DNA from: Octopus sinensis | Lineage: Eukaryota | Direction of reading: 5' to 3' | Assembly (NCBI RefSeq): GCF_006345805.1 | Contig: NW_021835990.1 | Location: 366,824-430,823, forward strand | Length of the DNA: 64,000 nt | Shown: positions 1 through 64,000 of the stretch, piece after piece | How positions within the stretch are numbered: position 1 is the first letter of the stretch | Layout: every line of letters starts with the position of its first letter | Notes under the pieces: model-generated | Seen by the model: the letters and a program-made list of their open reading frames with translations, nothing else | What the model was told of the DNA's origin: nothing | Databases searched by the model: none | Made by a program: the position numbers and the translations under genes

Positions 1-1204
1 CTTTTGGTTTAATGTTTTGAATTTAAAGTTTCATTGGTATAAATGATTTAAAGTTTCATTTTGAGTGTAACACGACAAAACTATCTCTTCTACGTCTCCC
101 AGATATTGTCAGTCCACTATTTGAAAAACTACGCTCATCGTTGGCTTAAAAGTCTGCGCATCCACGATTACTTAAAATTATACTGAAAGAACTCATTGTG
201 GCAGAATAACTACTTTGTGTTTATAAATTAACACGTCGTCGCTAGAAATGCCTACAATAAAAGTAGCAATGTGTTCTCGGTCGAGGGATGTCTCATCTCC
301 CAATAAGAGGCCTCAAATAAACGATTTTTTGAATTTTGGGTCTACTTTACTGTTTCTAGTCAGCTTCATATCAATAATGACATAAAAATTAAATTTAAGG
401 GTTAAGGTCAATGTCCGGGGTTTATTACCTTGGTCCTGGTTTTGGGGAGATTATTGAAACAGTAGTCGATATCAATTGGAAAAGTTCTATATTCTTGCGG
501 GTGAAATTCCATTTTTGGAATTTTTGGAATAACTTATGAGCGTCTTGACTCCATTTGTTAATTTAGTTTTTCGAAAATATGATTCATGCCATATCTTTCC
601 AATTCATTACTTTTCCGGAGAACAATGTGGCCCCCATGAGTGAAATATATCCCTATCTTGCAAACAAGGAAAATTTAGCCAATATCTTAAAGTCCAGTAT
701 CCGGGTTGGTAGAGTCAGTTTCTCAGTGTATCATTCTAAAGCCAAGACCGTGTTGGTCTTGGAATTGTATTTTTGTTGTAAAAGTTTTCCGCACTTGGAA
801 TCTGGACTAGGAGTGGAAGGAGTGCTGCGCTGTTTATTGGAATAAAAAACATAAAGGACGTCACTCTGTTCCCCTGTTATTCTAATACCTTCCAATAACT
901 TTTGCTGAAGATATTTTGGAGTACTAAACAGATCGCGTGCGTTGTCAATAGTCAGAAATACGCGTCCAATTATACAACCAATCACTTATTTAGCAATCAA
1001 CACAAACATCATCAGGAAATCTGAGCATTATGAAGACTTTTAACTCACCCACTAGTTATAACAAAGAGAACGGAAACACCCCAGCTAAAAACCACGAAGA
1101 GCTTTTTCTAATTCCACGAGTTGTCCATATACCGCCTGAATGCTCTTTTACATTTTTGGTACCACTTTACAGATATAAAACTACAAAAATCCTCCACATG
1201 TTAC

Positions 1205-1600
1205 TCAATTATTATTATTATTTAAGCCAAACAAAATCACCGTCTTAACCATTAACTAACACGTTCAGGTGATTCCGACACTTCTCAACAGTCGAGTCAT
1301 CTTTTCACGATGTTCCGACCGTGACCCCACATACTTTCTGTATGTACGGTGAATGGTTTGTGGTCCATTTTCACGATCCCCCCCATTTGCCTCTACGAGA
1401 ATGGACAATTTCCCTATCGATATGGTCCTTCAGTAAGTTGATAGATCTTTCTTGAATTTTTTCGATTTTTAGCCGGTTCGTTGCCCCAAGCAGCACATGC
1501 ATAGCCTATTGTTGGCTCGATATACTGCTTGTAAAGGGTCTCTACCCCTGGCGGATAAGTTCTCCCACAGTTCCAAAGGAAGGCTTTTACAAAATTGATC
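1205..1600 (-). mobile_element. Degenerate 3' end of an APE-type LINE (CR1/L2/Jockey-like RT C-terminal region) with (TAA)n tail
   Basis: Minus-strand LYKQYIEPTIGYACAAW resembles the LYKxxVRPxLEYxxxxW motif downstream of LINE RT. Plus-strand attattattattta at about 1209-1222 is a TAA-repeat tail. Confidence 0.6.
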
Positions 1601-2218
1601 TTCTTTATACAGGTTGATACGATCGATTCTACGTGAGGTGAAAAACAGAGGAAAGTATCAAACGTTCCATACATCTGAGAATTTACCAAATCAATTCCAC
1701 TTAATATTTTACACAACAGTATATTTTGCACGCCTAACGTCGAATGTTCTAATGAAATGTGGAATCTTCCTAAATAAAGGATTAAATATATCACCCAATG
1801 GACATAGACGCTCCAAAAATAGTTGGGATAGACACTGATAAGCTTACTTCAGAATAACACGACAGACATTTAATTCTCAAATCAAGATAAATTAATTGTA
1901 GAAAACCAATAAGTTATATCACAGATTCGACGTTCTGAGCTGAAAGAATCAAAGTAAGTGATTTAACTTAGTTGAGGGTACCAGTTAAGAACAAGAAATT
2001 TACAGAAAGTTTACTCAGACATAATACACTAAGATCCCGATTTAGGTCAGACCCCGGGAAATTTTACAAACGTCGACATTCTTTAAAGTCACGTTGGATT
2101 TTGTTGTTTATTCAATGCAGATACCCAGGAACTACAATAATTCAAATGACGGACTTTAGAAAAGTTCAACTAAAATGGGGAATTAATCATTTATTTAGAA
2201 ACCACAGAAAATGGCTAT

Positions 2219-3757
2219 TTTTTTAGTAGTAAATCAATTTATTGAAAATATGAAAAAGATAACACGAGTTTATAAAGAGCCTGGAGGTCAGCTTAAAGAC
2301 GCCGCGCTGCGTATCGAGTGGCAGTTTCCGCGGAGCACCGCGACCGAAATTCGCTGGAAGAGCCAGCTCGTCTCCCTCCGGTCGTTGGTCTTCCTGGGAA
2401 TCCTCCTGGCAATGTCGGAAAGGAGGCGAGTCGCAGACCTGCCGACGATTCCAGATGTTTCGAAGGCAAGGAGGACAAACTCGTAAGACTCCGAAATACC
2501 TCCATACTTCGACCTCTTAGCCTCCTCAGCCTGAGCACTGGCAGAACCCGGGTTAGTGATGGACTTGAGTAACACCGACGCGGAGAACGAGTCAACACAA
2601 GTTGCGTCCCAAATCAGGGACTTGCCTTCCCTGAAAGGGAAGGTAGTCATCCCGTCAGGACGCTTTCCATCATCCCGACATAGACCGACTGGCTCTAGAG
2701 TGGAGGGGAAACCTGCCGACTCTAGTGCCCTTTTGACGACGTCATTGAGGTGAGTGTGGCGAGGAATTCTGCCAGCACTCTTCTTGCACGAGAGGGCGTG
2801 CAAACCGTTCGGAGAGATCGTGGACCCGCACCGGCATGGGTGGGGCTGACAGATGTCCAGACCCAAGCGTAAGCAAACACCAATCCGTAAGGATTCGTCG
2901 TCCAAAAGTAGTCCCGTACTAGGGGTAGGGAGTGCTTTGAGCCAGTTTCTCGTATGCGGCTGGCAAGCGCAGTTTAGAGATGCCAGTTGGGCTTGGTCCA
3001 ACTTTGACCGAAGTTTGCACAGAGTGTCTGAGCAAAAGATTTCGTCCCAGTTCTTTTGAACTGAAGGGATCGACGGAAAATCCAGACCGAGTGACAACCA
3101 AATACGGGAGGCTGATGAGAATTCGGAAAGCTCGTTGAGTTCGAGAGAGGGAAAAAGAACCGAGCAGACCGAATTCCTGGATGCCGGGGTCGAAGAGAGA
3201 TAGCAAGGCAAAGCTAGGTCCTTGCATGAGCGAATCCCGATCCCCCCGAAGCGTATAGGTAGGCTCGAATTTAGATGGAATATCAGCGAGGTGTGGATAA
3301 GATTGTCGATTGCGAGTAAGGAATCGGGAGCCACGAAACAAGGCGAAGAACGGAGGATGTAGTAAGCCTCGGGATGAAAAGGAAATTCCTCAGCAAGAAA
3401 AACGCCATGTGCGAGTCAAGCCCGCGGATCCGCTCGGTAAGCAGGTTGATTTCTTCCAATTTAGACGATAAGCTCTTTAAGATTCCATGTTCGTAAATTG
3501 GTGACCCCAGAATAACTAGATCGTTGGTAGGTGTGAGCCTTAGCCCAGCAATCAGACCGCGTAGGAAAGAAAATGTGTGAGAAAGAGCCGCCGAGGATAG
3601 CGAAATATTTACGAGTTCGCACTTACGACCATTTAAAGATAGACCGATCTCCGCGAAACCAGACGTGATTTTGTTAATGTCCTCCATAACGACATCCAAA
3701 GGTCCTCCAAAAGTAACGTCGTCCAAGTACCAAAAATTGACATTGGACGCAAGGTTG
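2219..3757 (-). mobile_element. 5'-truncated CRE-clade non-LTR retrotransposon (RT C-half, zinc knuckle, restriction-like endonuclease), frameshifted
   Basis: WYLDDVT..GLSLNGRKCE (RT, 3283-3729), then CRC..HALSC, RHTHLND, KRPDG, WDATCVD, KRSKY and FQRISVAVLRGN in ORF 2288-3334. Short poly(A) near 2219-2225. Confidence 0.9.
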
Positions 3758-3789
3758 CGTGCTATATGGTCAACAGCAATGGCATATGG

Positions 3790-4669
3790 TCAACGCAAAG
3801 AATATTGTCTATGGGTGTGAAGCAACCAATACGGACGGAGAGGTTTTTGAGAGTTTGTCTCGAAATCTCGGTTTTTCGATATGGACGTCCGAAGAGCTAA
3901 ACCACTATCCGGATAGAGGCAAACCGGATCGCCTTTTCTCTCCTCGGCGTCTATTACTCCACTCTGTGATCGTCAGACAATCGAGGTGGATGTAGGAAGT
4001 GATCACATCCCGCAATCATTGAGGCTAAGGACGAAAATAAATCTGACAGAGGACGTGTTTATTGGATATAATCTGTCGAATGTGGATTGGATCTATTTGA
4101 GTACTCTATTCGCTTGGCATTTAATACTACCGTGCTCCGTTCTGTTCGGACCATGGAGGATATCGACGACCTATCTAAGGTCATCAATTGTCAAATTCTT
4201 GGAAATATTTACGGAAAAGAGAGTATTGAGAGCATCGGGCCCTTGTTTCCGCCTAACAGACAAAAAACTGTCGATGCTTATAACGAAGAAGGGCACTCTT
4301 CAGAATCGCAAGAGGAGGTGTTCCAACGTGGGGGTCAGAAATCAGTTAAAAGTTGAAATCAACCATCTCAAGACGATGATAGTAGAAATTGGCAAAAAGA
4401 AAATAGAAAAATCATGGAGAAAGGAACGCCGAATGCTGGATAAAAGAAATCCGAAGTTTTGGAAGGCGTATCAGCGCCTGAACAACGCGGAAGGGAAAGG
4501 CGACAATATTGTGTTAAAGGGGCAAGATGGAAAGTATATCCCCTCCGATCTTGTCCCGGATGAACTAAGAAGGCAGCTGGGTAGAACCCAAGAAGTCGAA
4601 CCTGAATCAATTATTCCACAAAAGACCTTTGAGAAAGTCACTAAAGCCTTTCAATTCTTATATTTATAA
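3790..4669 (+). mobile_element. LINE ORF2 fragment (end of APE endonuclease plus linker)
   Basis: NAKNIVYG..TNTDGEV, HYPDRGKPD and GSDHIP are APE motifs; KFWKAYQRL is the pre-RT linker. Broken by frameshifts. Confidence 0.7.
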
Positions 4670-4769
4670 AAAGCCTTCCGATTTTAACAAAAGCTATAAC
4701 TATTTGTAAAAAAATATTTCATAAAATATAATTAAATATTTTTCCTCCAAATTATTTTTTTCAAAATGT

Positions 4770-5320
4770 TGCAGCAGGCGTACAGGAAGCATTTGTAAAG
4801 GAAACTTGTTTGAACGTATTCGGCATCAACTTTCTTCAGAGTTTACTTGCCTTAATATAGTAGAAATTTTAGCTTAACAAAAGATATCAAAAATAATTAA
4901 TAAAAGTAAATTATCATGAAGTCTACAAGTTGATTGATTGTCAAAGGCGTTTGTTGTAAAAAACAATTATCGAAGACACTGGTTTAAAGAAATTGAGTAC
5001 CTACCAGAACCAATAGTTACGAGATGGGGGAGCTAGTTTAAAGCTGTTTCTTACTATGCTCTGGCCAAAAGAAGTTTTTTATTTCTGGCTAATCTTATAC
5101 CCATGTATTGCAGGAGCACTAATTTCACCAATAAACATCAATGGAGTATTGGAGGCAACTAACAAACTGAAAACCAGGGACAAGATTATACCCAACTTGA
5201 ACTAATAAACTACCCGTCAATGAAGCTTGCTGAAACCATTGCATACATCTTGTTAATTCCACTACATTAACCCGGAAAATCAGAAAGGGCACTTACTCAA
5301 CTTAAGAGCTATTATCCTAC
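4770..5320 (+). mobile_element. Degenerate hAT transposase remnants
   Basis: PEPIVTRWGS..AVSYY at about 5005-5060 matches PPDVIITRWGSWLQAAYYY of the hAT at 31.5-33.2 kb. SERALTQLK at about 5280-5310 resembles the hAT dimerisation motif. Confidence 0.5.
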
Positions 5321-5861
5321 TAACGACTCTCCTGAAAGTATTGTCATTCGAGACGATAAAAACCAAGGTGGAAATTTTCTATCGCCAGGGCAAAGTGGGT
5401 TTAGACCTGGCATATCCACTGGTGATGTCATCTGGACACACAGATGGACCTTTGCCTTATGTCAAAAATACAAACGATGCATCGAGATACTTGGAATGTG
5501 CAGAGCACAGAGAGGAATTGACATGTAATACTTTTGAGTATTTTTAACAAATTGAAGTAAGTTATTTGTGATTCTATATAACATATGTGGCAGACCTTCC
5601 ACTTCTGAACCCATTTTTCTTATCAACTGTGATATGTCGCCGTCAAGGTTGCGACGCAGATCGGTTACGTTCAAAATTTTTAATACAAATTACCTTTCTA
5701 AAGTTATTTTGTTCTGTTCATTACTTTGTTTGATTTTAATAATTTTTTCTGCAAAAATTTTAAAGTTTCTGATTTTGTTGAAGAAAAACAGAACCAACTC
5801 AAAAATATTAGCAATTAAAATTTTGTTACTTGGTTAAAATGTATCCTTTGATTTTTGCTTG

Positions 5862-6079
5862 ACTGATTTATAATATTTTAGGGAATTTGTTAATGTATTC
5901 TAGAGATTTTATCAATAAACTGCATAATTCCAGTCCTCTTCTAGAAGGGTCCTTATGGATAGGCCATTAGCATACATTGTAGTAGCCTATAAAGAAACTA
6001 AGGTCTAGGAACGTCTGACTCCAGTTTTGAATGCAAAAACGTTCATAAAACATCAAAATTGATATATAACAATATTTTT
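5862..6079 (+). repeat. About 218-bp dispersed repeat; inverted copy at 22742-22959
   Basis: Direct sequence comparison shows a near-identical reverse complement. Confidence 0.9.
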
Positions 6080-6151
6080 ATAAACATTGTATTGACATTT
6101 TAAGAAAATAAATCTATGATCACTTGTGTGAAGAACTAGTCAAGATAATCC

Positions 6152-6770
6152 ATGGTGAATACACACCGGATGAGTGGTTCTATACTGGAATCACATACCC
6201 AAGGATCCAAAGATTTGAGACCAATTACTTGTATGTCTAACTTATATAAACTTGCAACGAAATGTGTTAACAGGAAGTCGGGAGATTATATTGAGGCATA
6301 TAATCTGATTGCCAATAATCAATTAGGAACTCGGCAAATGTGTCAAGGGGCAAAGGAACAAGCAATTCTTAACCGGTGCATTCACAAGCAAAACGGAAAT
6401 AATTTGTTTTCTACCTGGATTGATGTAAAAAAGCGTTCGATTTGGTAGATCACGACTTTCTGTTCCAGGTGCTTGAAAACTCCGGACTCCCTAGCTGGAT
6501 TGTGAATTTTGTGAAGAACCTTGTAACGAAGTGGAGAATAAAGCTAATTCTGAATCATAATGAAATCGGAGAGGTAAAATTGAAAAGAGGCATACTCCAG
6601 GGTGATTCCTTGTCACCTTATATCTTTACCCTGGTGATGGATCCTCTTAGTAGAATTCTGAATGCTAAGTACCCAAAAGTGATGATTGATAACCAAGATC
6701 AGGATTGTATTACATATACAACAAATCACTTACTGTTTATGGATGATCTAAAAATATTGAAATGTGTACA
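6152..6770 (+). mobile_element. R4/Dong-like (RLE-type) non-LTR reverse transcriptase fragment
   Basis: DLRPITCMSNLYK, WIDVKK(AF)DSVDH across a frameshift, RGILQGDSLSP, HLLFMDDLK. Confidence 0.85.
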
Positions 6771-6849
6771 TCTACATCTATGCAGGGAAAAATATTGGGA
6801 ATGAACTTAAGTATGTTTTGCAAATGGTCGTAAAATTTATCAATTATAT

Positions 6850-7560
6850 CTACTCTGTTTCGTCTATATAACTGTCCATTTTTGTTCTTTACAATTCTAA
6901 GGTACCCATCTTCCCCCAAACACGACCCCAACTATTTTTATATTTAATTTCTATGCCGGTTTTTTATGAGCCAGTATTCTTTTCCATTATCTACCCCATA
7001 TCCAACGAGACACGCTGCATGTACGCTGTTACATCCAGGATCATCAAAAATTCCTATAATGTTATACAATTATACCTCCTGAATACGAATACAAATATTT
7101 CGATATACAAATTGTAATTCCGAAAGGACCAATTTTCAGTAAAGTTCTTAATGCCAAAAAATGGTAAATATTGACATAATCTGTGACTACTATTGGATTG
7201 TTTTTATATCTGCATTCTTTTTTCTATTACAAAGTACAGTTTTATAAACCATTCCAAGATAAGGGTACTGTTCAGTTGTGCTGATTCCCCCATTTTGAAT
7301 GATATATTCATAAGCGTAATACTGGGATCCGCTTTTACATCGACAATATTCACAGCAATCAAGCACGTTTTGTTCACTAAAACTAACCAACTTGTCATGC
7401 TTAATCGCATATTGATCTTCAAGACTGGCAATCTGAAGAGTAATTATTTATTTACCAACCGCGCTGAATATATAACATGATTCACAATTATGCTGATTTT
7501 TGACATTTGTAACTACATTTTTATCTCCAGTCAAAAAATAATGAAAATCCTTTTCATTTT
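6850..7560 (-). pseudogene. Cathepsin L-like cysteine protease, frameshifted mature domain with micro-introns
   Basis: DWR/(frameshift)/VVTNVKNQHNCESCYIFSA, LVSFSEQNVLDC, VHAACLVGYG, YWLIKN, WG..GEDGYLRI. Confidence 0.8.
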
Positions 7561-7690
7561 CTGAGAAAAAAGATGTTCCGTAGTCACTTGTGTCAAAATA
7601 ATTTAATTTGTGTAGCTTTGGAAGTTCATCCTCAGTCTGGGAATATTTCTAACACAAAACAACCATATCTGCGAACGAGTTTATTTCTAG

Positions 7691-8085
7691 TTTTTTTTGT
7701 TAATTAACAATAATTGATTAAAAGACAACGAAAAACGTTAAGTCCCAGCGGCAAGGACGCAGTGTGCGTTGCCTCGAACAATGGCCAGGCCGATGCGCTG
7801 GCGGAACCAGAGGCCCTCTCTCGTGTCCTTGAGCCTCCTCCCGATGGACTACCCGACCTCTTTGAGGAACGAGTCAGTCTCCTTTCCCGCAGCACCAGCG
7901 GTCTCCAGGTGCGATTGCCGTAACACGGTAGCGGTTCGCGAGCGAAGAATATTTTTGTAGTTTCATCTTTTCGGCGTGGTTTGCAGCCGAACAAGGGTTT
8001 GCGGCGGAAGAATGGATCCTCGATTTTGAAAAGGTATCCACAACGGTAACATCCCATACGAGGGCCTTCCCCGACGAGTACGGGA
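7691..8085 (-). mobile_element. CRE-clade 3' fragment (endonuclease domain) with short poly(A)
   Basis: Frame not in the ORF track: IFPYSSGKALVWDVTVVDTF..KLQKY..(frameshift)ETAG..WFRQRIGLAIVRGNA. Confidence 0.85.
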
Positions 8086-8438
8086 ATATCTAGTTGGAAG
8101 GAAATGGCATTTCTTTTAAATTTCAAATTGTGTCTATCAATCAAAGCCAAATTATTTTGAAACTCTGTCTGATTGTATTTTTGTCGCTAAAAATTGTATA
8201 TTTTAAATGCCAACCAAATTTTTTAGTGAACTCTTCCCATCGCTGATTACTTTTTGTGCCATATAAACTAGTTAATTTTTTTCTTTTTTTTTCCCAGAAA
8301 TCTATTTCGGATTTGTAGTGATCAAAATAAGAATTGTCGCGATCAAAATCAGAAAAGATAAAAACAACATTTTTAAATTTGATTAAAAAATTAAAAGAAC
8401 AATTATTCATTAATTGTTTCTATTCTTACATACAAATA

Positions 8439-10261
8439 CAGTGAATCCTCGCAAATTGGCCACCTCGCAAATTGGCCAATTTTTAAATTGGCCAATTTTT
8501 TCACAATTTACTAAGAAAAAAATTAATTTTCTTAGTAAATTGGCCAATTCTCAAATTGGCCACAATTTTTGAATTATTATTTTTTTTAATTAGAAAATAA
8601 ACTATTTTTTTAATCACATGTCTTATAAAATTTCTCGTGGACGTTATACTCGGCTCACTTTTCTTGAAAAAACACAAATTATAAACTACAAGGAAGAAAA
8701 TGACAGTGTTTCGTGTCAGCTTCTGGCTGACAGATTCTCACATTTATTCCACAAGACGATCTCGAGAAAGACGATCAATAATCTACTGCTTAATAAAGAC
8801 TCTATTTTACGGGATTCGAAAATCTATCAAAATTCGTATAAAGCTGCTCACAAACCAAAATTTCCTACGCTTGAAGAAAAATTGATCGAATGGATGGATA
8901 CAATAGAGTCTAAAGGTATTAATTGAAAACCAATTTTTAGGTGGTTTTTTGAATGATTCCTTAATATCGTGTAAGGCTGCGCATTTTGCCGAAGAGCTAC
9001 AACTTAGTAACTTTAAAAATTCTAATGGATTTCTGGCAAAATTCAAAAAGAGACACGGTTTTAGAATGCTAAAATTACATGGAGAGATGCGAACAGATAA
9101 AGTAGTTGACATTAATTCTTTTCGTGAAGAATTTAAAGAAATTTCTAAATCGTATAAGCCTGATCTAATTTATAATTTGGATGAAACTGCATTATACTAC
9201 AAGCTTATTCCATCGAAAAGCGTATGCAGAAACCGATTCCAAGGATACAAAAATTTTAAAGACCGTGTGTCTATTATGCTTTGTTCAAACATGACCGGAA
9301 GTCATAAATTGAAACCTGTGATGATTGGAAAACCAAAAATGCCTAGATGTTTTAAAAATTTTGACTATGGATGTCTTGTCTCATATTATAGCTCACAGAA
9401 AGCTTGGATGACTGGATCTATTTTTATTGATTGGATTATTAGCTTTGATCTCCAGCTTAAAATTAAAAAGAAGAAAATTTTATTGCTAATAGACCACTGT
9501 CCTGCACATTCTATTCCTCAAAACTTGGATTGTATTAAGATTTTATTTTTTCCTAAAAATTCTACTGGATTACTACAACCAATGGATATTGGAATTATAA
9601 AAACCTTCAAGACTCATTTCATGAGAAGAAAGCTACAGTACTTAACTGATTTGCTGGAGACTGAAAATATTTCTGTATACAATTCATACAAAAAATTGAC
9701 ATTAAAAGATGCAATTTTGTTTGTTAATATGGCTTGGGATGACGTATCTACTGAAACTATTCAAAATTGTTTTAAGATTTTAAATGAATCTAATCACGAA
9801 AATACATTAATTGAACATTATGAGACTGAAATTGAAAGAACTGACATTTTCGATCCTCTAATGAGCGAAGATTTTCTAAATATCGAAAACACAGAAGATC
9901 AAGATATAAACGAAAATTGTTTACAAGAGGATCAAGAGTCTGAAATTAGCGACGAAGAGACAAAAATCATATATCCACTCGATAGAAAAGATATTGCAAA
10001 GACATTAACTAGAATAGAAAGGCAACTTTACTGTAATGCAGAAAATGAGAATGATGTTTCGCTGATTACTGCAATAAGAAAATACAAAGAAAATGTAAAA
10101 AGAGCAAATAAAAAGGAATTAGGGATTGAATTTTATTTTAATAAAATTTAAACGTGTTTATTTTATTTTTTAAATATTGATTTTTTTCAAATTGGCCATT
10201 TTCTCAAATTGGCCATAAAATCTCTATGTACCAAAAATGGCCAATTTGCGAGGATTCACTG
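8439..10261 (+). mobile_element. Full-length pogo/Tigger DNA transposon
   Basis: Perfect 24-bp TIRs CAGTGAATCCTCGCAAATTGGCCA (8439-8462 and 10238-10261), TA on both flanks, subterminal AAATTGGCCA repeats. Confidence 0.95.
8618..10151 (+). CDS. pogo transposase (CENP-B-like HTH plus DD30D), 502 aa after removing a 25-nt intron (8916-8940)
   Basis: Splicing gtattaattgaaaaccaatttttag joins ORFs 8618 and 8949 in frame (ESK-GGFLNDS). Motifs YNLDETAL, LIDHCPAH, LQPMDIG. Confidence 0.92.
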
Positions 10262-10899
10262 TATAAGCACGAAGAATCACAATTTTCTTAGGTTAGACTT
10301 GTAAAATATCTTTTCTACATACAATTTAAAAAATTAATTAATAAAGCAGCCGAAATACATTTTCTCATTTTGAATGCTACAAATTTGAAAAAACATCAAA
10401 AATTAAATAAATATAAGTTGGAATTTAATCAAATTTATTTCAAAATTGGGTTTTTCTGAAAAGTACATAGTCGAGATTAATGAAAAGTTACTTTAACTAG
10501 TTTTTAATTAAAGTATTAAAGAGATAACGGCAAAAAATTTGAAATTATCTGGAAAGATTCCCAGTAAAACTCTTCTAAACAACCTGCTAATCTGAAGATG
10601 GGAATCGAAATCGTCCCGTATTCCATGTACCAACATCTCAGCCTAAATACGATGCTAGTCCCCTTTAAAAGGAATTTTATATCAATTCTTTGAGCGTTTC
10701 TCAGATTTAATTAAAACACTTAATAAAAATTTTAAAAATGGTTTTTATAAAAAGTTTGTTAGATCAATTTTTGTAATTAAGTCAATTTTAAATAAAACTA
10801 AGAACAAAATTAAAAAGTCCAGATACTTTTTTTTTATAAATTATGTTAGTTGCCCGTAACTTGCAAAAACAATTTTTATGAACAAACAAAAAAAACACA

Positions 10900-11090
10900 A
10901 GGAAACAAAGAAGCATTTTTTACAAAAAATTATATATCCACAAATACAAGACAATTGATAATTGTTCTTCCAAGTTATTGTTACAAAAATTTTGCGACAG
11001 ACTTAACGGAACCATTTGTATCTGCAAACATTCCACTTTGTAAATTGAGGAATGAAGCAAATATCAGCTTGTCAAAGAAATTTACAAGAT
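10900..11090 (+). mobile_element. hAT (CGGBP1-like) transposase N-terminal remnant
   Basis: FATDLTEPFVSANIPLCKLRN resembles the DL..F..ANIPL.KL.N segment of this hAT group. Confidence 0.45.
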
Positions 11091-11229
11091 TGATTTCTCT
11101 TCAAATTTTTCTATCATCAGTAAAATTATTAATGACACTATTGGAAATAAAAAGCCAAAAAGGTTAAAAATCAACAACAGGAGTAGCACTAGCAGTCTGC
11201 AAAGAATACTTCATTTTAGCCGGATAGTT

Positions 11230-13700
11230 GGTATTATTAATCAATGAATAAGATATCCCTACCATAACACACAATTTCTACCATCCAACACTTCATAGAA
11301 ATTCCCCCTCCACATCACAAAAGAATCACTTTCGTCAATCTCCATCTCTACAGTCCCAGCCTGCACTGTCAAAATCTAGAATTTTATACCTCACAACTAA
11401 CTAAATATATCCCCTCCTAAGTCACTAACGGCTTTCTAGAATGAGGAAACAGCACCAACAATCCAAATAAATTGGGCCTGTCATCACAGTGGGAATACAC
11501 CGCGTGTGTCTCAAAGGACTCCAACAGTTGTACTCTCCTCACAATCGACACTAAACAAACTAATAAACACTAAAATAACACTGATCTCGAACTTCCCTCA
11601 AATTAGAAGTAAATTGAGGAATAATGACATTATTGGGTTTTGACTTGATTGGGTCGTTATGAACTAAATTGACTTTATACCAACTCACGATATGAACGGA
11701 GGTGTTTTGTTATCCCCACAATCTGCAACCCATAGCCAAAGTCCGAATATTTAATCCTCTCTCCATTAAAAGGGTCTAGCCCGACCACTCGTACTCGATT
11801 TGACTGGCGAGATGACAACGGGTTCAATTCAGGCACAACTTTGAATTAGTTACACACAAACTTATTCTAGCTCGGATTCCATCCGCTGCCAATCGCTATG
11901 TACGTTTAGTTAACAAGCCCATACCTCGTTGATTCCCTCAAATCTGGCGATTATGTCAGCGATAGGTTCTTCATCGGCTATGGGCATCATCGAATCATTT
12001 ATTCTGCCACTTGAGAGACGTGTCCTTTTATTACGTCGTTTTTTCTTAGCCTTCCTGATATATATACTAATATTAAATAAAACCACTTTCGGGGTGATCC
12101 ATCAGGGATATCAGCCATCATCAGATCCGTCCCAATTTGTTTATCAACCATTACCGGAGAATTAATTTCCATAACCACTTTCTCTGCTAAAATTTCATCA
12201 GTATACAGACTAGGATCACTAAAAATGTGTATCAGGACACAACATACCCAACTTTGACGGAATTTGTTACTCGAATTGGACTATTGAGTTCCGAATTTAC
12301 AGTCGAAGAGGGGGAAAATGACACATTAGGATTATTTTCAATAAACATGTTGCCGGAATTCAATGATTCTCGATTTTTGTTCAAGGAGGGGCCAACGAGG
12401 ATCACATCCTCAGGTTCGCTATCAGAACTACCAATAAAAGTGACTCGTCTTTTTTTTTCTTCGATAGATATTCCTCAAAATCAAAATGAACACCTTCCTT
12501 CTCAACAATCTTACCCACCTCGCCAAAATGAGTCTTGTTCTTGCTCTTGTCTCGACTGGAAAGGTTTTCACGTGCAGTCGTGTTTCGACCTTTCTTTAAA
12601 ATGGACACTGTCGATTTGGAATGAGGGACACCAGTGGTCACTTGTCCAAAATTAGGATTCTTTTGATGGATGACAGGCTCATCTTGTATTATATTACTTT
12701 TGGCTTTAGAGTTTTCCTTATTGTATAATCTTTTCGAGTTTTTTGACGACTTTTTTGACAAATTTGAATCAGATATATTCAAATTAGAACCTTCGTGGCC
12801 CATAACAGTCTCTTGTCCCAAGAAATGCGTTTTATCAGAATTTTTATCATAGGAAACTTCACAAGTGCGATTATTATGGCTATTTTTGGCCATTCTTGAA
12901 ACTCTCTTGGTTGAATTTCTGCTATTTTCAACACCAGAAGGTAATTCGTAGATGATTTCGACATCTTCTATCTCGTGTCCCGAGGATTGGGGGTTCTCAT
13001 AAGCCAAATCAGAGAAATAATCACTTCTATCCACATCTGTCCCAGCTTGAAATCCCAAAGATATCATTTCAGGTCTATTCTGACTCTTTTGTGTAGAGTC
13101 TCTTTGAACTGAGGCGATTGAGATATCCTGGGGATCATCCCTCCATAAAGGGTTTTGCCTTTCTTGCTCAATACTCATCTTGTAGGTCGAATTCGGCCAC
13201 TTTGAGTGAGAAACCTCACGAGTAATCAATCCTTGTACAGGTCCTCCAATTGAGGATTTTAATAACTTTGTTAAATTGGCATATTCAGAGCTTCTTAGCA
13301 TGTCATCCATGATAGGGGACTCCCCAGTGAACAATTCGGCGGTTTTTTCAGATTTTTTGCTATTTCTGCCCACATTTGATGACCTTGGTTGGAATTTTAC
13401 TACTGATGGATGATTTGTCTTATCTTTCGGTGCTGAAAATAAACGTAGATAGTTATTCTGTGGGATTAAGATGGAATTTTTAACCAAAATGCTCCTGTCT
13501 TGTATTGGTGGAGGATTTCCATGGCTCTGTTCTTCGTAACGAGTGCTTTCTAATCCGCTAATGTCGTGATCTTGGTCATTTGGGTGGATTTGGATTTCTG
13601 GTTGTTTAGAGCAGGGCAATTACCGTCAGGGAGAAGAAGCTTGTGCGTTTTTTTATTTCCAAGTTCCTTTAATATTCTTTTTTTACTAAAAGTTGTTATT
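11230..13700 (-). CDS. CENPC: CENP-C-like inner kinetochore protein (multi-exon; one homopolymer frameshift near 12450; start and some exon ends unresolved)
   Basis: Long low-complexity N-terminal region (ORF 12402-13619). CENP-C-like motif RQSNRVRVVGLDPFNGERIKY at 11747-11809. Cupin-like FGLLVLFPHSRKP and TVQAGTVEMEIDESDSFVMWRGNFYEV near 11270-11480. Several 23-30 nt GT-AG introns. Confidence 0.7.
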
Positions 13701-15009
13701 ATTTGACATTATTTTTGAAGATTAAAATATAATTAATATTAATTTTATACAATCGTCGATCCATTGTTGCTCTGAATAAACACACAAGTTGTTGTTGCGT
13801 AATAAATTAATATGCGCCATTATATATTTGGTTTATATTAAAATTAATTTGTGTGATTTACGATAACGTATTTTTTAGGAAAATACTATCAAGCGGAAAA
13901 AACGACTTTGATTTGAAACTAAACAGTTCTAAGCTGATTTGTTAATTCTATTGTTCAACAAAAGCTTTAAGTTTTCCTGAAGCGACAAAAAATTTGTTTT
14001 GAAAGTAAAGGTTGTTTTCCGATAGAAGGGTCCTTATTTTGTCAAAAATGTTTATTTATTTAATAAGTTTTGGTCAACAATAAAAATTAAAACTTATTTA
14101 TTAGATCAGCATATCCGCCTTTGAGAAAATTTTTGTAGAAGCTGTGCCATCAAATTTAGCTTTTTTTAAATGCGTACACTTTAGTCTGAGCAAAGTAGAA
14201 ATCTATTAAAAGAGGAGTGGAGACGACTTAGGGAGATGAACTGGCTGAGAAAAGTGGATTTGATTTTGATTTTGAACATTCCACTGAGTTTATGGTAATA
14301 GGCGATACACTTGAATCCTCATTACAGTTGGCTGTCGTTGTTTTGCTAGTTGAGTGAATATCTAGAATAATATTTTGTATTTTATTTCGAAATACCTGAT
14401 AGTTTTTGGAAATTGTTAGAAATAAGTTTTTTTTAATATTTTATAAAAAATTAAGTTTTTTTATTCAAGGTGTAAAATTGAATTATTTTAATAGTTTTTC
14501 GGAAAGCAATTTCAATAAGAAGTGGTAACGACGTGCTCATCACTACCAGCAAGCAAATGAGAAATAACTTTAAAGCAGGTGCCAGCTAAGAATCTTTCCT
14601 GAAATACAATTCTCCGATTGATAAAGAAAATGTCAATTTCAATGTCTATAATTAAAAATTATTATAAAAAACATCCAAAAATCGGAAAAGAAGTTGTTTC
14701 AAAAAAGTAAGAGAAAGAGTTTTTTTCAACCGTTTATCTTCTTACTAGTTAAATTATTGTAGTCACATTATCTTTTTAAACTCACTGATTACATTATCTT
14801 CATTATGAACAAACCAAGAGAAAACCAGTTTGTAAATTTTTTTCAGATTATGGAAAATAATTGATAAAGAAACAAGTACATGCACACTTTATTGGCTTAT
14901 TATTTGGAAATTAACGTAGCGATTATTTGTTTATTACTAAAAAAATATATTTTAGAATCCAAATTTTCAACGGATGTTGAAATTGTATTTTGTAAAATAG
15001 TTGAAATTG

Positions 15010-15270
15010 TGAGCAGTCAATTCCCAGAAATGCATTCGGGCGGGCGGGAAGCACAACGACCTGGACGACGTGGGGAAGGACTCGTACCACATTCTTTGAA
15101 ATGCTAGGAAACTGGTCATTCGGGTGTCCATTCATTCCCCAGTTATGTGTTGAGGCGCATTCTCAGACGGGCTCTCCACTTTTTTTATAACCAAACTGGG
15201 AGCAAAAGAAGGGTGTTTCCATCAGCTGGTGAACACTGTGCTCAGAATGATGGGCCAGTTCTTCCCTGAG
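15010..15270 (+). pseudogene. AARS1: Alanyl-tRNA synthetase fragment, internally deleted and frameshifted
   Basis: NSQKCIRAGGKHNDLDDVGKD.YH/FFEMLGNWSFG joined through a 19-nt GT-AG to YVLRRILRRA..KLG..FPE. Confidence 0.9.
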
Positions 15271-15313
15271 AAGATACAATGATGAATATGATGAATGAGC
15301 TAAATAATGAGCT

Positions 15314-15412
15314 AATTGTATATTTTAAATGCCAACCAAATTTTTAGTGAACTCTTCCCATCGCTGATTACTTTTTGTGTCATATAAACTAGTTAATTTT
15401 TTCTTTTTTTTT
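15314..15412 (+). repeat. About 100-bp direct duplicate of 8192-8292
   Basis: Direct comparison: one substitution plus homopolymer length differences. Confidence 0.9.
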
Positions 15413-15904
15413 ACCAACTCTGATTTGAATTTTAAAGGTTGCACAGATATATGTCAGAAAAATAACCCAAAAAATAATCGACTTCATGAAGAATTAGATT
15501 GAATATTTATGTCAAGAATTAATATTTTATTATTTTTTCAAACTATTCTATCATTAGATGCACGTTTAGAAATATACAAAAATCATATTTAGAAAAACTC
15601 CATTATTTTTTGATAACTTTTCTCTAGTTTCTAGGTCGGCAAAAGCTGGCTTGCGTGCTTTTATAGACTGTAGTTATTAAAATAAGAATAGACACCCCGG
15701 TAAAAACTAATAGTCAAGTTAAAAACGTCAAGTTAGATATTTTTGTGTTTGATCTATCGAAAAATCAGAGAACGGTAAATGAACTCGGGGTCACATCCCA
15801 AGAAAACTTAAAGAAAAGGGTTTATTTTAAACAGCGCTTATCATCCGCATACAAAAAATTGGCTTAAAGCACTCCCTATATCAGCATGGGATTATTACTG
15901 AACA

Positions 15905-17060
15905 ATAAATCATGGCCAAGTAAGGCCTGTCGATTTCGAAAAATATCAAATTCTCTGACCGAATGCTATAAATTGCCTTTTCCTCGTCGACAAAATCGTG
16001 GTATTGGTGGTTTGTTAACGATTCCTGTCATGAAGGCAATAACCTACCTTCACCATATAATTTAATATCTAATTTAATAAAGAAATCGACACTTTCTTCT
16101 CCTTCGTCTCAAATGTTACTGAATTGGGGAAGGTTGAGGGAATCATACACCAAATGGCATCCATGTCCAACTCCAATGGACGACTATAATATTCCACACA
16201 CATAAAACCCGATTGTTTTCTTGATTATCTGAGCTCCAGTGTTACATATGACTCCCGCCATTTCCATGCTGTACCAACGTGCTCTATACGGTGGTTAACC
16301 AACTCAACACTTTCCGAATTACGTATCCATAAAATGAATTGAGAATACATTTGTGGGCTGATTGTAGCGAGTCGTAAATTATTAGCATTTCTGAACAGTT
16401 TTGTACAACTGAAGCACATTCCCCATTTTTTGTAGCTTCAGACAATTTTTTCTGCCAAACTTTGCACAATTCCTTATATTTGTAACGACGATCACGGAAA
16501 TCACGGACTGTGTTTATGTAGAAAGCATTGGCTCTCTGACACACCGTGACTTTCCGTTCAGTCACAACTGGCACGTGGACTCGGTGGTACACTTTGTGGC
16601 AATAATCTGAAAATATCAGCAAAAAATCAGTCAGACCTTTCAGACGTTTATTTTTGATCATTTTCTGCTCTTCTACTGGAATTTGCTGAAAGTGCATAAA
16701 AGCTTTTAGTTTTTCTGACCAAAATGATTCGTTGTTGAGTTGACGTTCTATCAATTTGAGTTCACCGGATGTAGCAGGCACTAAAATACGTTTTGACTAT
16801 AAACTGATTTGTCTTCGCCACCGCAATGTCATTGCCCGATGGCAGTTCAAATTGTGCTTACTGAAGGCACACGAAGGACAGACATTGTCATCTACCATTG
16901 CATAGGGCTAACATAATATAAAACAGTTACAACCTGCAGTCTGTTTGTTAGGATGACATTCGGGTACATTGCGCCAACATCGAGGTGATAAATCAATGGA
17001 TTGGCCGTAAAACACAAATTTTCTCTTAGTGCTTCAACCTTGTCTGTCAATGATGATAAA
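15905..17060 (-). pseudogene. POLE: DNA polymerase epsilon catalytic subunit fragment 1 (palm/fingers), truncated at both ends
   Basis: [80 protein letters not shown]. Introns of 24-30 nt. Confidence 0.92.
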
Positions 17061-18060
17061 ATCTTTAATAAAATTAGAAAATAAAAACCTCGTCGAAATT
17101 AAGGAAAATTCCAGCATAAAAAACGAATATAAAAAGCCGACGGCGCATCGTGTGTGTGTACTTGTCTAATGTCAGTGTCAGTTTGTGTTTGTCGAAGAGG
17201 CTCTTTTGTCACAATCCTTTCTGATAATGAGAGGGTGCTTGCATTTGGTCTCTTTATTTTTTTACTAGGAGAATGATGATCAGGTTGTCTACGATGAAAT
17301 GTTTGAGACTCCTGAGGAGGGAGTTTCTACACTTGTGAGACGGCTTTCGGATGCTGGATTTACTCAGACAAGCAATTTTGAATTCGAGACAGATGCCCCA
17401 GACGATGAGATTGTCTCTGCTCTCACTGAGGGCACTGGTTAAGTCTTCTTGTTTTTTCTAACTTGATTTGGTTTCTAAAATTTTTGGTTTTATTCTTAGT
17501 TAGACAGTAAAGTTGATTTTTCATTTTTGACAATTCCTTTGTTATTTAGTCGATAATTTATTTTGATGTTTTCACACTCGATTTAAATTGATTCATGCTT
17601 TATAAATTTTTAAAAGCAATTTGTTTTAGGAAATGTCAAAATAAGTAGTTTGACCTACATTTTGTATTTATATCAATCAAGTTTACATAATATTCAGTTT
17701 TGAACACGTTTTATAATCAACTATGTTAGCTTAGGGTTCAAAAAAAGATATTAAAGATCTAAGCGCATACAACGATTTAAGCTAGATTATATAAAATATA
17801 TATGATCTATAAGTAATGTATCGACAAGTTATTAGTAATGATATAGATACGTGAAAACAATGATAACACTAATTATTTAAAAAGAATTTTATGAAATATT
17901 TTTGTATTAGAAATTAATGAATTTATGCATAAATAAATATTTATTATAGTACATAAAATTATGGTGAATATGAATTTTAAAAATAATCTGAGGTTAACGA
18001 TATGGAGTAACAAAATTGAGATTGGAGTGTTTTTTAATCATTTCTTCTCGAATATCCAGC

Positions 18061-18250
18061 CGACAAGACAAGACAAGTTTTATTTCCCAACAAACCCATA
18101 AATTAAAGTTAGGGAGAAAGCCAAGAGCAGAACAAGAAACTAATTAATGTGGGTTTGATTTCATTGTATAGGCCCTATACAATGGCACCATGTCATACTT
18201 CCAAGATGACTATGCGATTTTTTCAAGAAAAGAAAGTAAACCTTTTAGGA
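18061..18250 (-). mobile_element. Possible LINE/SINE 3' end with (CTTGT)n tail
   Basis: Minus strand ends aataaaacttgtcttgtcttgtc. No coding motif recognised. Confidence 0.3.
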
Positions 18251-18612
18251 TAATCCAGAAGATCGCCTCGCTTGTTACACGTGTGGGATTATAACTTTGA
18301 TTATGTTCCTACGGACAGAGTCTTTTTTTCAACACAACTGACTGTATGTAGGTCCAAGTTCCATCTTCAACAAACAATCATTCGTTTCATAATCCCTAAG
18401 CATATTATATACATACGTAAATTTTAACACTATTTTATATCTTGAGAATATTTTTGATTCCTCATCCTTTGCCATCTGATTTTCCCAAAAACTGTTTTCG
18501 ATTTCTATGGTAATCATCTATTTTTCATAATAAACTTCAAGCTAAATGGAAACATTTCTAGAACTGCAAAAAATCATTTATTAAAATTTCATGTCTTCTA
18601 AAACTAATTTCG

Positions 18613-18800
18613 CCGGTTAATTCTAAGCACTCCTCCCACGAATAATAATTTTTTCTCATTCTTTGTTGAAATAAAAATATCATTTTGATTAAAAAATACT
18701 TTTTAATTGCAACCTTGTCTCCAGTTGATTTAACAATCCCCGTATATACAATTCCATACGTTCCATCTCCGAGAATTTTTGAAAATGAATATTTATCCAT
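18613..18800 (-). pseudogene. MAK: MAK/ICK-family kinase, N-terminal about 50 codons only
   Basis: MDKY...LGDGTYG.V...VAIK, a 39-nt intron, then MRKNYYSWEEC. Similarity stops before subdomain III is complete. Confidence 0.8.
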
Positions 18801-18958
18801 GTATTTATTTAGATACTACCAAATGTCATTAAACATCAAAACTTAAGAAAACCAAATGACCTTCTAACTTTATAATCAATATGTTTCCTTTCCTTTTTTT
18901 TTTTTTTTTTTGGGTTTTTTTTTTTTTTAATTAAGTAAATTATGATGTTAATTTATGA

Positions 18959-19170
18959 TGATATTTTGCTTTGCTCGTTTTCAACTTCAATATTCTAAAA
19001 TTATTATAACATTGAATAACTTTAGAATATCTATTAAAATTCTCTAAACTCCAACCCAAAATATTGAGCTTTTCGCCGAGTTGATTTCCTGGAAGAAGTA
19101 TGGCAACCAATTGAACAAATTGTTGTAATGACGTTGGAATTTGATAGTTTTTATATAAAATAGCTTTAAA
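18959..19170 (-). repeat. 212-bp identical copy of part of the basonuclin gene (21909-22120)
   Basis: Base-by-base identical, offset 2950. Confidence 0.95.
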
Positions 19171-19379
19171 TATGTTTCCTTGGTGATAAAATTTATTAAA
19201 AGTAATTTTTAAAAAAGTCTTGTCTTTTTTCCTGGTCTTTTTTCTGCTAAAACATTTGCTTTATTTAAGGAAATAAAATATAAACCTGAACTTCAAAACA
19301 TAAAGTAAGTTAAAACACAAATTTTATACAACAAATCCTTGCAATTGAGGTGCCAATTTTGTTTTTAGTTAATAGATCG

Positions 19380-20500
19380 CAAATAACAGCATCAGGAATT
19401 TTGAAACTTATTTTAACGAATAAATCTGGTAATATACTATTCATTAAAAACACAAAATTAAAAAATGATGTTATGCCAATTCAGAGTAGGATCCACACCC
19501 GTACAATAATATATATTTTTTCATTTTGACAAGTGAGACCAATCAGAACAGCTCGGGAAAATCTTTGAAAATACTTTTCCTTCCCAGAGGGGAACTTCAT
19601 CTGAATCATTAAAAAGTTCTACAAATGCAACAGAAGAGTCAAAATCAAAACAAGCTGTTTTAAAAAAATATTTAAAAATAATTATAGCTGCAAACTTTTA
19701 CCGAAAAGATCCTTTCCTTCCCACAATTTTCTTAAAAGCTCTCAAATCAATTGTAGGTTTATTAACTATAGTCCGAAAAGGAAATTTTTCATTGGAAAAT
19801 TGATACCCAACCACAAGAGGGCCCTGAGGAGCAGCTAACAAGTATGGAAATTTCTCAGTGCTAAAATTAATTGACCTTACCTATTAATAAGTAAATATAC
19901 TACGATTAATACAGTTTCATTAAGTCTTTGAGCAAAACAAGATCCGGACTTTATATTCAGAGGAATTGAAGCTTTTTTAATAGATGTTTTATCCCATATT
20001 TTTGAGATATGTTCCTCTAGAATATCATCAGGTTGAATATGAGAGAGATCGAAGGACTTCTCATTGCTCTGTTTTATTATCGAACTATTAAATAACAACC
20101 ATCTGAGTTCTATTACTACTCTTATTCTCGATTCTCGAAGAAAGTTCATTCCCAAAAGTCCTTGAATCCCTGAGAGCCGAACTTGGGTGATATCGAGGTT
20201 TATTTACCTAAAAAATAAGATTAAATAAGTATTAACTATTTGCTGACTTGGATGTTTCCACATATTTTTCGATTTAAAGAAGTTTAAACAACTTTAATGG
20301 CTGTAAGCTTTCAGTTCGGGCTTGAAAACGTCAGTATTGTTTAAAAATTCGAGATATTCAGAAGATAAAAGGAAAATTCGGAAATAATTGTTCTTCAAAA
20401 AAACGTAAGTCTCAGATTTAGCTTCTTTGAATAATTTCTTAAATTCAACAGATTCGTCCTTCATATTGACACTTAGATATATCCGACTAGCCATTTCAGG
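19380..20500 (-). CDS. Unidentified multi-exon host gene or gene fragment
   Basis: ORFs 19877-20155 and 20294-20494 plus further open stretches separated by short GT-AG segments. No confident family match. Confidence 0.35.
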
Positions 20501-21251
20501 AGAAAGACAAGAAATATTCTCGCGAATAAAAAACCGATGATAAAGAGATTTAACATGGTTGTAAAAAACAATTGGTTCGGTGATTTTGATAATTCAAAAT
20601 AAAATTCAAAATTTACAAGCAAAATAAAAGTCAAGACAGTCTCCAAGGTTTAACTTATCAAGGAATATCTTAAATCCCATTAATCCCTTTGAGTTTTTGA
20701 GTAGTTCATCAAAAGTGTTGAACCAAGAAGGCTCGTTGTTTTTCACGGATGTGATTTCAGCGCCGTTATCCATTTGATTTGTAATCCACTAAAGGAGGCA
20801 TCATCTGAGGCACAACCACTGCGCGCTTGCGTGGGTACTCGTGAGGAAAATCGGGTCAAAACGAGGAGTCTTCTCCTACGTGTTGGAATCACGAAATGTT
20901 ACTTGTCCTGTCTTTCGTATTTCTAATGGGAAATTGTTATGTTAATTAAGTGGAAAAGACATTGAGAGAGACGAAAACTTTATAGATCGCATGATAACCA
21001 AATATTTTTGCAAAGCGTGATAAATTTGATTTTCTAACTTCAAATTTTCCTAGAACTAAATTTCCAAATTTAGAAATTAGAAATTGTACAACGGTTGGTA
21101 GAAATCGAGAAGTGAGGTCTTTGGGGTAGCGAAATCTAATCCCTTTGAACCTTTTTAAAGTGGTAATTAGATCAAAACAAATAATTTTTCGATAGTAAAA
21201 ATAAGAAAACAAATTCACTTAATTTGAATGAAATGTTAGAAATATAGACAA

Positions 21252-22293
21252 TCACATTTTTTGATATGATAAATCTGATTTTGAAATCATTTTGGTGATA
21301 TCCCTTAGGGGGGTTTCTGACTTTTTCCTTAAAAAACGCGTTGAACAATGCAATTTAGGATTTTTATTAGCACTGTGTCTATTCCGACTTCTTCTGGAAG
21401 AAAAGCTCATTTTGCAGCCAGGTACAGTACAGTAATGAGATTCACACAAATGGACTGCACTCACATGTATTTTTAAGGCTCCTCGGTTGCAAAATGTCTT
21501 TCCACATTTGCTACAGAGAACTCGTTTCTTTCCGTTTCGTCCAGTTATGATACCTCCATAAAAATTTTGTTGGAATGAAAAATTTTCTTTGGATTTATGC
21601 TCACTATTTTCTGCGTAGCTATTGATTAACTGCTCTTGTGAAAATGCTTTCTGTATTACAAAATTTTGCATCTGCTTGGTGAAATTTTCATAAACTTGAC
21701 GCATATAAAGCTCATATTGGTATTGAAAGACAGAGTACATAAACATTCCTAAAATTGGAGAATTATTTTGATATAAATTTTCAACGTTGAACGTTGCATG
21801 TTGGGTATTCCTGGAATCATTTAGTCTGTACTGTTTTGAGGTATATGCTTGGCTATGATCTATATAAAGTTTTTGAATTTTTAATAAAATAAAGTTTTCT
21901 TCTTCTTTTGATATTTTGCTTTGCTCGTTTTCAACTTCAATATTCTAAAATTATTATAACATTGAATAACTTTAGAATATCTATTAAAATTCTCTAAACT
22001 CCAACCCAAAATATTGAGCTTTTCGCCGAGTTGATTTCCTGGAAGAAGTATGGCAACCAATTGAACAAATTGTTGTAATGACGTTGGAATTTGATAGTTT
22101 TTATATAAAATAGCTTTAAAAATTCCGATATAGATTTGAGATAATTGACGTTCGTTAGATTTTACTACAAAGTCAACTTTAGCATATAAGTCAAACCATG
22201 ACAGATCAAGAAATGATGGCAAGAATCACATTTACGATTCCAAGTAGATTTACATACGAATTTCTGGCAGGTACAAAGCGAGCATGAGTTCAT
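21252..22293 (-). CDS. BNC: Basonuclin/disconnected C2H2 zinc-finger transcription factor, compact and apparently complete
   Basis: N-terminal CSLCTCQKF...[21 protein letters not shown], and paired fingers [33 protein letters not shown]...[18 protein letters not shown]. Confidence 0.9.
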
Positions 22294-23162
22294 AAAGTTC
22301 TTAATATTTATATAAAAAATAATATCAACTTTATAGCAAATATTGTGCAAGCAAATTAATAATTTAAAACTGATATACGATATACTAAATTCATTTACAA
22401 TAACATTAAATCAAACAATATTGATAAACCACATTTTTAAGATTATAATCTTTATATAATATTAAAATCATTTATATGTTTAAAGTAAACATGGACAGTT
22501 ATTTTAAAACTGCTAGAAAAAATGTTAAACCTTATTAAAAAAAATTTCTGTTGAATCCATATTAAAAATGTGATTCAAAATACGGTGTTCTAGAAATTAT
22601 AGACACACAATGCGCAAATTGATTATTAACTGAACGTAAAGCATTTATATCAATGTTTCTGCAACGAACCTAAGGAACTATGTACGATCTAACTTAAGAT
22701 GTCAGACCTACAATGTAAATAAGAAAATAAATAAATTAATAAAAAATATTGTTATATATCAATTTTGATGTTTTATGAACGTTTTTTCATGCAGAACTGG
22801 AGTCAGACGTTCCTAGACCTTAGTTTCTTTATAGGCTACTACAATGTATGCTAATGGCCTATTCATAAGGACCCTTCTAGAAGAGGCCTGGAATTATGCA
22901 GTTTATTGATAAAATCTCTAGAATACATTAACAAATTCCCTAAAATGTTATAAATCAGTTAATTAACAAATTTGAAAAGCGGAACTGTCTGAACTTTAGA
23001 TATTTCTAACTAAAAATGAGTCTTTATTTCCCGACAAAACACCCCCCGAGATCTCCACTTGTGTGCAACCAATCGACCTGATTTTTCCAGGACAACTGCC
23101 TCCCTTGATCGTCTACTATATTAACTCGTTCAACCTCCTCTAAACCTTTTTACTATCTCATA

Positions 23163-23421
23163 CTAAGGAACTATGTACGATCTAACATAAGATCTCAGAC
23201 TTACAATGAAAATAAGATAAATAAATAAATTAATTAATAATATTGTTATATATCAATTTAGATGTTTTATGAACGTTTTTGCATGCAAAACTGGAGTCAG
23301 AAGCATATTATATACATACGTGAATTTTAACACTATTTTATATCTTGAGGATAGTTTTGATTCCTCATCCTTTGCCATCTGATTTTCCCAAAAACTGTTT
23401 TCGATTTCTATGGTCATCATC
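23163..23421 (+). repeat. Chimeric duplicate: 23163-23301 copies 22670-22807 and 23301-23421 copies 18398-18518
   Basis: Direct comparison; both parts carry several substitutions. Confidence 0.88.
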
Positions 23422-24499
23422 CATCATCCATTTTTCATAATAAGAGATTACACCCAAAGGAATACACGTCCGGGGGTAATTTCCTATTGGGATGTGCAGA
23501 TAGCGACAATGTTCAGTCAACTCCTTTCAAATAAATACAAATCAATACATTTAGTGTTTTTTTCAATTAAAAAAATATCGAATCATTGTCCTAGCTCCCA
23601 CACGCTGCCAATCCAAGACAGAAAAAAGAGATGGACTGGTGATTGAACCATACTAAACAACCTATCCTGTGATTTGATATTAACTACGGGTATGTTCTCT
23701 AAAAAAGGAAATGTTTCATGAAGCCGCTTTTTCTCTAAAAATGGCAGGAGTACTTATAAACCTGAACAAGACTGTATTACAAGACAACAAAGAGATTTAG
23801 ACAACGCGGAGATGGATTTGTTCAAAGAGCGAGAAACCTTATCCATTGAAGTCTCCGCTTTTACGGTAAAAACAAAGTCAGGAAAGTCATTTGTCGACTC
23901 ATTCAAATTCTCTGATCTTACAAAAATCAACAATCGACCACAAACCTAACCGAGGAGTAAATATCAGAAAAATTGGGCAGTTGAAATGATTTTCCTTTAT
24001 CGACGACATATATTTCAGCAGTCGACAACGAAACATTGAAAAAAACCTACAACCTGTTTAGTCTTTCTAAAAAGATGTAAAAAACGCTGTGAATTAGGCA
24101 TCTATTAAATTGTTTTGGGTGTATTTTGGGTTTTTTTATTTGACGATTAGTCTGTGAATTAGGCATCTATTAAATTGTTAATTAGTTTTAATGATTTTAT
24201 TGTTTTACGACATGTATGTTGACTAGCAGTGATTTTCTAGATGTATGCTATTATGTCGCGTCCCACACGAGCTACCCATCCCATGGTGGTTACATGTCAC
24301 CTGTCAATAAATAATAATGCCTGTCATGGTGACTGTCAAATTTAATAATTAATTTAATTGCATTGATTTTTAATCAATAATCGTTTCAACAATAAAAATT
24401 TATTAAAATAAAGCGTCTACGTTTTTTTAACTTGATTCATATTAACTATTTTAGACTTCCCTGAACTTGTTTTAATCTGTTAAATAAAATAATAATAAA

Positions 24500-25400
24500 A
24501 TAGACCTCTAGTCGATTGTTTGACAAAATTTGAACAACTTCAGCAGGTTCTCCATATGGGGATTCAAATCGGTTTAGCCTTAGGGAAGGATTTGTCCCAA
24601 AATCCTTTAGAACTCTAACCTAACAATTATTCACTAAAAATACTCCGCTCCCAATTGAAAAATCGTATTTCGATTGATGAACATTCATTTTTTTATTCAT
24701 GCGTTTAAAATATGGTGAATTTAAATTAGGTGGAGTAAAATTCAATATAAAATCACTAGCATACAAGTTTTCTAGCATATGTTATTCAAAATTTACCTGA
24801 AACATCTAGAATATTTTCTACATCCATATCCTCTGATGATACATGATAAAAATCATCCGAACACTCACTTTCTTTGAAATTAAAAAAATTAAAAAAACTT
24901 TTATCATCATGAATGACGGTGTTTATACCAGAAACTCCTCTTTGTTTTTTAAATGGTGTTTCATTTATAGAAGAATGAATAGTCGTGTTATATGTAAAAG
25001 TGCTTCGTTTAATAAATTGGATCCAGTTTTTAGTTGATTCTTCACTCATCAGCTTTGAAAGATTTCGTGTTAAAGTTTGATTAAATCTTTCCACGATACC
25101 CTGAAACAGATAAATATTGTGTCATTACTTGTGATTGAGGATGATTTGGTCTTCCGTAAATATGTTGGATTTTGTTTTTCGTGCAAAAAGAATCGAGATA
25201 TTTATTCCTAAACTCAGTTCCATTATCTGTTTGTAGAATCTCGCAAAAGCCGATTTCTGAACAAATTTCTTCGAAAGCCTCACAAATATCTAAATTCCAA
25301 TATAAAACATAAATATACTTATTGCAGATTTATTTTTAACTCCTTTACAAATGGCATACTTACTGTAAACATCAATGAAGGTAAATTTGACTATAGTATG
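24500..25400 (-). pseudogene. Integrase/transposase core and GPY/F-like tail with micro-introns; first catalytic D missing
   Basis: FIDVYSKY..KNKSA, intron 25290-25318, ILQTDNGTEF..GRPNHPQSQ, intron 25101-25128, GIVERFNQTL..YNTTIHSSINETPF, then FSIG..VRVLK..RFESPY. Confidence 0.88.
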
Positions 25401-25454
25401 ATATTCTGAGATATTTTTTACAAAACCTATTATCTTAATAATAAAATGGTATGG

Positions 25455-25501
25455 TGTGTGTCTGTCTGTCTGTCTGTCTGTGTGTCTGTCTGTCTGTCTG
25501 T
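25455..25501 (+). repeat. (GTCT)n/(GT)n microsatellite near the Helitron 5' end
   Basis: gtgtgtgtctgtctgtctgtctgtctgtgtgtctgtctgtctgtctgt. Confidence 0.95.
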
Positions 25502-25630
25502 GCACACCCACATTCAAATTGTTACAAACCAGATCAAATTGTCAAAACCTTCCCTTTTGTAGTTATTCGATAATGAGGCACAATAAAAGGTTGATATCCT
25601 CTAAGAACCTTCCTGTCAAAAAATTTTAAT

Positions 25631-28600
25631 AAGAAAGAATATCCTCGATGATGAGGTCCCCCAAAACCTTCAAGTCAATTTTCTGCGTTTTTGTTAAAAT
25701 GAACAACAAGAAAGTCCTCGACTCACATGATGTGGTCCCCCAAAACCTTCAAGCCAAAAAATTAAAAAAATTATTTTCTGCGTTTTTGTTAAAATGAACA
25801 ACAAGAAAGTCCTCGACTCACATGATGTGGTCCCCCAAAACCTTCAAGCCAAAAAATTAAAAAAAATTATTTTCTGCGTTTTTGTTAAAATGAACAACAA
25901 GAAAGTCCTCGACTCACATGATGTGGTCCCCCAAAACCTTCAAGCCAAAAAATTAAAAAAAATTATTTTCTGCGTTTTTGTTAAAATGAACAACAAGAAA
26001 GTCCTCGACTCACATGATGTGGTCCCCCAAAACCTTCAAGCCAAAAAATTAAAAAAAATTATTTTCTGCGTTTTTGTTAAAATGAACAACAAGAAAGTCC
26101 TCGACTCACATGATGTGGTCCCCCAAAACCTTCAAGCCAAAAAATTAAAAAAAATTATTTTCTGCGTTTTTGTTAAAATGAACAACAAGAAAGTCCTCGA
26201 CTCACATGATGTGGTCCCCCAAAACCTTCAAGGTAAAAAATTAAAAAAATTATTTTCTGCGTTTTTGTTAAAATGAACAACAAGAAAGTCCTCGACTCAC
26301 ATGATGTGGTCCTCCAAAACTTTCAAGCCAAAAAATTAAAAAAATTATTTTCTGCGTTTTTGTTAAAATAAACAACAAGAAAGTCCTCGACTCACATGAT
26401 GTGGTCCCCCAAAACCTTCAAGCCAAAAAATTAAAAAAAATTATTTTCTGCGTTTTTGTTAAAATGAACAACAAGAAATTCCTCGACTCACATGATGTGG
26501 TCCCTCAAAACCTTCAAGCCAAAAATTAAAAAAAATTATTTTCTGCGTTTTTGTTAAAATGAACAACAAGAAAGTCCTCGACTCACATGATGTGGTCCCT
26601 CAAAACCTTCAAGCCAAAAAATTTAAAAAAATTATTTTCTGCGTTTTTGTTAAATGAACAACAAGAAAGTCCTCGACTCACATGATGTGGTCCCCCAAAA
26701 CCTTCAAGCCCAAAAATTAAAAAAAATATTTTCTGCGTTTTTGTAAAAATGAACAACAAGAAAGTCCTCGACTCACATGATGTGGTCCCCCAAAACCTTC
26801 AAGCCAAAAAATTAAAAAAATTATTTTCTGCGTTTTTGTTAAAATGAACAACAAGAAAGTCCTCGACTCACATGATGTGGTCCCCCAAAACCTTCAAGCT
26901 AAAAAATTAAAAAAATTATTTTCTGCGTTTTTGTTAAAATGAACAACAAGAAAGTCCTCGACTCACATGATGTGGTCCCCCAAAACCTTCAAGCCAAAAA
27001 ATTAAAAAAAATTATTTTCTGCGTTTTTGTTAAAATGAACAACAAGAAAGTCCTCGACTCACATGATGTGGTCCCCCAAAACCTTCAAGCTAAAAAATTA
27101 AAAAAATTATTTTCTGCGTTTTTGTTAAAATGACCAACAAGAAAGTCCTCGACTCACATGATGTGGTCCCCCAAAACCTTCAAGCCACAAAATTAAAAAA
27201 AATTATTTTTTGCGTTTTTGTAAAAATGAACAACAAGAAAGTCCTCGACTCACATGATGTGGTCCCCCAAAACCTTCAAGCCAAAAAATTAAAAAAAATT
27301 ATTTTCTGCGTTTTTGTTAAAATGAACAACAAGAAAGTCCTCGACTCACATGATGTGGTCCCCCAAAACCTTCAAGCTAAAAAATTAAAAAAATTATTTT
27401 CTGCGTTTTTGTTAAAATGAACAACAAGAAAGTCCTCGACTCACATGATGTGGTCCCCCAAAACCTTCAAGCTAAAAAATTAAAAAAATTATTTTCTGCG
27501 TTTTTGTTAAAATGAACAGCAAGAAAGTCCTCGACTCACATGATGTGGTCCCCCAAAACCTTCAAGGTAAAAAATTAAAAAAATTTTTCTGCGTTTTTGT
27601 TAAAATGAACAACAAGAAAGTCCTCGACTCACATGATGTGGTCCCCCAAAACCTTCAAGGTAAAAAATTAAAAAAATTATTTTTTGCGTTTTTGTTAAAA
27701 TGAACAACAAGAAAGTCCTCGACTCACATGATGTGGTCCTCCAAAACTTTCAAGCCAAAAAAAAAAAATTATTTTCTGCGTTTTTGTTAAAATAAACAAC
27801 AAGAAAGTCCTCGACTCACATGATGTGGTCCCCCAAAACCTTCAAGCCAAAAAATTAAAAAAAATTATTTTCTGCGTTTTTGTTAAAATGAACAACAAGA
27901 AAGTCCTCGACTCACATGATGTGGTCCCCCAAAACCTTCAAGCCAAAAAATTAAAAAAAATTATTTTCTGCGTTTTTGTTAAAATGAACAACAAGAAAGT
28001 CCTCGAGTCACATGATGTGGTCCCCCAAAACCTTCAAGCTAAAAAATTAAAAAAATTTCTTTTCTGCGTTTTTGTTAAAATGAACAACAAGAAAGTCCTC
28101 GACTCACATGATGTGGTCCCCCAAAACCTTCAAGCCAAAAAATTAATAAAAATTATTTTCTGCGTTTTTGTTAAAATGAACAACAAGAAAGTCCTCGACT
28201 CACATGATGTGGTCCCCCAAAACCTTCAAGCTAAAAAATTAAAAAAATTATTTTCTGCGTTTTTGTTAAAATGAACAACAAGAAAGTCCTCGACTCACAT
28301 GATGTGGTCCCCCAAAACCTTCAAGGTAAAAAATTAAAAAAATTATTTTCTGCGTTTTTGTTAAAATGAACAACAAGAAAGTCCTCGACTCACATGATGT
28401 GGTCCCCCAAAACCTTCAAGATAAAAAATTAAAAAAATTATTTTCTGCGTTTTTGTTAAAATGAACAACAAGAAAGTCCTCGACTAACATGATGTGGTCC
28501 CCCAAAACCTTCAAGGTAAAAAATTAAAAAAATTATTTCTGCGTTTTTGTTAAAATGAACAACAAGAAAGTCCTCGACTCACATGATGTGGTCCCCTAAA

Positions 28601-29086
28601 ACCTTCAAGATAAAAAATTAAAAAATTATTTTCTGCGTTTTTGTTAAAATGAACAACAAGAAAGTCCTCGACTCACATGATGTGGTCCCCCAAAACTTTC
28701 AAGCCAAAAAATTAAAAAAATTATTTTCTGCGTTTTTGTTAAAATAAACAACAAGAAAGTCCTCGACTCACATGATGTGGTCCCCCAAAACCTTCAAGCT
28801 AAAAAATTAAAAAAATTATTTTCTGCGTTTTTGTTAAAATGAACAACAAGAAAGTCCTCGACTCACATGATGTGGTCCCCCAAAACCTTCAAGGTAAAAA
28901 ATTAAAAAAATTATTTTCTGCGTTTTTGTTAAAATGAACAACAAGAAAGTCCTCGACTCACATGATGTGGTCCCCCAAAACCTTCAAGCCCAAAAATTAA
29001 AAAAAAATATTTTCTGCGTTTTTGTTAAAATGAACGACAAGAAAGTCCTCGACTCACATGATGAGGTCCTCCACAACCTTCAAGCC
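25631..29086 (+). repeat. Tandem array of about 36 copies of a 95-97 bp (modal 96) unit
   Basis: Unit ATGAACAACAAGAAAGTCCTCGACTCACATGATGTGGTCCCCCAAAACCTTCAAGCCAAAAAATTAAAAAAAATTATTTTCTGCGTTTTTGTTAAA. Length varies in the A-tracts. Confidence 0.98.
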
Positions 29087-29800
29087 TCGTGAGGCCATTA
29101 ATTAGCTTAGCTATCTTTTTTCGATGACATAAATTCTTTTTTGTTAAATTTTCGTTAAAAAAATAAAATAAAAGCTCTAATTGTTATCGACCATGAATAG
29201 ACTGTGCAATTATCAGATTTTGAAAACCACTAAAAAGGAAAAAGCAAAAATTATTAGAGATTTACATAATTGATTCTTTTTAACTGCCGAAACTGACAAA
29301 TTCGATTATGCTACTGTTTAGATTTCTTAAAAGATAGAGGCAAATAAAATTTAAATTAGTCATGTAAATTTCAATTTGCCTATATTTAAATCTCCTTGAT
29401 TTAACAGGCTTTAATTTTTTTCCTTATAATACTACAAAGATGAAGCTGATTATCATTTTCTTTACCGAAACAGACAAGTTCGATTATGCTAAAGTTTCAA
29501 TTCCTTTAAACATAGAGGCAATTAAGTATAATGGCTTTGATTGGATAATACACTTTACATAAATTTCACTAAATAAATTTACGTAGAAAATTTAATATAA
29601 ATTACTGATTCGCGTTTACAAAATCATAAGAATGTCCTATAAAGAGAGATCTGAGAATGTTAACAAACAAGAGAATATGAACCATATAACAAAAAAGAGA
29701 AACGAGGGAAGATGTGCTTAAATGGTGAGGGAACTTAGACAACAGCTGAACAAGGTCAGGACTGCTGTTAGACTCAACTACGGGTAATAGAATTATGCAT

Positions 29801-30610
29801 TCTAGGTTAATTGTTTGGGATGAATGTACGATGGCTCATAAAGGCGCATTCAAGCAGTTGACCGAACATATAGAGATATCAAGAATTGTAGCGACCATTT
29901 GTTTGGGGGAGCATTAGTTGTATTGGCAGGTGATTTTAGACAGACGCTGCCAATTATTCAAAGAGGGACGCCTGCGGATGAATTGAATGCCTGCCTCAAA
30001 TCGTCATATTTGTGGACACACGTGAAAAAGGTAAGCTTAGATGTAAATGTACATGCACATTTACAAGGCGTTAATAGCATATTCCCACAAATCCTTCTAG
30101 ATATTGGAAATGGGGCAATCACTTCAGAAATGCACGACCAGAAAATTAGGCTACCGGAAGAATTATGTATTTTCGTAGAAACAGCAGAAGAATTATTGAA
30201 TGCCGTCTATTCCGAACTATCTGAACACTACGTGAATTTCGACTGGCTGCGTGAACGAGCTATATTAGCTCCACTTAATGATGAGGTACTTAATATAAAT
30301 TTAGATTTATTAATGAAAATCCCTGGCAGAGAAAGAATATATAAATCGGTCGACGTTATTATGGACCATGAAAGGGCCTGCGATAGATTTAAGAGACTAC
30401 AATTTCCGCTGAAGATAACAAAGGCCCTATGACAATAAACAAGGCCCAGGGACAGTCTTTAAAGGTAGTAGGCTTATTTTTAGAGAACGAGTGCTTTTCA
30501 CATGGCCAGCTGTATGTGGGGTGCTCAAGGGTAGGTAGAAGAGAAATTTATTTATATTTGCCAAGGATGGACGGACTGCAAACATCGTTTATCCACAGGC
30601 CTTAGAATAA
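29801..30610 (+). pseudogene. Helitron PIF1-like helicase C-terminal remnant, internally deleted
   Basis: [72 protein letters not shown]. Confidence 0.92.
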
Positions 30611-31009
30611 GGTTATATCAAAGCAGGTCGCATTTATATATCTACATAAATTTATAGTTATTTAAGGAAACTGCGAGCGTAGCGAGCAGGGCCTCCGCAG
30701 GAGCTAGCTCGCAGTGAGCGAAGCGAACTGCTGAGCTAGTTACATATACAGGGGAATACATTTTAAAGAGGAAATGTTGAAAATTGAATAATAACGCTAA
30801 AAATATTAAATATGCCCACACGAGTAACGAATGATTAAACCACATTAATTATGACATCTGACAGCCAATGACCTCGTAAAAATGATTGATTGACAGGTGA
30901 CATGTAGCCAGCATGGGATGCGTAACCACCATGGGACGCGACATATTATGACATATTTCTCGTAAATAAAAGTCATTAATTTAGTTCCGCTTAAGATTAA
31001 AAGTAAACT

Positions 31010-31200
31010 TTCGGAGGCCTAAGAATTTATGCCCTCGCCTTCGAGACCACTTGCCTGGTCGTTATAAAAGCTGAAAAGTTGTTACGGCTGGTGGGCGAAA
31101 AAATCGCATCAAAGATCAATGACCGGAGAAGGACGAGCTGGCTCTTCCAGCGCGTCTCGGTCTCAATTTTCTGAGGGAACTACCTCTTCGCCGAACTGAT
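31010..31200 (+). mobile_element. CRE-clade extreme 3' fragment
   Basis: LAFETT..IASKINDRRRTSWLFQRVSVSI..GN matches the end of the CRE ORF at 2288. Confidence 0.75.
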
Positions 31201-31534
31201 CCTCAAATTATTATGAATCCTGCCAATGCCTGAAGCCAACTTAGATATTTCAAGTTCTTCATTCGAATCTCACTAATTAAAGTAATTAGTTACTCATATG
31301 CCATTGTGAAAGATTTGTGTCATCATCCATGATTTCACAAATTATTCTGTAAAGAAAACACGTTGGAAATAATATTTGTTAAAAAAACTCATCTTCATTG
31401 TGAGACTTTCAAACACGGGAATATGCGGAATTAATCTGACGGAATCGAAAGGCATTTTTAATATTTTTAATGTTCTACGTTGCATTACTAAACCCTGCGT
31501 GAAACGCATTTTTCTTTAGGTTTTGAATGATGAC

Positions 31535-33195
31535 TAGGGCAATTTTTTGCCTAAAATGCCTTTTTGCACCAAAAGGTCTATTTATTTAAATAATTAATTT
31601 AAGCTATAATTTAATTAAAATAGATTTATCTACAACGAGTTATAAATGCCTTAAATGCTTAAAAAATTGTTAAGGTCCTAAAAAATTTTTTTAAGGTCCT
31701 AAAAATTTTTTTAAGGTCTTAAAAATTTTTAAAATAAATTATTTTTAAATGTTACAAAAAAATATTTTAAAAATAACAAATTAGGCACGCTATAAATTAC
31801 TTTTTTGTGTTCAAATGCCACGTGTACGTTCTACAATAAAGTCTAAAGCTCTAAAAGCCTATGAAACTTACGTAAAGAATTCACAGTGATTAAAGGCAGT
31901 CTATATTGTAAAATATGTATGATCTACGTCAATGCATCAAAAAAATATTATATTGATCAGCATAGACAATCTACAAAACATCTAAAGCTTTTGAGTAATT
32001 TAAAATTATTTTTTTTAGATAACAATGAAGGATTCCAACAATCCTTAGATTCCCTATTCAACAATCCTTAGATTTTAGATCTCAAAAGATTTTTATGGTT
32101 GTTGACGAGGGTGACGTAAATGGACAGAAGTTTGTAGTTGTTCTCATTGGGAATATCGCTTATCCAGAGAAGACCTATTTAATTTCGTGTGAACCTTTAT
32201 ATGAATCTGTAACTGCTAACACAATTCTTCAGATTATCGATGAAGAGATTAAAAAATTCGAGATTATACGCAATAATTTTCTTCTTTTTCTTTCTGATGC
32301 AGCCCCGTATATGATTTTGGGTAGTTTGTTGAATTATTTTTAGCCGGAAAAACATTGAAAATGCTTTATCCTAGGATGTTCCATGTAACATGTGTTGCAC
32401 ATTTGTTACATAATTGCTGTCTCAGAGTAAAGGCGTATTATTCGGACGTTGATAATCTTATTGCGACTATAAAGACATCAATAGTGAAAAACAAAACTAG
32501 AAAAAAAATGTTTTCTACAATTGGTTATCCGCCCGACGTCATCATAACTAGATGGGGTAGTTGGCTGCAAGCAGCATACTATTATGCAAATAATTTTGTA
32601 TCAATTGCTGAAATTGTGGAGAATTTCAAAGACGACGGAATATTAGTTAAAAAAGTAAAACAAGCAATTGAATCGCCAACCTTAAGAAAAAGTCTAATGG
32701 AAATAAATGAAAATTATCAGATACTTAATCAAATATTGAAAAAAATGGAATCCACAAGTTATACAATAAATGATGCACATTCAGATCTTTGTTTGTTAAA
32801 ATTTCCGTCTGATAATGCAGAAATAAATGAATACATACAAAAAAGATTACACAAAAATGACATAGAATCAATTATAGAAATGGAGAAAAGTAATATCTCC
32901 CCTGAAGAATATGGACTAATAAGAAAATGTCAGTGTACATCATCAACCGTTGAAAGAGCATTTTCTATGCTTAAAAAATTAATTACTAAAGATAGAGGTT
33001 TCAATGCGGAAAATGTCAAAAATTATTTAATACCTTACTATAACAAATAATTTTTTACGACTTTTTGATTTAATACCTTATTAAAATGTGCCTAAAAATG
33101 TAGAATAAAGTCCTAAAAATTAAAAATAAAGTCCTAAAATGCCTATTTTTAAGGTCCTAAAAATAAATTTTAAGTGCCTGAAAAAAATTGCCCTA
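31535..33195 (+). mobile_element. Complete-ended hAT transposon, internally deleted and frameshifted
   Basis: 14-bp perfect TIR TAGGGCAATTTTTT; 8-bp TSD ATGATGAC (31527-31534, 33196-33203); GTCCTAAAA subterminal repeats. BED-like CKIC..QH..STKH, VVDE, SDAAPYM, HVTCVAHLLH, TRWGSW, TVERAFS. 23-nt intron at 32321-32343. Confidence 0.93.
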
Positions 33196-33469
33196 ATGAT
33201 GACACATCCCTATTAGGATTTGTAGAACGTGCCACATTATATTTAATGTCTTTTAATTCCAAATCGTAAGAAATTCTCAAATCCACGATATATTCCAAGG
33301 TAGGAATGATAACCAACTTGATTTAAAACAGAAGTCTTATCTAAGGTCTCTTTTTAACATGTTATCATACATACTGTATGCATGTAACATACAGGAATAT
33401 TCTGGTCGTCCAATGGGCAAGGACAATAAATAATTTCATTTCACTCGTTAATACTCACTTCTTTTTAAA

Positions 33470-36400
33470 AAAATTTTTCTTTTTTTTATTTCCATCGAGT
33501 CCAAGAAGCCTTCTCGCCTTGTCTTCTTGCTTTTGGGGATGAGAAACACGGGGACTCCCCTTTCTGTTGATTTTGAGTCGTTGTTTGATAGCCTATAGAT
33601 TTAAGGAAAAATTAAGTCACATGAGTCACAATCATCTTCTGATAGTCATTCTTGACAGACATAAACAGATCTAACCAACTGAACATTCGATCGTGGTATT
33701 CCAATGTTGGAATTGTGATGGAAAAGTTGCTAAATTCCAAAAACTTGTTATCCAAACTCTGCAAAATTATCGATACAAAACAACCTTAAAACTAATTAGA
33801 AGGGGAACTTGAGTGATCTTGACGTACACAAACTGCATGTTGGAGGCTGCCCTGTCCTGGGGTGAGTGGGGAGGGTACTTTCATGATAGTCACGTCGTCC
33901 CGATATTCGGTAGACCCACTCTCCTTACTCCGCTTATTCTTTATGGATATCCCTACAAATGAACTCATCGACACACCAGATGACTGACTGAAGAAGAATT
34001 GAACCACCAACAAGTAAAAGTCATAGGTGAGGTAGGCGGATGTGGGAGCTACATTGATCTCCAAATGTTCCTTCATGGATATTCCCCCAACTGGGACTCC
34101 CTCCCGACAGTATATCCGCACTGAGGGACTGTGGGCAGATGGGTTCTCCTCGTCCGTAGGAATAATCACGTCCTTCAGAATAAGTGAAGACACAACTCTG
34201 TAAAACGAGTTGGGATGCAGATCCGACACCTTAAACCAACCCAAGTGAAGTAAATGTGACTTGGTGTCGTCTGCAGACCCAATTTTGTTATATCTAATCA
34301 TGCCAGGACAGAAAATGACAGAAAGTTGCTGATAATGACATTGAGTTGACTATCGTCATGAGTGATAGTCCACTCTGCGTGCTTGAAACATATCTCGAGG
34401 GTGTGAAGTGGGGGAGTGAGGTCTGGGAGGGTCAGTGAGTGTGCTAGCAATTGATGTCTCCTCTTATTATAGCAACTAAGAATACAACAAGGAGGACTGA
34501 TACCACAACATATGTGACAATTCTTGACTTGTGCTGTACAACTCCTTTCGAGTAGATTTGATTCGATCCCTCAGTCTGGTGAGTAGTTCACACCGCCCGC
34601 CATGCTCACGAACCAGAAAGTAATGCTCTCTCTCCAATTTCCTCCACTCCCCTGCCAACTCTCTGCACTTGTCAATACAAACAGACCTGAGGACGTTCTT
34701 CAGTTCGAATATACGATTAAGGTGTTCCGGAAGTGTACACAAGTCGAGTTGAAGTCTCATTTCCTGCAGTCTGTCCAACGACCTTTTACGTTCGGGGTCA
34801 AAGTAGAGAAGGAGGTTGTTCACAATGTCAATAATCACCGAATATTGCCATTTGTTAGTCGATATTGACAGGTCGTGGTGAAGCATTGTGAATGTCTCCA
34901 GACTGTCCTCGTCCTCGGAGGGAGGCTGGCCATCACTCACCAACAATTCCTCGATGGCCGCGTAGGACGAGTAGAATATGTCACAACGACACCTCGACAC
35001 TATTCTCTCCAGATTGCCCCCTTCGTTCGCATTGGCAAAATACTGCATAAATATGGCCCACTCACCTCCATTGAGTCGATAGTCCCAATCCAACTTATTT
35101 TCGACCTCAGAACGTTGTTCTTCCACACCAATCCGTGCTCACGTTGGAAGAACTGGGCTTTCCTAGCTACAGCCATAATGAAGCCCGATTGGACCACCAA
35201 ACTCAATTGGACATTCCTAAATTCGACTGCACTCAGTCAGTCCACTCACCTAAACAATTCCGACTTGTCACATCATTACTTCCACACGACTTTGGTCCTG
35301 ACAGATCATCCACCAGACATGTCTGTGTCTACCAATCAACACATTCCATCACTACGTCTCCAGTCACGTAAAACTTGTTTTCCACGTCGGCCACCAGTCG
35401 CTCCAACAAGTCCGGAGTCCACTCATCCTGCTCGACCAACTCCTCTCTGGATTCGACCACCTCCTGTTCGTGTCGTTTAATGCAGGAGATTATCCCCGAA
35501 AGTAAATTACGGCGGAGAATGACCCCTCGTTGGTAGTGATTCATCAACTCATAAAATACGGCTCTGTTCTCGTTAGTTCACCTCACCACAGTGTCCTTCA
35601 CTATTACATTGTGTTTGTGCTGAATGTCAATATAACTACATGCCTGGTAGGTTGACTCGATCTCCGTGGAGGCGGTGGGGGGAGACAATCTGGTCTCGAT
35701 GGGGGAGTGGTAATATCGCAGTCTAAAACGTAACCAAAAACACTCACGAGTCAAACTTAATCAGAAAATTGGCTTCATCACGTTTATTACCGAACAAGTC
35801 AACGTTGACCCTCTCCTGTATGAAATGAAAAGACTTGATTTTCCACACAGTGACTGGTCGTCTGAGTACATTCCCTTGGAGGGGGAGGACAGAGTAGTCC
35901 AGGCAACTGTCCAAGGACACGGAACCCCCCTTTAGTTGTACCCATCCACCATTTCCCCCGTCATCCAGTATTCAATCACAAAACTGTCCAGATTCATAGC
36001 AATGTTAAACTCTCTACTCATAGTGGAATATATCACCTGAAATGGCGAGAAAGTTGTATTCTTTTGTAGAATGGTCGTCCAAAGAGAGGACCCAGGCGGA
36101 TCGGACGGGTGAGTTGTTGGATTGTTGTCTACAGGTGGTCAAGTGAGGACAGCAATAATGTCGAATATCCAATTAATCGACCCCGAATAGAATTTGAGAG
36201 ACGAGAGAGAAACATTACTCGAAATACTCAACTTGACATCCATCCCACTCGACCTGAAAGCCCGAAATGTGTCGTGTGTCTGCATCACTCAAATATTCTC
36301 ACCAAAACATCTACGACGTACTTCCGGTGGATTGGAATCACCGTAAGCATCACCAGGACATATCCAGGAGACTTTGGCCCTACCACTCAGCCAAAAAACA

Positions 36401-37810
36401 CCACTCAAAGCAGGCATTCGGAATATGCACCAGTCGATAATCGTCATAACTCGAGGCAGTCTTGCAGTTTATTTGCAAGTCTCCGTTCAACACAAACTTC
36501 CCTGCCATGAACTGATGAGAGTAACCACATGTGTTCTCAAACACGAGAGACTCCCAGGACCACTCGATGAACTCAGCCGAGTTGTATGGGTCATTCGTAA
36601 GGCGGTACATCAACGATAACTTTAGTCGGGCTCTCCAATTTCCGTGAAGAACGTAGCGGAACATGTCGAACCAACTCAACTTGGGACTGCAATCTCGACT
36701 GGGCGACGTTATCAAGTCAAGGCAGTGGAAAAATTAGAGCGAAGGCTCGATGCTGGGTCCGTAGGCCACTCTCACTTGCCCCGACTCTACCATCCACGTA
36801 TACAAATACTCGAATCGAGGTCGTAGAAATACTTGAGGGGGCACAGTGACTTTCGAATCTCGAAATCCCCGAATGGAATGACGACTTGTTCTACCAGTAG
36901 GCACACTAATCTACTCAAATATGCCCCCGTCAGTTCTGCCCCTCTCAACAGTCCCCAAAATCGACAATTATTCCAGACGATAAGGGGCACGGAATAGTCC
37001 CGGAGAGCACTCCTCATTTCGTCAAACTCAAAAATGACATAACGACAAAAGAGAGTGCTGAATGATGTCTCCCCACCGTCAAAACTACTCCTCGCTCACA
37101 CAATCCACCATTCAGGCTCCACTCGCTTCATAAACCCCAGAATATTATCCTCCCCAAAAACGGAGGGGTCTGACAGGGCTTTGAAAGAGACCCCCTCCAG
37201 ACTGATCCGACAGAGGGTTTTGATCCCTTCTTGTTGCCGACGGTGAATCCCCACCCGCTCAATGTACGCGGAGGAATTCTTTTGCTCCACTGTGGCGTAC
37301 AATTCATCCATTTTGTCGACTTTTATGACACACAACACTCACTCGACATGCTTGCCCCCATTTCCTGCAGTTGTTTTTCCAGAATGACTGATCTCTGCAC
37401 CTTTTCCACAAACTCATCACTCAGTAACTGGAATATGACTTATTCCCTACTCTGAAGTTGCTCAATATCCTGTTCTCGAATGGGTCGTCCTCGAATACCA
37501 CAGAAAAGTGCTGGGAATGATAAGGACTCGCACATTTATGCTGATATTCAAGTCACTCATCAACGTCGGGGCTGAATCGGGGACATTTCTCAACTTTTTG
37601 TGGACAATCCTCATTATTTTAAAGGCGTCCTTCAACTGAACACTCACAATAATAACTACCGCCACAAAACAGGCATCAAAGTTGTAATTAAATGGAAAAA
37701 CCACGTGAAATGACCCGAACGTGTAATCTCTGACAATATGACACCAATACCGCGATATCACATAACGACAGTTCAGTCCAGCCAGACTTGTCATCTCATC
37801 TCCCAAAATC
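33470..37810 (-). pseudogene. BLTP2: BLTP2/KIAA0100 (hobbit/Fmp27) lipid-transfer protein, C-terminal half, 5'-truncated
   Basis: Colinear motifs FGSFHVVFPFNYNF, LRDYSVPL, TNDPYNSAE..TASSYDD, IIDIVNNLLL, PVGGISMKEH.EINV.P, TLEYHDR..SWLD, EDKARRLLG. Many 22-28 nt introns. Confidence 0.88.
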
Positions 37811-37821
37811 TACAAAAAACT

Positions 37822-38216
37822 AAAAGTCTGCACGTCGGCCAGTCTCTTTGCGGTAGTCCAAATTCCGTGACATGTTCCTACTTTCCGTAATCAAGTCAAA
37901 CAGTTCAGAGTTGGTCAAATTCGATCCCAAACAATAAAAGTATTTAAAATATACTTTTGAGTATAAAAGACATCGGTTGGCCACCTCAGCAGCACTCCCA
38001 AGCGCCATTTCCAGTGTATCCCCATTCAATAATGCGGGGAAAATCGATGATTGAAAATTTTTGACCAATTCCAATTCCCCGCGACGTTTTATTTCAAATC
38101 CCTGAATAACTTTGAATTGACACTCAAACTTTGAGCTCCACCAGTTTTTTGATGTGATCAAAGACGGCGTACCGTTTTTTGAGTTCCTTCCCCTCGTCTT
38201 TGGCCGCGGGCTCCAA
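37822..38216 (-). pseudogene. POLE: DNA polymerase epsilon catalytic subunit fragment 2 (thumb region)
   Basis: [58 protein letters not shown]. Confidence 0.9.
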
Positions 38217-38344
38217 ACACTTGCCATTCCTACATTCAAAACCAATTCCTACCCGATTCGGAACAACTTGGAGGCCGAGCACGACATCCGCCAACCTCAC
38301 AGTAAACCAAGTCTCAGCACTGCGCGTGTCAACCACCAAATACT

Positions 38345-39612
38345 CAAAAAAGCCCCGGCCAATCGACGGGCAATACACTGGACAGTCGTCTCAGGCCCGT
38401 ACTCTCGTCGGATGTAGTAGAAAATGTTTGTTTTACTCCCGAGCCGAGCGAGTTCTTGTCGAGAATGTCCGAATCAATTCCGAGTGGTCAATGTAGCAGT
38501 CTACCCATCACACTACTTGCCAACACGAGTCACACAACTCTTCATTGCCCGAATAACTCTTCCCTTTGGCCTGGATGTTGACGGAGATGTGTTGATTCGA
38601 CTCAGTGGGTGACTGAGGAGGTAACTCATCATCTCCTTCTCAGTCCAAAAGTGACCGGTGTCAGAATGGCGGATTGGGGGACTGGAGGACACTTTGTTGA
38701 CCCCCCTCATTGCATTCAACAGTGAGATTACTTGGGGTTGGAACACGTCCTTCCTGGTGAGCAAATACAGGCCTGGAATGAGCGGAGGGACTACCACTAA
38801 TGAAATCCTGTATTTCTGCCGTCAAAGGCTCTCCACTCTTGTGGGAGATCATGTTGGACGTGGAACCCATCAACAGGAGTGCCTCACTCCTTGCCTGTTC
38901 GCCCTGAGGGACGTGAATGTTCATTTCGTCTCCATCAAAGTCAGCATTGAAGGGAGTGCAACAACACTCGTTAAATCGGAGTGTCCTCTGCTTGCCAATC
39001 TTGAACTACGATGTCAAGACAGTCCTCACATGAATACTCTCCCTGTGGAGAGAAGGCTGTCGATTGACAATATCCCCTAATATGCCTCAACACTCTATCC
39101 CCCACTCGCAAACCACACGCCCTCTGTCCACGTCCCCGTACCGCAGATTACTACAGTCACACAGTCCCCCTACACTGATCGCCCATTCGCCTTGTAGATC
39201 ATAACAGCAGAGGGGTGTTGCCGCCGCACTATTAGTCTTCTCAACTCCTCAATGTTGGTGTCCATCACATACTCGGGATACGTCTCCGCCATGGGGGACT
39301 GACACTTGGTCTATTCCGGGTCGGGTGATATGACAGTCCTCCCCGTGTAGTTCACCCTCTTCCCGTTATTCCGAAAACGTCCTTGCTTGCCTTTCAGGCA
39401 AGTGAAGTATGACCTCACGAGTTTGGGTGGTTTGTATTCCTTGGGGATGCCGGCCATATTGCTATTAATGCAACACTCGTATTGCAATGTGAGGTAGTTG
39501 GTCTGCAATCCACAGAGAGGACAACCATTTGCTGTTTGAATGTCATGTTGGGGAATGCAAAGTAGTCGTTGAGGGACATGACGTGCATTAATTTCACTGT
39601 CAGGTCGTCTTG
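38345..39612 (-). pseudogene. POLR3A: RNA polymerase III largest subunit fragment, degenerate
   Basis: DDLTVKL, LKGKQGRFR..GKRV.YTGRTVISPDP, CTPFNADFDGDEMNIHVPQ..ARSEALLLMG, GEPLTA.IQDF, DKNSLGSG.KTNIFY. Deletions and frameshifts. Confidence 0.87.
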
Positions 39613-39779
39613 TCAATCCAATACTCACTCGTCAGAGGATGTGACGGCCGGACGAATGGAGGTACTGCTCGGAAATACATGTTCTCCGTCCGAGTCCTGC
39701 TCCTCACATTCCCCGCAACCAGTCCAAAGTCCTTCAACTCAACCAAATCGCCCACTCTGGACGATATCCTCGACAAAAT

Positions 39780-40130
39780 ATTGAACAGCTCAAAGAACAA
39801 GGCAGTACACAGCAGCATAGTATCGAAGAACGAGGCAGTGCACAGCCCGCGAGGACTGCGGAATATCGGGAATATATGTTTCATAAACTTAGTGGTGCAA
39901 TGTCTGTTGAGTGTGAGGAGACTGACGTACTACTTTGGATAGTGTAAGAAGTGAGTGTTGTGCGAACTATTCCACAGTCTAATGGTGGAGGAGAGTGAGA
40001 TGAGTGGAGTGCGGGTATGACCATGACTCAGTGCCAGGACTTTTTAGCCGAGAACTGTGTGTCCTACTCCAAGGGACAACAACACGACGCACACGAGTTC
40101 CTCAACTTTATATTGGATCTACTCAAAAAA
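39780..40130 (+). pseudogene. Ubiquitin-specific protease fragment (Cys box and QxD box)
   Basis: PRGLRNIGNICFINLVVQCL, then GQQHDAHEFLNFILDLL; truncated. Confidence 0.75.
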
Positions 40131-40179
40131 AATGTCATAGAGTAATAAAAATAAATTTGCTTTGTATGTTAAAAAGTTG

Positions 40180-40745
40180 TTTGGATTCTCGATTGACCCC
40201 TCGACCATGTTTGATGTGCATATCAAACCAATTCAAGAAAGTAAACGACACCTTCTAAGCTGCCTTCACATAATAACGCTCTACAACCGCCTCAAACGGG
40301 TCAAGGCTGGTTTGGATGACTACACTGTCGTCCCCAGGACTGTCATAATTGGGGGGAAGGCTCCTCCCGGCTGCAGAATTGCAAAACTCATCATCAAACT
40401 GATATGCAATGTGGCTGTTGTGGTAAACAGTGATCCGGAGACCAATAAATACCTGAGAGTGTTTGTCCTTCCGGATTATAAAAAGTCGTTTGCAGAGAAA
40501 ATGGTCCCTGCAGCTGATTTGAGTGAAAAACTCTCACTCGCAGGAACTAAAGCGTCTGGAACAGGAAACATGAAATTTATGGTTGGTCAGTTGATTTATT
40601 GCCAGTTGAACGTGGCTGTCACTCTGGGGACGTTTGATGGGCCCAATGTAGAAATGGCCGAACAGGTTGGGATGGAAAATATATTTATATTCGGAATGAC
40701 AATCCACGAAGTTAAGGAAAATTACTCTTCTGGGTATTTTGTAAG
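40180..40745 (+). pseudogene. PYG: Glycogen phosphorylase C-terminal fragment
   Basis: MFDVHIK.I.E.KR.LL, VPRTVIIGGKA.PG, AADLSE..S.AGT.ASGTGNMKFM, 24-nt in-frame intron, LN....GT.DG.NVEM, ENIFIFG. Confidence 0.92.
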
Positions 40746-41822
40746 TAAAGAAGTGTAGATACAATCATCGTTTTAGAATAGTGAGAAAAATCTAAATGCT
40801 TCATAATTTATTAAAATATCAAAACAAGAATCTTCTGAAGGAGCAAGCCTGTCTGCACAGTTCATTTGTGATTAGAAGACCTAATTTTAGAGATTGAAAC
40901 GAGAAATACCAATGAGATCTGTCAAATTATTACCCCCTCACAACCTAAACCAAATTAGCGTTCAGTATTCATTGATTTTACTTTTTCTATTAAGGTCTAC
41001 TTATAAATTATTTTATGGGATTCAATGGAAAACTTAAGTTATTTCAATTTTAAATCATGTTATAAATATATTATTTTACTTTACCTTGTTGCTCTATTCA
41101 GGTAACAAAATGGGCGGATTTCAGAATGGGACTGTGACAGAATGTTCACTAGTGACCGAATTTGGGGGGTTTTATGTTTTGGGACAAAAAAACAAGTCCA
41201 TTTCCTCACCCAATCCGTCGCAGAAGAACATTGTGTGGAATAGGTTACATATAAATAAAATCAGTCCGATTTTAGATTATTTCCGATGATTGTAGCAATT
41301 AACTGATTATGTTAAAATAATAACGCAAAATAGATTGAATTTCTTAAATACCAATTAAATTGGCAGTCTCTATGTTCCTCTCTCGGAGTGAATTCCACTG
41401 TTGGAGTGAATTTGAGAACGATCAAAAATAGGATCTCGTTCTTTTGTCATTACTCTAAATTCGAGAGGCTCTAACTTACATTGTATAAGTGCAATGCCTG
41501 CTTCAACATTGTTTAATTTTCAATGCAAAAGAGGTTAAAATGCATATTTTGATAAAATGCAAACTTGAATTTCAAAATTGTAAATTTGAAATTTTTAATT
41601 GCAATTAGAAGTTTGTGTTTTGCAGATGCCATTTGAAGTTTGTACTTGCAAATTGAATTATGCAGATGACATTTGAAGTAAATCTTAATAACCCGAATAA
41701 ACTGCTAATCACAGGACACTGTCAATTAAAGGTCGATATTCAACATAAATCAATAAAACAGCAATAAATTCAATTCTAAAAGAAACACAAAGAAGTATTA
41801 AAACAAAAGTAAAGTTCAAATA

Positions 41823-42880
41823 TCACTCGATTAAACAGACAGATTTCTAAAAAACTAGGAATAACCCACCAACCTCTCTGCTGACATATGAATCATCCCA
41901 ATCCTGCATATTATGGTGATTCTCACTCTCACGCGAACTAAAAGCCTCATGTCCCAATGCTGACAAAGATGCCAAATGAGGTTTAACAACGTTCAAAACA
42001 TAAGCAATGCAATTGGTCAGTTTAGGCAGATCATAACCACAGCAAAACTGCTCGTACTTATATATAGGTCTGACAATTTTCATAAGGACCACCGAAATTG
42101 CGGAAGCCAGCATTGATCTCGGAAATTCAGCAGACACTGAATCCAACAGGACATAAGTTAGCAGCTAAAATGTCACTTCTTGAATACTTTGGAACTCTGA
42201 ATCAGCTTGTACTGGGAATAATTTGGAATATCAATATCGTCAGAGAAATATGACTGCAAAAACAGCTTGAGCCACAGAAAAGGAGTGGGGACTTGAAGCG
42301 CCCAGTCCAAGGCAAAAAGGATCTTAATTTCCATAGCAATCACATCTTTGGAAGTAAAGGCATCTGCTGTCATGCCAGAGTAGTCAGACACACAACAAAA
42401 ATCGTCAGACTCGAATTTTGCTGCCAAAAAGAGACAAGTGATTCCAACAAGTTGTAGTTCAGACATTTTAGTGTTACTCAACGCAAGATATCTGTCCAAA
42501 ATATCAACGGAAAGGTAAAATATTTCCCGGTCGTGTTGAAAAGTTTTGGTCACTTTCATGAGCCACTGAATCAGTTTCGCTCTCGCATAACAGGTCACGT
42601 TCAAGGGCTTGAAGGAATTTGGAGGACAGTGCTTGGACTCAATCTCTAACCACAATTTTATGATCTTGGTTTGCTTGCTCTCAGGTTTAGGATGAAGGCT
42701 TATGAACTGTCCTGAACAGTAGTTTTCCTTATCATTTAAGGACTTGGAAATTGGATTCCGGTGGATTTTCTTGGCTGGTAGCTCATTAAAGGAAGGATCA
42801 ATGTTGAGATTCCGTTTACTTAATTGAGAGAGGCTGTTTGTAGTTTTAGAGTACATGATTACTTACCCGTTGCAGTTCAT
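41823..42880 (-). CDS. Cyclin (E-like), apparently complete, with 33, 23 and 27-nt introns
   Basis: Cyclin box RAKLIQWLMKV...REIFYLSVDILDRYL..LQLVGITCLFLAAKFE..MEIKIL.AL.W.L...TP..WL; ATG at 42880. Confidence 0.75.
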
Positions 42881-43444
42881 TTAAAATATGAGCTTGTACC
42901 TATGAAAGATTAATCATTATTAAAATAATAAAGGCGTAAATAAAGACAAGACAGTGAACAAACCAACAAGAATCGTAAAATATGCAAATAGAGGCGCCTA
43001 AGATTTGATTTTTTGGGTTTACCACAAAATTAATAAAATGAAAAAGAACCTCGGTGTCACAGAATTTATATTATTCTTCATAGCTGTACTCATTTTTGAG
43101 TTTTATTAAAGATTTATGTACAACAAATAAAAATTGGAAAAATGTCAAAATAGGGACTATTCAATTAATGAAATTTCGTGCCCAATTATTACATATTCGT
43201 AGCCGGCCTCTCTTACTTAAATAGACACCAAATGATGAGACTGTTTTTTAATTAAATTTACACTAAATTAAAATGAAGTAGCCTCTCACTTGAGACACCC
43301 GTTGAGATTTTCGGTGTTATTTGTTTTGCATCGAATATATGACATGTTATGCAGCTTTTTGTGAGTCGGCTGCCAGATGTAAGGCGTTTCTGCATGAAAA
43401 AATAAAATAAAACAAATTAACTCATTTAATATCATAATTTAAAA

Positions 43445-43806
43445 TGGAATTCAACAAAGCGACCCTCCGCGCCCAGTCCTATTCTCTTTTGCTATCCACG
43501 AAACCGTAAGATTGTGTAAAACAGATCCAAACCTCAGGTACCTAGATGACGGTCCAACGATTCCCCAAAACCATCGTAGGGACGCTCGAATTCAACTGCT
43601 GAAAATGCAAAAGCGTAAACATCAATACAGACAAAGTTAACTTCAAAAAATGGGATACAGAATTCGATAGATGCTACCTGGAAGACTTGATCTTTTTGAA
43701 AAAGGAGTTGAAGCTGCCACGAATACTAAGGTTTCCGAATTATTTCGCCTTTCGGATAAGCTACACTATGTCGATAGCCAAATTAGATTTTTTCTACTCA
43801 AGAATA
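43445..43806 (+). mobile_element. CRE-clade RT fragment interrupted by a Tc1 at TA 43805-43806
   Basis: GIQQSDP..PVLFSFAIH...RYLDDG, and KVSELFRLSDKLHYVDSQIRFFLLKN similar to the CRE at 3.3-3.5 kb. Confidence 0.7.
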
Positions 43807-44380
43807 CAGTATCGTGCAAATGTTCCGGACCACCCAATTATTTGGCAGCTACGGCTTGACTTTTTTAGACAAATTTTAATATTAAATGAATAAATAACTT
43901 TTGTACTTTTTCTTTTTCCATAAAATTTTACAATATTGAATTTTTAGCAGTCAGTAAATTTTGACCCGTGCATATGTTCCGGACCAGTGATTAACAGCAT
44001 CAAAACAAACCACTTTATTCAATGAAAATATCTTATTTAAAAAATAATTAATAATTAACTCCACCTCCTTTATTCTTTACAACATCGATCATCCTAGTCG
44101 GAAGTGATTTATAGAGATTTTCTATATGAGCATCTTCTATTTCATAAAATTCTTTTTTTTGTAATTGTCCAGAGTTCCTGGAGATCTTCTGGTTCTTTTT
44201 CACTTATTCTTTGTTTAAGTATACACCAGAGGTTTTCAATAATGTTTAAATCCGGTGATTGACTCGGCCACTTTTCAAGTAATTTAACTTTCTTCTGATC
44301 AAGATATTGAATGATGGATCTTGATTTGTGGCATGGGGCACCGTCTTGCTGGAACATCATATTTTGAAAAATGATAGACA
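43807..44380 (-). mobile_element. Tc1-like transposon 3' half (D35E spacing) with IR/DR-type end
   Basis: [26 protein letters not shown]|CAGT terminus at 43807. 20-bp direct repeats at 43813-43832 and 43967-43986. Confidence 0.85.
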
Positions 44381-44614
44381 AAATGATAGACAGGAGAAGA
44401 TGGAAATATGATGAAGATTCCATAAGTCAAGCTACAGTATTACTAAGGTATTAATTTTTTAATACATTTCCAAGACAAGACAATATTCGAAGGTTCCCAT
44501 TATACGATAGATTATCAAACAACAAATATGTTGTGGTAGATCAACAAAATGACATGTACTTGATCGAAGATGAGAATGGTGAAAAAAATCAAGAATTACA
44601 AAAATCAGTGAGAG

Positions 44615-44780
44615 GCTACTTCATTTTGCCACGAAAGATCCCAACGAGTCGATCAGACTCTTTCAAAGGATCTCATTGGCCATCATGCGCGGGAATTGCC
44701 AGTCGATCCGCTGCGCATTTTAACTCTTTTCTGTTGAACTGGTCAAAAATAAAATACTTAAATTACAAAAAAAAATACAA
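44615..44780 (+). mobile_element. CRE-clade 3' tip with short poly(A)
   Basis: ATKDPNESIRLFQRISLAIMRGNCQSIRCAF*, then aataaaa and an A9 run. Confidence 0.72.
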
Positions 44781-45601
44781 AAATTGACTAACGATTTTCT
44801 TTAAAATTTTTCATCTAAATTTTTTTAAGAATTGGAAGCCCGTATAGGGTTAGGGTTAGTTGTTTAAGATTTGAGTTAGGGTTAGGAGCAGACGAAGCTT
44901 TTAAATGGAATCTAGAAATTTTTTTCTATTTTCTAATGTAAATTTTAATTATTATCTCAATTTTAACCGATTTATTTACAATTTTAAATCATTATTTTTT
45001 AATGGTTAACCAAAAATCAAATAGACTTCTCGATAATCAATAAAAAATGTTGATGTCAGTGGAATGTTGGTTTTTTCGAGATTCTGCTTTTTTCAACAGG
45101 TACCAAAATTATTAAAAATGTGTTTAAAGTGAGACTTAGAAAAAATTAACATGTATTTTGTATGGTAATATTGCTCAAAAATGAAATTTTGAAAGTGTCC
45201 ATTTATTCGCGTGTCCATTTATCCGACTGTGACATAAAACATCCAATCCAATCTATCTATCTTTTTTTCACAATAACCATCAAAACAATAAGGAAGTGAA
45301 AAGATAGCTAAGCTAATTACTGGCCTCACGAGACACCCGGCCAGCCTCGCGAATGGCGAAGCCGATCTTTTATCTATCCAATCTTTTTATCTAAATTTAT
45401 ATTGTGAATGAAAACAACAATAAAATTATTATATTTTAATTTTTTAATAATTATGTAAAATTTTTTAAAATAATATAACCTTAAATTCTAAAAAGAAATA
45501 AAATATAGAACAATCGTGAATAATTTTACAATGATTTTCTTGGTGTTTCACTTTTCCTAAACACCTAGATTTTTTCGATTTTGTTTTTTCTTGCACGTAC
45601 A

Positions 45602-46800
45602 ATGGACGTCGAGATCGATCTTAAAAACGGTGAAAAAACTTTGACATATACCCTAGAACTATCTTCTGCTTTGGATTTCTTGAAAACACTGAAAAACCAA
45701 ATCATTCAAAAAGTTTAATAAATAATTGATAAAATATTAGTATTATGATTCAGACATAAGTGAATTTGAACTAATCATTGACCAAGCAATAGCTGAAATT
45801 GCAAAATTAGATCAAATCGGTATTGGCCTCATTAATTGACCTATTTAAAAGAAAAAACAAAATTTAAATCCACAAAAGATAATAAAGTGCATGAAGAACA
45901 GTTTAATGAAATATCTTACGATTTCGAAACTCCACATATACCGGAGCTTTGTGAATTTTCTGACTCCAATGAGCTAAATATAGATGAATATTATGACTCC
46001 AATAAGCTGAATATGGATGAATGTTATAACTCCGATGACCTGAATATGGATGAATGTTATAACTCCGATGACCTGAATATGGATAAATATTCTAACTTAG
46101 ATGAGCTGAATATATATGAATATTATAACTCTAATGAGCTAAATATAGATGAATATTATGACTCCAATGAGCTGAATATGGATGAATGTTATAACTCCAA
46201 TGACCTGAACATGGATAAATATTCTAACTTAGATGAGCTGAATATGGATGAATATTATGACTCTAATGAGCTAAATATAGATGAATATTATGACTCAGAT
46301 GAGCTGAATATGGATGAATATTATGACTCCAATGAGTTGAATATGGATGAATGTTATAACTCAGATGAGCTGAATATGGATGAATATTATGACTCCAATG
46401 AGTTGAATATGGATGAATTTTATAACTCCAATGACCTGAATATGGATGAATATTATACTTCTCGTCATCCGGATATACAAAAAAATTATGCCTCTGATTA
46501 TCCATATTTTCACAAATCTACGAAGAAAATAAAATATATAGGTGAAGACTTATCGTTCATTAACAAATTCGGTCTCTGGGTTTGTATTTTATATGTTTAG
46601 AGTTTATTTTAGTTTTTTGAACATTGTCACATAATCTATACTTCATTATTTTTTACCGAGATCTCATTAATAACACTATTCATTATTTATTCAGCAGTAC
46701 AAGTCGCCAGATATAAGGTATTAGTTAATTAATATGTAATTTCGAAGAAAAAGAGGGAGCTTCTAACTGATGTCGATTCAATTGACAAAAAATTACTGGT
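45602..46800 (+). CDS. Orphan single-pass membrane protein with 15 acidic, Tyr-rich 11-aa repeats
   Basis: ATG 45602. In-frame splices of 28-nt (45713-45740), 32-nt (45820-45851), 33-nt (46580-46612) and 30-nt introns. 33-bp repeats at 45962-46456. Hydrophobic IIYTSLFFTEISLITLFIIYSAVQV followed by ARYKKKR. Confidence 0.68.
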
Positions 46801-48223
46801 AGATTGGAATGATTATTAAGTTTTAGAATGTTTAAATAAATTTACTAACAATAATCAGTCTTGTTTGGCTTTAATAATAAATTATTAATAAATTCAAAAT
46901 AGGACAAATTAAATAAATTGTTAGAAACAATAATCTAATTTAACAGGAATTTAATATACTGCCTACAAAGATTCCAAAGTTGAAAAACAAAACTTTACAA
47001 AGAGAAAAAAACAACCCTACAAAGATTTCTTCTACAAAGACTGTAGAAGACTGGTAAAACTCAAGTTATTACCAATTTTAAACAACTCAATTTCATATTC
47101 AATGTCTAATAAAACTTTTAAAAAGTTGCAGTTAAAATTATGATATTTCAAATAAATTAGTTATAATTAAGAGATTAACTAAAGTCATTCCGAATATTTA
47201 CCAGTATACTCTTCTTTCTTGAATCCATAGAAAGTATATTTTTTGTATGAAAGCATCTTGTTATTTCTGTCAATGTCAACATTAAATTAGAGTTAAAAAA
47301 TGTCATTACTGAAAAATGAATTAAATAACTATTAATAATCATGAATCTTTTTAACTTAGAATGTTCAGATATATTTCCCTTGCCGAGAAGAAAGTAACAA
47401 CTAATAAATAGCTACTTTGATTTAGTAAAAATGTTTTGATTTCCTAAAAAACGCTAATTTTTGAAGCTTTAACCTAATGCTTGAAGCGTCAACACTAATG
47501 TTTGGAGGGTCAACATCAATGCTTGAACCTTCTATATTAAAGCCAGAATAACTAATTTTCTAAAGTATTCTTTATTTTTAGAAAAATATTTTTAAATCTG
47601 ATTAAGTGTACCTGCACTCCAAATCGTTAGTATCCACTCTCTTTTTTTAGAAGAAGAGCTTATCTCACATTGCCTTTTACTCAAAAGCATCACATCTTAT
47701 TTTATCAATGTGTCTTCTTCAGAAATCATTGGGTCGTCTCTACCAGTACATGATATCTCAACAAACCGATCAGAAATAGAATCATACTCTTTATCAGATA
47801 CCTTCATCCCATTTTTGCTCAATTAGCATACTCTTAAGAGTCATTTTCAGCGTAACTGATTGGATGTGCGTCCTCTTTGCTTCTTCAATAGATAAGTTAT
47901 CGATATAATTTTCGGAGAACTTCATGACGACTCCATCCCAAATCATAATCAAATGAATTAGTTGTCCCTGAGAGTCAAAAAAGAAATTAGTTAAATTTTA
48001 TTATTTCCTTGAAAAATTTATTTAGTGCCCTAAAGCAAAAATTTCTCTATAATTAGATTTGCTTTAGATGAAAGTTGTGTTTCATTATGAATCATAAATG
48101 TTACCGTTTTTGCACGAGTAATTATCATTTAATACTAAAATAATTAATGCGTTAATAAAATTGTAGATCATCCAATAAAACAAACCAAAATACCATTAAA
48201 ACAAAAACAATAGTCCAAAAAAA

Positions 48224-48770
48224 TTATAGAACAGGGTAACTTGCAGCTGTAGCGATTCCACATTGGTTGTTTTTACTTCGAGACATTTTGATATATCCTT
48301 CCTCACCCCAGGATGGACCCCAACTAAATTGTAAAGACAAGATACCAGACCTATTTTTCACAAGCCAAAAATCTCTTCCATCTTCCACACCGTACCCAAC
48401 TACTAAAACACCGTGATCCAATTCAGAAGAGGAACAGTCAGGATTATCATAAATCCCTGCAAATATAAGAGTTCAAAAATTACCCCCGCTGTAATGCATA
48501 AAAGATTTATAGGATGCGTCAATTCCTACCGAAATTGGTCCGATTTTTGCAACGGCCTTCTGAAGCTGAACTTTCGACCCTTTTTCGATGTCTTCATAGG
48601 ATACCACAGTCAGAGTATTCTCGACGTATCGACATGTTCCAATCAACAAATAAAAAAATTTATTCTACCTTCCCTTCGTATGGATATTCACGCTCAGTAT
48701 CAAGTCCTCGATTTTGTATGATATATTCAAAGACGTCGTCCATGAGTCCTCCATTGCAACACCGGCTTTC
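48224..48770 (-). pseudogene. Cathepsin L-like 3' half (no catalytic-Cys exon seen)
   Basis: [41 protein letters not shown]|[24 protein letters not shown]. Confidence 0.88.
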
Positions 48771-49799
48771 AGTATGACAGGTGATAGACACACTAACTAA
48801 ACTTTGAATGTTCCAAAACTTACTTTGTGATGTAATCAAGCATGGGAAAATTTTCTTACAGCAAAAAGTTCTAATTTTATTTTTTCTCTAGCTCTGTAAG
48901 CCTCCGAGAGAATGTGGCCTCGCAGAATAAATTTCAAGAAATGACTGGATCGGCAGCAGCAAATGAGATACACAAAAATATTGGGTTCTTGAAAATAAAC
49001 CCGAGTCTTATTGAGACTCTTCACAATATGGAATATAATGAATGACGGACACATTCTCAAACTTGGTCTGATTATGCAAAGAATATGATATTAAGCCCAA
49101 AGAGAATAATGCATTAAACATAGCAGTTCTCCATTCATTCAGCAAGGATAGCATATTAAAAGAATTTGACAGAAACATTGTGCAAGAAATTATATATATT
49201 AAATTTTTGTGCACAGTTTCAACAAATTTAAGAAATAGAGACTACAAAATAAATGCTAAATACAAAAATACATTAGTCTGTTCATGCATCTGTTCAATCA
49301 GCCCAACCAGCTCCGTTCCGACCTGATTAATGCAAATCAACTCATCCTATATATAACTTTCAGATCAAATTCACGATAATTACTCGGTATGACATAACTT
49401 CAGAAGTTGATTGCTTCAATTCATTTTGAGCAATTTTAGAAACAGAAATATTAATCTCATCCGATTTGGATTCCGAAAGAGCTCTCTCTTCTTTAATAGG
49501 TTTTGGAAGACCAGATCTCTGGGATACAGATTGTGGCACTTTAAACGGACTTGGAGTCTTTTTTCCAAAACAAGGTTGTGGAAAAGCTTCAAATACTTGT
49601 TTACGCCTTTGTAAATATATTTCATTATTTAAATGATCAACGTTGGCAGAAACTTCATTTACTTTCTCGTATACCTAAAAATTGATTAAAAATAATTAAA
49701 ACCACTTTTAATCCTAATGATTGATTGTAAATTATATTTAATACTGATTGTAATTGACTCAAAATTCTTATCGTTGTTGTGGTGTTGTGCATGTCCGTT

Positions 49800-50544
49800 T
49801 TTATCAATAAGAAGAAAACGAATCCCATGGGCCTTTCTGCAGAATCAAATAATAAAAACAGTATAGTGGATGCAGGAGTGTTGTCTCTGGGGCTGGATAA
49901 CGGCACAAGAACTAATATTAACAATAATCCTACAGTTGGAAGTCGTGCTGCACCAACTAACTTTTATTCTCTGTCCGCCATTATTAAGGATGTCAAGTGT
50001 GTCTCTAGACTGAATGGGTGTCTCAGGTGTTCTATGCTTTAAAGAAAGATTTGGAAGGATGCCTAGAGGTGGCTGGGATCTCATTCTGAAAGAGTTCAAT
50101 GAAAAATACTTAAAGTGCTTAAGTCTGTGCCAACTAAAAAATGGTCAAACCACTAAATGGGAATCAAAATGTAGGGAAAAGAGGCGATTGTAGTGAAGGA
50201 AAATCTAACATGAATATTGAAATTTCTAACTTCAAGAATTGTCTAGAAGAACTCAAAGTCCAACTCGAAAGAATCAAATCTATTCCTAGAGAGTCTCGAA
50301 AACCTACCCCAAAATCCAAAAAAATAAAGTGAAAACTAATATTCTGTCTGGATTGAATTCTGCAATTTATCGTATTACAGAAGATAATCCTCCACAAAAT
50401 ATGGATCAGATTACAGACATATTATATGCTGCACAGTGTGCTTATTTGGCCTTAACTATAAGACCTAAAACAAAAAGAACATGGTTGGAAAATACAGAAA
50501 ACAAAATTTCGAAATTAGCAGCTGAAATTTTAAATATGAAATAA
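49800..50544 (+). mobile_element. Probable N-terminal region of an R4-like non-LTR element
   Basis: ILYAAQCAY....KTKRTWLENTENKISKL resembles the pre-RT region of R4/Dong-like ORFs. Confidence 0.45.
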
Positions 50545-50554
50545 ACGGCAATCA

Positions 50555-50830
50555 TGTCACTTCCCCCGGGTCCGCTGCGGAAAAGGCTGAGACGGCCAAA
50601 ATTAAAAAATACCAAGAACTCGAATTCCGCCTTATATTCGCACCAATCGCTTTGGAGACATCGGGCGTCGCCGGGCTTCTAATCTCGGCCTTCATCAGCG
50701 ACATCGAGAGGAAATTGGCCCACAGGATGAAAGAGCCACGCGAAGTTTCGCGGCGTTTCCTCTCTGCCCATTGTTAACTTAATTTGTTTTTATTTGGGTT
50801 AAAAAAACTTAAATAAAAAAAAGTCTATGA
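50555..50830 (+). mobile_element. CRE-clade 3' fragment
   Basis: PGSAAEKAETAKIKKY..FAPIALETSG..FISDIERKLAHRMKEPRE, followed by A-runs. Confidence 0.78.
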
Positions 50831-50994
50831 AATTATCAATTTATTTGAAAATTGATATGATTTATTTGTATTAAGAATATACGAATTAAAAAGAAATAAA
50901 TACGTGTCTACAAAATTAGTACAAAATTCTAAAAAGATTAAAACACATAAACATTTTTAAAAGCCTTACCATTTGGAAAAAACCACCGCAACCT

Positions 50995-51880
50995 GGAGGA
51001 AGAAGGTCGAATGCAATGCAGTTTTGAATGGCTGTGAGAATCCACTGCAGTTGTCCGTGCAGAGTCTTCCGGTCTTTGGGACTGCCGGCCAGTCTATGAG
51101 AGTGAAGTGGATGCAATACTCGACTGGCAGGAACTCCCCGTGGTACGCGTGCCTGCTCGACATTTGACTAATAATGGGAAGCGAGGTCATACAAATTGAG
51201 GGACAGCAGCACTGGGGATAAAAGACAGCACGTGAACAAGTCGGCGCGGAGTCCCTCAGCGCGAGGAAGTGACTCGCCGTGTGAGCAAGCAGCGAAATGA
51301 ATCCTTATCGGGGAATGTGTTCTGAATGGGACAGGAGGACTAACTTGGAAAAGACTGACGATGGTAGCTGCAGATGACGTGTCGAATATGAAAATGGACG
51401 GGGCCTTGAGGTGTTCCACCATCAGCTCGTTGTCCACCTCGACCATCCGCCCCCTATCGACTACCCACATCTTGTCAGAGGGAGGCAGATTAACTCCACA
51501 GTAGTGGAAGACTGCCCAGTTGTCCTAATACGTCTGCATTGCCCGAATCACCCCAATGTGCTTCCTCGACTCTGCGCATTTGTTGAGCAGTGACGGCAGG
51601 TCAGGCTTAGTCAGGGCCTTGAATACTGTCCCTCTGTTGTCGAGAGTCCGGTAGAGTCCTTTCAGTCTCTTGGCAATATCTCTGAAGGTGTAGAACGGGT
51701 ATCTCAGACGGACATCTGAAGTGTTGTGGGCAGATTAACCAATCCAAGTGAAGAGGGGGAAGGTATCTATGACTAGTTCGTTCAGCTCGTCCTCCCTGTC
51801 AATGATTGAGCACTTGGATGACGCTCAGAGTTCTTGATAATATTACATTCCCACCTGACCGAGGTGCCACTCTCACAAAT
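50995..51880 (-). pseudogene. RPTOR: Raptor N-terminal conserved (RNC) region fragment
   Basis: VFHYCG..P....WV, PSIFIFD.S.A..IV..F, IHFAAC....LP....L.ADLFTCCL..P, G...DRKTLHGQLQWILTAI..CIAFDLLP, then abrupt truncation. Confidence 0.85.
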
Positions 51881-51901
51881 TACAGTCTCCTTGCATAGTC
51901 T

Positions 51902-52328
51902 ACTATTATTATTATTATTATTTAAAGACCAATACGGGCAAGCCAGTTAATTATAGGTTATTCCCGTGATCGCCGATCCAAACGAGGGAGATCCTTCTGA
52001 AAGGTTCAATCCTTCCCGCAAGATCGGCTGAGACGACGATGTCCCAGGGTCTGAGAAGCTAAGAGTCCTTTTTCGGAAGGCATTAAGTGCTTCCTGAGCG
52101 TTGCCATATCCGAAGGATTTCCAAGAAATGACATGTGGACCCCGTAACGCCACGCTAAGCCGGAAGGTAAGAGATCCCATTTCCAACTGTGTCGTGCCAG
52201 AAGTACTCGTTGCCTCACGGGCAGGGGAACGATAACGAGAATTAGCCCCAGGTTAAAACTGTCCTCCTTCGGAATCGAACTCACGACATCCAACCATTAT
52301 CCATAGCTTAGTCTTCAGCCAAGGGGAC
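51902..52328 (-). mobile_element. tRNA-derived SINE, copy 1, with (TAA)n tail
   Basis: Head GTCCCCTTGGCTGAAG..GTTCGATTCC..GGAGGAC (A-box and B-box like), about 340-bp body, TAA repeats at 51902-51923. Confidence 0.75.
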
Positions 52329-52482
52329 TATGTATTCACATATGACTCCGCAATGTTCATACACTTAATTATTTATAACAACATTCTAAATATTTAAGAC
52401 AGTAGAGGAGTCTCAAGAAATAAGTGCTAAAGGACATCAGATGCAGGCAACTCAAAGACGGTTTGGGCGAATTGAGATCACT

Positions 52483-52835
52483 GACTCGGCTATAGATAAT
52501 GGATTTGGACAGTCGTGGGTTCGAATCCGAAGGAGGCTAGTTTCATCCTGGGCCATTCTCAATTCTCGTTATCGTTCCTCTGCCCGCGAGGCAATGAGTA
52601 CTTCTGGCACGACACAGTTGAAAAATGGGGATTTCTTATTTTCATTCCGGTCTTATCGTGACGTTATGGGGTCCACCATATCAGTTGGAACTCCCAATCG
52701 GATATGGAAACGCTCAGGAGGCACTTAATGCCTACCGAAAAAAGGACTTCTAGAACTCTGATCCTGGGACATCGTCATCTCAGTCCGATCATGTGGGCAG
52801 GATCGAACCTTTCAGAAGGATCTCCCTCGCTTGAA
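52483..52835 (+). mobile_element. tRNA-derived SINE, copy 2, diverged and tail-less
   Basis: Colinear with copy 1 (GTTCGAATCCGAAGGAGG, GAGTACTTCTGGCACGACACAGTTG, GAACCTTTCAGAAGGATCTCCCTCG). Confidence 0.75.
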
Positions 52836-52849
52836 TCACGGAGAGTGTC

Positions 52850-54560
52850 TGCTGGGTTAACCTGCATTGCTACCTTCAATATGACAGCTCCTGTGATTTG
52901 TGGGGACTGTTCATGTTGACAGAAAGTGGGGACATCCGAGTTGAGTCCGACTGCACTGATTGTACAAACCAAACTAATATAAGTGCGTGGTCTCCCAAGG
53001 ACTTTGGTTCCACTAAAATGGTCTCTGTAATGTTCCATCAGACACTCCCGGTAGTAGAGGGAGGTGACTGAGGGAGAACTGAGAGGAGTGCCCTACCAAT
53101 GAACACCCCTCTCGTGATGGGAAATGATTTGATTGCTGAACAGACGGGAGTTATGTTCTTCTGTCCTCGACTACTGTATTTGTCATCTCCGCCCACAACG
53201 AGTTCATCTGCAATGCCAAGTGAGGGTCACCAGAATATAATTGCCTCCTCATCACTCATCCGTCCGTCAATCAGGGAGTGGCTGAGCAAAGAATCGAATC
53301 ACTCCTTTGCGGAGAATGCCCCTCGAGAGCAGATTGGAGAGGACAGAACAGCAGGAATGTGTGAATGCGAGTCTGTGATGACCAACACGCCTTACTGGTC
53401 CCCAAGTTGAGCATCCGCATCTCCAAGTTGTACAGAGTGTCAGAAAAGTCCACTTCCAGTTTCACGTCGTTCTCGAGCCAGTCGATTGGAGTGCTCGGCC
53501 AACTCAGCAGCAATCTGGAATGACCGAAGAAGGCATCTGCAGGAGAGAAGAGTCAATGGTTGGGTCAGCCTCGTCCTCCTCCACTCCCCACGTGCCCAGA
53601 CAACGACGGGGACACAACTCGTTGTACCGTTTCTGGCACTCCACTCTGCTTCGATTGGACATGTACAGACTCACTCACGTAGAATAACATTCTAACCTTC
53701 CTTGAAGGACACTCGGTCACCCAAACACAGACTGTCCACTACTTCCAGCAAAATGTCATCCTCGGCAGACCCCCATGTCCTGCATACTCCACACAAACCA
53801 CCTGTTCTGATGCGATGACCGAATCTTCTGGTACCTCTGCAGACAAAAGAAAGGAGTCCTCCGAGTCTAGTCTGAATCAGTCAGAATACCCCCAATTGGG
53901 CAGCCACAGTACACCAACTGTGATCCCCGTGCTCTTTCACCAACTCCATTATCCTCTTCCCCCGACGACGAACAAGTGTTAATGGAAGGGTGGCAGAGAT
54001 TGTTCCACAGTGGCCGAACTGAGTTATTCAACCGCCTACCCTGCCAACAATCCTCGTCAAGTCGACCAGAGGGGAGTGTCTTTCAGGGAGGTAGTCTTCC
54101 ACGGGGGCACTCTTGATGTCCTCGATCTCCCTGTCCACCTCACTCATCAAATCAGCCGCTCTCTGTTCTGGGAATATGCTCTCTTTGCTGCAATGTGAGA
54201 ATGATGTACTAGGCAAGCAGTCCGTCTATTTTTAGTTTCTTTTGCTGCTGGGATATCAGTCTTTTCAACTCCTCCACCATCCTGGTTTTCACTGCAGTCT
54301 CACCCGACAGTACTACAGCAACGGAGAGTCCGCACAAGTCCCGAGACTTCCCCCGAGGCCTTCTTGGTGAGGACGTCGTCGTTGTGGGGAGGGATCTGGG
54401 AGATGACCCATATATATACCCCATTCGAGTCCGTGAAGTAATTGGTGAAAATTAGTGGAATCCAGGAGGTTGAGGGGAAACGATCGAGTTGGCTGATTCC
54501 AGGATTTGAGTCAATTTCTCGCTGACAAGTAAGTGTTGTGGCTTACTATATAGTTGTCGC
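52850..54560 (-). pseudogene. SNAPC4: SNAPC4/SNAP190-like Myb-repeat protein, degenerate
   Basis: PPHNDD..TKKASG, EIEDIKSAPVEDYL, WNNLCHPSIN..S.EED, ELVKEHG..SW..VA.QLGTRRTPFFCLQRY, RSRVECQKRY...GTWGVEED. Frameshifts. Boundaries uncertain. Confidence 0.65.
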
Positions 54561-54839
54561 AATTTTCGTCCAATTCGTCGAGAAATATGAGGTTTTCCAG
54601 TATTATTTTTCGATATACCACATTCCAGTGGGCAGAACAATCAAGGGACTATATTAGAGACCACATGCTAACATTTAAGGGGAGGGTACTGCTCCGTGTC
54701 CCCTGTCGATTTCATCACATATACGCAAAGCACCGTTCATGACATACCAAATGTATTCCAACTATTTTTAATTAATTTGCGTATATTTTAAAGACTTATT
54801 TTATTAATCAAATAGATTGAAAATAAATAGATTGAAAGA

Positions 54840-55392
54840 TAAAGAAAGAGTGGATCGGCAAACTCACTTCGTCTGAGGGTGTATGAAGCCTTTGTCAAAC
54901 CAATCCTGACATATAATTCGGCGACCTGGGGAATGTCTAGTACTGAACAACGTGGACTCGATTCTTTTCACCGCAGGCAACTTAGATCCCTACTGGGATT
55001 GAACTGGCCTATAAGAATCAACCAGGAATCGCTATACAATAGATGCAGAACTGGCCCTCTGAGTGTGGAAATCGTCAATATGCGGTGGAGGTTATTTGGC
55101 CATATTCTACGATGGACATGCTTGCCCCAGCTAACATAGCAATGGAGAGCTACTTCCTGAAAGAGATCGAGCTTCCGTGGACGTCCACGTGTTACGCTGC
55201 CGGAAACACTTGACGGAGACTGAAATGTGTGAAGAAAAGGCTAAGGAGTGGTGAGGATCTGGACGAGCTGAGGAAACTCGCTCACGACAGAGGAGGTTGG
55301 AGGAGGCTGGTTCAAGGATTGTTTTTAATGCTGCACGAGTAAAATTATAAATAATATGATTCTACGTATGTTGCAAATAATAATAATAATTG
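54840..55392 (+). mobile_element. RTE-clade LINE 3' end with (TAA)n tail
   Basis: RVYEAFVKPILTYNSATW..LDSFHRRQLRSLLG..W..RI....LY.R..RWRLFGHILR; tail at 55377-55391. Confidence 0.85.
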
Positions 55393-56760
55393 AAAGGTGA
55401 CAGCAAACCGTTTAGGAAACTACAAATCATTCGGCAAACAAATCTAAAGGATATTAAACTGTTCTCTCAGTCTTCGGGGTTCCAGTCTTATCCTGACATT
55501 TATTCAGTGAGGATTGCTTGAGTGCATCTTCTCGGAGTTCGACACCCTCAATTGATCAACAAACATTCAGTCCAAAGTTGTCTTTCGGAAGGAGACAAAC
55601 ATCTTTTATACAATACGGCGTGTATCACAGAACTAATGGAATTCTTATATTTACGGGTGTCATGTGGGTACATACAGAGAAGGAGTGGCATCCAATTCAA
55701 GCCATTTCTCCCTGCTGTGTGTTGCATGTCATTTATAGGCGAACAAGTATTCATTGGAGGGCATCTGGGTTGGGCCAGTTTAATAATTAATTATACCGTT
55801 TATACAAAATCCCCATCTCATAAAACTTGTTGATTTGGGGTTGTCTATGAGCACCTGAATAAATTGACCAAACTATTAAGTTATAGGATACACCTTTACA
55901 TAATTTGGTTATTGATTATTCTTTATTTGATAGTTAAATGGTTTTTGGCGACCAATTGACTGGCAGTCTTGGGGATTATTTTAGAAGGATCACCTAATAG
56001 TGCGACAATTATTGAATACCGAATGGTTGCTAAACTGTCGTAAATATTAAATTGGGTGTCTCCTTGAACAGGATAAATTTCATAGAATTAGTTACCAATG
56101 ATAATTATTCTGAAAACAACTTTAACAAACATCACCAGACTATTCAAAGTACTATGGAAAAACACTCTAAAACCTTTTCTAACTTTTTCTCCTGCGGTAC
56201 TTAAAACCAGGTTTTTTTCCTGTGGCGCATATTACTTAGAAATGTTAAGCAGGCTAGGAGGTCATCTTCAATTGACAACAACCTGTTTGTGTCGACAAGA
56301 CAAGAAAAAGCTTGTTCACACTTATATCATGTTGAGAACTGAAACAATATTTTTATTGCCCTACTGAAGGCTAAGAATCCTTTATGGAAATTCGGAACAT
56401 ATCTGTTGACAATTCAGCAAATATTATTTTTAATGTGGGGTTATAACGATGTTGGCAAAGCTTTTCATCTTCTGTTAAAGTAAATTGATAGTACATGATT
56501 CGGAGAATGGATTTATATCATTTATTTCAATATTAAAAAAAATAATGATTAATGCTCTTTTCCAATTCTTCTAGAATCTAGATGAAATATAATACAATCA
56601 CTGATCTTATTATCAACTAAAATATTCTTATCTTTGTATTTAATATTTTGATTAGACCTCAAAGGGAATCCCTAATAAAAACATCAACTTAAATATTCCG
56701 TATAAGATTTAACAATTTAAACAAACTGACAAATCCCTGAGAGAGGCTCATGTATAATAT

Positions 56761-57362
56761 TTGTCCAACAAAATAAAGAACAAGTCACTCCATTCTGTCC
56801 TGTTCAGGTTTAAAGAAGACTCTAACTCTGACCTCAAAATGTCTAGCGAGTGGCTGTACAAAGGGAACAATACACCAAGGAGTGAAGCTTTGTATTGCCT
56901 CTTGCAAGATAGAAATTTGTTTTTTTCTTCTGCGCGTGGTGCGCTGTGTGATCATTGCAAAAAGCTAAGACAGTAGACCACATGGCTACACGGTGCAACA
57001 GAATGCTAAATAGTGACTATGTGAGAAGGCACAATGAGGTTGTGAGGTGCATCCATTTGCACGTATGCAGACAGTTTGAATAAAAAACTGGAAACTAAAG
57101 TCTCATTCAGTACAGTCTAGTTTTATCGACTCGAAATGTTGAGATAAGAGTAGATACGCCAATATTAACTGATACGCAAGTTCAGTTCAATAAGCCAGAT
57201 ATCTTTATTTATGACAGATTGAAGAATGAGATCACCATAATTGAAGTGGGGATTACATCGCAGGAGAGACTCAAACAAACCGAAGTTGAGAAATTGCATA
57301 AATACGATTTGCTGGCTAAAGAACTAAAGATGCTTTACGGGGCACCAGTCCGAATTATTCCG
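56761..57362 (+). mobile_element. R4-like non-LTR element C-terminus (CCHC knuckle plus restriction-like endonuclease)
   Basis: LQDRNLF, CDHCKK..TVDH..TRC, YVRRHNEVVRCIH, NKPDIFI.D..KNEI.IIEVGIT, EVEKLHKYDLLA.EL. Confidence 0.85.
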
Positions 57363-57759
57363 TTGGCTGAAGTGGCAAATCAATCTTGCGAGGACCCTTC
57401 GGATGAAGCAAACGGGAAAATCTTGTGTTCGGAGAATGAAAGTGCTGATGGTGCGTTGGTGGAAAGCTCTCCCAAGAGGAGAAAAATTCCAGGAGACGAG
57501 GATCATTGAGCTAACGTGATTATGAACACATTTTCCAACGAAACTTGGAATAAAAAAATATCATAAACACAATAAATGAAAATAAATATTATACAATTGA
57601 ATTGAAGCGGGTGTCAAACGAAGTGGAGTTGTCTCACCAAATATAAAAAATTTAACATTTGCACGATCCTTTGCATTGATTGGGGTGTCATCATTAAGCA
57701 ATATTCGACATACATTGCCATATGTTGCCGCACAGTCGAGAGGTTTTCATAAAAATTAG

Positions 57760-57910
57760 TTTCTGTGTTCATGCAAATAAGCAACCTGGCTTCGATAACT
57801 GCGTTATTCTCAATGAGAAATTTTACTACTTCCTTGTGTCCGTTTAAGGCAGGCAAGTCGAGGAGCGTATTGGAGTTTTCACCTTAGCTGTGGATCAACC
57901 ATGTTTGCAA
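57760..57910 (-). pseudogene. Ankyrin-repeat fragment
   Basis: LLDLPALNGHKEVVKFLIENNAVIEAR, one repeat; flanks broken. Confidence 0.55.
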
Positions 57911-58442
57911 GGATTTTGACAACACTGCTGTTTCCGTTTAATAAAATACTTTAAAAATCCATTTTGACCTCTAAAATGCATTCACTGTCATTTTTGAGAG
58001 TACAGTTGGTTTATGAGAATTTGTAGATAACTAAAAACGACTTTTGACACCTCAACAATTTTGATCGCACTTCTTTGTATCCTTATTTCAGCTATCTGGA
58101 GCATCACTAAGATATGCGCTCTAATATTTACACTCTTTATAAGCTACTAGGTAGAATTGTGTTTTAATTAAAATAATGTTTGTTTTATTAATAAATTATC
58201 TTAATTTTTGGTTATCCAATTATTAATAAAAAACCTAATAAATTATTCCACGTGTAATCACGCGTTTGGCATACCTTGTTGTTTTGTTACATTATTTGTT
58301 AGATCATAATTTTTTTATTTAATTGGATTCAGAAGGGATATTTCGCGATGTAGTTTCTTTTAATTTTTAAATTATTTGAAATTTCATTATTTTGTAATAT
58401 TTGTAAGTTTATTCCTTCAATCTGTATATTCTACTTATTCTG

Positions 58443-58670
58443 TATATTCTTTTTATTAATTTATTGTTGTCAACTCCTGTTGATTGTTTATTTTCATATT
58501 TTATTTGTTTAATATTCCTTTTTATTAATTTATTGTTGTCAACTCCTGTTGATTGTTTATTGCCTTATTTAATTCGTTATTTTCAAACCATAATATTCCT
58601 TTTTATCAATTTATTGTTGTCAACTCCTTTTGATTGTTTATTGCCATATTTTATTCGTTATTTTCAAAAG
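58443..58670. repeat. Three imperfect tandem copies of an AT-rich unit of about 70-80 bp
   Basis: ttttattaatttattgttgtcaactcctgttgattgtttatt repeated three times. Confidence 0.85.
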
Positions 58671-59269
58671 ATTAAAATATTTAATTAGGACTTTCAATCC
58701 TGATTGATTGATAGTCTTTCTTCTCTTTTTAGGAGAAGTTTGTCAATTTGTCGGAATAGAGTTTGGATGTTCAAATTATTCCCACACCCTCAGAGTTGCC
58801 AAGCATGTGATTAAACAGTCTCTGGACTGTCTCCAAATCCAAACCCTACACTTCACTACAGATCAAAATCGGAAAGTACTGCGAGTCGAGGAAATCAAAG
58901 TCAGAAAAAAATAAATTGTCCTCAAATCGCAAACTGGTCATGATGCAATCAATTTGGACCTCAATTAACCAACCCGTGATGATTCCCGCATGCCAAATGA
59001 ATGGAGTAATCGTTAGTATATTCACCTGGGTTGCCACTGTTTGGTAATTCTCTCAACATTTCTTTAAGTCTGCAAATAGAACAGCACATCGAGGCGTCGA
59101 CGGCGATTCCCGACACAAATCGGATAATTCAGAGGGTGAGGTGGAAAATCTTTTAGAGTATTCATTTTTCAGAATGATCAAAATTTCTAATGAATTTCAC
59201 TTTCCATTCCAAATAAAAATTGTTAAAGCTAAATTAATTTCCCTAGAAAACTCGCCAAAGTAATTTCTG

Positions 59270-59550
59270 TGTAGGTGGCAGCCATTGGTGGTGTCCCCAA
59301 TGGACTAGTTGATGTGTGGGAGGCGACAGGAGGCCGGAAGGAGACGATGCATACGTGGGACACTACTCGAAATCACAATTTGGGATGTAGCTATGCTTGT
59401 AGGAAACGGATTGACAGAATGTACTTAAAAAGTGATTTACTGACACCTATTCACTTCGAATTGGTGGGTTTAGAGATCGTGCCTAACACTCAACTGTTTC
59501 TCAGCGATCACTGGGGGATGTTGCACATTTTGTTCTTTAAATTTTCTTTT
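59270..59550 (+). pseudogene. TDP2: Tyrosyl-DNA phosphodiesterase 2 C-terminal exon (catalytic middle not found upstream)
   Basis: GGVPNGLVDVWEATG....HTWDT..N.NL....C..RIDR...LVGLE....FLSDHWG. Confidence 0.78.
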
Positions 59551-59641
59551 GAATGTTTATTAATATGATAATTTGCTTGTCGACAACTTTGCTATCTTGT
59601 ACAATATTCAGATGTTATTGCAAGCATGGGAAGCCTTTTTC

Positions 59642-59740
59642 AAGAATATCCTCAATGATGAGGTTCTTAAATGTCCCCGACTCACACGATTAAGTCCTTA
59701 AAACCTTCCCACCAAAAAAATTTAAAAAATTCTTTTCAAA
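59642..59740 (+). repeat. Solo diverged relative of the 96-bp satellite start
   Basis: AAGAATATCCTCAATGATGAGGT matches 25635-25657 with one mismatch, followed by GTCCCCGACTCACACGAT..AAAACCTT..AAAAAAATTTAAAAAATT. Confidence 0.75.
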
Positions 59741-60477
59741 TTTGACCATGACAGAGTGTGGAAATAAAAGATTGCCGACTTTGAATAGAGTGTGCAATGA
59801 ACAGATTTTTAAAAAAACTTTGTTGAACGTCTGGGATGGAATAGTATCTTAATTTTACAAGAATCACCAAAATTCTCTAAAAGTCGAGGATTCAACTCAT
59901 GCCTATGTCCAGACAATTGTGATTAAAAAGACATTAGAGAGCATGCATCCGAAATAAAAACTCTCAAGTACGGCAGCGAATCCCGTAACAAGTATTTCAA
60001 TGAGTGTTGGGACAAAAATGAGCAATTGAATGGAGGAATTACCCACCACGACACATCAATGAAACTTTTCGAGAACACTGACTCCGTATCCCGGCCCATG
60101 AGTCTAGCAGAAGGAGGAAGATTGGAGACGAATAGGAGGAAGCCGGAACTAATATTATCCGGATAAGATATTTCTCCAGTTTGATTAATTTTCTAATTCG
60201 AACCTTTTGAATTTACCTAATAAAAGAATAAAATTTTTTGTGGTTTTTAAGTTTTTTTTAGCTCTTTATAGAGGACAGGATTTATTCACAAGCCAGGTTT
60301 CACCACTCAAGGTCTCCACTTAAACATTTCATCGTTTTTTAAAAAGTAGAATTAGGGTAGTAATTTTACTAGGATTAAAGTTGGTGGAATAAATGCTAAG
60401 AAGGTAACTCTTAAGTAATCAGATGGAAGTAAAGTTTCGATTTTACTGGAAATACATTGGTAAAAATAAATAATAGA

Positions 60478-61079
60478 ATGGACGATTCAGTTCTTGTGGT
60501 GTTTGATTTAGGTGTGTCTGATATTTAAAATAAAGACTATACACTATGGAATTGCTACATCGAATGTGTCTCCCATTCATTATTCACTGACAAGTCATTT
60601 CCAGAACTTCATTTTAGGACGATCGACATCCATGAATATCCTTTTGTCGACTCCACTAAAATACTGCAAAAATACTCTTCTAAATTCCCACTGGCAGTTG
60701 CATCGAGGTATTGCAAACTACAAGCCCAGGTCGGTAGATTTGGAGGGAGCACAAAAATGCTTAAACGGTTGGATTGGGAAAAGTACTTTCGTGAAATACT
60801 GATCATTCCTTGCAACAAAAAACATCATTTTAAAATGTATTATCGTCCAATGCATTTTGTAGTCTTGAAAAAAAATTTGGAATTCCGTTTAAACGGATGA
60901 TTTTTTTTGACGATGAAATGGACAATATTCGCCAAGTTGGTTCTTTGGGTTGTCGTATTTTGCCTATTTTAGGCGTCTTCTGCGTTTTTGTTCCCAATGG
61001 GGTTTGCCTCAATCTGGAATTGACAAATTTATCAAAAAAACTCACAATATTTAGATTTGTGGTTAAATTGCTCGAATAA
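60478..61079 (+). CDS. MDP1: Magnesium-dependent phosphatase 1 (HAD family), complete, four introns of 24, 22, 26 and 24 nt
   Basis: LVVFDL|DYTLW, AVASR, EGA..ML, K.HHF, GIPFKRMIFFDDE..NI..V..LGV.C..VPNG; all splices restore frame. Confidence 0.9.
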
Positions 61080-64000
61080 TTTTTATTAAAATTTCACAAT
61101 TACTTTATGTTGGTTATTCTAGAATTCAATTTAATCAATTAATTATGGAAAATAATGAGCGATCCATTCTTAATAATTAGTTCAACCTGACTTCAGGAGG
61201 TAGGTTTTCAGGAATGGTAGGTAAAGAGGTGTAATACAGCCAATAATTCCGAATGTCAGATTTGTAGAACTTTGTTGATAGTTCCGGGTTTTTCTCATAC
61301 ATTGAACTTTATATGTAAAATAATTTAAAAATTATAAATGTAATTAAATTCTGATTAATAATCTAAAATGATATAATTTTAAATTGTATAAAAGTTAAGA
61401 AATTCCCAAATTGTTTAAAAAATTAATAAAATAATAATCAATAGTTTTTTCTTCATAGATAAGTTTCTGATCATGTTGTTAATTGATTCAAGTGAACTTA
61501 AATCAAAATTTTCATTTTGATAATAAAATTTCTTAATTTATCGTGGGAGTTTTGAGGATCTTTGATTTGGCAGGGAATCTTGTAGTCGGGGATGTCATAT
61601 TTGTAGATTCCTTCGAGATTTGACGTTATTCCCTTTTTGTTGATTACATAATCTTCTGGTTTGTCAGCTAAAGGGACTGTTTGTGTGTTTTTTAATTGTC
61701 CTTTTACTCGGGATGGAGTATAACTTGTGTTTACTAACCAATTCATGTTTGGAATTTCTAATTTAGTATTTAATGTTTAATACCTGAACTTATTGGATCT
61801 GATTCGTTGTCACAACTCATGGCACCACAAGAACATTCTTTAATTAAACTTTTTTTATTTTAAATAATTATGAAAATATATATATTAATAATAATACTTA
61901 TTAATTATGAATGACTCTAATTCAATAAATAAGTTAAATGGACTTGAAATTATTTTTCCACAGGAAACCATTTGATATTATGTCAGATTGTAAAATTTCT
62001 ACTTTGTAAAACATAAAATATTATTTTAAAATATTTAGCAAAATTTGTGAACTAATCATAGTTTCTGTTTATTCATTGTTAAATTATGTAAGAAATTACG
62101 TTTTAAAAAATAATATAACCCGTATTGTGACTTTTTTTTAGAAATGGATTCTTTTTTAATCCAGTAGTTTTAAACTCTAACAATTTGTACATTCCTAATT
62201 ATTTTTACTCCACTGTTGATAACCAATATATTTCCGATTTTTATCTAAATAATTAAACTTGGTCAACTTGGCAACTGAAATGTCAACCAACGTATTTGCT
62301 TCATTTGACACCAAATAATTGTTCTTTCTTATTCCACACCGAAAGCCCAATAAATTATTTTTCAGGATTCAATCATCCTGAATTTATGTTTTTACGACAA
62401 TCCACAAGAAATTGGAAATTCTTATTGTCCCTTTGATGGCTGTATATATAACTTTTCAAATATTCATCCTTCAGAGGTTCATTATGACGACTTGTCCTGT
62501 CCTTCTGAAATTCAGATTAATCCTTATACATATCCGCAATTTTGTAAACCTTATATTATCGACAATCCACAACAAATAGACAACCTTCTCCGTTTTTGAA
62601 ATACAAAATTCAATCTTTACCAAAAACTTCACAAATAAATAAAAACCTACTATTCATCTGAAATCCAATTGAAACAAGTTTGTGTCACCTCTGAACAGTT
62701 TGACACGAAAATTTTAGGTGAAAAAAACCGTTCTCCTACCAAAATAAACTTTAAAGACAAAAAGCCACCGAATTATCAAATAAAGATCAAAAGAGTTTGG
62801 CAAAGTAATAATTTTTGATATTTTTTATTGTTAGGATTGAAAAGAAAGAAAACTGCACTTCGTATGAAAATTCTACGACAAGAAGAACAAAAACAATTAA
62901 ATGAATTAAAGAAGAAATTGAATATCACTAGTAAAACCCAAGTGGAAACCTTAAAAAATAGCCGCGGGATTGAAACAGACAAAAGAGACAGTTATGGAAA
63001 ATATGGTGCACTCTTTTATGAAAATGGGAGCTATCAAAATGAGATACACGGAAATAGCCACGATAAATACAAGGAAAAACATGACTTACCTTTATAACTA
63101 GTTTTATTATTTGCGGCCGTAGATAAAATATTAGACGTGAATAAAGTTTTAAACTACTTATGAGTGCCTGAATGGATAAGATCACTATTTGAAATCAGAT
63201 CAAAACTACAAATATTTGTAATTGATTAAATTCAACTTATTTAAGCGAAACCAACAAAAAGTTAAAAAAAGAAAATAAGAAAAGCTATTTTTTAAGAAGC
63301 CAATCGATACTAAGACTGGAGGATCGTCTGAAATATAATTTTATTTTTGTCAAAAATACCGTTTTCTGTCATCTTTCTTATACCCTTTATCATCTTTTTG
63401 ATCTTCGCCGCATCTCTTTTGATCTTTTTCTTGGTCTCGAAGTGCTTTTGGTTTTCTGTTGACACACACTTTTGGGATTTCCAAATTTCTCATAAATGTG
63501 TATATGTCCGTTTTTTATCGACGACATCTGATAAATAATTGTTATACTAATCAAACAATATATTTGCCAGTCATCAGTTGTGATAGGGTCTGGTAGTCTT
63601 ATAAATTTGGCTCTTGGATTATCCCATTGACGCATAGCTTCTCTCTCGATATCTATAAACGCATCCCAACGTTTGCCCCAAATGTCATCATTCATTGTAT
63701 TTGAATCGTCCCATTCTCTCCACAGAGATTTTCTTTGAGTCTCATTTTGGCTATTCCAGTTGATGTCTGAGCACATCAGCTTTACATCGACATGGAATTC
63801 TCATGCAAGTACAGTTGTGATTATCTTCAGGCATATTTGATCGTTAACGCGTAAATAATATTGACTGTATTTATATCGATTTGGGGCGTGTTCGGCTTAA
63901 TAAATTAGAAATCAAAAAAATTTACGGCATTGACGCGTAATTTATTATTAAAATAGTAAGAAAATACACTTTTTACTATATTTTTTCAATATATTTTAGA

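Follow-up and report, generated by a model that had tools for sequence, protein, structure and literature searches.

A patchwork of intron-retaining gene relics in micro-intron DNA assembled with Octopus sinensis, probably formed by duplication and subsequent deletion

The locus studied here raises the question of how internal pieces of unrelated housekeeping genes, with their introns still in place, came to lie side by side. A preliminary description of positions 6,850 to 59,550 had proposed a systematic process of gene-fragment capture or shuffling. The window, i.e. the whole 64-kb stretch of DNA that was analysed, represents the final 64 kb of contig VCDQ01000373.1 in the Octopus sinensis assembly GCA_006345805.1, on which it was placed via the ORF at 42173-42856. 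We favour, with moderate confidence, the explanation that the mosaic consists of duplicated multi-gene segments in dicyemid DNA, which were worn down by deletions and transposon insertions, with some rearrangement on a local scale.

The source of the DNA has to be considered before the history of the pieces. GT-AG introns of only 19-29 nt occur across the genes of the window and of a sister contig (L004), on which an intact 864-codon PYG gene opens with introns of just 19-28 nt. In the POLE, AARS1 and PYG pieces, introns of 21-29 nt were read, plus a single one of 40 nt. Spliceosomal introns of dicyemids are mostly shorter than 30 nt, with a median of ~26-27 nt (PMC6543705; PMC6736024; PMC13644364), and no animals other than dicyemids and myxobolid myxozoans are known to have introns this short (PMC13644364; PMC6543705). 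Hence, the window almost certainly belongs to the nuclear genome of a dicyemid, similar to Dicyema and parasitic in the kidney of octopus, whose DNA was assembled along with that of the host and annotated as Octopus sinensis. The GC content of ~36% and the repeat load are consistent with Dicyema japonicum (PMC6736024), and Pfam recognized metazoan gene content, namely the Axin RGS and DIX domains, BLTP2 and RPTOR. The best relatives of the BLTP2 and POLE pieces are 45-48% identical, within collections that contain no dicyemid genome; the almost certain assignment derives from the gene architecture and the host and not from alignment with a Dicyema reference. It could be argued that parasite DNA was horizontally transferred and became integrated into the octopus genome, because the record is filed under Octopus sinensis and the encoded proteins bear that name in RefSeq. 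However, micro-intron genes and relics span all 64 kb and the neighbouring 20 kb, they are likewise found on contigs of 0.35-1.03 Mb, including the intact PYG gene, and no host-type gene was seen at any locus examined, which makes such a transfer extremely improbable. The non-host origin, a micro-intron parasite co-assembled with the octopus, had been overlooked in the preliminary description.

In the central block, pieces of five genes are butted together. The C-terminal half of BLTP2/Hobbit (33470..37300, minus strand; Pfam Hobbit, E 2e-47, profile 1226-1983+) has its best library match at residues ~1709-1852 of 2225 and, as judged by reading, probably reaches its natural stop and C-terminus. 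It is followed by the second POLE piece (37690..38250, minus strand), which corresponds to human residues ~941-1082, perhaps to ~1135 (PDB E 1.6e-21; Pfam POL2_thumb; reading); its introns measure 21-28 nt, one acceptor site is gone and an insert of 13 nt causes a frameshift. The adjoining POLR3A/RPC1 piece (38300..39791, minus strand; PDB E 3.4e-41; Pfam Rpb1 domains 1-3) covers residues ~310-692 by search and ~215-710 by sequence reading. Head-to-head with it lies the start of a USP catalytic domain, from the Cys box to the QQDAHEF box (39792..40131, plus strand; Pfam UCH 1-32; ORF reading). The block ends with residues ~545-735 of PYG (40132..40774, plus strand; Pfam Phosphorylase, E 1.8e-68, profile 424-617 of 713; alignments to contigs L002, L003 and L004). 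The PYG piece starts 9 nt inside an intron, ends 16 nt into an exon, lacks the catalytic KRIHEYKRQ motif and has an intron at the same position as the intact L004 gene. POLR3A, POLE and BLTP2 share one orientation, and each is missing the end that faces its neighbour; adjoining pieces miss exactly those ends that one deletion spanning neighbouring genes would take out.

Most of the other gene pieces listed in the preliminary description were also found near the places given there, with significant Pfam or PDB scores. On the left side, a cathepsin L-like piece (6830..7650, minus strand; Pfam Peptidase_C1, profile 11-106; ORF reading) comprises the mature domain alone, without propeptide, and adjoins a LINE endonuclease fragment. 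In the AARS1 relic (14870..15280, plus strand), an N-terminal bit of residues ~45-100, matching human AlaRS residues 61-91 in the PDB at ~15,010-15,100, is joined straight to a bit with the YVLRRILRR motif that was recognized by reading; ~225 internal residues are gone, the reading frame is shifted twice, and the introns measure 29 and 40 nt. The first POLE piece (15880..17100, minus strand; human residues ~603-942; PDB E 3.5e-70 in four aligned stretches; reading) has introns of 23-27 nt and an in-frame TAG at a conserved Ala. The N-terminal ~55 residues of a CMGC kinase (18561..18815, minus strand; Pfam Pkinase 1-32; weak PDB kinase matches) contain one in-frame intron of ~39 nt; the piece appears MAK-like, and the name MAK, given by reading alone, is a weaker label. 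The two groups of gene pieces are separated by a repeat stretch (25678..33215, plus strand; TRF, Pfam PIF1 and repeat search), in which TRF detected 36 copies of a 95-nt satellite, and which also harbours a truncated PIF1/Helitron-type helicase at 29.7-30.7 kb and a hAT-like element with subterminal repeats at 31.65-33.2 kb. On the right side, a second cathepsin L-like piece (48230..48800, minus strand; Pfam Peptidase_C1, profile 56-220, E 3.9e-44; ORF reading) has neither the propeptide nor the Cys25 region, and it is followed by a piece of the RPTOR N-terminal caspase-like domain (51348..51686, minus strand; Pfam Raptor_N; PDB) and by the C-terminal ~85 residues of TDP2 (59275..59540, plus strand; PDB E 2.9e-16, chain residues 160-244 of 250). 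SNAPC4 was not confirmed in the range by Pfam and PDB sequence searches. The picture of fragments only also needs correction, since a cyclin with N and C domains (41967..42856, minus strand; Pfam; called gene) looks intact and occurs in at least five copies of at least 90% identity on four contigs, and the Axin-like region with RGS and DIX domains (19560..20560, minus strand; Pfam) may be a real gene. A C2H2 zinc-finger ORF lies within the range as well.

Micro-introns are kept in every piece that has more than one exon; therefore the copies were made as DNA and not via mRNA, as had been stated before. Processed pseudogenes or retrocopies, with introns removed and a poly(A) tail, were rejected for the same reason. 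The decay noted earlier is likewise confirmed by the stop codon, the frameshifts, the internal loss in AARS1 and the lost PYG motif. Because introns are retained together with stops, frameshifts and internal deletions, we class the pieces as unprocessed pseudogenes. The differences among copies are distributed over the codon positions, and substitution among them appears near-neutral. The PYG piece is 53% identical to outgroups compared with 65% for the intact PYG gene. An intact gene was located for PYG alone, among homologue matches shorter than ~1.75x the query; the representative library gave none for the other genes. Given a dS of ~1.5 between this L004 gene and the fragment (codon-position differences 16/13/75), it is to be regarded as an old paralogue or the gene of another dicyemid species and not as the direct parent. 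A scrambled germline gene of the ciliate type was rejected for POLE, of which only residues ~195-290 and 603-1135 of 2286 were found, with a stop and frameshifts.

The mosaic is found on two further contigs (L003 and L005) and partly on a third one (L007). All four junctions between BLTP2, POLE, POLR3A, USP and PYG recur in L003, with 1.1-4.4% substitutions, and the same four are present in L005, which shows 36 differences over 10.96 kb without a large indel; L007 has the part from PYG to the cyclin in common with the window. Therefore, the mosaic does not represent an assembly chimera. Chimeric long reads or mis-joins of a low-coverage contaminant had to be considered as a source of the junctions, because the contig entered a PacBio assembly as a contaminant, L003 shows numerous 1-nt indels of the kind that consensus error produces, and the junctions in the AT-rich left part (AARS1, POLE piece 1, kinase) are without a confirming second copy. 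However, the contigs that share the junctions, wholly or in part, carry their own substitutions and indels, independent contigs would not reproduce random chimeras, and the window is free of Ns, so that an artefact is highly improbable. Instead of paralogues, L003, L005 and L007 may represent haplotypes of parasites that were pooled from a population. For L008, which is located ~46-54 kb upstream on the same scaffold and repeats the order satellite, PIF1, cyclin, true paralogy is indicated.

The way in which the copies differ is informative regarding their history. L005 is colinear with the window over 32.2-58.3 kb (26 kb), well past the block, and all large differences between the two (7/7) represent sequence absent from L005, with junction overlaps of 2-20 nt. 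Among these, a 4.4-kb stretch (49,520-53,932) including the RPTOR piece is missing, with an 82-nt island left behind. L003 lacks window positions 38,007-38,247, which were lost between two GGAAxT repeats, and keeps RPC1 residues 47-160 head-to-head with USP, where the window shows a junction. The PYG piece of the window is a subset of the L002 copy at both ends; its 5' end is the edge of a deletion in the window, while L002 runs on into the upstream PYG exon.

Collectively, these observations are consistent with a stepwise formation. Multi-gene segments would have been duplicated as DNA, together with introns and natural gene ends; such co-duplicated flanks and ends are seen in the RPC1 residues of L003 opposite USP, in the apparent C-terminus of BLTP2 and in the 26-kb colinearity of L005. 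We infer this founding multi-gene duplication and the adjacency of functional POLR3A, POLE, BLTP2, USP and PYG genes. The redundant copies then lost their function, as is shown by stops, frameshifts, loss of a catalytic motif and near-neutral substitution among them. Many deletions, of which the differences between copies give direct examples, trimmed the copies and may often have run from inside one gene to a point within the next. Interior parts of several genes would thus become butted together with the orientation of the neighbours preserved, and each junction of the mosaic could have arisen by such a neighbour-to-neighbour deletion. The patchwork was enlarged further by transposon insertions and by segmental re-duplication of already decayed blocks. 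Finally, excised DNA was probably relocated nearby at least once, as suggested by two POLE pieces with a common breakpoint. The first piece ends at residue ~942 and the second starts at ~941, GC3 is 0.37 in both, and they are situated 20.7 kb apart in permuted order, with a third piece (residues ~195-290) 37 kb further on. Deletion alone does not explain the permuted pieces, and some relocation in the style of break repair may be needed.

The permuted POLE pieces would also be expected if DNA was excised and reinserted or if a circle was re-opened, and they could speak for active capture, in which free DNA pieces, either Helitron-transduced, excised or circular, were repeatedly inserted at breaks and the mosaic was built piecewise. 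In the same direction point the helicase fragment 3 kb from the block, the L002 copy, in which a C-terminal piece of PYG adjoins an N-terminal one in inverted orientation, and the extrachromosomal circles reported for dicyemids (PMC6543705). However, the helicase is itself a truncated C-terminal relic without Rep domain. No Rep-helicase gene bounds the block, and 5'-TC...CTRR-3' ends were not seen, a motif too degenerate for systematic search without defined copy ends. For ends of a TIR transposon (Pack-MULE/CACTA), no inverted repeat pairing the two ends of 33.0-41.6 kb was found, the best candidate being 19 nt with 84% complementarity. Copies of a Helitron should share common ends with differing flanks; no such private array ends were found, since L005 matches through 32.2-58.3 kb and L007 across the cyclin. 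The colinearity with L005 implies that the block is not a discrete mobile unit. Furthermore, the copies, whose colinearity extends over at least 26 kb and not through the block alone, differ by deletions and not by new gene-piece insertions, and the seemingly common PYG 5' end is the deletion edge mentioned above. The dedicated capture or shuffling process is therefore not supported in the form proposed, and we consider it unlikely.

Another explanation would be germline-limited DNA that is eliminated or rearranged in the dicyemid soma, with the relics as stranded paralogues like those on germline-restricted or B chromosomes, where duplicated fragments of ordinary genes likewise accumulate beside satellites and transposons. 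For dicyemids, a DNA-rearranging group by these accounts, chromatin elimination, selective amplification and circular DNAs have been reported (Noto et al. 2003, as cited in PMC6543705). The repeat-rich character with satellites, the duplicated and decayed genes and the position at contig ends would agree with such an origin, but apparently intact genes are interspersed, i.e. the cyclin as well as PCMT1 and SAR1 in L008. We regard this origin as decidedly doubtful, and it would be compatible with decay by deletion, not an alternative to it.

The combination of duplication and deletion favoured here resembles known systems to different extents. In primate pericentromeric and subtelomeric duplicons, intron-retaining partial copies of many unrelated genes also stand side by side, and segmental-duplication duplicons are likewise embedded in repeats, re-duplicated as blocks and decay via point lesions and deletions. 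In contrast, the mosaic resides in a compact micro-intron parasite genome of ~70 Mb, so that pieces of five genes fit into a few kb, and its founding duplication is a presumed event. Gene capture by Helitrons or Pack-MULE/CACTA elements, as in maize, rice and bats, similarly yields chimeric multi-copy arrays and intron-bearing multi-gene fragments in mixed orientation. However, neither a Rep gene nor bounding termini or terminal inverted repeats were found here, the copies share far more than a fragment array, one copy keeps the N-terminal region of a gene, and the pieces behave as trimmed neighbours. As in pseudogene-rich genomes caught in the course of reduction, such as that of Mycobacterium leprae, many relics are removed by deletion bias and copies differ in the presence or absence of relics, but the genes concerned here are essential eukaryotic ones, represented in the window by redundant copies, and not dispensable genes in sole copy.

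The contig is best read, from its sequence features, as DNA of a dicyemid parasite co-assembled with its octopus host, because micro-introns, a likeness to Dicyema japonicum in GC and repeat content, metazoan genes and the octopus host all point in this direction. The gene build of the window, with micro-introns read from the sequence, is unlike that of octopus genes. One of the two POLE pieces (piece 1) has GT-AG introns of 23-27 nt when read on the minus strand, the other (piece 2) has introns of 28, ~27 and 21 nt, the AARS1 introns measure 29 and 40 nt, and the PYG piece has a single intron of 25 nt. Furthermore, a complete PYG gene of ~2.9 kb on another contig (L004 on VCDQ01002408.1, 1.03 Mb) yields a frame of 864 codons after removal of only 19-28 nt GT-AG introns. 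Among 51 animal genomes, introns below 30 nt are found only in myxobolid myxozoans and D. japonicum (PMC13644364), the median intron of Dicyema is 27 nt long (PMC6543705), and in the D. japonicum genome GC amounts to 36.7% and repeats to 48.9%, while introns average 38 nt (PMC6736024). The window shows a G+C content of ~36% with no Ns, and Pfam detects the RGS and DIX domains of Axin inside it, which represent metazoan-specific gene content. The Rfam scan of the whole window gave no match.

The ORF at 42,173-42,856 (-) is a called gene on contig VCDQ01000373.1 of the NCBI assembly GCA_006345805.1 (Octopus sinensis; Li et al. 2020). The window covers the final 64 kb of this 430,823-bp contig, from 366,824 to 430,823. 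The putative parasite contigs with micro-introns encode RefSeq and UniRef proteins that are filed as Octopus sinensis (window 39578-42856 and seven further loci, L002-L008), including the phosphorylases XP_029657430.1, XP_036354618.1, XP_036354384.1 and XP_036354903.1 as well as the cyclins XP_029657596.1, XP_029657530.1, XP_029657428.1 and XP_029656853.1. The contigs encoding these mislabelled proteins range from 17.8 kb to 1.03 Mb.

The identities of the gene pieces were checked by Pfam and PDB sequence searches, and most of those listed in the preliminary description are present. On the minus strand these are two partial cathepsin L-like sequences (6.8-7.65 and 48.2-48.8 kb), POLE piece 1 (aa 603-942; 15,880-17,100), BLTP2/Hobbit (profile positions ~1226-1983+; 33.5-37.3 kb), POLE piece 2 (aa 941-1082; 37,690-38,250), POLR3A (aa ~310-692 by search and ~215-710 by reading; 38,300-39,791) and the N-terminal domain of RPTOR (51,348-51,686). 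On the plus strand, AARS1 (aa 61-91; ~15.0-15.1 kb), USP from the Cys box to the QQDAHEF box (39,792-40,131), PYG (profile positions 424-617 of 713; 40,132-40,774) and the C-terminal ~85 aa of TDP2 (59,275-59,540) were recovered. Two labels were not confirmed: the piece called MAK covers no more than the N-terminal ~55 residues of a CMGC kinase, and for SNAPC4 the 50-56 kb block gave no match in Pfam or PDB with E values up to 5 admitted. An inverted duplication, which may be what had been labelled SNAPC4, lies within the GC-rich block at 51950-52750; its two arms (52,180-52,243 and 52,561-52,624; 94% complementary) code in opposite directions for similar peptides that are possibly Myb-like.

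The earlier view that these copies were made as DNA and are decaying is borne out by the retained micro-introns together with stops, frameshifts and motif loss. In POLE piece 1 a conserved alanine has become an in-frame TAG, in piece 2 an acceptor site is gone and a 13-nt insert breaks the frame, AARS1 by reading carries a pair of frameshifts and skips from ~aa 100 to the YVLRRILRR motif, and the catalytic KRIHEYKRQ motif is missing from the PYG piece. At least one gene in the range of the pieces, a cyclin, appears intact. A foreign origin of the GC-rich blocks (34-40 and 51-55 kb) relative to the AT-rich pieces was considered and rejected, since GC content is gene-specific; both POLE pieces have a GC3 of 0.37, with the cyclin and PYG pieces in between. 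Beyond those listed in the preliminary description, the window holds part of an MDP-1-type acid phosphatase as well as an ankyrin repeat (60852-60962 and 57788-57883), and PCMT1, SAR1 and the C-terminus of a GH31 glucosidase lie just upstream of the window (L008, 150-800 and 8185-8600).

Three close relatives of the PYG ORF were found as short proteins filed under Octopus sinensis on other contigs (the search reached proteins below ~1.75x the query length), the cyclin gave four more, and together the PYG and cyclin loci added seven segments of parasite DNA to the comparison. Of these, L003 (VCDQ01013216.1) runs colinear with positions 34,410-40,768 of the window at 1.1-4.4% substitutions, and L005, the first 20 kb of VCDQ01001570.1, is colinear in reverse complement with 32,170-58,295 and shows just 36 differences and no large indel across 32,170-43,130. 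L007 has the PYG-cyclin part in common with the window, plus a transposon insertion of 8.4 kb. These are independent assemblies with their own substitutions, hence every junction of the BLTP2|POLE|POLR3A|USP|PYG block (33.5-40.7 kb) is seen beyond the window. Assembly chimerism as the source of the junctions is thereby contradicted, as L003 and L005 carry them and L007 carries the PYG-cyclin part. L003, L005 and L007 may represent paralogues, or else haplotypes within a pool of parasites. L008, located 1.2-21.7 kb upstream on the same scaffold as the window, repeats the order of satellite (80% identity), PIF1 relic (82%) and cyclin (98-100%, interrupted), therefore true segmental duplication happens here.

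The copies differ mainly by sequence loss when the window, L002, L003 and L005 are compared. At the window junction 39,791|39,792, where POLR3A aa ~215 is joined to the USP Cys-box exon, L003 holds 2.45 kb that still encode the RPC1 N-terminal zinc region (aa 47-160), and it lacks the 115-nt USP exon. These complementary losses indicate a common ancestor in which POLR3A was present from its first residues and stood head-to-head with USP; each copy later lost a different part. L003 also lacks window positions 38,007-38,247, a loss between GGAAxT repeats. All seven large differences between the window and L005 represent sequence absent from L005, with junction overlaps of 2-20 nt. The absence of 49,520-53,932 and 54,005-54,160 has removed the RPTOR piece from L005 and left an 82-nt island butted between unrelated sequences, which shows one route to a short fragment with abrupt ends. 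The window PYG piece is a subset of the L002 copy at both ends, since the latter reaches an upstream exon and intron and ~60 nt further 3'. We had considered the PYG piece as a discrete mobile unit, because it seemed to have the same exact 5' end in L002 next to different neighbours; this was rejected, as L002 runs on into the upstream PYG exon and intron, so that the common end is the deletion edge of the window.

The preliminary description had proposed a dedicated process of gene-fragment capture or shuffling. Our data favour erosion of duplicated multi-gene segments instead: in a dicyemid genome, such segments would be eroded by deletion, transposon insertion and re-duplication. Capture is not favoured, because no convincing terminal inverted or direct repeats were found around 33.0-41.6 kb, the PIF1 helicase near the block is a relic without Rep domain, and the copies differ mainly by losses. 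The layout of the block is consistent with trimmed neighbouring genes: POLR3A, POLE and BLTP2 share one orientation, each missing the end that borders the next, BLTP2 by reading apparently keeps its natural C-terminus, POLR3A and USP are head-to-head, and USP and PYG run in the same direction. The unprocessed pseudogenes of the window are of the kind known as mosaics from segmental duplications, here in an unusual organism. The single feature that still favours some shuffling is the permutation of POLE. Piece 1 ends at residue 916 (numbering of PDB chain 9ne9) and piece 2 starts at 915-917, corresponding to a breakpoint at human aa ~941-943, and their GC3 values are 0.365 and 0.376; the meeting residue and the same GC3 therefore make the pieces look like two sides of one break. 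Both are on one strand, but with piece 2 placed 20.7 kb "upstream" of piece 1 their order is circularly permuted. A simple insertion cannot yield this order; it could result if the segment lost at the POLR3A|POLE junction was excised and re-inserted nearby, or from a re-opened circular intermediate. The strand of these two pieces also carries a third POLE fragment (human aa ~195-290), at L008 20004-20327 (record ~345,314-345,637), where it directly adjoins the upstream satellite copy. That the mosaics are footprints of the reported developmental rearrangement of dicyemids, with excised or circularised pieces re-inserted nearby, the POLE permutation as a scar and the region germline-limited, seems to us improbable. 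The 160 nt at 39,792-39,952, which cover the USP Cys-box exon, differ between the window and L005 by 11 substitutions, in contrast to ~0.2% elsewhere, and this cluster suggests a gene-conversion patch from another USP copy.

Regarding parent genes, an intact PYG gene does exist on L004, but it is not the direct parent of the fragment. In 441 nt the two differ at 16, 13 and 75 sites of codon positions 1, 2 and 3 (dN 0.125, dS ~1.5), and this dS with its strong third-position bias led us to reject parentage. Most of the divergence accumulated under selection, so L004 is either a long-separated paralogue or an orthologue from a different dicyemid species. Constraint was later lost in the fragment lineage, which has 53% identity to outgroups versus 65% for L004; among the relic copies the differences amount to 2-3% and are spread across codon positions. 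For BLTP2 and POLE, the search among proteins below ~1.75x the query length found only relatives of 35-48% identity and no direct parents. A dynamic-programming test for a spliced ORF served solely to demonstrate that the L004 gene opens; as a judge of fragment intactness it was dropped, because GT...AG pairs are too frequent to discriminate. The L004 gene (8546-11432; ~864 codons before exact intron trimming) is annotated only as a 166-aa "muscle form-like" protein. In L002 (10480-11665), a PYG relic combines a C-terminal piece (+) and, in inverted orientation, an N-terminal piece (-) from the same gene lineage.

If the dicyemid assignment is right, the Octopus sinensis reference holds parasite contigs of up to ~1 Mb, with products standing in RefSeq and UniRef as octopus proteins, and these can give rise to spurious gene-family expansions or to mistaken reports of horizontal transfer. 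Moreover, a "reduced" parasite genome of ~5,000 genes proves to hold decaying extra copies of essential genes. Since deletions of kilobase size still set the copies apart, the loss of DNA by which such genomes shrink can be watched and dated here. The contigs also amount to a long-read dicyemid genome assembly that nobody had planned, whereas rearranged and circular DNA hindered the dicyemid assemblies published so far (PMC6543705). Were the region linked to circular DNA or DNA elimination in dicyemids, the finding would gain considerably in interest, and a germline-limited region would provide the first sequence-level handle on chromatin elimination in dicyemids.

Transposon relics in the range of the gene pieces include LINE reverse transcriptase, restriction-like endonuclease, pogo, Tc1/mariner, integrase, a hAT-like element and the PIF1 helicase. 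A 95-nt satellite (25678-29086; ~36 copies, 96% matches) lies directly upstream of the truncated PIF1/Helitron-type helicase, and this order recurs 46 kb upstream on the same scaffold at ~80% identity (L008 18250-19621). The hAT-like transposase relic (31650-33215) has short subterminal repeats on both sides (AAGGTCCTAAAAAT and variants). At 45836-46600, an ORF of 254 codons consists mostly of a 33-nt (11-aa) tandem repeat, DEYYxSNELNM..., and the length of this array differs between the window and L005. The apparently intact cyclin within 41240-42856 exists in at least five copies with at least 90% identity (window, L005-L008). In L006, L007 and L008 its N-terminus differs from window position 42,718 onward, and at this switch the cyclin is preceded by a sequence starting TGCCAGTTTTTTT; the same sequence opens an insertion in L003 that is LINE-like and carries an (AAT)n tail.

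Follow-up and report, generated by a model that had tools for sequence, protein, structure and literature searches.

Abutting fragments of POLE in swapped order within a patchwork of gene and transposon pieces

Here, we found two fragments of POLE, the DNA polymerase epsilon gene (shards A and B), that lie about 21 kb apart on the minus strand of the window (the whole 64-kb stretch of DNA that was analysed), with ends that abut in the protein and an order that is swapped relative to the gene. Both are intron-bearing, DNA-level (unprocessed) and mildly decayed pseudogene fragments and not a working scrambled gene. Judging from sequence comparison, they derive most likely from one POLE copy that was cut at one point. 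Their source is an animal with ultra-short introns, dicyemid-like or myxobolid-like.

The abutment was resolved with a profile of 51 full-length POLEs, on which A (17062 to 15908) covers positions ~560-899 and B (38210 to 37750) positions 901-1040. The peptide FFEIDRPYLAMI terminates at 15908, the end of A, and the last POLE-homologous codon of this shard, ATT, ends at the same nucleotide. An earlier note on this DNA had placed the two peptide ends at 15908 and 38210, and both are indeed present there on the minus strand; the coordinates also bear out its description of two pieces on the same strand, permuted and 21 kb apart. It further held that the ends abut within one or two codons, and here tblastn, the profile and human POLE agree on 0-1 codon. 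In tblastn searches with full-length POLEs, the end of A and the start of B were one residue apart (914 and 916 in P0207, 833 and 835 in P0172). In the alignment to human POLE (E-values of 1e-38 for A and 1e-22 for B), A stops at I941 and the LEPAAK of B corresponds to I941-L942-P943-A-S-K, i.e. a gap of 0 ± 1 codon. The profile scores were 483-501 bits for the spliced open reading frame of A and 74 + 20 bits for B. When three random POLE shards of these sizes were simulated, an abutment within ±1 position occurred with P = 0.008. No DNA homology continues across the A/B junction in either piece, so that the pieces neither overlap nor conceal a decayed partner. The description of A and B as halves of the gene does not hold, since together they cover only ~480 of the 2163 profile positions.

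Shard A (15899..17062) comprises seven coding blocks of the palm and fingers, corresponding to human residues ~600-941, and contains six true GT..AG micro-introns (16933-16908, 16804-16781, 16636-16607, 16308-16284, 16208-16184 and 16047-16025). A seventh apparent intron is coding: the profile score rises when 16092-16069 is retained, which identifies this stretch as coding sequence with a stop, an in-frame TAG at 16071-16069. Six of 50 columns that are invariant in the 51 POLEs are altered in A, as compared to at most 2 of 52 in real POLEs; DMDA stands in place of the catalytic motif DTDG, and five further invariant residues are changed. The possibility that A is wholly intact and perhaps functional was ruled out by the stop and these altered residues. 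Given its changes at invariant sites, shard A has fewer disabling mutations than expected under simple neutral decay, unless the host POLE is itself unusual. It possibly continues upstream into 17063..17148, where a 26-nt GT..AG intron (17088-17063) is followed by an exon with NFDE at its end and an ATG at 17148. The spacing between NFDE and PLIYHLD equals that of the human NFEE, while POLE similarity fades further upstream and the 51-POLE profile gives no match beyond 17059.

Shard B (37750..38216) covers the thumb domain (PF22634, POL2_thumb; human residues 942 to ~1085) and is altered at 1 of 20 invariant POLE columns. It contains two GT..AG introns, at 38129-38102 (28 nt) and 37833-37810 (24 nt), and an in-frame 27-nt intron (37954-37928, GT..TG) whose acceptor has been lost at 37928. 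An extra G at 37859/37858, a length change from G to GG, causes a +1 frameshift, 3' of which the segments read TTAKRLAD and, after the 24-nt intron, ILGDEMTSLAGLNCRYVISR.

The introns of 23-30 nt in A and B are located where POLE alignments run continuously, and their excision restores the frame. Because they interrupt the frame at places where the alignment is continuous, we conclude that the fragments were copied from DNA and not from mRNA. The apparent frameshifts are in fact such micro-introns, and the idea that the frame changes mark retro-pseudogenes, with the GC-rich island made up of retrocopies, was dropped on their discovery. RIP-like mutation is ruled out by dinucleotide ratios. A and B show partial homology to a parent gene, retained parental introns and disabling mutations, by which unprocessed pseudogenes are recognised; at neither shard did we find the poly(A) or flanking direct repeats of a processed pseudogene, and the introns have not been removed. 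Pseudogenes that are processed or derived from circRNA, with permuted exons, share the permuted parts and the abutting outer ends, but here introns are kept, 21 kb of unrelated DNA lies between the parts, and there is neither a back-splice junction nor poly(A). An exact look-up of the open reading frames gave no hit, the best identity in protein database searches was ~58%, and the nearest named POLEs come variously from flatworms, an acanthocephalan, nematodes, Hydra and fungi. For annotation, this means that 'frameshifted' gene fragments in this genome are intron-bearing DNA copies and that introns of 23-30 nt must be permitted.

Several lines of evidence point to a single copy and a single break: the abutment is exact, the strand is shared, and relative divergence, GC content and defect density match. 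The divergence check proposed in the earlier note was run as relative divergence from the 51 POLEs and gave equal results for both shards (47.1% for A against 52.4% among the references, 51.4% for B against 58.1%). The coding GC is 40% in A and ~43% in B, while adjoining shards reach 47-52%. Separate parents, one for A in its AT-rich surroundings and one for B in the GC-rich island, were rejected on the basis of these similar GC values, B being a GC dip within the island. The earlier claim that one POLE copy was broken once is thus the most likely reading, although what was redistributed were not halves. We infer rather than observe the exact breakpoints, the age and the original contiguity of the shards in this place, and likewise the repair route.

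Both outer ends of the POLE pieces are joined to unrelated DNA. Fused to the upstream side of B, with the frame kept through the join (..|PAAKDEGK..), is a shard of RPC1/POLR3A, the largest subunit of RNA polymerase III (38238..39628, minus strand; human residues ~310-706), with an intact NADFDGDEMN motif; its final ~100 nt (NRVGIGFE for NRGFSIGIGD) were assigned by eye and are only putatively RPC1. Directly downstream of B follows a collinear Hobbit/BLTP2 shard (33792..37017, minus strand; Pfam positions 1140-2177 of 2372) with a stop at 33792. Head to head with the RPC1 shard stands a plus-strand chain of ubiquitin hydrolase (UCH, 1-109 of 254) and glycogen phosphorylase (PYG, 423-613 of 713) at 39610..40745; no further PYG parts were found in the 64-kb window. 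Shard A is flanked by transposon scraps of 51 and 162 nt. The first (15828..15878, plus strand), 20-30 nt beyond the end of A, belongs to the open reading frame of a GC-rich LINE-like element (..HPHTKNWLKALPI) and matches QPHTRNWLKALPT at 2926-2976 (84% over 51 nt); it is an internal fragment, not a transposon terminus. The second (15655..15816, plus strand) is a piece of an endonuclease-like domain (KLDIFVFD..ELGVT) similar to 57117-57278 (tblastx, 48% over 54 aa). A LINE insertion by target-primed reverse transcription at the break was considered and rejected, as the adjacent scrap is an internal piece of the reading frame, out of order with its neighbour, and not a 3' end. The window is populated by truncated parts of no fewer than 10 further genes (including UCH, PYG, Raptor_N, Myb, RGS/DIX, AlaRS and a kinase), by fragments of LINE-like, PIF1-helicase, hAT-like, mariner and integrase elements, and by local duplicates of 100-220 bp with 92-99.5% identity. 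Nearby genes for a cyclin and cathepsin L look intact, which indicates that this is a stretch of ordinary chromosome.

A third POLE shard, C (23467..23888, minus strand), which the earlier note had overlooked, lies between A and B on the same strand and matches more weakly. It corresponds to the start of the C-terminal half (DUF1744, PF08490; profile positions 1476-1593), includes DWQRVGARTMIRYF and RYLHIPIGNYP, shifts frame and is more decayed than A and B. Downstream of C, 23443-23301 is a 92% copy of 18533-18398. On the minus strand, which carries all three, the POLE shards follow one another as B-C-A, a rotation of A-B-C; under random shuffling, this has P = 0.083 (1 in 12).

How could this arrangement have come about? 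The explanation that we favour, with slightly better than even confidence, is non-homologous breakage and rejoining within a repeat-rich patchwork of gene and transposon fragments. A, B and C, which sit in a patchwork of short pieces of 50 nt to 3.5 kb from many genes and transposons, would all stem from one incomplete copy of the host POLE, made at the DNA level and with its introns. A single cut would have severed this copy between the human I941 and P943 codons, and the ends would have been joined by non-homologous repair to unrelated DNA, RPC1 ahead of B and transposon scraps behind A. One block would then have moved, by a three-break insertional transposition or a multi-break event of shattering and rejoining, to give B-C-A on one strand, and the non-functional pieces would have decayed neutrally. 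A three-break block transposition accounts for the same B-C-A layout. Two observations sit less easily with breakage and rejoining: all three shards share one strand in a rotated order that has a chance of 1/12 under random rejoining, and the single orientation of the RPC1-POLE-Hobbit and UCH-PYG chains hints at a more ordered process, e.g. mobile-element capture.

Two known systems come close to what is seen here. Duplicated pseudogene fragments in segmental-duplication mosaics (pericentromeric, subtelomeric or on B or sex-limited chromosomes) share the introns, the few disabling mutations and the juxtaposition of unrelated genes, transposons and satellites; here, however, the pieces are tiny (50 nt to 3.5 kb), at least 10 genes are represented in 40 kb, and two pieces abut exactly in swapped order. 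Chromothripsis or chromoanasynthesis with templated filler DNA, described mainly in tumours and congenital rearrangements on a kb to Mb scale, likewise produces many short abrupt joins and parts adjacent gene segments with clean abutting ends, but the differing ages of the duplicates here (92-99.5%) suggest repeated events instead of one catastrophe. A rearranged pseudogene by itself is ordinary. An exact abutting and order-swapped pair is a clear trace of a single double-strand break and of how it was repaired, which the parent gene would make readable to the nucleotide. At least 10 housekeeping-gene shards with transposon scraps in 40 kb, next to intact genes, point to cutting and rejoining, or capture, at an unusually high level in a group of parasites about whose genome dynamics little is known.

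A circular or rolling-circle intermediate (eccDNA or Helitron-type), in which a ~22-kb circle opened inside POLE and was reinserted as a unit-length rotation, is conceivable but unlikely. The B-C-A order on one strand is exactly such a rotation, and a possible 4-nt terminal repeat, TGTT, is found in frame at 15904-15901, where A ends, and again at 38219-38216, where B starts, as would be expected of a staggered circle opening. The circle proposed in the earlier note thus fits both features, neither of which is significant (P ~0.08 and ~0.1), and the latter value allows for the latitude in where the ends are set. Within the interval there is a helicase fragment of PIF1-like, Helitron type, but it is a truncated scrap ended by a satellite. 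If the host is a dicyemid, the reported somatic circular DNAs and rearrangements (PMC6543705) would also be in favour of a circle. On the other hand, a repeat search and a reading of the island borders revealed no circle-closing junction, no Helitron termini and no flanking target duplication, the outer flanks (RPC1 and transposon scraps) are unlike one interrupted target, and the route needs four breaks where a block transposition needs three. Capture by Helitrons or Pack-MULEs would resemble the one-orientation chains of intron-bearing unrelated fragments with a PIF1-like helicase nearby, yet the same search and border reading around the island at 33.75-40.75 kb found no element termini, hairpin, TIRs or target duplications.

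Alternatively, the arrangement may not be germline at all, but a chimeric contig (produced by amplification chimeras or by long reads of thin coverage) or somatically rearranged DNA merged by the assembler; we regard this as decidedly unlikely. Dozens of unrelated short pieces are abruptly joined here, whole-genome amplification often precedes the sequencing of tiny parasites, and the G to GG change in B is a typical long-read error. Moreover, rearranged and circular DNA has been reported in dicyemid DNA preparations, and a short-read assembly from whole DNA extracts was highly fragmented (PMC6543705). However, fresh chimeras of real genes would lack the substitutions, the stop codon and the changed invariant residues, the 92-99.5% local duplicates imply events spread in time, the junctions are far too numerous for ordinary misassembly, and the same contig holds intact genes.

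It is a long shot that the patchwork is the product or substrate of the developmental genome rearrangement and formation of circular DNA that have been reported for dicyemids, with B-C-A as the sequence footprint of this process in an animal. If true, pieces of genes would leave the chromosome as circles and be reinserted, or would be retained in DNA limited to the germline.

Could A and B instead be two independent captures that share an end through a common exon boundary or a breakage hot spot? B begins just after an AG, a GT lies 9 nt past the final homologous codon of A, and the similarity of B stops at a GT, all of which would favour capture at exon boundaries, as would an intron density of ~1 per 150 nt, which leaves only ~50 boundaries in POLE. 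Nevertheless, the POLE of the acanthocephalan Pomphorhynchus has no intron at the junction site, which disfavours capture at a common boundary; the AG ahead of B is part of a codon aligned with POLE L942 or RPC1, the matching divergence and composition point to one event, and the kept introns argue against captures linked to splicing. We therefore consider independent captures very improbable. The earlier note also preferred scrambling or a circle to two captures; programmed scrambling is unsupported and conflicts with the lesions and the fusions to foreign genes.

Just as improbable is a gene that still functions, with segments kept out of order and brought together by trans-splicing or a programmed rearrangement of DNA: A and B do tile without overlap, the six introns of A retain GT..AG, the open-frame cost per kb of shards resembles that of real genes, and developmental genome rearrangement has been reported in dicyemids (PMC6543705), but this stands against the TAG and altered catalytic and invariant residues of A, the frameshift and lost acceptor of B, the duplication of some shards, the direct fusion of POLE shards to coding fragments of other genes and the absence of ~80% of POLE, including the exonuclease domain, from the 64 kb. 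Ciliate scrambled genes (MDS/IES, e.g. the DNA polymerase alpha of Oxytricha) similarly have consecutive polymerase segments out of order, there on one strand as here. Their segments encode an intact gene, while here the host is an animal and only POLE positions 562-1040 and 1476-1593 of 2163 are present, with a stop, a frameshift and fusions to other coding pieces; the only possible pointer shared by the end of A and the start of B is the 4-nt, in-frame TGTT, expected by chance with P ~0.1.

Is abutment a common feature of the shards in this window? We found no abutting partners for the RPC1, Hobbit, UCH, PYG and Raptor shards in Pfam scans of the long open stretches at 14-25, 29-41, 49.5-56.7 and 1.5-4.7 kb and of selected open reading frames, with 4.7-14 kb and parts of 41-49 and 57-64 kb read by eye. 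Scans of the window for tRNAs and Rfam families gave no matches. The sole related case among the other shards is a collinear split of an RGS domain. The window also holds USP, Raptor and Axin shards.

Shards A (17062 to 15908) and B (38210 to 37750) of POLE, the DNA polymerase epsilon gene, lie on the minus strand in permuted order. The C-terminal peptide of A, FFEIDRPYLAMI, ends at 15908, and the first peptide of B starts at 38210. With full-length POLE proteins from the representative search as tblastn queries against the window, A matched residues 599-914 and B residues 916-1056 of P0207, and with P0172 A ended at residue 833 and B started at residue 835. In a profile HMM of 51 full-length POLEs, A occupies 560-899 (17059 to 15908) and B 901-1040 (38210 to 37750); in human POLE the last residue matched by A is I941, and 'LEPAAK' of B pairs with I941-L942-P943-A-S-K. 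By these alignments the ends of A and B meet, 0 ± 1 codon apart. In local DNA alignment neither piece showed homology beyond the junction, and the probability that any pair among three random shards of these sizes would abut so closely is P = 0.008. The abutting, permuted arrangement described in the earlier note is real and non-random.

Are A and B parts of one copy? The supposed seventh 'intron' of A (16092-16069) encodes POLE residues that stay in register with those of other POLEs; the profile score rises to 501 bits if it is kept and falls to 469 bits if instead the true 30-nt intron is kept. An in-frame TAG lies within it (16071-16069). Among columns on which all 51 reference POLEs agree, A differs at 6 of 50 and B at 1 of 20, as compared with at most 2 of 52 in real POLEs. 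Motif C of A (16190-16170) reads ELDMDAIW, where all 51 references have ELDTDGIW (DTDG to DMDA), and further changes are QRE to QRA, a leucine in place of an invariant W and an arginine at the G of FE.DGPY. This coding TAG and the changed invariant residues rule out an intact A. In B, ..SRNL and TTAKRLAD lie in different frames owing to an extra G at 37859/37858, and one 27-nt intron now ends in TG, not AG. By hand arithmetic on the three defects, defect density did not differ between A (1164 nt) and B (461 nt; binomial P ~0.2), and the split gave P = 0.08 when two defects were counted. Mean identity to the references, set against that among the references, was 47.1 versus 52.4% for A and 51.4 versus 58.1% for B, i.e. 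equal in relative terms. Coding GC was 40% in A and ~43% in B, the latter a local dip between neighbours of 47-52%. A and B seem to be parts of one copy, equally young and both decaying: with divergence, GC and defect density alike, a single POLE copy broken once, as previously proposed, is supported, and we found no sign of a different age or parent. In a crude open-frame cost model the sense strand of the shards is far more open than shuffled sequence, thus the shards are not old. For so many altered invariant residues, A carries few disabling lesions; either the host, the animal carrying these introns, has a POLE that already departs from the norm at these positions, or its genome rarely acquires indels.

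A contains a 26-nt GT..AG intron, GTTGTAACTGTTTTATATTATGTTAG, between NRLQ and P.AMVDD, and five further GT..AG segments of 23-30 nt; B contains two, of 28 and 24 nt. Every one falls exactly at a point of continuous POLE alignment, which identifies A and B as copies of genomic DNA and not of spliced mRNA. Without its introns A forms a single open alignment (profile 562-899, 483 bits). A processed or circRNA-derived retrocopy was ruled out, given the kept introns and the absence of poly(A). The only animals for which introns as short as these have been described are myxobolid myxozoans and Dicyema (PMC13644364; PMC6543705); the median in Dicyema is 27 bp (PMC6543705). The GC content of the window (~36%) is closer to that of D. 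japonicum (36.7%; PMC6736024) than to that of Henneguya (29.1%). As the closest named POLEs are a mixed set, we treat the host only as a micro-intron animal, dicyemid-like or myxobolid-like.

Directly upstream of B on the minus strand lies a fragment of RPC1, the RNA polymerase III largest subunit (39628 to about 38238, human residues about 310-706), in which the NADFDGDEMN motif is preserved. Its reading frame continues into B, the final 100 nt having been judged by eye, and an 84-codon stop-free frame (38124-38378, minus), a putative chimeric ORF, runs from RPC1-like sequence (..PNRVGIGFE..) into B (PAAKDEGK..). A collinear Hobbit/BLTP2 fragment (Pfam 1140-2177 of 2372) follows directly downstream of B. 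Head to head with RPC1 stands a plus-strand chain of a ubiquitin hydrolase (UCH) fragment (profile 1-109 of 254) and a glycogen phosphorylase (PYG) fragment (423-613 of 713); the remaining parts of PYG are absent from the window. On the far side of A, 20-30 nt off, is a 51-nt piece from inside a LINE-like ORF and beyond it a 162-nt scrap of an endonuclease-like domain. The third POLE shard, C (23888 to 23467, profile 1476-1593, Pfam DUF1744), lies between A and B on the same strand. Orientation is uniform within the RPC1-POLE-Hobbit chain, within the UCH-PYG chain and among the three POLE shards, which suggests that the shards were joined in a more ordered way than by ligation at random.

How did this layout arise? 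A simple insertion alone would yield A-X-B, not B-X-A, and a tandem duplication would require two later deletions with the same end point. Two economical routes are left, both in agreement with one copy and one break. We lean, with somewhat more than even confidence, toward a three-break move of a single block or a multi-break shatter-and-rejoin, in which broken ends would be ligated to whatever DNA was near; the abrupt, unrelated flanks and tiny scraps fit such a block transposition. Rotation through a circle, or through one unit-length segment of a rolling-circle or tandem product, we consider unlikely: the B-C-A order on a single strand (P = 0.083 under random shuffling) and a frame-consistent 4-nt TGTT at the A end and B start (weak, about P = 0.1) are consistent with it, but no element termini, target duplication or circle-closing junction were found. 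The more exotic mechanisms, including the gene scrambling suggested in the earlier note, lack support. Independent captures of A and B at a shared exon boundary deserve little weight, as in the acanthocephalan POLE gene a single exon spans this site and the AG before B sits in a codon aligning to POLE or RPC1. Likewise, a working gene in pieces is hard to reconcile with the TAG, frameshift, lost acceptor and changed catalytic motif, with ~80% of POLE missing and with the fusion to fragments of other genes. An assembly or amplification chimera is unlikely: accumulated substitutions and duplicates of differing ages (92-99.5%) point to real, older events. A/B is a rearranged, unprocessed pseudogene fragment, a kind already known; of note is its setting, a dense patchwork of shards in a micro-intron animal genome.

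This patchwork includes shortened pieces of Raptor_N (51171-51524, minus, profile 89-151 of 151), a Myb-like domain (about 53-54 kb, minus), a Tc1/mariner DDE_3 transposase (44145-44426, minus), an integrase core (24789-25121, minus), AlaRS, a kinase and an Axin-like RGS/DIX protein, as well as a hAT-like transposase C-terminus (32029-33047, plus) with no Pfam match. The N-terminal half of the Axin-like RGS domain lies in an inverted duplicate pair of 96.8% identity (22742-22962, minus; 5859-6079, plus), and its C-terminal half is 2.2 kb off at ~20.5 kb, so that the domain is split collinearly between RGS profile positions 47 and 48. Two direct pairs match at 99.5% (18959-19173 and 21909-22123) and 91.6% (18398-18533 and 23301-23443). 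A 3.4-kb satellite (25678-29086) has about 36 copies of 95 bp at 96% identity and can also be read in higher-order units of 191 bp. A PIF1-like (Helitron-type) helicase ORF (29750-30602) is truncated by the right edge of this array; a 34-nt piece beside the array (29086-29119) recurs inverted at 45332-45299. The LINE-like retroelement itself (about 1500-4700, minus coding, GC 48%) carries the reverse-transcriptase motif YLDD, a CCHC knuckle and, C-terminally, an endonuclease-like domain with RPDG..D; a Pfam search of it gave no match, and scraps of it or its relatives occur at 15655-15878, about 50.5 kb, 54843-55136 and 57099-57506. Beside these shards, a cyclin (41850-42862, minus, complete Cyclin_N in one 229-codon exon) and a multi-exon cathepsin L-like peptidase with micro-introns (about 47500-48900, minus) appear intact; the window is thus an ordinary chromosome region, and both genes could act as controls, within the window, for what a real gene looks like in this genome. 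A 33-bp tandem repeat (132-bp higher-order; 45952-46457) lies inside a long open frame with the acidic repeat ..DEYYDSNELNM... In Heterodera trifolii (P0121 and its cluster mates KAL3088214-17), a ~50-residue POLE segment from the same region as A, repeated four times in tandem, makes up annotated proteins; amplification of POLE fragments has thus also occurred in a cyst nematode.
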